The notes under the pieces were generated by a model. The model worked only from the letters and a program-made list of their open reading frames with translations. It was not told the origin of the DNA and ran no database searches. This document shows, one piece after another, positions 1 to 45,974 of a stretch of 45,974 nt of DNA; the first letter of the stretch is position 1; each line of letters opens with the position of its first letter. The position numbers were made by a program, and so were the translations under genes. This DNA is from Reclinomonas americana ATCC 50394 (lineage: Eukaryota). The DNA lies in the NCBI GenBank assembly GCA_048213135.1, contig PS015653.1, positions 1-45,974 of the forward strand, in the 5' to 3' direction.

Positions 1-1442
1 AGAGGGACTGACCACACTGTCGAGATCGTGTGTGCTGTCGTGCGTCCCGTTGGTCGGTGGTCGCGGGTGTGATCTTGATGCTGTGTTATGTGCGTGTGTG
101 AGTGTCTCTGTCACAGTGTGTGTGTGAGAGAGAGAGCGCGCGCGCGTAACAGCTGCGATGAGGATGCTTGCCAGCAGTGGGCGCGGGAATGGGACTGGCC
201 ATTGACGCACTGCCGAGGCCATCCAGTGAGCCCGTGTCTGTGTGAGCACTCATATGTGTGAGAGAACAGAGGAGAAGAGAGAAGAGGAAGAGAGACACAC
301 AGACCACTCATGCGCGCGTGCAACAACAAGAGACAATCTGGTGAGTCACACACAGAGAGATCATCGAGACAGCGGAGAGAGACGGAGATGCGCATGCTCA
401 GAGTCGCCTGGTATGGCGTCTACGGTGAGCACACTTGCTTATGTACTCTCATCGACACCGACACTGACACTCTCTCCCTCAGTGTTGCTGCACTTTGTGT
501 TCTTCCTGTCGGTGTCGCTGCCGGCGCTCTTCTCACTGAGCACAGTGGTGTCTCTGGTGTGTCAGTGTGTGTGAGAGAGAGAGAGTGAGTGTGTGTGGCT
601 CAACTCTGCGCACTGACTCGTTTTGTGTAGAGCAAAGTGGCGACTGCGGGCATGATCTTTGTCATGGCGTCGCTGTTCTTTGAGTTGGTCTCTGGTGAGC
701 GCACGCACACACACACACACACACGTGCGCGTCTTGAGTGTGTGTTGGTGACATCTGTGTGTGTGACACAGGCAACTTGTGTGTGATTGAGGCGTTTCAA
801 GATCCGCGGTGTCGGCCAGAGAGAGAGCGCGAGTTTCGATCGTTGCTCTTTGCTTGCGCGTGTCTGTGTGTCGCGCACGTGTTGAACACAGTGTGTCGAT
901 AGTGTGATCGACTCTGCGTCGTTGGTCGATGACGAGGAGGCGCAGCGTGAGGACTCGAGCATTGCGGGCACGGATGGTGCTCCCACGATTCGCTTTTGTG
1001 TGTGTGTGTGCGTTGGCTGCAACGGTGTGTGTTGAACGGTATGTTTTGTATGCGTGTGCAGCCACGGCTGTGTATGGTGGTCGGCCTACTAGACGCGAGG
1101 TGAATGGTGCGAGCTCGAATGACGATGAGTGGAGAAAACGGAGATGGATCGACGAGGAGAGAACGTGGCCAAAGATCGTGGCTGCCGGCTGCTTTGGCGT
1201 GTCGTTTGTGTTCAAGGCACGTCTGCTCTCTGTGTCTGCCATCGCATGTTCATTCGTGATTGTGACAACTTGGAACGCCGCACGAGCAGATTGTGGCGTC
1301 GATTCTGCTGTGGATCACCTGGACGCTCCTGTCGGATCACATTGGGTGGGCCGGCGACGTCATTGTCACATCGTACGCTGTCGGCGTACCCATATCCGCC
1401 GGCATGGTCATCTGCTTCTGGTGTCTCCAGAAGAAGGTATAG
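1..1442 (+). CDS. 3' part of a multi-exon, multi-pass membrane protein of unknown family; 5' end probably outside the window
   Basis: Frame-consistent exons give hydrophobic segments (RVAWYGVYVLLHFVFFLSVSLPALF; KVATAGMIFVMASLFFELV; IVASILLWITWTLL...VGVPISAGMVICFWCLQKKV*). Stop TAG at 1440-1442. Confidence 0.6.
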
Positions 1443-1494
1443 CCGGTAAACGGGAAGCAGTAGTATTGTTGTTGTTGTTGTTGCGGGTGCACCG

Positions 1495-3407
1495 TCACAT
1501 CATCGCCATTCGAGTGCCGAGCGCGTCCAGCATGTCGCTGAACCTCTCTTCGCCATACTTTTCAATGAGGAACGCACGCTGCGGCAACACACACACGCAC
1601 GCTGTTGAGGAGAAGACGGAGGGGAGCTTCTACATCGATGAGCAACGCACCTCGGCCACCAGTGCCTGCTGCTCGCGAGCCAGCGCCAAGGCCATGGCTT
1701 CTCGTCGCGTCATGTCCGCCTCGTGGCGCGTGTGCGTGTAGCGGAACACACCGTCCAGATCGACAACCTCCAATACGTCCATCCAGTCGTCGAGTTCGTC
1801 GGCCCGCTCAAACGCCAACACAATGTCTGTGTCACGCGAATCGGCTGATATCTGAGGCAGTCAAGGCAGGGGTGAGCGACGATTTCCTTTCTTCTCTCTC
1901 GCTGCAGTGAGCGGGCGCACACACCCTCAAGCACGTGCCAATGACACGCTTGGCGGGCGATGTGAGCGACGACAGGATGGTGGAAGAGAGCGAGGATGTA
2001 GACGACTCGTCATCGGCCTCGCCGCTAATGTAGCTTGCCAACGACGGGTGTATCGACTCCAACGGCAGCTGCTCCACAGAAAAGTCCTTGAGCAGCAGCG
2101 AATCAAGTGGATACTTGTCCTGTGAGTATCACAGTGTCAGTGCTGGTGGGCAGGTGGGGTAGAGCGACAGCAACGAAAATGACCTTGGAACTCTTGTGAA
2201 TGTACAACGACTGGCCCACGAGCGACACATGGCAGCGCTGCAAGCGCGCCTTGCCTTTGCGAGCCACAAACAGGACTCGCATGGCGGCGCCCTCCTTTTC
2301 CACGAAGCGTGTTTCCTGCAAGCGCAGTGAGAATGGCGGTGTGGAAAAGGAGGAAGTTCAACAAGCGGTACACACACACACCGATGGCTGAGTGAGCAGG
2401 CGGTGCGACGATGCAGCACCTATCGGCATGAATGAGTGAGTGTGACACTGAGGAATACGCGCAAGGAAGTAAAAGAACACAACTGGCGAGGGTGGTGAGT
2501 GGGGGCCACACCGAGGAGCCCGCAAACATCACCGTCGACTCGCGTGTCGAGGCTGACAGCTCTGCCAAACAACAGCAAGTGAGGCAGATGGACAGGGAGA
2601 AAAGAAGCCAGCGAGAGAAACACAGCCGAACCAGATGGCGACGACGCAGCGGCCGCCGAAGCAGCAGCCGCTGTACGTGGCACTGGGTCTATCCAGTCGA
2701 GAAGTCAGCAAACCACAGAGGATGGAGACAACAACGCGCAGACACAGCTCACCGGTCTCTCTCGTCTGCCCGTCGCCTTCATCCTCATCATCATCGTCTT
2801 CCCCGCCCGCAGCCAGCTCCTGCGGCAAGCCCAGACGCAGCAGAAAGCCCGACAAGTCATCCGCCACTGCCGCATACACACACAAATGAGCACACAGAGT
2901 CAACACACACACACAATGAAGACAACAACAAACACAACTGCTGCGCCGACTGCCAACAGAGCCGAGCGACTGACCGCCAGTCAGAGTCAGCGATCGCCGG
3001 GAGGAGGAGAAGGATGAGATGCGGAAAGTGGGCGCCACTGCTGCTGCTGGAGGAGGAGGCGAGGAGGCAGGTGCCTCGGATGATGGTGTTGCATCATCAT
3101 CATGCACAGCAGGCGACGAGAATGCAATAGTATGCCTCGATCCTGTGATGAATGATGAATAATGACTGAGTCTCTCTTTTCTGTCTCTGTGTGTGCTATA
3201 TGTGTGCTGTGTGCACCTGCGCCGGGTGGGAGAGGAGGGAGAGGGCGTCGTTGCAGTGGTGGTGGAGGAGGCGGGAGTGGACGATCGGCGAGTGACACTG
3301 TGTGTCGCTGCGTGTTGCTGCTGCTGCTGCCTGGCAGGGAGGGAAGGAGTGAGTGAGCAGAGGGAGACACAGAGAGAGAAGGGAACGCGCGCGCAAAAAC
3401 CTTCCAT
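1495..3407 (-). CDS. Multi-exon protein with a Pro-rich N-terminus and a PH-like domain
   Basis: ATG GAA G|GT...CAG|GC joins into RPLPPPPPPLQRRPLPPLPP. Later exons read EKEGAAMRVLF...RCHVSLVGQSLYIHKSSK and CLRISADSRDTDIVLAFERADELDDWMDVL (PH C-terminal helix with Trp). Stop TGA at 1495-1497. Confidence 0.6.
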
Positions 3408-3669
3408 GTTGTTCAGTGTAATTTCATGACCGTCGGAATTTTAACTTCCAACGCAGAGTGTGTGTGCGAGAGCGGCGCAAGTGACAAGGTAACGAGCGTG
3501 TGTGTCGTGGCCTCGTGTGTCTCGCTGTGTGTGCGCGCGTGTGTGCATGTGTGTGCGTTGGTTTCTCGCGAGAGTCGGACATTGCGTCTGATCCACTCTC
3601 TCTCTCTCTCACACACACACAGACAGGCACGTACACATACCATCGACACCACACACACCACTCATCTCC

Positions 3670-3933
3670 ATGGACCCGTTTGACAGCTTCCGCAATCCGT
3701 TTGTGTTGCGTTCATGCTTTTTCTTACTCAGTCAGTCGCGAGGTTGATGGTTGGGAAGGTGGGACGTCTCACACATACATGCAGCAATGGATCTGGTTCC
3801 ACTGGAGGCAGCATGCACCCGCGCACACCACCGGGCGCACCTGCGTATGGCATGAGCGCGCGATCGCCCTCTCGCAACAGCCAGGCATCGTCAATGGGCT
3901 CCACTCTCCCGCGCATCAACTCGCCGCGTATCG

Positions 3934-3976
<43 letters not shown>

Positions 3977-5561
3977 GCTCATGAGTGTGTGTGTGACAGC
4001 GACTGACGATGAGACGCTGGGGTATCCGACCATGGGATCGTCGGGAGGCACTCCGCGAGCCATGTCGCCGTCGTTGGCGCAGCTGGCGGCGCGAGTGCGT
4101 GAGGTCGAGGGCCACATTGACTACAGCAAGGAGGCGCGCCAGCGAAAGACGCAGGAGCGCATGGTCGAGTCGTCGACGTATCAGGTGCGGAGAGAGAGAA
4201 AGGGCTTTCGTTGCTTGCTGTGTTGCATCTGACTTGTTGTACACGCGTGCGTGTGCAGGATATGTATCGGCAACTGAACGAGAAGATGGCGGTGTTGATG
4301 CAAGGGCAGGCGCGCGAGGCGCGGGCGCGAGAGCAGTCCGAGCTCAACTTGCAGCGCCGTCTCGAGGAGCGCATTGCGCAGCTCGATCGTGATCTCTCCA
4401 AGTTCAAGCAGACGAGCCTCACGCCGCAAGACGAGGCATTCTTGCGCAAGGAGGCCAATGCGGCAGTGACCAAGCAGATTGCTGGCAAGGTGTGTGTGTG
4501 TGTCTGGCGAGACGCTGCGCAAGAGAACTTGTTGCACTCACGCCTTGCCTTGTCTTGTCAGATGGAGGAGCGCTTCACACGACTCGAGGCCATTATCACC
4601 TCGGTGAATGAGACGTTCCAGAATTCGGAGCAGAACACGCTGAAGACGTACCACCAGTTTGACGACAAGCTGGTCGAGTTTGAGCGCCGTCTCGAGACCT
4701 TCCGCGAGCAGATTATCAAGAGTTGAGTGCCTCGCGCTGTTTCTCCTCTTGAGTTGTGTGGCTGACGTTGGTCCTTTGGTTGGCACAGAGACACTGGGTG
4801 CGGAGGAGAACACGCGTGCGGCACAGGCAGCTGTGGCGCGCATGGAGCGAGCCATTGAAGAAATGCGAATGAGCCAAGCACAAAGCATGGCTGAGCAGTG
4901 GGGTTGCGTTCTTTCTGACTGTGCCTTGTCGTCTCGCCCGCAAGTCACATCTCATCACCTTTTCCATCACGCAGAGCGTTTTACTCGTGAACTCGGACTT
5001 CTTCGCGGTCAGATGGAGCAAGACCACGAGGACAGAAGACGAGAAATGGCCGAGGCCCTGCAGAGAGTCGAGGACAGCGTGGCGTTCATTCGCGAGGGCC
5101 GCCAGGCGTTTGAAAAGATGGTCGACATGCGCATTCAGCAGCAGGTGTGCTGTGGTGCCTCAAGCACTGCCTTGCTCTCCTGTCTGCTCATCTCCCTTTG
5201 TGTAGATGCAACTGTTCCGTGAAGAAAGCAACCGTCAGGCGTCGCGTCTGCAGGATTACATTCGCGAAGGCCTCTCCAAGCTGGAGAACGCCCTGACCAA
5301 CACCAACACGCGCTTTGCCGACCTGGAAGATGTTGCGTTTGATCGACACTCTCGTTGAGCTGTTGTGATCCACAATTGACACTTGTCATGCAACGAACAC
5401 AGACGGTGCACACCGAGAGGCGAGCACGGCACCAGGCCGTCGAGGCACTGCGGCTGGAAATGCAGGCCGAGGCACAGGTTCGCGACGAGAACGAGGAACG
5501 TATCGTGGCGCTGGTACACAAGCACGTGTCGAGGCTCGACCAAGGCGACGGCGTTTTGTGA
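3670..5561 (+). CDS. Coiled-coil protein of unknown family, about 9 exons
   Basis: Starts MDPFDSFRNPNGSG. E/Q/R/K-rich heptad-like exons (LAARVREVEGH; QDMYRQLNEK; MEERFTRLEAII; HQAVEALRLEMQAE) join in frame through GT-AG introns. Stop TGA at 5559-5561. Confidence 0.7.
3934..3976. repeat. Intronic compound (GT)n(GA)n microsatellite, typical of many introns in the window
   Basis: gtgtgtgt...gagagaga starting at the donor GT. Confidence 0.9.
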
Positions 5562-5739
5562 GCTGCCGCTTGCCGCATTTTACGGTTGCCTGTGGAAGCT
5601 GTTGCTACTATTTTTTCACTCGCTTGATGGGGCGAGGAGAGGAGACAGAGATGATGATGATGTGGTTGTTGTACACAAAAAGAAAGTTTTGCTGCACGAG
5701 GGTGTGAAATCGTGAGTGATGTTCATTTTGACAAATAAT

Positions 5740-8700
5740 TTACCTAAGCACCTCCCCTCCTGCACCGCTGTCGTCGCTACCGCTTCGGCTGCCAGTGACT
5801 CCTCCATCACTGTCGGCCACATGGCTGCTGGCTGCCGAGTTGGCGGCTGGTCTGAGCACTGATTCGTACTCGTGCAGCTGCTCCACAAACGCCTGCGTGT
5901 GCACCACAACTCCTCAGCAACAACCACGGAGGATTTCTTGTTAAAACATCGCACATACCGGCGGCAGCACCACTTGTGGTCTCTTTTGTGTCACTTGCTG
6001 AATGGCCACCGTCACATCGCACGCCTGCCGTCGCATCCAGTACGCAATGGCAAACGCAGCCGCTCGACTGCAGAGAGACAGTCAGAAATCACAGAGAGCG
6101 TGTGCCACAAAGAAGGCGGACACAGCGAACGACGCACGTGTCACCAGTGTCACAGTAGAGCAGCACCCGACCCTGCGCTGACCGATCACGAACTTGCTCT
6201 GCGCAAGCCAACATCAGTGAGTCGAGGCACCAGCAGCAGCAAGGTTGTGTGCCAACGCACCAATGACGGCCAATACGGCCTCCAGATGCGGCAGCAGTTC
6301 CGCTCGCGAATCGTTTGCCACCGGAAACTAACCAGCAAGATCAAGGTGTCATCTGATGAGTCGAGTCGCGACATGGACTCCCAACAGCACACACACACAC
6401 TGACCACGTGGTACTGCACACCCGCAATGGCCGGCTCGACGTGCACTTCGGCTGCCACCGACACGACATCCGTAATCATCAGCGTCTCCAGTGTCTCCGC
6501 GTGACGAGCATACACGTGGCCTGCACTCCACCATGGTGAGAGAGTGCAGAACGCATTCTTCAGACGTGCCACGACTCCGCAACTGCCAATGTACAAGTAC
6601 GGAGCAAGCTGCGTGACAGCCGCTGCCTGGCGCAGCCACTTGTCCACGTGACTGTGTGCATTTGGTGAGAGGGGGCCAAAAATCAGTGCACAACAGAGTG
6701 CCACCACCGACCTCTCCGCCTCCAGATGTTGTCGCTCAAACTCAGAAGACAAGACGTCGCGTAGTCGCGCACGAAGTGCATCTGGATCCGTCAGTTCCGT
6801 GGTCGCCAACTGCGACATTAGCGCTTCGACGCGCTCATTCAACGCCTCTGGCATCAACGATCTCTCCGGGCTCAGCACTGCTAGACAACACAATAAGTTG
6901 ATGTAGATGTGACATCACAAAAGAGAAGGTGGTGGTCCGCACCTGGCACAGTGGCCGTGGGGCTGCCGACAACAATGCGAGTCGGTGACATGAGTGGTCC
7001 CGAGGCCGCACCAATGTATGGCGACTGCCTGATGAAGCCTGCACCGTCAGCACCAGCCATCAACTCCACGCCGAGCTTTTCGGCTTCCTCTTGCAGCACA
7101 GACTCTGCAGCAATCGCTGGTGAGAGAGAGAGAGAGAGAATCATCGTGTGCATCGATAAAGACACGAACCGAGCAGCGGTAATCGCTGCAGCATGTTGGA
7201 TGTTGGTCGACTGTTCACACTGTGCGGCAGCAGGAAGCGAAGCATGCGCAGGTCGGAGACCAGCAGAGCACCGGATTCTGAAAGGAGAAGGCTTGTCAAG
7301 CATCTGCCCGCACCAAATGGCTCCGCAAACACAAGAGACGCACCAAAATCGGCGAGTCGATGCAAGACGGCCACCAGCGCTGAATCAACATCCGCGTCTC
7401 GCAGTTGCATGGCGACGGCTAATGCCTCACCCAGGCGTTCCTCAACGAGGTGTGACACTATCCGTTCTGTGAACCCGGTCCGAGAGCAGAGTTGGCATCA
7501 CGGGAGAGACAGACTGCGTGCGCAACACAACTCACCTTCAATGTTCAGATGCGACAAGAGATGCTGCACGGCCAGCAGCGCGCCACGAACGACTCGCGGA
7601 TTGGTCGAACGGAGAAAGGTGAACCACCCGTTCACCGGCGCACTGGCAACATACGAACTTGCTTGCGCTGCAGCACGGAGTGAGTGCACAGAAGCCATGC
7701 ATTGACGAGGCGTGACTTTCAAACGCAACGATTGAATGCCAGCTTGCTCAACACCTGCACCGCCAGCAGGTGATCGTCGCGATCGCGCAGGAAGGCTACC
7801 GCACTCGCCGCCAACCATGCGACCTATCAATGTGTGCGCAGGTGAGTAACCCAGATACGCCATGTGCACGAGAGAGCACACGCAAACCTCGTAATCGAAG
7901 CACGACATGAGTACTCGCAAGACCTCGCGCGGAGCCAGCACCTGGTTCTGATCCAGTTGCTCAAGGCACAGCGGGTCTGCAACATATGTGAGAGAGAGAG
8001 CGACCAAGAGGAGGGAAGGGCTAGTGACATGACAGCTCACCCCGCTGAACGTTCTCGAAGAACCACCTGGCCTCGTAGCGCTCGAGGAACCACTCGTCGC
8101 GTGGTGTGGCCGCTGTCGAGTCGCCAGCTGCACAGCGAGAAAGTCAGACTGGAGCGACGGAAAACCGACCACAACGACAGTCACACGAACGTCCGATGGT
8201 GTCGAGAAACGCGCTGATGCTCTCAAACGTTGGCCGTGCGGTCACATCCGCCAGCAGACACCGCTTGATCAAGTCCTGCGAAAATCGGAAACAAGAAATC
8301 AGCTATTGCATTCAGCACCAATGCACTCGCTAGCGCGATCGCAACGTTCAGAGCCGGTGGCCACCACGGCGGCAGCGCAGGTTCCTGATTGTGCATGAGT
8401 GGCTCACGAATGTGTGCAAACACCCAATCCTCTGCACGACCGCCATGAGAACCAACACACACAAAAACAGAAGCAGTAGCTGGGTTCCCACCTTTCTGGA
8501 AGATATCAAAATCGGGGTGATCACGGATAAACATGATCTCGAACAGCGTGATGCCGAAGCCTGTACACACCAATGGCTGTCAGACGACACGGACTCACAC
8601 AAGAAACGGCGGCGCATGTGGATGCAACTGAACACGTCGGCTGCGCAGCAAAACAGATGAGTAAGTGCGACTCGTCACATCCTGTTTAGATCACGAAGTG

Positions 8701-11700
8701 CGACCTCACCTGGCTTTCCATAACTCGGCGATAGGGCCACCTGGAGAAGAGAACTTGAGCAACAGAAAACACGGAAGACCTGTTCACGGTCGGCAAATTA
8801 CCTCGGGTGCCTGCATCGAATCACATGCATGAGTCGCCGCGCAACACATGCAACAACAGCAGCAGCACAGCAGCCAGCACGTACCATGTAAATGATGGTT
8901 CCCACCGCACCCGACGCCTGTCCTGTCTCCAGGACTCGCGACAGGCCAAAGTCTGAGATCTTGACGGTGTAGTTTTGATCAACCTGCGAGTGCAGTGTGA
9001 GTACGTCGGCGTTGTGCAACACGGACAGTGCCCGGCACTTCGAACCAGCAGATTGAGCGGCTTCAGGTCCAAGTGAATAATGTCTCGCATGTGCAAATAG
9101 TTCATGCCGGCGGCGACGCCGACCAGCATGCGCCAAAGTCGCGCGTCTGTGACCACTACACGCTCCCGCATTGGTTTGATGATGTTGTACAAGTTGCCTG
9201 CAGCAGCAGTTTAGCACCACGCACACACACACACACAACCGCAGCACACACATGCGTGAGCAAACCTCGTTCCATGTACTCCATGGCAATGACAGGCGAC
9301 GTTCCACCGTCCTTGCTGCCGACATTGGTCGAGCCGACACCAATGAACAGAACAATGTTGGGATGCCGAAGCGCACTACCGAAAACACGGGGCGGGATTA
9401 GCACTTGCAGCGGCAAGTCGACATGGGAGGTATGAATACGTACACCATCATTCCGACTTCGGTGCGAATGTCGGCCAGCAGCTTCGGCGTCACAGCTCTG
9501 TTCTTGAGTCGTTTCACCGCGACATCGGCACCCCACAGCCTTGCTCTAGTAGTTGCATACCCACGCGTGTCAGATCCGACGACCATGCCGTGAGAGCGCG
9601 TGGCATCACTACGCAACTTGTAAACCTCGCCGTACATGCCCTCTGCCACCTTCTCCACAAACTCGATTGCATCCGACGAAATCTGCCACGACACATCGGG
9701 TCCTTGTGGGGCGTCGGGTAGTACCGCCAACCGGGCCGACTATACGCACGCACAAGTGAGTGACTGGATGTCGCAGAGGTGCACAATACATGCGTGCACG
9801 AAACTTGTCGAATGAGTGAGTTCATGCGATCGTTGAACACTTGCTTCATCTTCCTCAGGTCGCCAGTGAACGAGGGAACCACCCGCTCCATGGCCTCAAT
9901 CATGCCCTTCATGAACTGCTCCACGTTGCCGTTGCACGAGTTGAACCAGTGTTGCACGGCACCATCGCGTGCCGACTTGGCCCACTCGTGCTGCGCAGCG
10001 TCACCGATCGCGTTAGAGAGACTGGACATCCCATCCATCAGCAAGAGAGGGGACACTAACCCTTTGCGTCGCAATGGCTTGGATCCACAAAGTGACTTCC
10101 TCCTGACTCTGCACCGCAACGAGGATCGTATTGCTGCACGAGTACGACAACTTCGATGAGCACGACATAAAGCGACTCACATCTGTGCGTTTCGAGTCAC
10201 CTGGTAGTCGACGTCTCAATGCGAAACGCATATGGCCGTACCGCACGCTCCTCGCTGCTTACGTCCTCCACCGACACAATGTCGCCCAGAAACACGGAAC
10301 GCACGTGTGACCATGAGCGCTGCATATACGGAGGCCGAGTGAGCGATGCACAACACGCGACGGCGACGTCGACATCAAACCTTGGTGAAGAAGCACAGAT
10401 CGGTATTCCGCAGTACCAGCAGACGTTCCTCCCACACATCTGCATCGACCGCCAACATCGCCTCGAGCAGCGTGGAACACTCCCACACCGTCGACTCCTT
10501 CAGCGCCGCACGTCTCGACAGAACCTCCTGTGCGGTGAACATGCGGTGAATGGCTGCAGCCAAAGGGCGATGGAAACAAAGACGCGGTCACGCAACGTTG
10601 GCCAGCATGGGACCCATCGACTGCACGCGAGGAAAGTGGCGAGCCATTCGCGACTTCCGCGTCGGCTCATCGGCCTGACGCAGAGATGATGGCGTGATGG
10701 GCGAGCTTGGCGACGAGCGGCCATTGTGTGTCGGCAACAACAGAGGTCGCGTCGGCGACAGACGGAGGGGAGCAAAAGATACGACAGCATCAGCGGAGGG
10801 CGATCGTCGCAGGTCATCACGCTCCGACGGCGGCAGATCGAGTGACGGCCGATGTACCGTGAGCTGAGCTGGATCGACCACTGCCGTCTCCACCACCAAA
10901 GGCGCTGATGGCAAACCAGCAGCAGCAGTGGCATTAGCGGTAGTAGCACTGGCAGTAGTGGTGGTAGTGGTGGTGGTGGTCGTTGTTGTTGTCGTAGTTG
11001 CCGGGGCGACTACAGGTACCACCGATACCACCGGAGAAGCCAAGGCGGGTGAAACGGGACCTGCAGCAGCGGTACTGACTGGATTGTTGGATGTGGATCC
11101 GTTACTGGAGAGTGTGCTACTCGGTGTCACGAGAACGCCACCAACGGCCTGCTCGGAGCTGCCAATCACCATCTGCGAAGAATATGGTGAGGGACGCGAG
11201 TGACGCGGTTAAAGAGAGTCTGCGCCCCCCCCGCACCTCACGCTCCAGCAACTGCTCGATGCCGAAACGCAAATACGTCAGCGCCGTGACCCACTGGTCG
11301 CGCACTGTTGCACTGGTGCACATAATGTCGATGGTGCGATCCTGCAGCATCACACTGAAGCCGGTGGCTGCGGCGCGGATCGACCCATTAGCGATTATGC
11401 AGCGAAATTACAAGGCGTGCCAACGCGACGCACCAAGCAACTCGCTCCACCCGGCATCCAGTGCCGCCTTGAGCACCGGCGTCTTCACGCCGCTCCAAAT
11501 GTCGAGAACCGACGACAATGGCACCGAGCGTCCCAAGCCACGCGCCTTGCTTCCCCACTGCGGTACGTACATACACCCATATCAGTATCGCACACGCACA
11601 CGAGCAGACGAGTGCTGTTGCACCCCCGCTTCAGCGCACCAGAAGCGATTTGCGATCCTCGGAGATGGCAAACCATCGCTTGTGGTGGCTGCCTGGCCGA

Positions 11701-12442
11701 TGACCGTGAAACACAAACTTATTCAACAGCATCGGTCGCAGCAGCTTCTCCACAGCGGCCTGAGCATGCTCCTGCGTCTGCTTATGCAACGTGCGAGCTC
11801 GCTCCACCTCGATATCACTGTGCGCGTGCCGCGTGACCCCATCTTCCCGACTCGACGAGTCCTGTCGCATGCGCTCGGCCACTCGCGAGAATGCCAGTGT
11901 GGCCATCGACTGTGTGGAGAGAGGAGGCATGCATGTCAGTCTGCTGCTGCTCCCACTGCTGCTCTCGTCACTCTCTACCTCTCCACGCACATTCGTCTGC
12001 GGAATGCAGCACAAGTGAGTGGCACGCCAGCCAATTGCACCTCGTGTGAGACAGATGTACGCACCGCCACAGGCCTGACCTCCATCAACTCGCGCAGCGT
12101 CTGCACCCATCGCATCTTCTCCTCGTGCGAGCTGGCCTCAAACAGGTGCTGCACATGTGGCGGAGTGCGCTCAACGAGCGCAAAGAACTGCGACGTGTCA
12201 GTGGCCCGCTCAATCTCCGCAATGGTCAACAGACTGATTTCGTTGCACGGGATGGTATCCTGTGTGTGTGAGAGTGAGAGAGGCATGTGAGAGAGAGAGC
12301 GTGTGTGCGTGTCAAGGTGGCGACAGGCGAGAGAGACCTCGTGTGATCGGAACACCGACAATGTGTATTGTTGTGCTCGGACCCAGAACTGTGCAAACGA
12401 GACGCTCTCCTGGCCGGTTGGACACCACAAGTGGCCCTCCAT
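5740..12442 (-). CDS. Multi-domain signalling protein: 3 PH domains + TKL/Raf-like kinase + helical (ARM-like) region + C-terminal dual-specificity phosphatase, about 30 exons
   Basis: PH ends: FEASSHEEKMRWVQTL, DIMCTSATVRDQWVTAL, VAVQSQEEVTLWIQAI. Kinase: VAEGMYGEVYKARLWGADVAVKRL, LRHPNIVLFIG, IIHLDLKPLNLL, ISDFGLSR, GTIIYMAPE, ADVFSFG. DSP: TQLAPYLYIGS, VLLYCDTGDTRAAAFAIAYWM, KRPQVVLPPAFVEQLHEYE. The junctions I traced join in frame through GT-AG introns. Confidence 0.8.
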
Positions 12443-12580
12443 TGCATACACACACAGACAAACACAGACACAGCGTCAGTGCGTCGGTGCGTGTATGCGC
12501 ACACACGCCTGTGAGTGTTTTGATTGGTCGCAGTGAATGAATCCTCTCACTTTACTTACTCTTCATCGTTGTGTGCACTC

Positions 12581-14533
12581 ATGGAGCAGCCGAGCATCGT
12601 GCACCGCTTCCTTACGCGACTGTATGAGAGCGGAGTGCGCGCAGTGCTCAACATTACTGGTGTGTTTGTGTGTGTGCGATGCATCCCAGTTGTCTCGCTC
12701 TCACGCCACAGTGAGCAGGTGGTGGCAGTCGCACAGTGTCATCACTCGTCTCCACACCCGGTTGCTCCGCGTTCCTGCTCGACGCACGAGTGTCATACGC
12801 TGCAGCGGCGACCACAGAAGTGCTGGGATGTGTGCCAGTATCGGTGTGACTCTGTGCTCTCTATCTCCTTCTCTCTGCCTGCGTCTCACCAACCATCGCG
12901 ACAGTACTCCTCCAGCGAAGTGGCGGCACTAATGGCACAGCGAGCGTACGAGAGTGCAGTGCGATTGACACGAGCTGGCGATGAGCAGACTGTGGATGTG
13001 GTGCATGTGGTGCAACAGGCGGATCGACTGCTGGGAGTGGGAGCGACGTGCGCGTTGGTGTCGAGTCGACCGAAGCGTGGCGAGCACCGGTCTGTGTGCG
13101 CGGGAGAGAGTGCGGGGTTGGGGGGAAAACGAGTTGTCTTCTCATGACGACGCACAGCGCGCACATGGCGATCCGTGCGGCGCATGCCGTGTACCACCAC
13201 ACGGTGACGTTGGCGAAGGATCAGCGGAGTCGCGTGGACGAGGATCACGTGGTGAGTATGCTGCTGCTGCGCGACATTGGGCGACGCGCACTGCCGCCAG
13301 ACACGCCGGAACTGTTGGAGTTTGAGGCCTATGCGGCGAGCCTGGCCCTGCCCGACGACGTGTCGGAGGAGCACACGGAGAGCTTGGACGGTGTGCAGGA
13401 TGTGACGACGAGGAGGAATGCCCCCGACGATGATCTCGGCAGCCACACTTCTGTGGTCGTCGTTCCGCGCGGTGGCGTGCCGACAATGCCGGTGGCTCGC
13501 TACCCGTTGGGTGCAACTCGCGACTGCGACCTGTTGGTGTTTGCCGGATCGTTGTTGCGTCGACCTGCCGATGCTTTCTCTTTTGCTTGCGCCGCACAAA
13601 CTCATCTCCTTCGCAGTAACCCCGTACACCGCGGTCACATTGTTGCGTTTGGGCACACCCACTGTCTTCAATTCCCCCCACCTTCTCACGTCTTCTCGCC
13701 GCGCACAGTTGTTGGCAGAGGCCGCACGTCGAAAAGTGCAGCAGCCAGGTTTCGTACGCCTGCGTCGTGTGTTCACAACGCCCGCCACTGACTCCGCCTA
13801 TGCAACAGGAAAGCGCATGGATATTGTGTACGAGCTCAGCATTGTCAATGCCGACAAGCCGCCGCTGGAGTCTGCCGACATTGCGAGTCGTCTGGCCAAT
13901 TTTGCAAACGAGCAGCTGTACGAGTCGACCGAGGGTCAGTGGGCGTGTGTTCCTTGTCCACCATCGGCGCTGTGTGTGTCCTCACTTCTACTACAAAGCT
14001 GCTGGCGCCGTGGTGGCGCTCACCAGTGAACCACTGTTCACTCGCAAGGCTGCGCTCTTTCCCGGCGCTTGGTTTGTGGTCGGAATCGACACGGCTCTGC
14101 GGCTGCTCGACGTCAAGTTGCGTCGTCGCTCTCGGAGGTTTTCCGCCGTGGGAGATGGCTGCTCATCCTCACTCCATACACAGATACTACGGCAACAGTG
14201 AGGCGGCACTCGTGCACGCCCTGGCCGATGCACGCGCTCTCGGCATTCGATTCGTGGTCGGCGGTCGATACAGCGCCAGCGCACGAAACACGGCCACACT
14301 GACCGATGGTGCGTGATATCTCCCCCCACCTCTGCATCGACTGCCGAATGCTGACTGTGGACACAGCGCCCACGTTCCTCGACGCCTCCATTTTGCGACC
14401 GCCGGTCGGCTTTGAGGATATGTTTGTGGGGTTAAGCGAGGAGGAGTTCCGCGTTGACCTGTCGTCGAGTGCACTGCGGGCACAGCACCAGCAACCACCA
14501 CCACCACCAGTGGCAGCAGCAGCAGCGCAGTGA
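12581..14533 (+). CDS. Nucleotidyltransferase superfamily protein: N-terminal CinA/PncC-like region + NMNAT/cytidylyltransferase-like HxGH domain
   Basis: Spliced motifs LNITGGGS...TPGCSAFLLDARVSY, GVGATCALVSSRPKRGEHR, FAGSFNPVHRGH, YELSIVNADKPPL, PLFTRKAALFPG, VGIDTALRLLDVKYY, FVVGGR, FRVDLSSSALR. Confidence 0.85.
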
Positions 14534-14608
14534 AAGTAATGCCAAACCACATCATTCACTGTTGACCACACAGCAGCACATGCACGCACGCCCGCCAGCG
14601 TCGTTTGC

Positions 14609-15392
14609 TCATTTCAGTGTATTGAGCTGCGTGCGAATGTCGCCGAGCCCATTCAACAGCGCCTGCAACGTCTCACGCGTCATCTCAAACGTCACATTCT
14701 GCACCGGTGGCACCACTCCACTCTTGGTCGGGTTGGTCAGCGTCTACACGGCCACGTGAGCACCACAACAAACGACTCACAAAGCAAAGGGGGGGAAGAA
14801 TTTACCTTGAGCGACAGCAACACAGCCGGTGCCGCCATGCGTCCAACCAACTGCGACGCCGCTCGCACGTCCACTCGCCAGTCAAAGTCCACCAGTCGCG
14901 GGAACGACACTTGCGTCTGCGCAGCACACGGAGGATCAACGCGCGCAGCGCTCGTCGGAACTTCATCTCACAAGGCAAGGAGGACCTGAATGGACTCCTC
15001 TCGCCACTCTTGCCGATGCGCCCACAGAATGTCACCAATGAGCGCACGCAACCGCGGCTCAAACTCAGCCGACAGCGCCGCATTCGCACACTCGGCGCCA
15101 GAGCCGACCTCTGACTCGGCCGCATACTGCGACTTGCCAATGCACTCTTGAATCGCGTGAATCAACTGTGAGAGAGAGAGATGAGTGTGCGGCGTGTCTC
15201 TCATGAGCATGATGTGTGTGTGTGTGCAACTTGCAGAGTGCTAGGCTCATCGGCGCCCAGTTGCTCGGCGACTGCGGAGACAAACTCGGCCGGAGGTGCG
15301 CGATCATGTCGACACGAGAAGGCCTTGAGAAAGAGCCGGTCCACAAACGACTTGCTCGGTGCCGACAGCAGCGCCAACAGTGCACTCTCCAT
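14609..15392 (-). CDS. COMMD9: COMM domain-containing protein 9 (Commander/CCC complex), 4 exons
   Basis: MESALLALLSAPSKSFVDRL...SFPRLVDFDWRVDVRAASQLVGRMAAPAVLLSLK...VTFEMTRETLQALLNGLGDIRTQL closely follows the COMMD9 pattern as I recall it (LPRLVDLDWRVD...SRMAVP...ELSKETLDTMLDGLGRIRDQL). Confidence 0.85.
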
Positions 15393-15472
15393 TTGCGTCC
15401 TCACACACACAAGCACACACACGCGAGGTACGTATTCCTCCGTTGATCTTCCATTCACTGTCTCTGTGTTTC

Positions 15473-18400
15473 ATGGCGTCGCAGCGCACACTGTCTGTCG
15501 GCGACGACCCATCTGAGGCGCACAAGGAGGCCGCACGCGCTCGTGCACTGCAGGAGCATGGTCTCTGTTCACACGCGCACAGACTCTCTTACGCACTCTC
15601 TGTCTCTGACACTTTGCGACACACAGGTCGTCTGCCTGCTCCGGCCAGTGCAGCGGCGCCTCCTCCTCCGCCTCAAGCTGCATCGTCGTCGTCGGCGAGT
15701 GAGAAGAGACCGCCTCGTCGCGGTGGCAATCGCTTCTCGGCCAGCAGTCTCAATGGGAACCCCATGACGGATGCCAAGCAGCTCAAGGAGTTCATCAACG
15801 TGTTGCTGGCCGAGAACCAGGAGATGGAGGCGCAGTTGGTCGAGGCAGGAGGTGAGTGTGTGTCATTGTCTCTCACACAGTGCATCACACTCTCATCTTG
15901 GTGATAGAGTTTGGAGTGCAGCTGACGCGGTCGCTGGAGGAGGTGCGAGAGCGATTGCGTGCGGAGAGTGAGGCGCTGGCGGCGGAGACTGTCAAGGTCT
16001 GTCGTTGCCGCGTTGGTGCTGGTGTGTGGCTGTGGTGTTTGGCTCAGCAACACGGCACAGCGCCGGGAGCTGGAGAACCGGGTACGAACGCAGGACCTCG
16101 ATCTGGTGTCGGCTCGGGAGGATGTCGAGTCGCTGAAGGAGGTTCCGTTCTTGCTTGCCCCCCCTGCTGGTGTGGTCCTCTCGCTGACACTGTGTGCACG
16201 CACAGGCGTTGAACCAGACGCGTATTCAGCTGAATCGGGCGGAAATGACGCTGGAGGCCAGCGAGGAGGCCAAGCAGGAGATGAAGGAGGAGTTGGACAT
16301 TGAGGCGCGCCGGCATGCGCAGGCAGAGAAGGCTCGCTTGCGTATCGCGCAGCTGGAGACCGAGGTGTGTGACACGCACAACTTCCTCCTCTCGAGCGCA
16401 AGTGTCTGATTTGTGGGGCAGCTGGAGGCTGCTCGGGCCGCGGTCCGTGAGCGCGACGAAAACATGCAGCGTCTCACCTGGCGTGTGGACTCGCTGGAGG
16501 AGACCAGTTGCGTGTTGAACTCTGTGGGTACGAGCCATGGTCGCTCTCTGACATTGGCCGGGTTCCTGTTGCAGAGCGCACCGAGGTTCACCAAGTGGAG
16601 AAACTGGAGGCATCGTGTTCGGTACGTGTCGGTGGTGCACGTGTTTGCAGTCGCGCGTGCATGCAGCGAACGTCCTAACACCTGCCGGTTGTGTACAGGA
16701 ACTGAAAGCCATGCTGGCGGCACGGGAGCACCGCATCACGAGTTGCGCCTGCTCGCATTGTAAAAACTCTTGTTTTCCGTCGTCGTCTTGCCAACATTGT
16801 GTGTGGCACAGTGTACGAGCAGGATGTGCAGGCGTTTACTGCCGAGCAGGCGCGCATGAACGGAGAGTTGCAGGCCAGAGACGCCGAGCTGACGGAGCTT
16901 CGCATTCAGCTGGCAGCCGCCGCGGCTGCACCGGCAGCCGACTCGCCAGCGGTACCGCGCGAGCGCCGTCGCGTGCCACAGCAAACCGATGCGGTGCGTC
17001 GTAAGTTCCTTACCAGAAGCGTCATGATTACCTGCATAGTTTTCTAATCGGCGTGCATTGTGTGCAGGGTGTGGGCTCCTCGCCAGCGGGTTCGTGTGCG
17101 ATCGTTACTCCGCTGTGTGTCTTTTTTGTAGTGTACTCACTTGTCGGATCGACCAGTGCACGACCGCTCCATTGCGCCCATGCATGCGCGCACATGCTCC
17201 TTCCTGCCCTACCTGTCGGCGTCGTCCATTTTGTCGGAAACCGTCACGTTTCATGTTGCGTCGAGGCGGTGGTCGTTGCGTGTTGCTCCTTCTCCGTGCC
17301 TCATTTTTCGGCTGTCGTGTAGGAGCATCCGGCTCCTGGCACCGAAAACATTGTCGACGTGGCGATCCTGCTGATCGGCAACTCTGGTGGTGAGTGCAGC
17401 ACGTGTGTGTTTTGCGTTTGTGTGCGTGGCATGCTGAAGCGCGAACAGTCGGCAAGAGTCAGTTTGCTCGCAAGTTTGCATTCGGGAACGCTGCTATTGA
17501 CGCACCGAAGGCCACCCTCGGCGGTACGCAACTCTTGTGCTCTGTGCTGTTGCTCTGCATGATTGTCTCACGCGCGCATGCATCTTCATGACGCACAGTG
17601 GAGATGTACACGTAAGTCGTCTCGGTTTACTTCCTTCTCTCTCTGCTGTTGCCAACACTGGTTGGGTGGATGACGCAGATTGTACATGACGTTGCCGGAG
17701 CCCGACAATCGAACCATTCGAGTGCGAGTTGCGCACCGTCACTCTTTTTACATGCGTGCACTTTTCCGGGGCAGTTGACCCACTCTTAACCTCTTCTTCC
17801 ACAGCTCGTCGATACTATGGGTGCGGTGGAGCATCCGTCAAAATCCTCTCCCTGTTCTGCTCGCTCCCGTTCTCACAGTGGCTGATCACGTGCAGGCTCC
17901 GATTCCAACCTGTCGCTGGTCGGCAGCTACTTTAACCACACACAGAGTGCACTCCTGATGTTCGACGTAACTGATCGCCGATCCTGGCTCTCCCTCGAGG
18001 GCTGGCTGGTCAACTCGTTGCGCGAGGGTCAGCGCCGCAACGCCGGCAATTTTATCGTCTCCTATGCTGTCGCCAACAAGGTTTGTTCGTTTGTTTTCAG
18101 CGAAGACACGCTCGGTTGTTCACGCACCGGGTGCATGCAGAGTGACACGGTGAGCTCGGGCAGCAAGACCTGTCGTGTGGCTGCCGATGAGGTGCAACTC
18201 TTTGAACAAAAGCACTCGCTACGATGGTGAGCTTGCAACTTTGTGCCTATCATGCCCCTCCGCTCTAATCACACGCACGCATGCACGCGCACAAACAGCG
18301 TCGAGTGCTCAGCGGCGAGTTACGACGCTCGTGAAGTGCGTCGCATTGTCTGCGACGCCGTGCTGCAGGTGCTCATGCGGATGGACTTGAGCATGGTCCC

Positions 18401-18680
18401 GGTGGGAGGAGCAGCTGCCCACGCCCGGTCAACTTCTATGGCGGCCCACGCCCGGACGACTTCCATGGCCACCTCCACCACCGGGTCGTTTGGGGTGTCG
18501 ACAAGGTCTGTCGAATGTGTGACTGATTCCGCACTGCGCTGGCAATCAATCGACTGCTCACGTGCACTCCACAGGGAAATGGGCACGAATCCGCTTTGCG
18601 CGGCCGATGACGATGGTCGGGTGCACTTGGACGCCGAAGACGACGTCAAGGAGGAGCAGGACCGTCGCTGTGCTTGCTGA
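15473..18680 (+). CDS. Large Rab-like GTPase with a long N-terminal coiled coil and a C-terminal CXC prenylation motif
   Basis: Coiled-coil exons at about 15760-16920. Spliced GTPase motifs: G1 LLIGNSGVGKS, G2 ATLGVE, G3 LVDTMGS, LLMFDVTDRRSW, G4 ANKSD, G5 ECSA. Ends RRCAC*. Confidence 0.8.
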
Positions 18681-18740
18681 GCGACGTGCGTGCACGTGTG
18701 TACAAAGTTGTTTCTTTTCTTTCTGTACACTGTGCCATCA

Positions 18741-21700
18741 TCATGTCCAACGTGATGAGAGGGCCGCTGATAGTGTTGGGCTCTGTCGCCGTGGCGCCCC
18801 AGCGTCGTCTTCGTCGTCCGTTGTCGACAACAAATCGCCACCCTCCATATCCTCCAATGAGTCATCGTCACCCGAGAGGCGCAACTCGGGCGACGTCACC
18901 AGCGCATTCAGTTGTGCATCCAGTGTGGACGCTGCGGCCGGTGTCACAGGAGACAGCGCGAAGGTTGAGTCGGTGTCAATGTCGGATACCGAGTCCGAGT
19001 CGAGTCGTTGCTGCAGACGGACATACGCAAATGCACAGTTAATTCAAAATGTGCAACGCGATACGGTGACCGCACGGTCTCCACTGACCCGACTGCCCGA
19101 TGCATGCAGATAGGTCGACGGCAGAGCACGTCGTCGTGCCTCTGCTCGTGCAGAATCCTCGTCGAGCTCGTCAGCCAACTGCTGCAGGATGGCCGACACA
19201 TTCTCATCCAGCTCATCGTCCTTCGGGTCGTCAATGGTATCACCATCGCCGTCGTCCGGCAGTGGGTGCGACGTCAACACACTGGTCACACTGTGCGTGG
19301 AAACATCCGCAGATCTGCCACCAGTGGAAGACACCAGTGTGCGCCGTGTCCTTCGCAAATCGTCGAGGATCGCGTCCAGCCGGTCGTTGGCCAGCAATCC
19401 CGACGATGACGACGAGAGGGACGACCCGCTGCTAGACGTGGCACCAGTCACCGACATGAGCGGCACTCCACTTGCTCCACCACCACCACCACCACCACCA
19501 GCGCTCAGCAGCGACTGCTGTTCGAGATCCGAGAATGTGTCGATTCTGTCGTCGCGCAGCGCAGCGGCCATCGTCGTCGTTGTGGTTGTCGTAGTCGTTG
19601 TGGTTGTTGTCGCTGCATCTCCAGTCCATCGCTGTCGAATGGCCGCAGTTTCACGACGGAATCGCTGCGTGCTCTCAATGATCTTGTCCAGCACATGCTC
19701 GTCGTCATCGTCATCGTCCTTGCTGTCTCTGCCGTGACGCGCGCCAGCTGCTCCGAAAGTCCCCTCCGCAGCGGTAGCTGTGGACGAGAACGAGTGCTCC
19801 AGCGGCCACCCCCGTGCTGCCGACGACGACACGGACGACAGTGACTGGCGCGCCAAGTCAATGTCGGTGCTGCCGAGATGAGCCATGCCTGGCGATGCGG
19901 TGGTGGAGCCCAGTGGGAACTGTTGCATGAGGTCGTCGACCACATCGCTAAGTGCCTCGCTCTGTTATTCAAGATGGTGAGGAGGGGGAGGCAGGAGACG
20001 CGCTGCACGCCGTGTACATGAGTACGTACATGCATCGAGAGGTGGTCGTCCATGGAGGCGGCATCGTCAGCTGGTGCTGCCGCGCTGTAGCGATTGCTCG
20101 CACTCGACGAGCGCTGCACGAAGTTGCATCGCCCAGTGAGACACATTCGAACGGGCAGAAAGAACTCCCCATTATGCGTGTACGTACAAGCACATGGGAG
20201 GTCGGCGCCGCCGACATGCGATAGCGCGAGGCACGAATGTCACGCACGAGGGAGTCGAGCTCGTCAGAGATTTGCATCGGGTCAGAATCGCTCTCAGAGA
20301 GTGATTGTGGATCTGTGACACGTTTGCGTGAGTGAAAACGTGCATGTTTCGTCGGAAGAACAGTTGAGTAACGCACAGAGGTTGAGAGAGGCAGCCATCG
20401 AGGACGACGAACTGGAACCAGGCAACGATGGAGCGTCGTCGACAAGTGAAGCCACCCGCCGACTGTCGGCCTCCACACGTTGCAGGAGGCGAGTTGTTCG
20501 GGCCTCCAGTTGTTGCAACGCTTTCGATGCATTGCTGTACACGGGGCGTTGGCGATCCACTTGTGACAGAAGTGACTCCTGCGCGGCGAGATGAGCAACC
20601 ACGCACTTTGCATCGACTGGGGTGACTGTGCACGTAACCATGCTGTCGGCACCCAACGATTGCAACGACAGCGAATCGCTCTCATCAACCTCTGTCGACT
20701 GCGTCTGCGGCGGCGGTGACACGAGTGGCGGTGGTGCGGCTTCTGCAGTCACCAGCACATGGTGATACATCAGCGACAACAATCTGTATGCAACTGAAAA
20801 CAGGCCTTCACGAATAGCCGCACCGCCAGTTGTGGTCGTTTGGGGCGTTGGAGGCACTGCGAGGGCGTCAGCAAATCTGTGCGTGTCCACGAACGAACAT
20901 CATGCACGCAGTACTCACCATCTGCTCGAGCCGGGGCGCGATCAGGTGTCGGTGCGGCCGGCGAAGCAACGCCTCCTGCATCAAGCTGCGTCGGTCCAAC
21001 AGCAACCACCAAACCTTCACATCATCTCTCACCTCCTGCAACTCGCGGCGATGGAGTCTTTGGTGGGAGCGTTGAGAGAAGTACTGGCGATGTGGCGACA
21101 TCCACTGCCGCTGGTGTCGTCGTCTGCGGTGGCGACACGCCGACGTCACGAGTGGGCGGTGATGGTGGCACTGCATCCTTGTTGTCACCGAGTGTTGTCG
21201 TCTGCAGTGCGCCGTCGCCAGTCTCTCCCGCCTCCACTCGGCCATGCTCCTCGGTCTCCACCGTCTCCCTCTCGACAACAGCAACGTCGTCGGTCGCGGA
21301 CAGGTCGAACCGAATGCTGCGCAATCGTTGTTGATGTAGCTGCTGCTCGCGTATTCTGGTCGACACGAGTGCTGCGCAAAAGAGTGTGAAAACACTGCAT
21401 TGCTAATTGTGGCGACACTTACGACGCAGATCGCACCTGGTGGTGTCTTGTCCACAACCTGCACGACTTCTGCATCGTCCACGCTCTGTCGGGCCACCAC
21501 ATGGCGATCGCCTGCACCGAGGAAAGGAGAGCACACAGCGTCGGTCTCCACTGCTGGCGACGACAAGCAATGTCTCACTGCCACGCGACTCTTATCCACA
21601 AACACGCGTTCGAAGGCATCGCGCAAGAGAGCGCGCTGGCGAGCACGGTCGATCACTTGAGTGGTCGACGAGGCAGTGACGGACGACACGGCCACGCCCT

Positions 21701-22964
21701 CCTTCATCACTCGTCGTCTCGACTGCTGTGTCATTTGTTCCAGTGTCTCCTTGGTCTCTTCGGCACTCTGGGTCGTCATGTGAGAGAGAGGAAGAAACGG
21801 AAGAAAAATCGGAAGAACATCACACGATCACCTTGGCGGCCTGTTCGCGACGCACTGCCACGCGTTCGCGATCCTTGGCCACCATGGCCTGCTCGAGCTG
21901 CATCTGAGCCTGCTTCTTCAACCGAGCTGCGTCTGCCTTCCGCTGGCGCTCCGCAGCTTCGTCTGCCGGCACCACATTTCCATCGACCAGTCCATGCAAC
22001 GCGTGCAAGTGTGTGTGCGCAAAATCGCGTTGTGCCGGCACCGTGTGGCGCGACACGGTCACTCGCGTGCCCGACGAGACGTACGACACGGAGCTCGGCA
22101 CCTCCGGAGGCACAACAAACGCGGCCAACACGGCCTCCTTTTCGCGCTGCGCCTCGGCCTGCGATTTGTCGACAGGGGTCAGCGGCCAGCAGGCAAGACG
22201 CCAGCACCGACGACGCAACAATGAGCTTGGCGCGCACATCCTCCTCGAAACGAGAGCGAGCACGCGCCTGCGCCAGCTCCCGCTCCTGCCGATGTGCCTC
22301 GCTGTACTCTTCCTCGAACTGTGTCGCGAACTCAGCGGAGCAGATCTACTCGATAGAAAGATGCATGATCACGCACCACTGCGGCTGCCGACGACCCTCG
22401 AGAATCGGCACGCTCGTACCACTGCTGCCACTGCTCGTTCTCCACCTCAGCGCTCCGGGCCTGCGTGGAGTGCAAATGACACTGCGTGGGTGCGATCGCT
22501 CATCACAGAACAGGGAGGAGCGAACCATGGACTGCTGCACGTGAACGGCCGCTGCAAAGGCGCCATTGGCTCGCCGCCTCTCGGCTGCCGACACTGCAGC
22601 GCCGTCGGCGGCGACTTGCGCCGTGCGCTCGTCGATCATGGCCAACTGTCTCGCGATGAGTGGAGAAAGGAAGGGAAAGAGTGACAGGGGGGTGGCACAC
22701 GTACCGCCACACGCTCACGCTGCGCATGCTTGAGCTGCTGCTTCTCGTTGCGGGTCTTGTTGAGCCGTTCGCGGGCACGATCGCGTTCTTGTTGGCGCAC
22801 CTGTTGATCGGCGATGACGATGAAGATGATGATGGTGATCGACAGCACACGTGCACACACACGCATGCGCCTACCTCCTGTAGCCTCCTCTTGCGTCGTG
22901 TCAGCTCGATCTCTCGCCGATACGCCTCCTCCTCAGCGGGGCTGAGGACCACAAACTTCTCCAT
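18741..22964 (-). CDS. CEP295/Ana1 (DDC8-like N-terminal domain) centriolar protein homologue with a long low-complexity C-terminus
   Basis: N-terminus MEKFVVLSPAEEEAYRREIELTRRKRRLQEVRQQERD resembles recalled human CEP295 LRLSPNEEAF...RRRKLRLLQVREQERD. Later FAHTHLH and RQRALLRDAFERVF resemble YHHLH and QRELEFAFEDMY. A phase-0 intron (AAG|GTGATC...CCCAG|AGT) links the 21.8-23 kb part to the 18.7-21.8 kb part. Confidence 0.65.
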
Positions 22965-23092
22965 ACAAAGCTTGAAAATCGTTTCGCGCGCTTTTTTTGC
23001 CAACACCCGGGACAACGAAGCAACGACCGGCAGCAGAGGAGAGAGAGAGTACAACAGAGTCTACACGTTGCTATTCATTGGTGTTGCTCATT

Positions 23093-25149
23093 CTAGAAGG
23101 GGATCGTTTGACCCTCCCATGACCGGAATGATCCGGAGTCGGCCAGCGTCGACGACTCCACCACCTTGATGATGGCCGGCGCCACCGTGCCCACCTTCAG
23201 CGGTGGCTCGTGCNNNNNNNNNNNNNNNNNNNNNNNNNNNNNNNNNNNNNNNNNNNNNNNNNNNNNNNNNNNNNNNNNNNNNNNNNNNNNNNNNNNNNNN
23301 NNNNNNNNNNNNNNNNNNNNNNNNNNNNNNNNNNNNNNNNNNNNNNNNNNNNNNNNNNNNNNNNNNNNNNNNNNNNNNNNNNNNNNNNNNNNNNNNNNNN
23401 NNNNNNNNNNNNNNNNNNNNNNNNNNNNNNNNNNNNNNNNNNNNNNNNNNNNNNNNNNNNNNNNNNNNNNNNNNNNNNNNNNNNNNNNNNNNNNNNNNNN
23501 NNNNNNNNNNNNNNNNNNNNNNNNNNNNNNNNNNNNNNNNNNNNNNNNNNNNNNNNNNNNNNNNNNNNNNNNNNNNNNNNNNNNNNNNNNNNNNNNNNNN
23601 NNNNNNNNNNNNNNNNNNNNNNNNNNNNNNNNNNNNNNNNNNNNNNNNNNNNNNNNNNNNNNNNNNNNNNNNNNNNNNNNNNNNNNNNNNNNNNNNNNNN
23701 NNNNNNNNNNNNNNNNNNNNNNNNNNNNNNNNNNNNNNNNNNNNNNNNNNNNNNNNNNNNNNNNNNNNNNNNNNNNNNNNNNNNNNNNNNNNNNNNNNNN
23801 NNNNNNNNNNNNNNNNNNNNNNNNNNNNNNNNNNNNNNNNNNNNNNNNNNNNNNNNNNNNNNNNNNNNNNNNNNNNNNNNNNNNNNNNNNNNNNNNNNNN
23901 NNNNNNNNNNNNNNNNNNNNNNNNNNNNNNNNNNNNNNNNNNNNNNNNNNNNNNNNNNNNNNNNNNNNNNNNNNNNNNNNNNNNNNNNNNNNNNNNNNNN
24001 NNNNNNNNNNNNNNNNNNNNNNNNNNNNNNNNNNNNNNNNNNNNNNNNNNNNNNNNNNNNNNNNNNNNNNNNNNNNNNNNNNNNNNNNNNNNNNNNNNNN
24101 NNNNNNNNNNNNNNNNNNNNNNNNNNNNNNNNNNNNNNNNNNNNNNNNNNNNNNNNNNNNNNNNNNTCGCCGTTTGCGCGTCCCATGTCGGTCTGGTGAG
24201 TGGAGAGAAAGGTGAGCGTCGAGGGAAGGGGGGAGGGAGGAGAGAATGAGAGCGATGCGCAACATCGACCCAACCCGGGTGGATGCTTGTGACGACGACG
24301 TTGAGCTCGTCGAACTCGGTCTTGAGCACCTTGGCGGCTGTGTACGGTGGGGCGCCAGTGAGCGATGTGCGAGAGAGAGAGAAAGAGAGACAGTGTAACG
24401 CACTAATGTTGACAGCAGCCTTGCTTTGGCGGTAGGCCAGCGCACTCCATGTGCCGCCGGCGGCCAGCTGCGTCGATCCGAGAATGGAGGAGATGAACAC
24501 CAGTTGCTGCGTCGCGGCACACCACACGTGAGAGGGAGAAGGAACAGGGGGGAAGGAATAGGGCAACAGCAAGTACCTTGTTGGCGGATTTGGACTTGGC
24601 AAGCAGCGGCTTGAACACCTTGCTGACGATCAGCGGGCTCACTGCGTTGACGTTGAGAACCTCCAGCACTCCGGCGCGGTCAATCGTGTCCAGGTGGTAC
24701 GCTGCGATGGCGAGGGGAGGAGGTGAGCGGCAATGCAAACGAAGAGGTGTCATGCAGCGCTATAGCAGCGCAACTGGTCTTCTCGCCCGTGATGCCGGCA
24801 TTGTTGATGACCCAGTCGATCTCGCCGTCGGTGCGCGCGGCAATCTCCGCCGCCGCACGCTCCACAGAGGCGTCGTCGACCACGTCACACTGCACCGCAG
24901 TCACCGTGTGGGGGAAACGGGCGACAAGCTCTTGCAGCGCCGTGGCGGCGTCGGGATCGCGAGCGCCCGCAAATACAGTGTGGCCGGCCTCGGCGAGCTC
25001 CGTGACCAGGGCGAGACCTGGAGAGGAAGTGAGAGGCGCGCGGTGAGTGTCTGCAAGTTCATGTGTGTGGGTGAGCGAGACGTCGACACACACTCACCGA
25101 TGCCACGAGAGGCTCCGGTGACAAAGATGCGTTGAGGGGAGGCAGACAT
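23093..25149 (-). CDS. Short-chain dehydrogenase/reductase, C-factor/CsgA-like (interrupted by an assembly gap)
   Basis: TGASRGIG, NNAGI, FISSILGS, YRQSKAAVN (YxxxK), SIHPGWVDTDMG, SGSFRSWEGQTIPF*. Confidence 0.9.
23214..24166. other. Assembly gap (953 N)
   Basis: Run of N. Confidence 1.
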
Positions 25150-26148
25150 GTTGGTGGTGTGGAAGGGAGAGGAGGAGGAGGTGGTGGTGGCGGTGGTATT
25201 GGCGTGCAGGGAGAGGCGAGAATTGGTGGGTTTTGTAACCCGCGGGCGCCGACTCCGATGCGTGCACTCCGAAATCACGCAATATAACATTGTCGGGAAT
25301 GTATGGCGAGAGGCTCCGCGAGTAGCTCGCATTCGGATGTGCTTGTTTGTGTGTGTGTGTGTGATAGCAGGGTGTGGTTGCGGATGCGGATGCAAGTTCC
25401 ATCTTCAGCGCGCGATTGTTGGGTTCGAAATCGAATTCCTGGCCATGGGCAAGCAGCGCTGCAGCCAGCGCTAGCTGAAGGCAGGCCCAGTCACCCCGAG
25501 TCTTACATGACCTGCATACGCTTCATTGAACAGCAAACTAAGGTCTCAGCGTGCTCGGAATTCATTCGAATTCGTTTGCCCTGTCTGGATCGCTGCGCTG
25601 CGCTCCGGTTGCATTTCACGTTGTTGAGGATTTTGTTCTAATTGCTGCGAGCTACTCTTTTTTTTTTGCGGGGAGTCGGAGTACCGTCGCCGACAAGCCG
25701 CGGCCAGTGGCCGGGACAGATCGCTTGTCCGAATTCAGTCGTACATTCGAATTCACAAGTGTGCGCACTGCTGCTCCGTGACGGCTGAGTGCAACTACAT
25801 GCACACTGGTGCCTGCGCACTCAGTCGATTTCGCTCGCCACTGCGCCTGCGCCTGCAGGTCGACGTCACATATCGATTATAGATGTCGAACTTTAGATTT
25901 CATGCAATCGATCACGATATCACTGTTCATTGCAGTGCCCAGAACCCCAAATTCAACAGCGCGCACAGAAAAAGCGCCACACACACCCACTCTTACGCCC
26001 CCATTGCGCAACATTTCGAATCGGAGTTTTCGCCGAATGCGGAATATGCCACAAGGGTGACCCGACGCAAATGACCCACACAAAACAAACTATTGCGCAC
26101 TTGTCTGCAAACCGTTTGTCACCTACTTCTTTTCTTCCAGTCACTACC

Positions 26149-27559
26149 ATGAGCGCTAACCAGTACCCCACTCTCCTCTCCCCCTTCCAAGTCGGCGACC
26201 TGCAGCTCTCGCACCGCGTGGTCCTCGCACCGATGACTCGCAGCCGCACTCGCGGAGCCCCGGATTTCGTTGCGCGCTCGTTCTTTTTGCGTCACTCGCC
26301 GCGACGACTGCTGCAACTGACTCCCTCTGAACAGCTGCTGCAAGACAATGTGGCGGTGCACTTTGCACAGCGCGCCACTCCCGGTGGCCTGCTGGTAAGC
26401 GTTTTGCCCCAGTCACTCTTATTGTCTGTCTCTCTCTCTCTCAAACATGCAATGGCAGATCACTGACGCCACCAACGTCTCGCGCATGAGCACTCCCTTC
26501 AACAACGCCGTGTGCATCTGGAGCGACGAGCAAGCGGAGAGCTGGCGCGCGGTGACCGAGGCCGTGCACGCCAAGGGCGGCTACATTTTCCTGCAGCTGT
26601 GGCACGCCGGCCGTGTTGGCCACTCGGACTACACGCCCGACCACCGCCCTCCGTTTGCGCCGTCGGTCATTGAGCCGGCGGACTCGGTGCAGGTGTACGA
26701 CTCCACCGACGGCCACGTGCTGACGAACAAGAAGGCGTCGGTGCCGCAGGAGATGACGGCGGAGGATATCGCCACCACCATTGCGGAGTTCGGGCAGGGG
26801 GCGGCGCGCGCGGCGCATGCGGGCTTTGATGGCGTGGAGATCCACGGCGCCAATGGCTACCTCATTCAGCAGTTCCTCAGCGACGGCACCAACAAGCGCA
26901 CCGATGCGTACGGTGGCTCGATTGAGAACCGCATGCGCTTCTTGCTCGAGGTGCTCGAGGAAGTCAGCAAGCACTTCCCCGCCAACCGCATCGGCATTCG
27001 CCAGTCGCCCGTCACGCAGTGTTGCGTCCTCCTCTGCTGCTGCTGCTGCTGCAGCAAGACGATGAAGAAATCTGCGTACTTACTGGCTTTCTCTCGCAGA
27101 CAACGACGTGATGCACACCGACATCGAAGCCACATACCACGCGGTCGCCAAGGCCCTGAACGGCAAGTTGGCCTACGTCCACCTGTGCGACTTCAACCCG
27201 GCGGTGGCCGAGTCAAACCTCGCGCTGTTCAGCGAGTTCAAGGGGCCGCTGATGATCAACGGCGGCGTGCCGCCTGAGCAGGCCGAGAGCCTCGTTGCGT
27301 CGGGCAAGGCGCACTTCGCGTCGTTCGGGCGCCTGTTTATCGCCAACCCGGACCTCGTCGAGCGCCTTCGCATCGGCGCGCCGCTCGCGAAGCACGACTA
27401 CCCGGTACGTGCATTTGTGCGTGTGCGAAGTGTCATGATGACGCTTGGAATGCTCACCTGTTCGTGCACTTGCAGACGTGGTACGTTGGAGGCGACAAGG
27501 GCTACATCGACTACCCCACGTACACACCGGGCGAGTCTTCTGCCGCCGCCGCCGAGTAA
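26149..27559 (+). CDS. Old Yellow Enzyme / NADH:flavin oxidoreductase (classical OYE), 5 exons
   Basis: HRVVLAPMTRSR, QRATPGGLLITDAT, FLQLWHAGR, GFDGVEIHGANGYLIQQFL, NKRTDAYGGSIENRMRF, FGRLFIANPDLVERL, GYIDYP. Confidence 0.95.
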
Positions 27560-27665
27560 GCGCTAACTTGAGAGTGGATGACATGAACTGCGCTCAGCTG
27601 TGGTTGCAACACTCCGCCTACATGCACTTATTATGCACACACAAAAAATTCCTCCTCCGTCTCCT

Positions 27666-28410
27666 CTACGTCTTCTTGTACGCCGTCAACAACTCGTCGA
27701 GTTGCGCCTCGTACTTGGGCTGCAGCAGGACCTTGATCTCACGCGCCGTTTGTGACACCGCACACGGGAAACACACAATCGTCTTGCACCCATCGCCGAC
27801 CGGATCCTCCTGCACGCGACAGAGTGAGTTCTCTATCTCTTTCTCGACTGCTCGTGTGTCGTACCTTGTACTTCCACGTGTCTCGTACTCGCTTGCGCGC
27901 CTGGTACTCGTAGTACATGCAGCTGCACGGACCCATGCCTTGCGCGCGATTGAAGTCAGCATGACACTGTGAGCACACCAAAAAAATACACAAACACACA
28001 CACACACCAATCAAGCAAAACGCCAGAGGCACCAGACACGGCTTGGTGCAGATGGACTGGCGACTCGACGTGTGCACTCCGGTGGATCTGAGAGACAAAA
28101 GTCAACACACAAAATGTGTAACACAGCATGCAAGTCCGCGCAACTGATTGTAGTTCACAGCCCATTGATTCCAGCAACAGCTCCGTGCTGATGCAGACAC
28201 AATGAGCAGCGACACTAACCCACACACGCACTGTGCGACACGATTCTCACCGAGCACACCACTGTCACTCAGACATCCCCAGCAGCTCGTCTTGTAATCC
28301 GTGCGCACTGGTGCCCCGCGGTCGCTGCCCATGGACGACGTCCGCACAGGACGCGTGGTAGACGCACTGCCACTGCTGGAGGCAGCCGGCGCCTTCTTCC
28401 CCGATGACAT
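27666..28410 (-). CDS. PLAC8 family Cys-rich protein
   Basis: YKTSCWGCLSD, SCCWNQW, ARKRVRDTWKYKEDPVGDGCKTIVCFPCAVSQTAREIK (D C...C.PCA..Q..RE signature). Confidence 0.8.
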
Positions 28411-28521
28411 TTGTGCTTCGTTGGGTGATCACGTGATGGACAGAGCGAGCGTGAACTGCCTTCTGTCCACACGCACGCACTCTCTCTCTCTCTCGCTTTA
28501 CGCTGCGCCCGCGTCGCCCGC

Positions 28522-31500
28522 ATGAGTGGACGTGAGAGCGGTGGCGGTGGCGGCGACGATGACCGTCGCACACATCAAGTGGCGCGCATGCCGACGTGGG
28601 CGGCTGGTATCGATGAGCCACCTGCCGTGGTGCCACCTGTCGCCACTGCCGCGGCAAGTGGTAGTGGTGCGACACATGGAGCTGCTGCTCGTGTGCGTGG
28701 CAGCCATGGTGGCGCAGAGTCTGACTCAGACTGCGATGATGATGATGATGAGGATGAGGATGAGGATGTGAGTGATTTGGATGGTGAAGCCAATGTTCTG
28801 CTGCGTTTGGCGCGCATTTCGCTGGAGGCGGTTGATCGGCAGCAGCAGCCGGAGGCTGGCGAGAAGCGGTGTTTTGTGCGGGCGCTGGTGCAGGAGGATC
28901 GAGGGGATTCGACAGTGACAACGGCGGTTCGGGTGGGACAACCGGCGGCACGTGGAGCAAGTGCGGCTGGCAAGGCAGAGGAGGTGCACCGCACGCGACT
29001 GCTGCGACAGATGCACGGTGCTTCGCTGGGCGGGCAGGGCGATGAGGTGTGTTGTGTTGACCAGTGACCACTTGTCTCTGTGTGACACGCAGTCACACGT
29101 GGTGTGTTTGCCAGGGCGAGGAGGCGGCATTCGTCGTGCGACCGTCGCGGCGGCCACGGTTGGTGCTGCAGCTAATCGACGAGGACACCGATGCCGTGAT
29201 GGCGCAGAGTTCAGCCACGCCGCTGTTGGCCTCCACCGACAGTGGAATGCTGTTGCCGCCGATCGGTTCGGGAGCGCCGGCACACCAAAATCTGACCGGT
29301 ATCACGCTGCAGCCAGTGGGGCCGTCCTCACGCTTCCGTGTCAGCATTGACGGTGTGGTGTCGCCCGTCGCCTTTGGCATGTCACCGGTCAAGCGTGGTC
29401 GACCGCCCACCACGGGCAACCGTCCACCGCCGGGCCAGCGATCGATGTTGAACACGCCATTACAGGTGTGTGTGTGTGTGTGACCCAACTCATCCACCTT
29501 CTCATGCCTTGTTTCTTCCTCCCCTCAGGGCCAGCATCCGGCCTGTCGCATTATCAAGATTCACGCCCACTGCGCGTCGCCGCTACCGATCAGCGCGGCC
29601 ATGGCCTCGGTGGCGTTCCAGGTGGTGGAACACGTCGTCGAAGTGGCAGAGTCGCGTGACGGCGACGGCGTGGTTCGTGTTCGTGCCGATGCCGAGGTGG
29701 AAGCGGTGGCGGTGGAGGGCCAGTGTGCGCGGTGGCGGAGAACGATTGAATTGAGTCTGCCTGAAGAGGTGCGAGGCGGCGACTGCACGCGCTGATACCA
29801 CAGTCTGTGTAACACTGCGTGGGGAATTCCTTGTGTGAGCAGGATCTGGCCAGTGGAGCCAGCGTGGGTCTGCGAGTACAGGTGCGCTTGCACGGCGCCG
29901 ACGGTCGTGTGAGCGATGGTCTGCGTTTCGTCATTCCGTTCCACTGCTTGACATCGTCGCACACGTTGCGTCCAGCGTGTCTGAGGGCAGCTGTTGTATT
30001 ACCTTTGTCTTCAACCACTGCCCGCGCACAGGCACAATCTGGAGGTCGTCAGTCGCGACGGTGTGCGACTGTATCTGACGCTGCAGGTGGAGCGCTTCCG
30101 TGAGGAGGACATTGTTTTGTTTGAGGAGCGACCGTCACTTCGCCGACTAGGGGTACGTGTGCGCGGCATGTCGTTGTGCCTCTCTTCCTCGTTCGTGTGT
30201 GGGTAACACTGTACTTGTGCAGGTGTCCATCATGATGCTCGACGGTGAACTGGCGGCCGCCGGTGTCGTGAGCGACTTTGTGCCGGTGGTATCGGTGATG
30301 CCTGACATGACCATCTTCAAGTCCAGCATCAGAAGAGTTTCGCGATGCCGTCTTCTTGTTGGTGGGTCTGCGCTGGCCTGACACTCTCTGTGCTTGCATG
30401 TGCGCAGGGTTCCTACTCGATCAACTTGCCAGTGTCGACGGTGCACTTGTCGGAGGCGAATCCGTTTGAGAGTCTTGTTTCGTACACCCATCCAGCCAGC
30501 CGTGTTCCTCGGTGTCACTGCTGCTGCTGCTGCTCACAACGCGGGGGTGATGCAGGGGTTTGTCGCAAGTCCATTCCTCTCCAAACCACAAGTGCTCTTT
30601 CCGGGAAGTGTTCGCTCGTCGATGGTGGAGTTCAACGAGCGCTGCGTATTCGTGCAAGATCAGGTGTGTGTAGCATGCAGGGAGCGAGTCCTTGTTTCAC
30701 GACGTGCTCACGTTCTGCACAGGCAACACTCGGTCCCAACACGCACGTGGTGGTGCAATTATTCGAGCGCACCTTTCCGCAACCGGTTTGACACTGTCTG
30801 TGCTTCTCTCTCTGCTCGTGTGTTTGTCGCTCATCGCATGCCATCGCGCAGCCGGACGAGGAAGGCGAGCACTCGTTGGGCGCCAAGCTGCGCGCTTTCG
30901 TGTCCATTCCGATATCAGAGATTGCGGCGCCGGAGAACATGACACCCGAGGTCAGCGCTCGCGCACTTCACCATGTACCTTGTGCAATCCTGACAGCACG
31001 TGTGGTGTGGTGCAGGGATGCCTCGAGTGTAGTGCACGTTGCAAGTTGCGAGTCGTCGGTGCTTCGGATTACCACATGGAGGAAAAGTGTGGGGTACGTG
31101 TTGTGTTGTTCATGCCGTCCACTCCACACTGTCGCCGTGGCGTGACTTGGAATGGATGCGATGCAGCTCCATGTGAAAACGGCACTGTGGGTTGGAGAAA
31201 AGTACCTGGTCAAACTGCGGCGTGAGTCCGCTGGCCTCGTCCGTCCCGTCTCCTCCGTGTTCTCCGATCCTGTCAAATCACCCTCGTCTCCCAACGTCGA
31301 CGACGGCCGGCTCTCGCGGCAAAGTAGCCTCGGGCGCAATAGGTTTGCCTGGTGGAGATGGGTGACAGCGGTGAAGGAGGCTGACTATTCCACGCACTCG
31401 CAGCTTTCTGAATCCACGAAGCTCACGAATGGCCGGTGGACGACCTCCCAGTGAACAATCACCGCGTGTCGCGGCCGACGGCAATATGGGTGGTGCGTAC

Positions 31501-33819
31501 GATGGCGATGCAGCGGTCACTTTGCATGCGTGGTTCAACTCTTATATTGCGTGCGTGTCCATTAGCATCACCGGGAAAACGCCCGACCACCTCCGACTTG
31601 CCTCCACGCTCCGGCCGGCCGCGTGCAGGCATGTGTGGCAGAGAATGCGCAGCCGCAGTTGTTTTCTCCTGGGTACTCACACCCCTGCGATTGCTCTTGT
31701 CGTGCCACCAGACGGAGACAATCCCGTTCCCATTATGCGATCGCCGGCTGAGCACGACAGATTAGTGCCGCACGGCAGCGGAGCCAACACGAATCGTTCA
31801 TTGTCGTCGTCGCCACCTGCGGAGCGACCCAACGTGCGCAGCCGCTCCTCTTCCGATTCGCCGGCGTACCAGAAGCCCCCGAGGTACATTTGTACTGATG
31901 CACCCAAGGAGCTTTCCGACAATCACTGACTGCATTGTTGCCGAGTAGCCGGGGTCGACCGGACATGCCGGCTCTGCCGCTGCCACAGGGTGGCACGGGA
32001 GGACTTGCACCACCGGGCATGGGCAAACCACCTACTGGTGCGCTGTCTCCCGGCAGTGCTCGATCACAGCACTCGAGTGGTGGTGGGCGGCCACCGCCGG
32101 CGACTGATCGGTGTGTATTCCACGCTACTGTCCGTATCGTCATTGCCAACGTACTCATTATCTCTTTCATATCACAGCGGCACTCCTGGAGAGGCGCTAG
32201 CATCGTCGCAGCGATCCTCGGGGACCAACAGCTCGGCAAGAAGCAGCAGTGGGGGCACGGAACCGTCGCCCTACGAGAGCATCATCACTGGCAAGGACGC
32301 GGTGATTAGCTCGTTGTTGCACCAGTTGGACGATCAGTCGGAGCATGTTGCACAGGCATGTGGTGATGCCACTCTACATGTCGCCATGTGTGTCCACTCA
32401 CGGGTCTTGCATTCGTCAGGTGACGGCCGAGAACGCCGCACTGCGTGCAGAAGTGCAGCGGCTGGAGGCTCAGGTGGACCAGTTCGACACGTCGCATCTC
32501 GATACGGCGCGCCCGCTGGAGCACTTGTCGCGAGAGCAGGTGATGGAGGAGCATCGGACTGCGCTGTCGGAGATTCGGCGACTGCAGTCACTGGCGGACC
32601 GGTACGAACTCAAGATCCAAGGCCTGCAGAACGAGATCATTCGCGGCAACGAGGCCTCGAAACGCCTCATCGAGTTGGAGCAGGCGCACATGATCCAGAG
32701 CACGATTCTGCAGAAACTGCAGAGCAAGAATGCTCGTCTCGAAAAGTACCGTCAGACGGCGCAGAAGCAGGAGGAGGTGATTGAGCGACTGGAAAAGGTG
32801 TTGGAGGTCACTGTGAGGCGATGTTGCGTTTGGTGGGGGGAGGGGCGTGCGCATCGACTGCGTCGATGTCACTCACTCGTGATGGGTGGGGTGTTCGACA
32901 GATCAAGGCGGCTCCACCACTCCCACCTCCAGTCCGTCGAAGGGTGGGAGCGCAGCCGACGAGCCGGGCGACGTGGCCGAGCTGCGCCGAGAGAAGGCGC
33001 AGTTGATGAAGGAGAAGGCGGCGCTGCTGGCCGAGCAGGCCAAGTGGGGAAGCGAGAAGTCGCAGCTCACCATGGAGAACGCTCGTCTGCAGCGACTGTC
33101 GAAGCAAGGACCTGGAGCCGAAGGAGCCAAGTGCGTACACCCCCCCCCCCCCCTTCCCCCCGCACTCTGTGATTGCTTGACGTGATATCTCACGATTGCC
33201 GCGGAGCAGCGGAGAACCGCCGTCTGCAGATGCCATGCAAGAGCTGACCAAGTTGCGCGAGGAGAAGCAGACGCTGACCGCAGAAAAGTTCGCCATGGCG
33301 ATGCGAGCCGAAAAGGCCGAGTCCAAAGTGCGTGCCATGGAGGAACAGGTGCGTCCGCGTGCTGGCTGCGTCCTGCGTGCACCTGTCTCTGATGCGCCTC
33401 CTGTGCAGATGATGGAGAACGCCCGCAAGTTTTCGAAAGAAATGTCGGCACTACGCATCAAGATGGCATCGCAGCAAAAGGGTGCGCCCAACGGTGCAGG
33501 CGGTGCTGGTGCCTCGGCCATGCTCACGTACCCACCGGGTCCGAATGCTGGAGCCGCCGCCTCCGGTGTGACGCTGAGTGTATCTCCACCTCCCAGCATC
33601 GGAGGAACGTCGAGCGTCGGCTCACGCTCGCCACAGCCGCCAGGTGGTGAGTACGCATATTTCAACACCCCTCTGCTCTCTTCTCTTGCTCCTTCTTGTT
33701 TAAAACTGGCCTCCTCGCATGCAGCACCGGCTCCACTCGACAGACCACGAGTGTCGGTGGCCGGCATCAAGCCACCGCCGCCATCGTTCAGACCACCGGG
33801 CGCCGCCAAGCCCCCATAG
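28522..33819 (+). CDS. CCDC33: CCDC33-like protein (C2-like domains + C-terminal coiled coil)
   Basis: Beta-rich C2-like exons. Coiled coil LQNEIIRGNE...LEKYRQTAQKQEEVIERLEKVLE and AEKAESKVRAMEEQMMENARKFSKE match recalled CCDC33 blocks (LQNELIRKND...QEKVIEKMERVLE; ESQLEDSARRWGRE). Confidence 0.75.
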
Positions 33820-33947
33820 CCCGACTGGATGCAAGTGTGTACTATACGCTCCAGAAGTATGCCTGTACGAATGTTGTTGATATGAATGAAGACGGAGACC
33901 ACGAATGAAGGAGAAGTCCTGCGTCCGCCACAGATCTTGCTGCGGAG

Positions 33948-35426
33948 ATGCCAGTGTTCACCACCGAGTTCTCTGGCTACTCGGTGTGTGCCTCTGTTGC
34001 ACCGTCTGCTCACACAACGCACACGCTCTCTCATACACACGCTCATCACCAGGTCGAGTTTTCGCCCTTTGAGGAGACGCGTCTGGCCGTGTCGACCGCG
34101 CAGCACTTTGGCATTGTGGGCAACGGACGGCAGTATGTGCTCGACGTGAACACCGACGAGGGAGTGATTGAGACAGTGCACACGTTTGATTCGAGTTGCG
34201 TTGTGTGGTGACGAGAGATGCATGCTTGAAGTGTGTGTGACCCTCTCTCTCTCTTTCTCTCTGTCAGACGATGGCCTGTACGACTGTGCGTGGAGCGAGG
34301 AGAACGAGAACCACCTGGTCAGTGTCAGTGGCGACGGAAGTGTCAAGGTGAGACCGTTGCTTTCACTCCCTCCGGCACATCGGAGGAGGCGCATTGACTG
34401 CGTGTTGTGCACAGATCTGGGACTTGGAAGCTCTGGAGAACCCACTCAAGAGCTACGCAGAGCACCAGAACGAGGCGTATTCAGTGGACTGGAACCTCGT
34501 CGGTTGCGTGCTTGGGTATGCTTGATCGTTCCTTGCCACACGTCTCACCGTTTTGCAGGCAAGGACACGTTTGTGACGGGTTCGTGGGATGAGACTGTGC
34601 GAGTGTGGTCGCTGGAGCAGGATAAGAGCTTGCGAGCGTACGAGGAGCACACGTACTGCGTGTACTCGACGATTTGGTCGCCAAGCGACGCCAATGTGTT
34701 TGCGTCGGCCTCGGGCGATTGCTCGGTCAAGATCTGGGACGTGAATGGTTTGGTTGTTGTGCGGCGATGCGCAGGTGGCGACACACACACGATCACCTGA
34801 CTTTTGTTGCGCATGGGTACGCAGAGTTGCACTCGGTGCAGACCCTGAAGGCGCACGACTACGAGATTCTCACGTGCGACTGGAACAAGTACAATGACAA
34901 CATTCTCGTGACCGGCTCCGTCGACAAAACGATTAGGATATGGGTGCGTGGTGCTCGTTTTCTGTGGGGTTGCTGCGTCACCTCACCACATGCCTCGCAG
35001 GACCTACGCGCACCCGAGCAAGAATTGTCGACGCTGCGTGGCCACACGTATGCGGTGCGTCGCATCAAGTGCTCACCACACGAGGAGAACATTCTCGCTT
35101 CGTGCTCCTAGTTGCGCCGCGGATGCAGCTCGCTCTCACAAGCATGCATGCCTGTGTGTACTCACGCGCTGTTGTCACAGCGACATGACGATGATTGTGT
35201 GGGACACGGAGGCGCGTGACCCCATCTTGCACAAGCACGAACATCACACCGAGTTCGTGGTCGGTCTGGACTGGAACCTCTACGTGGAGGGTCAGGTGCG
35301 GGCGTGCTTATTTTCTTCTATTGGCATCTGTGATGTCGCTCAATGCAGCTGCAGGTGGCCACGTGTGGCTGGGACGAAAAGGTGTGCGTGTGGGAACTCG
35401 GAGAAGATCCGCTTGCCAGGTCGTGA
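33948..35426 (+). CDS. PEX7: Peroxisomal targeting signal 2 receptor (WD40), 9 exons
   Basis: GYSVEFSPF...LAVSTAQHFGIVGNG, NDGLYDCAWSE, SGDGSVKIWD, AHDYEILTCDWNKY, GHTYAVRRIKCSPH, SCSYDMT, HHTEFVVGLDWN. Confidence 0.95.
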
Positions 35427-35561
35427 TCTCCCATCGCAGCGTTGGTGGCGATGACCATGGCAGGGGGGGATTGGACAGTAAAGAGACGATAGAAGGATGG
35501 TGTGTGAAGCCTCAACATCCATTGTTTTCGTGTCACTGCAGCTCCACCGGCCATTGTTGGC

Positions 35562-37459
35562 TCATGTGCGCGACGCGGGCGCATGAGTGCTCGCGCATTC
35601 TGCGCGGTAGTCGACCGGAATGTGTGGTCGCATTCGGCGATCAAAGGCCTCCAGCGGGCACAACAGCGACGAGGAGCCGGGAACCCACAGGTCGCGCCCG
35701 TCGTGTGCCACACGGAGCAGGGTGCTTGGCGCAGCCGGATTGGAGGTGTCTTCGTACACCTCGAACACCAAGGCCGAGCAGTACGGCGGCCACGGCGAGG
35801 CAGTGTACACGTGCATCACATCCTCCGGTCCAGGACCCGTCTCCACGCCGTCGACCAGATTGTTGTTGTTGTTGTTGTTATTGGCATGATTGTTCTTCTC
35901 GGCCGCGTTGGCCGGGACGTGCAGCTGCAGCGCAGCGAGGAGGGGCAAAATCGTGCTGTCGTGCGCGGTGAAGAGTAGCAATCGCGGTCTGTCACACGGA
36001 GACGTGTGAATAAAACGGCTTGCACACACAGGCAGATGCGAGTGACTCTCACCCCGATCGCGCGTGGTCCCGGGCAATGTGGATAATGTCGTCCACCAGG
36101 CTGCCAGAAGAGAGAAGGACGTCAGCGACAACTCAACTCACCACCTTTGCGCGTTTGTTTGACCACACGCAACCGTCCCATGGCCAGGCGGCTGAGCTCC
36201 GGATCGGCGTACCACGTCCACCAGCGCGCACGGTTGATCTCGGCCGCCAACTCCAAGTCGGCGGCAGTCAGTGGCGCCGGGAACGGCATTCCGTGCTCAT
36301 AGCGACACCGCAACAGCTCATGCACGCCGGTCCACGACACGTGCTCTCCCTCGGGAATGTCGTAGGCCTTGGCGATTTAAACAGCAAGTGAGACAGCGGC
36401 GATGCAAAGGGAGGGCTTGTAGGTACACGAACCTGCCGCACACGTTGCGACAATTCACGCTCGGCCTCGCCGACCTCACGCACGCGATCACGACGAGTGT
36501 GCGCGCGCAACAGACTGGCGAAACGAGCACACTTGCGATCCGAGTTGGACAGGAGCGTCTCGCGATCCCACAAGCGCACATTGATCGGCACCGTGGTGTG
36601 CAACTGCGCCGGCTCCGCCGTCTCCCGATCGATCCAGTTGGTGGCGGGAGGCGGATACAGCCCGAGCACCACATTCTGCGCCGTCTGCACCGTGCGCGAG
36701 AAACCAGTGCTCCTCACAAACAGCGCCGACCGATTCTCGTCTGCAACGACACCCCACCGCACGTCAGCACACGCACAGCGCAGGAAACGACGACGCCGCA
36801 AGCAACACTCGCCAGTGAGACTCGCCGGCAGCAGTCCGTAGTACTCGACGTACAGCTCCCGCAGTGCGTGACCCACGCCACGCGCCTGCGCCGCTCCGCG
36901 TGTGGTCAGCTCTCCCAGCGGATGCCGTCGGCTAAAGTTCACCGCGTAGCTCTCGTTCGGGTTCTCGTCTCTGCGCGCGCACGTGGATCGACGTGAGCGG
37001 GGAAGACGTGTGAGGCAATCATCCATGATGGGGAAAACCACGCAGCTGCACCGGCGGGCAGTTGTCGTCCCAGGCCAGCCGGTCATCGGCCGACGGAAGC
37101 GATCGCAGCCAGTACGCTCGCTCCTCCTCTGTCACGCGATAGGCGCGACCCAGCGACTCACTGACAGGCGCACGATCACCATGCCTGCACCGCAGATGCA
37201 TCCTTCTGTCAACAACACAGCTTTCTCGCGACAAAGCACAGCACACAGACCGCATAATGACAATCACACGACGGAGGTGCACGTTGGGCGGCAGTGGCAA
37301 GCGACGCGGAACGTGCTGCTCGGCCACCGACGCACTCGGCGTCGTCTCCGCAAAGAGCGTGTATCGACTGTGCGCTCGCCGCTGCGACAGGAAGAGCCAC
37401 AGCGCCGCACCTGCAGTGCTCACACAGAGCCCAGAGCGGGCGGCCTGCGCGAGAGACAT
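35562..37459 (-). CDS. Histidine acid phosphatase (branch 2, ACP6-like)
   Basis: Spliced RHGDRAP, GELTTRG, FVRSTGFSRTVQTAQ, LFTAHDSTI, WPPYCSALVFE. The N-terminus is hydrophobic/basic and resembles a targeting peptide. Confidence 0.9.
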
Positions 37460-37533
37460 GCGAGGAACAAACTTAAAGGATGACGGTCCCGCTCTTGATT
37501 GACTTGTTCCCTTCACGCGCGCGCACACACACC

Positions 37534-38794
37534 ATGTCGATGCTGTGGTTTGTCACGGGCTTTCTGTGCGGCGTGCTGACCATGTTGGGCGCGTTGATGG
37601 CGCTCTTCTGTCGCTTTGGGCCACCGGCGCGGCGCACGGCCGAACGCATGATGCGTCGCCGACAACAGTTACAAGAGGCCGCTGCTGCAGCAGCGGCAGC
37701 AGCTGAGGACTCTAGCAGTGGATCGTCAGTGTCGCACATTGCTGGTGGTGGCAGTGGTGTGGCGGCTTCGGCGGTGGCTGGACGACACGTGCATCATCCG
37801 ACTCGACATGCTGTTGCGCGCTGGAGGGGGGAATGCCACGCGTCCTTCTTCGTTTTCTGACTTGCGCGTGCGTGCACAGGTTCCGGTGCAGAAGCAGCCG
37901 GAGGACTGCGACTGGTTGAATGTGATGCTCTTCAAGATCTACAATGAGGTGCTGCATGAGGTGCGGCCGCAGATTGAGTCGCATGTGCGCGATCGTCTCG
38001 ATGGACTCCAGTTGCAGGATGCGATCGTTGCGTGCATGCTCCGCCCGCTGTGTGTGTCTGTTCTCACTCGTCTGGCGGGTCGACAGGCGCCACTGGAGCT
38101 GCGACACTTCTCACTCGGCCATGCGTTGCCGGTGTTCTCCAACTTGGAGGTGTCGAATGCGGCTGACGATAGTCGCTTGGTGCGTTTTGCAGTCGTGTGT
38201 TGTCGAGCACATGGTGCTAACACGGTGTGTGCTGCTGGTGCAGTCGATTCAAGTGGATGTGGAGTACAAAGGCGACGCCACCATGAACTTTGCCACGGAG
38301 CTGTCGTGGTTTTCGATGAGTCTGCCCGTTGACATTACTGTGTCGGCTGTGATCCTGCGTGCACGGGTGCGGTATTGTGCGTGCGTGTGCGAGGCGTACA
38401 GGCTTGTACTCAATCAATCCCTCCGCAGTTGTGCATCGACGTGCGGCGAGAACCGCACAGCCATCACATGGTCATCGATGTGTCGATGCTGCGAGAGCCC
38501 GAGTTGGACTACAAGTTTGAGAGTATCGTCGGGCATCCGGCACGCATGCGCAACAACGAAGCCGTGGAGCAAATGGTGAAGGATCAGGTGCTCGAGTCGA
38601 TCCACCGCCTCGTGCGACCCAACAAGATCACCATCAAGTTCGCCAACCCACTCGTCAAGGTGCAGCAACTACAACAACAGCAACAGCAGCAGCAGCAGCA
38701 GCAGCATCTCGCCCAGGCGCCGTCGCAGGCGATGTCGGGACCGTCACACGCAGCAGCAGCGCACCATCACCAGCATCCCCACTCACCACAATAA
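37534..38794 (+). CDS. SMP/TULIP-domain lipid-transfer protein with N-terminal TM (Mmm1/PDZD8-like)
   Basis: N-terminal TM (LWFVTGFLCGVLTMLGALMALF); PEDCDWLNVML, LRHFSLGHALP, VDVEYKG, EPELDYKFESIVG, LVRPNKITIKF; poly-Q tail. Confidence 0.8.
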
Positions 38795-38819
38795 ACAGAG
38801 CAACAAAAAACATTCATTA

Positions 38820-39423
38820 TCAGAAGGAGAACTGACTTGTCATCCGGTGCGACTCGACCAGCACCAGATTCACCTCAAAGTGCAAGTTGCGCTTCTCCGT
38901 GTCCATGCGCGTCAGGAACTTGTAGATGACACGCACCGTGGAGCGACGAAACCCCAGGAACAAAACACCATTGCGCTCAGGCAGGAAGCTGACAATGCGA
39001 CGTTCCGACGGCGTTCCCGGCGGCTCCGGCTCCAACACACCAGCCACGTGCTGCACAAACGCCGCAATGTATCGCTGCACTGCTCGTGTCAGCGTTGTGT
39101 TCTGCAGGAAGATGTAGTACGGCTCGCGAGTGTCGCCCTCCGCAGCATCGCCGACAGATCTGCGCGACACGAATCAATGCACGGTTGGCCTCCTGGCGCC
39201 CCCTCCCCTTCTTCTGCTCACACTGCACCTGCGTAATGGAGGCGCTGATGCCGACGCACTGACGAGGGGATAGCACGAGAGAGATGAGCGTGGGAATGCA
39301 TGAGGCTCGACAAGTGCATCCTCACCTGTTTTCGTCAGGTGGTGGCGCCGCTGTGGAGGTCACTAATGGTGGTGGCGGTGATACCGATGGGGGAGCAGCA
39401 GCAGCAGTGGGTGGTGTGGACAT
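38820..39423 (-). CDS. Hypothetical protein of about 160 aa, 3 exons
   Basis: ATG TCC ACA CCA... joins through two phase-2 GT-AG introns to EPYYIFLQNTTLTRAVQRYIAAFVQ...LHFEVNLVLVESHRMTSQFSF*. Confidence 0.55.
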
Positions 39424-39515
39424 GCGCTCGCTGCAGAGTCAATCACGTGGTCCTTGAGCGTCCTGCTGAACAGTGCCCGCAGCGGCAGGCCTGCCATGCG
39501 TGAGTGAGAGCTTCG

Positions 39516-39757
39516 ATGACATCGGTGGACGAAGAAGATGAGGAGGATGACGAAGACGTGGTGGTGCTGCTCACTGCCGAGCGGACGAGGATAGAGCCAG
39601 TGGGCAGGTCTGTACGGGTCGTCGAGTGTGTTGTGTGTTGTCGTCTCACATCGTGCATTCCCGGTCCAGCGTGGATTCGCTGCTTATGAGTGGTACGGTG
39701 GACGAACTGCTGATTGCTGCCGTCAAGGCCACACACGGTCGGTGAGAGAGAGAGAGA

Positions 39758-39794
<37 letters not shown>

Positions 39795-40586
39795 CCTTGG
39801 TGTCAGTCAACAATGGCTTGCGCTAATCGCTTGCACAGAGTTGCATGCCGCTTTGATCCACGTCTCCCAATGTCCACGGTAATCACCTTTGCAGTTACGT
39901 GGAGGGAAGGAAGGGACTGTGCCTGTTTCACCAGCTGACTTGGTGTGCAGCTGGCGGATCAACACGCTCAGCATCTGCTAGGCTCCTACAGCGGCATGGA
40001 GGCTGTGATGTATCTGTACGAGAAACTAGGCCTGTGGACCGTGCTTCCTGATCATGCGATATCGCTGACAGCGCGAGGTGTGTGGCGCAGGTTGCTACAA
40101 GCAGTCAAGTCACCGCTTAACTCACCCGTCGATGCAAATGCAGGAATGCGTCGAGGATTGACGTGCAGACCCGGCACACTGGATCGCTTGTGTGATGCCG
40201 ACACTCATGTGTGGCAGAGCAAGTGGGGCGCGGAACTGGTTTGCAGCGTTACCACGTACTTGGTGAGCGATGGGAGAAGTAGCATCATTTTTTCTGATGA
40301 CTCATCCAGTCCCCATCAGCGACGCCACAGACGTGTACCGCCGCTGGTGGACTTTCTCAAGAGTCGACAGCATACCGTCATTGATGATGATGACGACGAC
40401 GAAGAAAGGAAGCGCGGTGAGTGCGCTTGCTTGAGCAGAGAGTCTCTCCTCCGACTGAATGGTGCTCACGTTCGCCACGCAGCATCCGCCGTGCTCCCCG
40501 AACCAGCCGCACCGCGCATGGAGTTTGTGCCACACTGGCACACCATGGACTATCACAGTGGCGACGATGATGAATACGACGAATAG
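39516..40586 (+). CDS. Hypothetical protein, multi-exon
   Basis: Frame-consistent splicing MTSVDEEDEE...SVDSLLMSG...GRVACRFDPRLPMSTLADQHAQHLLG...WHTMDYHSGDDDEYDE*. Start codon uncertain. Confidence 0.5.
39758..39793. repeat. Intronic (GAT)n microsatellite
   Basis: Tandem gat units following a (GA)n run. Confidence 0.9.
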
Positions 40587-40879
40587 AGAGAGATACAAGT
40601 TATACAGCCGGTACAATCAGTAGAATTCGCGATCCGTGGTGGTGGTGGTGGCTGATGCGCACCGTATGTGGGACAGCAGCAGCAGCAGCAGCAGCAAAGA
40701 GTGTGTGTAGTGATGACGGGGAAGGAGGAGAAGATGGTGGTGAGTGTGCGCAGAGGCACACACGCTCACGAGATGCACACGTTTGCACGTGGCCGCACGG
40801 ATCACTGAGGATGACAAAACAGACAGAGTGCGAGAGAGAGAAAGAGAAAGAAGTAATGCGCTGCGAAACAGAAAACCGA

Positions 40880-42183
40880 TTATGTGGATGACGAGGCGCC
40901 TGATGAGGAGCCGCCAAGTGTCACCGACGAAGTGGTGCTCGCCACGTTCGGGCAGTTCTCGACAATCCACGGGTGCTTCAGCACATCCTCAAAGTTCATG
41001 CGCTTCTTCGGGTTCTTGACCAGCAACTGTGTGTGTGCACAAAGAGTGAGCGAATGGGATAAAAGAAGAGTCGAGAGATATGAAACAATGTACGCACCCT
41101 GGTGATCAAGTCGCGTGCACTCTCCGACACATAGTCGGGGAACCTCAAGTCGACCTTGGCGATGCGGCGATATGTCTCCTGGTGGCCCTGAGCCTCGAAA
41201 GGTGGCTGACCGACGAGGAACTCGTAGCAGAGAACGCCGAGGCTCCAGTTGTCCACGTTCTCGTCGTGCGGCTCACCCTCCACCATCTCCGGCGGCAGGT
41301 AATCGAGAGTGCCGCAGAGGGTGGTGCGTCGCGAGTTGGGAGCGTGTACACTCCAGCCAAAGTCGGCAATCTTCAGGTTGCCTCGGTGGTCGAGCAGCAG
41401 ATTCTCGGGCTTGATGTCACGATGAATGACATGCTTCTGGTGCAAGTAGATCAGTGCGTCGGCCAGTTGCGCAATGTACTGTTGGTTGTTGCGCACGCAC
41501 ATCATGTGAGCTTCCTCGTTGAATGCACACAAGCGTAAGATAGTGACAAACCGTGGCAGCACGCTGCTCGTCAAAGCGGCCTTGCTTCTGGAGTTCCTTG
41601 TACAACTCGCCCTTGGCGGCGTACTCCAGAATCAGATACACGCGGTTCTGATCGTGGAAGTAGCCGTACAGACGCAGGATGTTCTTGTGGCGCAGGTGGG
41701 CCTGGATCTCGATTTCGCGGCGCAGCTGGTGCTCCACATTGGCCTTCTTCAGCTGGTTCTTGAACAACACCTTCAGCGCGACAATGTACTTGGTGCGCTT
41801 CTCGCGCGCCAGGTACACGTTGCCGAACTTGCCACGACCCAGCGGCTTGCCAATGTCGAAATCGGTCAGCTTCCAAGTCTGCGTCGCCGGGGCGGCCGCA
41901 GTCGAGGAGGAGGACGACGACGACGAGCCAGCGGCTGCGGACACTGGTGCTGACGATGACGAGGCACCAACCACGGTGGTGGTGGTGGTGGTGGTCTTGG
42001 TGAACCTGCAGCACGGGGTGGTCAGACAACTGCGAAGGCGATGAAATGGAACCAGCGCTGTTGTTCTCTCTCTCTCACCTGGCCTTCTCGCTGGCCATGC
42101 TGTCCACAGTCACGTGGCGCTCGCTCTCGTTGATGGCGGTGGAATCCTTGAAAGCGATGGTTGTCTTGCTCGAAAACGTCGCC
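40880..42183 (-). CDS. Aurora-family Ser/Thr kinase (5' end unresolved, may extend to 42946)
   Basis: [88 protein letters not shown]. Stop TAA at 40880-40882. Confidence 0.97.
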
Positions 42184-42399
42184 TGCAGCACAGAGAGAGA
42201 AATTAGCCTCGGATGAATTTGCCCAAAGCGATCACATGCGCCCCTTTCGAGTGCACATTGCGCGGCGACACTGCACAACGTCGTTGCGCAGTGGAGAGAT
42301 GGAGGGCGCAGAGGCAGTGGATAGAGTGGCGAAGCAGGAACAGGGGGACAGGAGAGAGGAATGATGTGTTTGAACTGTGCATGCACGCGCCCATCGGAA

Positions 42400-42946
42400 G
42401 CACGCAGGCCGTTGCACTCGACACAATTACACAAGACGTGCACCTCACAGAGAGACGTGCACGCACATGCACACACACAGGAATGTGNNNNNNNNNNNNN
42501 NNNNNNNGTCCACAGCAGATGCTGTGGATGGTGTGAGAGTATGATGCACACACACACTCACAAACAATCACAAAGACACACAGAGGCGCACGTGCACACA
42601 CACACACGTGCATGTACACACATGCTCTCTCTCTCTCTCTCTCTCGCACCATCTTGTAGGTAATGCCGCAGATAAAGCATGATTTGGGATCATGCTGCTC
42701 AATCAAGGGTTGCGGTGATGCGTCAGGCTGCAAGTGTGCACCGCTCAGCGGCGCCACACTTGCTGCAGGCGCGAGAGCAGTCGGAGGTGTGAGAGAAGAG
42801 GAGAGGGAGACAACGTGTGAGATGCAACACAGTGGCCGCAACGATGTCCGAGCTCGTTTGACGGGCGGCTGCTGCTCAATGGTGTCGTTGCTGTCGTCAG
42901 CGGCGGTGGTAGCTGCAGCGGGAGACCTCTCGCGATTGCCGCTCAT
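42400..42946 (-). CDS. Upstream coding exons: N-terminal extension of the Aurora gene or a separate short gene
   Basis: MSGNRERSP...PPVKRART (NLS-like) and EQHDPKSCFICGITYKM|GTGCG...CAG|HLLW. A 20-N gap at 42488-42507 prevents resolution. Confidence 0.4.
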
Positions 42947-42951
42947 ATAAG

Positions 42952-45934
42952 TTGAACGGCTCGGTCGACGACACTGTGTCTTTCTACCAGCAACTTACGG
43001 CCGCCGTCGACAACCCACCGACTGACTGGCCCGACCTTCAAGATCTCGGCATCGCTGGCGAAGCCGACTCCCGCATGCCTGACGTTCAACACACCTTGGC
43101 CGCCCAAGAGTCTCCACTCTGCAACACCGTGGTCACTGTGTCGAATGTTCGGAAACTGCTGAAGTCGCTTCACAAGGCGGTGGCGACTGGCTTGGATGGC
43201 GTGCCGTACGAGGTCTTCCAGTACTTTGCCGACCGCAAGGGCGACACTGAGGTAATGGGCTGGGTTGACATGGTGGCTGACATCATCCAGATTGCTCTGT
43301 GGTCCTGCCGGTCGCCGCACTCCATCCGCATGCGCCGCATCATTCACATCTGGAAGGGCAAGGGCGACATCGTCAACAACACCGACAACCTCGACCAGTT
43401 CCGCCCCATCTCGCTGCAAGTGGCACTGTACAAGATCATCAACCTCTACTTCCTCCGCAACGTCCTCCAGCCGATTGCGCACATGGTCGACCTGTTATGC
43501 GACGAATAGCAAGGCTTCCGCTTCGGCTCCGACGGCTGCCTGCAACACCACTTTGTCGGTCAGAGTGTGATCGACGATTTCTGCAACAACATCAACCATT
43601 ACGGTTCCCTCAGCCCTGTTCCAGCTCCCAACCCTCCTGACCAACACAACTGCCTGGTGGTCCTCAAGCTTGACAGCAAGCGCGCTTACGACAGTGTTCC
43701 CCCTGCTCTTGTTCGTTTTGTGCTTGAGAAGATGTGCTTCCCCCTTTACATCACGCATTATTTGATGGACTGGATCGAGTTCCAGCCTTTCGTGGCATCC
43801 CTCGACAACTTTCAGGTGACACCTGTCATGTTGTCTTCTCGGGGTGTTCCGCAAGGTGATGTCCTCAGTCCTTTTGTCTACAGTGTCATCGCATCTGTGT
43901 TCATTCGCGACGTTCGCGCCCTTCGTGTTGGTTACTCTTTCTGTGATTCCGCCATTCGTGTGTGTGTTTCTGCATTTGCCGATGATCGTCACGTGGTGGT
44001 GTCTTCCGTTCGTGAGGCGCAGCTGGTCCTGGATCTGTCCAAGCGTTTGACCGAGTGGTCTGGCATTGCCGACAACCCGCAGAAGTCATTGGTGTTGGCT
44101 CTGGTCCAATGCATGTGCAGAACTTTGCGCGGCGGAGGAGTTTGATCCCGAGCTGCTGATGGCTGGCACTGCGTTGCGATCCATGTCATCTGTCATGATC
44201 ACTGAGTGCGATCGTTGGCTTGGCTACCCGTTCTACTCACCGACTCGTACAAGTGAGGCGAAGAAGCAAGTGGCAGCTCTTCACGCCATCAAGAAGTCGT
44301 CGCTGTTGCCGCTCCAGAAGGTGGATGCTGTTCTCCCCAAGGTCACCTTTGTCATGTCTGCCGTGGAGCTTCAGCTGAACGTGCTCGCCCAATTCGACCG
44401 CAAGATCCGCGACAGCATCCGACTCTGCCTTGGCCTCGACAACGACTCCGGCACTCCCTTCCTCTACACTCCGCTGTCGAAAGGTGGTCTCGGCCTGTAC
44501 TCTGTGGTGGAGCGAGCGGCCTAGCTATAGGCCTCTCTGTTGATCAACTCGGCGGTACCGGTGAAGCTGTTGACACACCGCCGACCGCTGACTCGCCGTG
44601 TGGCGGAGCACATGCTCCACTGCTCGGTGAAGGTGGCCGGTGGTCGTGTTGATGACTACTCGCGATTGCCGACTGCTGGTTTGGTGGCCAAGTACCGGCA
44701 GACGAACGAGGTCACAGACATCAATCGCCAACAGCTGCTCGCCACAGCGGTATGTCTCTGTGTGTTTGTCTCCTGTTGTCTCTCCGGCTGGTGCTGCTGC
44801 GGTTGCTCCTGGTGCTTGTGCACATGTGCTCGGTTCCAACAAGTGGCCACTGATCCGAATGCTCCTCGCCGCGCTGTTCGCTCCAATCTGATGGGTGTTG
44901 CTCTCGGGCACGCTCTGAAGTTGGGTGTCAGTGTGGAGGCGCATCCGGCTGCTGCTGCTGGTTAGCCTCCGCTGGTGGTCGGACGGCTGGCTGACGGTGG
45001 TGTTGTGTTTCCCTATGCCTCTCGCTTTTTACCTGCGATGTCACACTTCTACTCCAAGCGCCACATTGTGAGCTGGAAGGCCTTGCGGATCCGGAGGTGT
45101 GGTGCCTTTGTCGACTCTCTGCAGAAGGCTGCTGCTGGAACCCATGACGTTGTGGCTCAGGGCAACGGCATCAGCGAGAAGGAGCAGCGCTTCCTGTGCA
45201 AGATGCGGACCAACTCCGTCATGCTCAACAACAAGGCGGCGGTCTTCAACGGCGACCCTGGTGGCCCTGCCTCGCTGTGCCCACTCTGTGGCAAGGGGTC
45301 GACGTCGGAGTCGCTCGGTCACTTGCTCAACGGCTGTGAAAAGCTGAAGGGCTTGTGGACGACGCACCATGGCCACGACAACTTGCTTGACGTCCTTCGA
45401 ATTCAAGCGGCTCTGGTGCGGCGCCCCAAGGTGGACGGTGTGGCGTGCCAGCTGGTGCGCGAGCGTGTCGACGTCGACTTGCTGCCCGCGGCGGTGGACT
45501 TTGCCAACCACGCCAACTTGGCCAGGCTCAAGCCGGACCTCACCCTGGTTCATACCAGAGAGGGGACTGGTGAGATCTGCTCGGTCCAGGTGGTGGAGCT
45601 GACGTGCCCCTTCGCCAACGGAGACTCGGGCAAGTCTGCTGTCAACGGCAAGAAGGCCAAGTACGACTCGTTGGTCAAGGCCATCAAGCAGAAGGTTGGC
45701 GATCAGGCCAAGGTCGAGCTGGTGGTGCTCCCTGTGACCTCGATTGGCACGGCTCCAACGTTGGTGTCGACTGGCCTCCGTCGTCTCGGCGTGCACAACG
45801 TCCGACAGTGCATCTCTCGCCTTTGCACGACAAGCGTACGTACAAGTTACTCGATGTTTGTCCAACGATGCAAGGGAGTAGGTGGTGCACAGGTTCAGGC
45901 CGGAGTGCAGCTTGCTCATGGTGGCGTGGTGTGA
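42952..45934 (+). mobile_element. 5'-truncated, degenerate non-LTR retrotransposon of the restriction-like endonuclease (R2/R4/NeSL/CRE) group
   Basis: RT motifs ATGLDGVPY, FRPISL, QGF, LDSKRAYDSV, GVPQGDVLSP, AFADD, NPQKS, WLG, LYTPLSKGGLGL. CCHC knuckle CPLCG...ESLGHLLNGC. RLE motifs KPDL...VELTCPF...KKAKY. Four in-frame TAG stops and one frameshift near 44100-44145. Confidence 0.92.
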
Positions 45935-45974
45935 GAGAAGTAACAGTTTCCCAATGCTTGCCCCATGGCCACTG

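Follow-up and report, generated by a model that had tools for sequence, protein, structure and literature searches.

In the window, the 45,974-nt stretch of Reclinomonas americana DNA analysed here, many otherwise ordinary short GT-AG introns start at N|GTTGCG(T/C), a genuine donor signal in which the cut is placed before the G. Between about one fifth and one third of the window's short introns begin with GTTGCG(T), and our counts support the proposal, made in a preliminary description of this DNA, that it forms a major systematic donor class: it opens 18% of the introns in an unbiased set and 25-29% of those in a curated one. Based on the base preferences of these donors and on modelled pairing, we infer that the class is read by a U1 snRNA that pairs one position out of step and whose 5' end is probably non-standard, a reading to which we give a probability of about 0.4.

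The GTTGCG signal lies in the manner in which the copies are used and not in their raw number. The hexamer occurs 61 times on the two strands of the window; because 4 of 100 dinucleotide shuffles (49.0 +/- 7.3 copies) reach that count, copy number is only mildly raised. A donor-agnostic gene finder, in which all GT sites are scored alike, returned 57 introns, of which 10 start with GTTGCG, one with GTTGCT and one with GTTGCA, and this share of 10/57 for GTTGCG compares with 61 of the 6316 GT sites (binomial p = 2e-10). In a knock-out test with the same finder, banning GTTGCG cost 26.3 score units, which makes it the costliest hexamer, ahead of 77 others; the next one cost 11.0 and the median over the 78 hexamers was 0. 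Further GTTGCG donors came from a model with a donor term, from region runs and from manual fixes, and the curated set holds 102 introns, 30 GTTGCG-like and 72 other. Among 7-mers, GTTGCGT is the most donor-specific that we have seen (18 of its 23 copies act as donors, as compared to 8 of 20 for GGTGCGT). All 23 GTTGCG donors listed in the preliminary description carry the motif on the strand given, and 22 are present in our gene models.

Seven of these 23 sites are fixed by homologue alignments in three genes (OYE, PEX7 and SDR). In the OYE gene, the Pfam profile and tblastn matches end at 27019 and 27016 and restart in the frame that only the GT at 27021 gives (intron 27021..27099, + strand, AGT|GTTGCGT, also found by the agnostic model); the other OYE intron (26269..26334, +, TTC|GTTGCGC) is 66 nt long, in frame and stop-free, and is fixed by length only, through the spacing of the homologues' conserved blocks. 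Two PEX7 introns on the + strand were called by the agnostic model. For the one at 34195..34267 (CGA|GTTGCGT), homologue residues 59 and 60 are contiguous over the junction, and for the one at 34503..34558 (TCG|GTTGCGT), the spliced DWNLV[G]KDTFVTGSWD matches the homologue DWNLVGKDTIVTGSWD. At the third PEX7 intron (35111..35180, +, CTA|GTTGCGC), splicing gives SCS[Y]DMT against SASYDMS in the homologue, the residue that the preliminary description had read there; unspliced, TA|G is a stop codon, which a cut one base later would keep. The SDR gene on the - strand contributes 24702..24774 (CCA|GTTGCGC), called by the agnostic model, whose junction is spanned by 51 of 51 homologue alignments, 15 of them ungapped within 8 residues, and 24193..24263 (GAT|GTTGCGC), where HPGWVD|TDMG aligns ungapped to the homologues' HPGWV(R/K/D)TDMG, again as had been claimed. 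The residues at 35111 and 24263 rule out a cut one base downstream. As a separate observation, the proteins of the window are without a close match in the protein collection.

On the + strand, the agnostic model also called 5332..5402 (GAT|GTTGCGT), 14117..14183 (CAA|GTTGCGT), 16742..16811 (CGA|GTTGCGC) and 32823..32901 (GAT|GTTGCGT), the last of these new to our analysis. The model with a donor term added 13554..13616 (GTT|GTTGCGT), whose spliced reading is the GS[F]NPVHRGH expected from the preliminary description and which we take to be a nucleotidyltransferase motif; 13642..13708 (ATT|GTTGCGT), which follows a 25-nt exon, and 16507..16574 (CCA|GTTGCGT), both with a spliced ORF; 29965..30031 (CAC|GTTGCGT); and 4722..4788, a variant (AGA|GTTGAGT, that is GTGAGT plus one T) whose unspliced frame stops after one codon. 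Weaker calls, made only with the donor term, are 4903..4974 (GGG|GTTGCGT, 72 nt) and, in a region run, 38027..38086 (ATC|GTTGCGT, 60 nt), both in frame and stop-free. Region runs also gave an intron in a small-GTPase gene at 17728..17804 (CGA|GTTGCGC), with a Ras family match downstream, and, with low confidence, a possible intron in the 5' part of the GTPase gene at 17255..17322 (CAT|GTTGCGT).

Five of the - strand introns outside the SDR gene also came from region runs. The intron 6521..6583 (GCA|GTTGCGG), in the phosphatase-like end of a large kinase gene, lies in the ORF chain and restores LYIG[S]H, presumably the family motif; 8276..8345 (AAC|GTTGCGA) likewise belongs to the ORF chain. 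For 7668..7729 (ATC|GTTGCGT) and 10528..10596 (AAC|GTTGCGT), the unspliced frame stops after three and two codons, respectively. The intron 9540..9617 (CAA|GTTGCGT), with the acceptor AAG, gives GEVY[K]LWGADVAVK, and the variant 8561..8628 (TCA|GTTGCAT), placed by eye after a 12-nt microexon, gives DVF[S]FGI; we assume both to be kinase motifs. The agnostic model provided the variants 2120..2174 (TTC|GTTGCT), beyond those already described, and 15166..15230 (CAA|GTTGCAC), as well as 22159..22219 (ATT|GTTGCGT) and 36101..36173 (ACG|GTTGCGT, in a histidine-phosphatase gene); with 32823 and the weak 17255 on the + strand, the last two make four GTTGCG donors added to those previously listed. Removing 26 introns in a chain leaves a single ORF intact. 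The single listed GTTGCG donor that no gene model recovered is at 28144 on the - strand, where a 57-nt intron (28088..28144, TCA|GTTGCGC) is plausible by eye, as it has an in-frame stop inside and joins two Cys-rich pieces. Of the four variants claimed earlier, those at -15230, 4722 and -8628 were thus retained, and the GTTGCT at 842..847 (+) was not recovered, no + strand gene being predicted in 1-3950.

The GTTGCG introns probably share their machinery with the ordinary ones, as length, acceptor and branch motif all match. Every one of the 30 GTTGCG-like introns has GT at its 5' end, and both groups have a median length of 68 nt. Acceptors are CAG in 28, TAG in one and AAG in one, and CAG in 60 of 70 ordinary introns. 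A branch-like YTNAY motif, mostly CTCAC or CTGAC, is present in 27/30 at a median of 20 nt from the 3' end, and in 57/70 ordinary introns at 19 nt. Because they stand alongside a main donor class and have a 7-mer that hardly varies, the GTTGCG introns resemble the U12-type introns of the minor spliceosome, whose donor motif is /(A/G)TATCCTT. We rejected this identity because none of the 30 donors carries the U12 motif, and branch motif, length and acceptor are as in ordinary introns.

The base preferences of the class set it apart. G occupies -1 in 3 of 30 GTTGCG-like donors vs 53 of 72 others in the curated set (Fisher p = 2e-9), and in 2/12 vs 34/45 in the agnostic set (p = 3e-4). The difference holds inside every intron phase (phase 0: 0/12 vs 34/41) and against GT(A/G)CGT donors in particular, of which 12/20 follow G (p = 3e-4). 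These counts agree with earlier statements that 21 of the 23 listed sites follow A, C or T (two follow G) and that ordinary donors mostly follow G. The further claim that GTTGCG serves chiefly where the exon's final base is not G stands as to the rarity of G, and needs rewording as to its cause: G also precedes only 4/35 non-donor GTTGCG copies, and 21% of all GT sites, and therefore the class is one without a -1 G preference rather than one that selects non-G exon ends. A at -1 is found in 12/30 of the class vs 19% before GT generally (p = 0.008), an excess that is not significant against the non-donor copies (8/35); at -2, ordinary donors have A in 33/72. T at +3 is obligatory: all 30 GTTGCG-like donors have it, and none of the 141 GT[A/C/G]GCG copies is used as a donor, in the agnostic set as well. 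The usual G+5 is missing, as had been noted, with C there in 29/30, and T at +7 (18/26 GTTGCG donors vs 5/35 non-donor copies) mirrors the +6 T of ordinary donors. The motif equals GTGCGT, the commonest ordinary hexamer, plus one T, as previously described, and its conserved GCGU block, counted from the cut, sits one base further downstream than in ordinary G|GU(G/A)CGU. Hardly any copies of the shifted counterparts of other ordinary cores serve as donors (GTTGTG 0/42, GTTACG 0/5, GTTGAG 1/22), which counts against the shift in U1 pairing considered next. The 7-mer GTTGCG(T) is nearly invariant among class members, whereas ordinary donors vary.

The mechanism that seems to fit best is a one-base shift in U1 pairing. 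G+1 would take the place of the exon's final G opposite U1, U+2 would be mismatched, and UGCGU (+3 to +7) would pair where +2 to +6 usually do. Three observations agree with the idea: G is not preferred at -1, where A is enriched as it is at -2 in ordinary donors; +3 must be T; and the +7 T mirrors the +6 T of ordinary donors. The proposed register matches one proven for rare human GUU sites. Loss of the central pair may allow only the strongest core, GCGU, to work, and we propose that this is why the class is nearly invariant and ordinary donors are varied. U6 and U5 would later set the cut at GU, a step that would require tolerance of one extra U between GU and the U6-paired GU (+6, +7). Shifted-register 5' splice sites in human genes are said to have been described by Roca and Krainer in 2009, and the bulge +2/+3 register is reportedly the subject of Roca et al. 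in 2012. According to Tan et al. 2016 (PMC4856993), human shifted-register sites likewise start with GUU, have G+1 in place of the exon's last G, lack G+5 and are cut at GU. In human, however, they are rare: pairing out of register is known only as an exception at 1-2% of the sites, with all curated noncanonical registers together at 2.1% of 5' splice sites (PMC4856993), against 18-29% of introns for the class here. A further difference from the human sites is that the human shifted core (..AAGU) fits standard U1, whereas the window's GCGU pairs with it poorly.

This poor fit is what bears on the U1 5' end. With the standard end, mean pairing is -1.05 kcal/mol for the class, -2.86 for 1500 random GT sites and -6.09 for ordinary donors; G+1 lies opposite U1 nt 9 in 4/30 minimum-energy duplexes, and a shifted or bulged duplex is no better for the class than for random GT sites. 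Useful binding would probably require a non-standard 5' end, for which our model suggests a G at position 5 pairing with C. Among 256 U1 5'-end variants modelled in silico, G at position 5 ranks best for ordinary donors, and with an idealised A|GUUGCGU it forms the exact shifted register with one 1x1 mismatch (-7.3 kcal/mol), although for the real class sites the mean advantage over decoys is just 0.4 sd. No snRNA genes were found in the 46-kb window.

Because standard U1 pairs with the class no better than with random GT sites, a variant snRNA is more than a side remark, and the modelling makes an altered or second U1 a serious possibility. In its strict form, a second U1, or one with a re-tuned 5' end, would be fully complementary to GUUGCGU and read it contiguously, one position out of step, so that two U1 5' ends would serve two donor dialects within the major spliceosome; we regard this as possible, if somewhat doubtful. 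The high donor specificity of the nearly invariant 7-mer (18/23 copies) speaks for it and would be odd for a site relying on a mismatched helix. So does the poor pairing of the standard end with the class, which falls below that with random GT sites. Modelling favours one kind of end for the class (..CGCAAC..) and another for ordinary donors (..ACGUAC..), and no single modelled variant serves both well. Protists with U1 variants of different 5' ends are known: PMC12621601 describes the diplonemid S. specki as having unusual donors and U1 snRNAs that differ at the 5' end. Its variant U1 has a C run and its donors are noncanonical or rich in G, unlike the window's introns, which keep GT-AG. In the best modelled variant, however, positions 8 and 9 remain C, so that a -1 G would be favoured, contrary to the data, and the nearest-neighbour energies take no account of U1 proteins or pseudouridines. 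Another possible reading, which we think unlikely, is that the site is simply GUGCGU with one extra U: G+1 and U+2 would pair normally, one U would bulge and GCGU would pair as +3 to +6, with U1 and later with U6. Besides the motif's identity to the commonest ordinary hexamer plus one T, two read-through ORF fragments from relatives imply, through their translations, G|GTGC.. and G|GTGA.. at an intron position that is occupied by G|GTTGCG in the window, with the same exon boundary, as a T insertion would give. With G at -1, the minimum-energy duplex in the model is a bulged one, and U6 pairing at the catalytic stage would need such a bulge anyway. Human sites of the bulge +2/+3 type have been proven (PMC4856993) and share the extra U after GU and a one-base displacement of the consensus downstream; they keep the benefit of a -1 G, whereas the class, in which a retained G:C pair would lead us to expect G, has it in 3/30 (none of 12 in phase 0) and accepts no base but T (0/141) at the position that would bulge.

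We weighed two further explanations. Frames could have been restored by chance, or the true cuts could lie at neighbouring non-GT positions, and 13 of the 26 GTTGCG donors do come only from the model whose donor term rewarded GTT plus the core, with several of the proposed introns in frame and stop-free (4903, 26269, 38027). Such an artefact is nevertheless very improbable given the seven junctions fixed by homologues, the stop codon at 35111, and a donor-blind finder and knock-out test that both single out GTTGCG. Recently spread mobile introns (introners) carrying their own GTTGCG end would explain why one exact 6-7-mer recurs at so many intron starts; we find this hardly credible, as an all-against-all blastn of 100 introns gave three low-complexity pairs, none between GTTGCG introns, whose composition and length equal those of the other introns.

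Few rules of splicing are as conserved as the U1 pairing of the intron start, anchored by a G at both -1 and +5. GTTGCG(T) is the single commonest donor hexamer in the window and breaks both anchors, which would offer a natural system for learning how U1, U6 and U5 agree on a cut, and may show how the spliceosome reads intron starts one base off. The same lineage could reveal register slippage tolerated by the catalytic core, or whether U1 variants partition introns; if two U1 dialects do exist, a quarter of all introns would be committed to the second U1, whatever the exon's last base. A literature search for the GTTGCG donor motif found nothing relevant. In practice, gene finders trained on GTRNGT-type donors will get at least a fifth of the genome's introns wrong. 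The window itself is intron-rich, with about 100 introns in 46 kb, and GC-rich, and its introns are short.

Homologue alignments, a donor-agnostic gene finder and hexamer knock-outs confirm and sharpen the observation of a class of introns that begin N/GTTGCG (the slash marks the exon-intron boundary). The hexamer is present on the proposed strand at 23 of the 23 positions put forward in the preliminary description, and 22 of them are predicted intron starts in our curated gene models. The site at 28144 on the minus strand is missing from that set, a 57-nt intron there being plausible by eye, and GTTGCT at 842, proposed as a variant donor, was not recovered by the gene models. As a raw motif GTTGCG is barely over-represented in the window (61 copies against 49 +/- 7 in shuffles, with 4 of 100 shuffles reaching 61); the signal lies in how the copies are used. 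Our agnostic finder, whose score was built from codon usage, the length of introns and the base at the acceptor, with every GT equally eligible as a donor, returned 57 introns in 24 genes, ten of them starting with GTTGCG and one each with GTTGCT and GTTGCA. GTTGCG accounts for 61 of the 6316 GT sites on both strands but for 10 of the 57 agnostic introns (binomial p = 2e-10). When each of the 78 hexamers present 30 times or more was forbidden in turn, one per run, the best-path score fell by 26.3 for GTTGCG and by 11.0 for the next, GTGAGA, with a median loss of 0.

The curated set of 102 introns combines region runs and manual fixes (two kinase-domain microexons, three introns that keep the frame and two further introns of the short-chain dehydrogenase (SDR) gene) with a donor-term model that accepted an ordinary core at +3, or at +4 after T, and made no use of the -1 base. 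Here GTTGCG is the commonest donor hexamer, starting 26 introns (GTGCGT starts 12, or 13 with the SDR additions), and GTTGCA, GTTGCT or GTTGAG start four. Because the donor term favoured the GTTGCG motif, the class share of 29% in this set is an upper estimate; in the unbiased set it is 18%, or 21% with the variants. Two other finders were dropped: a first version based on codons alone, which was noisy and called numerous antisense genes and long spurious introns, and one that re-estimated the intron signals itself and grew to 224 introns.

At the level of protein sequence comparison, seven GTTGCG junctions are fixed, one of them (26269) by length only. In the Old Yellow Enzyme (OYE) gene, the match to a Pfam profile and the tblastn alignments with three homologues stop at 27019/27016 and restart at 27096-27102 in a different frame, and with the acceptor at 27099 the frame is obtained from the GT at 27021 only, that at 27019 failing. 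The other OYE case, 26269-26334 on the plus strand, is 66 nt long, in frame and without a stop, and its removal gives the expected block spacing, which is length evidence only; the spacing is what we take to be usual among OYE relatives. Three homologues of PEX7, the WD40 protein of the window, align over all of its junctions. Residues 59/60 border 34195; DWNLV[G]KDTFVTGSWD spans 34503, its homologue counterpart being DWNLVGKDTIVTGSWD; and at 35111 the unspliced TA/G is a stop, while the spliced SCS[Y]DMT compares with SASYDMS. The spliced SDR protein aligns with 51 of 51 full-length homologues, which place HPGWV(R/K/D)TDMG under the HPGWVD-TDMG join at 24263 on the minus strand. The second SDR junction, 24774 on the same strand, lies within a variable loop and is spanned by all 51 alignments, 15 of them gap-free within 8 residues. 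The residues at 35111 and 24263 also rule out cleavage one base downstream. When 14 exons of the large kinase gene were submitted one by one, Pfam confirmed the 9045 junction alone (profile positions 89-130, then 132-164); the junctions at 9617, 8628, 8345, 6583 and 13554 are backed by what we take to be kinase, phosphatase and nucleotidyltransferase motifs. Exon 13709-13942, used as a query among longer proteins, found no homologues.

Four proposed introns (4903-4974, 26269-26334, 34944-35000 and 38027-38086) are stop-free with a length that is a multiple of three, so that their retention would insert 19-24 residues only. PEX7 homologues are the basis for 34944-35000, spacing for 26269-26334, and the model alone for 4903-4974 and 38027-38086.

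In the class, T at +3 and G at +4 occur in 30 of 30 members, C at +5 in 29 and G at +6 in 27, and +7 is T in 18 and C in 6 of the 26 GTTGCG donors (T in 5/35 non-donor copies); ordinary donors, of the G/GT(G/A)NGT type, have G at +5 in 62/70 and T at +6 in 40/70. The T at +3 is replaceable by no other base, none of the 141 copies of GTAGCG, GTCGCG and GTGGCG being a donor in either set. Shifted forms of other ordinary cores are nearly unused (GTTGTG 0/42, GTTACG 0/5, GTTGAG 1/22). On either strand, 18 of 23 copies of GTTGCGT serve as donors, compared with 8/20 for GGTGCGT, 4/11 for GGTACGT and 4/18 for GGTGAGT. A few donors of the form G/GTTTG (GTTTGG, GTTTGC, GTTTGA or GTTTGT) lie at 34748 and 18081 on the plus strand and at 9265, 10380 and 41551 on the minus strand, 34748 being fixed by PEX7 homologues; they retain G at -1 and at +5, so T at +3 is insufficient to define the GTTGCG class. 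A further donor, CAA/GTTTCGT at 9804 on the minus strand, resembles GTTCGT with one additional T and has a non-G at -1.

The preliminary description held that these donors are used mainly after exons whose last base is not G. G at -1 is indeed rare, in 3/30 GTTGCG-like introns against 53/72 others in the curated set (Fisher p = 2e-9) and in 2/12 against 34/45 in the unbiased set (p = 3e-4). The contrast also appears when GT(A/G)CGT, the strongest type of ordinary donor, is taken for comparison (12/20, p = 3e-4), and is kept within intron phases (0/12 against 34/41 in phase 0), phase itself not differing between the two groups (p = 0.29). However, non-G is not sought: because non-donor GTTGCG copies too rarely follow G (4/35, with 21% for GT sites overall), the pattern is better worded as no selection for G. 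A at -1 is somewhat raised (12/30, compared with 19% ahead of GT dinucleotides in general, p = 0.008) and resembles A at -2 of ordinary donors (33/72), although the difference between GTTGCG donors and non-donor copies (8/35) is not significant.

The two intron classes agree in median length (68 nt), in the CAG acceptor and in their base composition, and both carry a motif resembling CTCAC/CTGAC some 20 nt from the 3' end. By every testable feature the GTTGCG-class introns are U2-type GT-AG introns, and they lack what characterises introners and introns of the U12 type. No sequence is shared among them, which rules out a family of mobile introns and points to the same spliceosome.

How this spliceosome might recognise such donors was explored with ViennaRNA duplex energies, ignoring pseudouridine and U1 proteins and using hypothetical U1 ends, so that the energies are predictions rather than findings. 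With the standard U1 5' end, taken from Tan et al. (2016; PMC4856993), the mean is -6.09 kcal/mol for ordinary donors, -2.86 for 1500 random GT sites and -1.05 for the GTTGCG class, and in these models neither a shifted nor a bulged register with standard U1 explains recognition of the class. The proposed register shift is upheld in part: the shifted geometry fits the -1 and +3 patterns, but standard U1 pairs worse than at random GT sites. Our preferred reading, with a probability of about 0.4, is that one U1, probably with a non-standard 5' end, pairs one step out of register; all pairs would be displaced by one, and G+1 would take the place of the exon's G. When positions 3-6 were varied to give 256 U1 ends, those with G at position 5 were the best for ordinary donors, in agreement with C at +4 in 34/70 of these, and the standard end was third. 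Such an end is predicted to pair with an idealised A/GUUGCGU precisely in the shifted register, leaving a single 1x1 mismatch (-7.3 kcal/mol), and with G/GUUGCGU in the bulge register (-10.2). The best modelled end for the GTTGCG class is ..CGCAAC.., and none of the 256 suits both donor groups well, which favours a second U1, or a re-tuned one, with full complementarity to GUUGCGU; we regard this as possible but doubtful.

A bulged U in the normal register would fit two environmental read-through ORF fragments (P0203 and P0204), whose translations, the only basis here, imply G/GTGC.. and G/GTGA.. with the same exon end where the window has G/GTTGCG. However, a bulge would keep the -1 G:C pair and should be indifferent to the identity of the bulging base, whereas the G preference at -1 is missing and only T is accepted at +3. 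The absence of that preference, the hint of A at -1 and the obligatory T at +3 favour the shifted register over the bulge, which we consider unlikely. Recognition without U1 pairing, artefact and mobile introns are, even jointly, more improbable still. Whatever U1 does, U6 pairing with the GU at +6/+7 would have to accommodate one extra U beside the catalytic GU.

In human 5' splice sites, Tan et al. (2016; PMC4856993) describe a shifted register, with all pairs moved by one and G+1 replacing the exon G, and a bulge register with the U at +2/+3 looped out; in their curated list, noncanonical registers (shifted, bulge and others) make up 2.1% of sites. The human shifted sites have the same form as the GTTGCG class. 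They are, however, rare with core AAGU, whereas GTTGCG is the leading hexamer here, with core GCGU and a poor fit to standard U1; the class therefore differs in frequency, core and U1 fit. A tunicate paper goes no further than suggesting that non-GT sites might be read in a shifted register (PMC13326754), and a diplonemid study describes a U1 variant whose 5' end differs (PMC12621601). The literature searched by GTTGCG/GUUGCG motif and by shifted register contained no such class in any organism, and that on jakobid genomes offered nothing about splice sites. No Rfam family reached gathering score in the window, and at E <= 1 the only match was to mir-297, by chance.

Judged by sequence identity, closer relatives exist in public data as short contigs only, namely P0203 and P0204; their PEX7 exons are 68-75% identical to those of the window, one or two of the window's introns are missing, and where the window has G/GTTGCG their donors are ordinary GTG.. 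sites. A metagenome scan with a PEX7 exon gave 30 loci. The GTTGCG class is absent from the best of these, which belong to other organisms: L004/L005, which have 37-38% GC, tiny introns and 64-67% identity in the main PEX7 segments, and L001 (60-65% identity over two segments). The L001 intron after DGLY (L001:155-255) starts GTATCCTC, which resembles a U12-type donor by what we take to be the consensus, and contains CCCTCTAAC, which follows the donor by about 30 nt and precedes the 3' end by roughly 60 nt, presumably a long way for the branch site of a U12 intron.

The window consists of eukaryotic nuclear DNA with a G+C content of about 56-62%, gene-dense and very rich in short introns, with N-run assembly gaps at 23214-24166, truncating the 3' end of the SDR gene, and at 42488-42507. 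Long open frames match Pfam protein kinases, a PH domain, a Ras-family GTPase, SDR, OYE (spread across three frames), a WD40 protein, a histidine phosphatase and a reverse transcriptase. The closest PEX7 match is from the jakobid Andalucia godoyi (44%). The OYE gene (26150-27559, plus strand) has 4 introns, and its named best matches are bacterial alkene reductases; the proteins closest to an OYE exon are only roughly 45-54% identical, the named ones all bacterial, and no closer eukaryotic relative is among the matches listed. An old gene transfer is possible, as is mere poor sampling of the lineage. A very large gene on the minus strand, at about 5941-10596 and beyond, joins PH-like, TKL-type kinase and phosphatase-like parts and is split into at least 27 exons; its kinase domain includes microexons of 9 nt (APE, 8802-8810) and 12 nt (part of DVFS, 8629-8640), both missed by the automatic models. 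At the end of the window, the long intron-poor open frames at 42800-45934 on the plus strand, which contain an RVT_1 reverse-transcriptase domain at 43510-44142, are probably a retroelement.

Follow-up and report, generated by a model that had tools for sequence, protein, structure and literature searches.

A kinase-phosphatase fusion gene of Reclinomonas americana with a degenerate dual-specificity phosphatase domain, and its apparently undescribed protist family

In Reclinomonas americana, a run of exons leads from PH domains through a protein kinase to a dual-specificity phosphatase (DSP) domain. Do these parts belong to one gene, and would its product act as a self-contained phospho-switch, as an earlier note on this DNA had proposed? 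The window analyzed is a stretch of 45,974 nucleotides (contig PS015653.1); the gene, here called the window gene, occupies 5740..12442, and all coordinates given below refer to the minus strand.

Structure and continuity of the gene

The coding region was modeled by hand as 36 exons encoding 1451 amino acids. From the ATG at 12442 to the stop at 5742-5740, a single open frame is obtained once 35 GT-AG introns of 53-83 nt are spliced out. A CTVAY branch-point-like motif is located near the 3' end of 27 of these introns, in comparison to 13 of 161 exonic 27-mers. Exons 1-12 lie at 12442-12338, 12259-12080, 11996-11979, 11909-11640, 11557-11434, 11367-11237, 11172-10597, 10527-10381, 10319-10201, 10133-10061, 9990-9805 and 9739-9618. 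They are followed by exons 13-24 at 9545-9444, 9375-9266, 9197-9046, 8983-8885, 8810-8802, 8740-8710, 8640-8629, 8560-8492, 8431-8346, 8275-8191, 8127-8041 and 7976-7888, and by exons 25-36 at 7823-7730, 7667-7536, 7466-7344, 7277-7170, 7116-6943, 6880-6712, 6651-6584, 6520-6405, 6327-6261, 6198-6138, 6067-5959 and 5892-5740. The kinase C-lobe contains three micro-exons of 9, 31 and 12 nt (8629..8810), which are required by the frame and by the motifs and whose splice ends are kept in the second haplotype. Retention of intron 3 (69 nt, in frame and stop-free) would leave the frame intact. Read-through from exon 12 to exon 13 is ruled out by a 10-nt deletion in that intron of the other haplotype, and none of 2125 candidates scored when homologues were sought with the frame 6405-6878, which retains an intron.

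The second haplotype (G000:C134) retains the GT..AG ends of all 35 introns. The two haplotypes differ by 73 synonymous and 9 non-synonymous substitutions (pN/pS 0.04 overall; exon 7 counted at codon level), and the indels between them, both in frame, are confined to exon 7. By domain, the synonymous to non-synonymous counts are 5:0 in PH1, 7:0 in PH2, 12:0 in the kinase, 6:1 in the armadillo region and 9:1 in the DSP. It was thus shown that every domain is under purifying selection.

The same genome also contains a paralogue (G000:C1073) that is collinear with the window gene from PH3 to the DSP, with 32% identity over 965 columns. For 14 of 18 introns the two agree in both column and phase; 20000 random draws gave a mean of 0.54 and at most 6. 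One of the shared introns is a phase-2 intron within the DSP P-loop (6068..6137). Both gene models were built by hand, that of the paralogue after that of the window gene.

It could be argued that two or more neighboring genes were wrongly spliced together, the true boundary lying behind the kinase or else between PH2 and exon 7. The model was made from sequence alone, a retained intron 22 or intron 6 would introduce a stop (at 8146 and 11119, respectively), and an AT-rich 60-mer (0.60) within intron 29 resembles the 3' flank. The first codon of exon 7 is, moreover, an ATG, and the PH1-PH2 region is covered by none of the relatives. However, there is no spacer longer than 83 nt anywhere inside the gene, every splice pair is kept in the second haplotype, and the stretch between kinase and DSP carries 13 synonymous differences and 1 non-synonymous. 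The paralogue is collinear, with shared introns on either side, and single-ORF database proteins show the same domain order. Such a mis-joining is considered very improbable. On this evidence the window gene is confirmed as one gene, as the earlier note had held, and a break after the kinase appears all but excluded. For a break behind PH2 the constraint would be less tight: because no relative covers PH1-PH2, the link of this region to the rest rests on the frame, selection and the absence of intergenic space. The statement that no stop follows the kinase holds for the spliced message; unspliced, the read-through of intron 22 ends at 8146.

Domains of the protein and its protist family

The N-terminal PH domain 1 (aa 2-94; 12083..12439) is recognized by Pfam PF00169 (E 1.4e-6, 29.2 bits, cut-off 25.1). 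PH domain 3 (about aa 490-580; 10064..10464) is the PH domain common to the family; it reaches 17.1 bits with a PH profile built from 5 relatives, where 500 shuffles did not exceed 5.3, and aligns to the paralogue with a z of 6.5. The earlier note had read three PH domains, and these two are borne out. The remaining one, PH2 (about aa 160-268; 11261..11735), is probable but a weak call: Pfam PH gives E 0.096 on exon 6 and the Atlas PH-clan leads reach 0.76-0.84 (under 0.9). On an own PH profile it scores 0.6 bits, not above shuffles, and no match was found in the PDB or among 186 proteins compared. PH2 is followed by a Thr/Ser/Pro-rich low-complexity linker, read from the sequence of exon 7 (10597..11172). 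A conserved helical linker (aa 583-645; 9734..9987; paralogue alignment z 26) connects PH3 to the kinase, and the linker between PH and kinase is helical in the predicted model of the relative P0003. From the PH domains, recruitment of the protein to membranes can fairly be inferred.

The kinase domain (aa 668-934; 8195..9667) is of the TKL group and non-RD. Pfam Pkinase and PK_Tyr_Ser-Thr match exons 15 and 16, and the family profile scores 265.8 bits. The motifs listed in the earlier note were each found in the spliced protein, namely VAVK (Lys695), the alphaC Glu (Glu713), HLDLKPLN (non-RD), DFG and APE, the last being encoded by the 9-nt micro-exon 8810-8802. Judged by these residues, the kinase looks active. 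In a tree of 48 kinases (the best 48 of 150 kinase rows) a 19-row family clade with an SH-aLRT of 99 contains all 14 kinase+DSP rows. By sequence and by structure, the family kinase matches CTR1 and RAF best (P0003 against CTR1: E 7e-38, 33% identity), and a Foldseek search with the whole P0003 model returned kinases only. The family kinase differs from CTR1 and RAF, however, by its non-RD catalytic loop, its own C-lobe motifs, its own clade and its other flanking domains.

Behind the kinase, armadillo-type helical repeats (about aa 945-1150; 7106..8101) align to the paralogue with a z of 23. In the relative P0167 the armadillo fold resembles that of importin-alpha and beta-catenin (Z 13.8, rmsd 3.7, 159 aligned), a score close to the cut-off that the tool applies to helical repeats. 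The ARM-like middle suspected earlier is supported by both. Profiles from database relatives alone did not detect the region in the window gene, and Foldseek with the armadillo fragment gave no match at E 0.001, the weak rows being mostly armadillo proteins. Degenerate helices (about aa 1218-1265; 6639..6842) occupy the position of a DEK_C domain. Here, the pairwise alignment with the paralogue gives a z of 3.4, equaled in 2 of 500 shuffles, and the Atlas DEK-C lead is 0.84. An own DEK profile does not detect the window gene (-3.9 bits), in contrast to 43.1 bits for the paralogue. Searched exon by exon, the armadillo and DEK regions and the N-terminal part of the DSP gave no relevant Pfam match.

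The earlier note did not recognize this architecture. In 11 distinct database proteins the same kinase clade is joined to a DSP: P0002-P0005, P0039, P0040, P0043/P0186 (Percolomonas), P0044, P0049 (Rhodelphis marinus), P0065 (Andalucia godoyi) and P0084. The architecture thus belongs to a widespread protist family, whose parts follow the order [PX/PH]-helical linker-TKL kinase-armadillo-DEK_C-DSP, and the C-terminal module of DEK_C and Slingshot-like DSP had been overlooked. The window gene falls in the kinase clade, carries its catalytic-loop and C-lobe motifs and is collinear with the paralogue over helical linker, armadillo region and DSP. Kinase clade and domain order are shared by the relatives and the paralogue, while the state of the DSP active site varies. 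A PH domain precedes the kinase in 5 of the 11 relatives and a PX domain in 2. Relatives and paralogue have at most one Pfam PH each, compared to two firm and one weak PH in the window gene. No description of a TKL-armadillo-DEK_C-DSP family was found in the literature searched, and the family is apparently undescribed so far.

The phosphatase domain and a proposed mechanism

The DSP domain (aa 1270-1414; 5854..6626) is supported in the spliced protein. Pfam DSPc on exon 35 alone stays below the cut-off of 33.5 bits (E 1.3e-4, 22.2 bits). With a profile built from 4 relatives the spliced domain reaches 37.2 bits, compared to at most 3.2 in 200 shuffles, and it aligns to the paralogue DSP with a z of 26. 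The loop C-D-T-G-D-T-R, split by intron 6137-6068, retains an intact Cx5R with Cys1360 and Arg1366, and the Tyr in place of His before Cys and the Ala in place of Ser after Arg were both read in the spliced protein, all as noted earlier. Over the seven catalytic columns (a comparison that leaves out P0084, whose domain is badly cut), the window gene reads N/Y/C/T/R/A/P, whereas Slingshot, DUSP8 and the paralogue read D/H/C/S/R/S/N. Four positions thus differ and a fifth changes from Ser to Thr. In the DPN triad, the P-loop Ser is replaced by Thr and the N-loop Asn by Pro1401. The D-loop general-acid column holds Asn1327; Asp1328 adjoins it and would line up with the DUSP8 Asp if one residue were inserted.

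Comparable changes have been studied in other DSPs. In DUSP22, kcat/KM falls 40-500-fold when the D-loop Asp, the P-loop Ser or the N-loop Asn is changed singly (PMC7589817). Human DUSP28, where Tyr precedes the Cys, has very low activity, and restoring His did not raise it (PMC5679558), so the Tyr alone is not the cause. Among the 11 relatives the nucleophile is changed from Cys to Ser in 7, the loop is destroyed in 1, and Cys is kept in 3 (P0005, P0049 and P0084). That the domain is kept although 8 of 11 relatives lack the Cys points to a non-catalytic job.

The reading that we lean toward, with modest confidence, is that the window gene is a diverged whole-gene duplicate within an old protist family, whose product is not a full switch but a kinase recruited to membranes, with a phospho-binding DSP of weak or no activity. 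Through its PH domains the protein would be targeted to a phosphoinositide membrane. Non-RD kinases are as a rule controlled by means other than activation-loop phosphorylation. Since this kinase is non-RD, its presumed activity would probably be governed by its place and its own flanking domains. The armadillo repeats may hold a partner or substrate. The DSP may then bind a phosphorylated site on the kinase substrate or on the protein itself, and thereby hold, protect or feed back on the product.

The self-contained switch of the earlier note, in which both domains are active and the DSP dephosphorylates the kinase, its activator or its substrate, is unlikely but still a serious candidate. 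Cys and Arg are both kept, the DSP is strongly constrained (9:1), and the D-loop is ambiguous in that the neighboring Asp could still act as general acid; these observations count against a weak DSP. The Cys is also kept in the paralogue and in the three relatives named above. Such a switch would work in the manner of plant PHS1, where the phosphatase restrains the kinase. PHS1 also sets a precedent with kinase and MKP-like phosphatase in one chain (PMC8783414). Against a switch stand the altered catalytic positions, the two Asp of the P-loop and the loss of Cys in most relatives. In a DSP tree (omitting 19 rows: the near-copies P0020-P0033, three of P0035-P0038 and two short matches), moreover, the window DSP has a terminal branch of 2.19, among the longest, while its kinase branch is not long. 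With Pro, Tyr and Ala at their positions and Asn in the D-loop column, the window gene suits a switch less well than the paralogue, which is canonical at all seven positions. The latter would be the real candidate for a writer-eraser pair, given its fully formed active site.

Slingshot and other known systems

Proteins with both kinase and phosphatase domains are known. The paper on the trypanosomatid kinatases also notes them in Giardia, Tetrahymena and Dictyostelium (PMC2175518, PMC13210143). As described there, kinatases combine LRRs, a CaMKK-like pseudokinase and an active DSP in one chain; the window gene, with its intact TKL kinase, PH/armadillo/DEK_C parts and decaying DSP, is the mirror image. 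Membership was rejected: the window exons and the relatives gave no LRR match, and the catalytic Lys, Asp and DFG are intact. In plant and green-algal PHS1, too, a single chain carries a kinase and, behind it, a DSP at its C-terminus, and the protein acts on the cytoskeleton (PMC8783414). Its kinase is an atypical tubulin kinase of actin-fragmin type, unlike the conventional TKL-type kinase of the window gene, which was therefore not assigned to PHS1; PH, armadillo and DEK_C are not among the parts reported in that source. Dictyostelium DDB0229334 also carries a DSPc domain, but is described as Other-Unique, not TKL, with a partial N-terminal kinase in which Arg replaces the catalytic Lys (PMC1420674).

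The closest likeness is found at the C-terminus, to Slingshot, the animal phosphatase that dephosphorylates cofilin at Ser3 and so turns on actin turnover. Slingshot SSH1-3 are described as SSH_N + DEK_C + DSPc (PMC6457024), and the family likewise has DEK_C directly before the DSP and shares the upstream and beta-1 motifs. After the family itself, the next matches are Slingshots; for P0046 the best PDB match is SSH2 (2nt2, E 7.8e-29), followed by DUSP2 (2.4e-25). All 4 Slingshot rows and 14 of 18 family rows carry a YLGSEWN-type motif, which is absent from the 10 other DSPs for which the compared stretch extends over that site. Judged by sequence, the family's DEK_C-DSP end is Slingshot-like. 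The family differs in the TKL kinase and armadillo repeats in front, in the loss of Cys in most members and in SSH_N, which is said to mediate Slingshot activity and localization (PMC6457024). Pfam profiles found SSH_N (PF23040) in P0006 but in no family protein scanned, nor in the window gene scanned exon by exon, which is less sensitive; a genome search gave no match, the controls likewise being without match. The paralogue has the DEK_C + DSPc tandem with the beta-1 motif, its DEK_C passing the Pfam cut-off. In the window gene the Slingshot motifs are lost and DEK_C is barely recognizable. With neither SSH_N nor the motif, it was rejected as a bona fide Slingshot.

It has to be weighed whether the family's target at membranes is the N-terminal Ser of ADF/cofilin, which it would phosphorylate and either dephosphorylate or bind, uniting the roles of animal LIMK and Slingshot as writer-eraser or writer-reader in one chain. 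Besides the shared tandem and motif and the Slingshot matches, the cofilin of this genome has an N-terminal Ser followed by Gly-Val, and no DEK_C locus other than the paralogue was found there. However, the family lacks SSH_N in its Pfam profiles, and the window DSP is no closer to Slingshot (23-27% identity) than to DUSP8 (29%). The kinase is not LIMK-like either: LIMK1 ranks 45th in the P0003 fold search (26% identity, CTR1 33%), and membership in LIMK/TESK (LISK) was rejected on HLDLKPLN versus HRDLNSHN and VAVK versus MVMK in LIMK1 (PMC8750758). A clade of family and Slingshot, tested with nine further rows omitted (P0065, L009, P0017, P0018, P0013, P0015, P0009, P0186 and P0084), is not rejected (p-AU 0.325) but appears in 0 of 200 bootstrap trees, in a tree with long branches (window gene, P0049) and few outgroups; the larger DSP tree mentioned above does not resolve its backbone. 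The cofilin role is considered improbable. Also rather improbable is the wider scenario that the Slingshot DEK_C-DSP descends from an old protist TKL-kinase fusion (Discoba, Rhodelphis and this lineage) acting as one-chain ADF/cofilin serine writer-eraser at membranes, whose eraser repeatedly turned phospho-reader, with the window gene part-way after duplication.

That the Cx5R domain is a phosphoinositide phosphatase supplied by the PH domains, as these and the unusual Asp-containing P-loop might suggest, is scarcely credible, since it descends from a protein-directed N-loop DSP (paralogue alignment, shared introns) and its loop lacks the basic residues typical of PTEN-type loops and the characteristic Asp spacing of myotubularins.

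The family adds to the known kinase-DSP fusions a case independent of kinatases, PHS1 and the Dictyostelium protein. A 2010 review found no obvious Slingshot homologues in protists (PMC2994645); with a Slingshot-like DEK_C-DSP module now placed there, the origin of the cofilin phosphatase becomes testable. Within the family, moreover, the phosphatase ranges from canonical over the Cys-to-Ser change to complete loss of the domain, a natural series with an intact kinase alongside, and this one genome, with its canonical and degenerate paralogues, provides a clean pair for studying how pseudophosphatases originate.

Gene structure and N-terminal half

The gene on the minus strand of the window (5740..12442) has 36 exons, separated by 35 GT-AG introns (53-83 nt), and runs from an ATG at 12442 to a stop at 5742-5740 (1451 amino acids). 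The splicing is predicted from the sequence; a branch-point-like motif lies 8-35 nt from the 3' end in 27 of the 35 introns, compared with 13 of 161 exonic windows. The coordinates, kinase motifs and intron-split P-loop proposed in the earlier note proved right on the spliced model and in the comparison of catalytic columns. A colinear second copy of the window (contig C653 of the assembly) is found on contig C134, with 95.7% identity across 18.7 kb, and is taken as the other haplotype. All 35 GT..AG pairs are kept there. Between the two copies, the introns carry 150 substitutions over 2347 nt plus 13 indels, and the exons (without low-complexity exon 7) 65 substitutions over 3780 nt and no indels. 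Between the haplotypes, 73 codon changes are synonymous and 9 non-synonymous over the whole gene (pN/pS 0.04). Per part, these counts are 5:0 in PH1, 7:0 in PH2, 7:2 in PH3, 12:0 in the kinase, 6:1 in the armadillo region, 7:0 in the linker plus DEK and 9:1 in the dual-specificity phosphatase (DSP) domain.

Of the three PH domains called previously, PH1 scores above the Pfam cut-off and PH3 reaches 17.1 bits on a profile of five relatives, where the highest-scoring of 500 shuffles gives 5.3; PH2 is a weak candidate. A PH domain precedes the kinase in 5 of the 11 relatives, accompanied by PX in two of them. Upstream of the kinase lies a conserved helical linker. The solved structures nearest to the family kinase are CTR1 and RAF, and the LIMK motifs, as described in the available text of PMC8750758, are absent from it. 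In the predicted model of the database protein P0003 (mean pLDDT 75), the middle region consists of helices throughout. The matches of the fragment P0167 are armadillo proteins such as importin-alpha and beta-catenin, the best at Z 13.8 with rmsd 3.7 and 159 aligned, a Z near 13 being common for helical repeats.

Catalytic positions of the DSP domain

Seven catalytic columns were compared: the D-loop, the residue before Cys, Cys, +5, Arg, the residue after Arg and the N-loop. They read D/H/C/S/R/S/N in Slingshot, DUSP8 and a paralogue in the same genome, and N/Y/C/T/R/A/P in the window's DSP, where the D-loop call is ambiguous because Asn1327 is directly followed by Asp1328. According to the accessible part of PMC7589817, kcat/KM of DUSP22 falls 40-500-fold when the D-loop Asp, the P-loop Ser or the N-loop Asn is replaced singly, and atypical DUSPs, MKPs and Slingshots conserve these residues. 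In DUSP28 a Tyr precedes the Cys and activity is low, without rescue by His (PMC5679558, available portion). The earlier note had envisaged a self-contained phospho-switch. Its fusion of kinase and DSP in one gene stands; given the window's catalytic columns, however, activity of both domains is judged unlikely, and a DSP that would bind phosphate instead of removing it is preferred.

Among the 11 relatives, the nucleophile is Cys in three (P0005, P0049, P0084) and Ser in seven, and the loop is unrecognisable in one (Andalucia). Natural Cys-to-Ser DSPs were observed in P0002-P0004, P0039, P0040, P0043, P0044, P0046, P0051 and P0134, Percolomonas included; most also lack the D-loop Asp and N-loop Asn. 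Judged by these residues, the Cys-to-Ser proteins form a branch of pseudophosphatases whose kinase remains intact. P0049 (Rhodelphis marinus) and P0084 have the order PX-PH-kinase-DSP with the Cys retained; P0049 lacks the Slingshot motif and has an RD-type kinase. The paralogue (C1073:42-4591, L049; second copy on C1142/C1143, L050/L051) has the order PH-TKL-armadillo-DEK_C-DSP, with the Slingshot motif and all seven catalytic positions intact. It is a stronger candidate than the window's gene for the role of an active kinase-phosphatase switch.

Likeness to Slingshot

In the family the middle region is followed by DEK_C and DSPc, a tandem shared with the Slingshot phosphatases, as described in the available part of PMC6457024. 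The next matches behind the family members are Slingshots, and the best PDB match of P0046 is SSH2. All 4 Slingshot rows and 14 of the 18 family rows carry the Slingshot beta-1 motif; none of the 10 other DSPs with sequence shown at this site does (four Dictyostelium rows, shown without the site, are not counted). SSH_N, in contrast, is absent from the family. In the DSP tree, with few outgroups and a backbone without resolution, a clade of family and Slingshot occurs in 0 of 200 bootstrap trees, yet is not rejected (p-AU 0.325). The paralogue DSP is 42% identical to Slingshot and 39% to a plant-MKP-like protein, a small margin. The window's DSP has lost the beta-1 motif and is no closer in identity to Slingshot than to DUSP8, and its DEK_C is barely detectable; a Slingshot-like ancestry is suggested through the paralogue, the one DEK_C locus detected in the assembly. 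P0091 (273 aa) consists solely of DEK_C and a canonical Slingshot-like DSP, and is either a fusion fragment or a free-standing form. More recent phosphatome work reportedly put Slingshot in holozoans. In 2010, a review found no obvious Slingshot homologues in protists, as far as its available text goes (PMC2994645).

It is improbable that the family acts as a writer-eraser or reader of cofilin: the cofilin of this genome, on contig C429, has an N-terminal Ser, but the SSH_N and LIMK features are missing. The first coding exon of this ADF/cofilin gene (near 28800-29900; L052, L035) is seemingly the ATG alone, and the regulatory-type Ser lies in the following exon.

One gene, its family and its surroundings

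A break after the kinase is close to excluded by single-ORF relatives, the kinase clade and the collinear paralogue with its common introns, and a split gene is altogether very improbable; the earlier claim of kinase and DSP in one gene is thus borne out. A single kinase exon as query gave three matches, two of which are single-ORF proteins carrying kinase and DSPc, both colinear with the model over aa 660-1414. Wider searches yielded 11 distinct database proteins joining the family kinase to a DSP among 150 kinase-bearing rows examined (12 rows, P0043 and P0186 being one cluster), with Percolomonas, Rhodelphis marinus and Andalucia godoyi as named sources. In a quick-search kinase tree of the best 48 of the 150 rows, all 14 kinase-DSP rows fall inside one 19-row clade (SH-aLRT 99). 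No DSP was detected in its remaining five rows, of which at least P0137 seems to lack one. Aligned with the window's protein from PH3 through the DSP, the paralogue (945 modelled residues) has 32% identity in 965 columns. Modelled after the window's gene, it shares with that gene 14 of its 18 introns in phase and, to within one, in alignment column, flanking the kinase-DSP gap on both sides; random placement gave a mean of 0.54 matches and never more than 6 in 20000 draws. PH1-PH2 are covered by none of the relatives, and the 5' part of the paralogue is broken by a run of N. What ties PH1-PH2 to the rest of the gene is the reading frame, the selection and the lack of any spacer.

The gene is flanked by a convergent, coiled-coil-like gene (3900-5560, plus strand) and a divergent gene (from about 13147, plus strand), both without Pfam matches in the frames scanned. 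Further along lie a short-chain dehydrogenase (minus) head to head with an NADH:flavin oxidoreductase (plus, E 1.8e-60) at 24680-27566, a WD40 protein (34168-35454, plus) that we take to be PEX7-like, a branch 2 histidine acid phosphatase (35500-37131, minus, E 5.8e-9) and a protein kinase (40880-42109, minus, Pfam E 1.3e-24), presumably Aurora-like by its motifs. A reverse-transcriptase-bearing element over several frames (42913-45934, plus; Pfam RVT_1 E 1.4e-14 at 43510-44142) looks, by eye, like a non-LTR retrotransposon. The only small-subunit rRNA match in the assembly (C1:279109-280629, L034) has 1521 bases, fewer than is usual in eukaryotes; contig C1 is possibly bacterial.

Known combinations, as far as the available texts describe them, are the kinatases, in which an active DSP is combined with pseudokinase domains and LRRs (PMC2175518, PMC13210143), PHS1, with an atypical tubulin kinase (PMC8783414), a Dictyostelium protein of the Other-Unique class that carries a partial kinase domain and a DSPc (PMC1420674) and the PP2C and PhoD fusions of the Phytophthora kinome (PMC3019232). 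The window's gene belongs to none of these and works exactly like none of them, the Giardia and Tetrahymena proteins of PMC2175518 lying outside this comparison. No description of the family was found in the literature searched, which reached few subscription papers. That the DSP is a lipid phosphatase is hardly credible.

The structure, constraint, family and paralogy of the gene are established, and it is a kinase-DSP fusion, a known kind, in an apparently undescribed family of protist proteins whose end resembles Slingshot. The reading favoured here, with modest confidence, is that the PH domains would recruit the protein to a membrane, the non-RD kinase would be active, the armadillo repeats would act as scaffold, and the DSP of the window's copy may bind phosphate without removing it.
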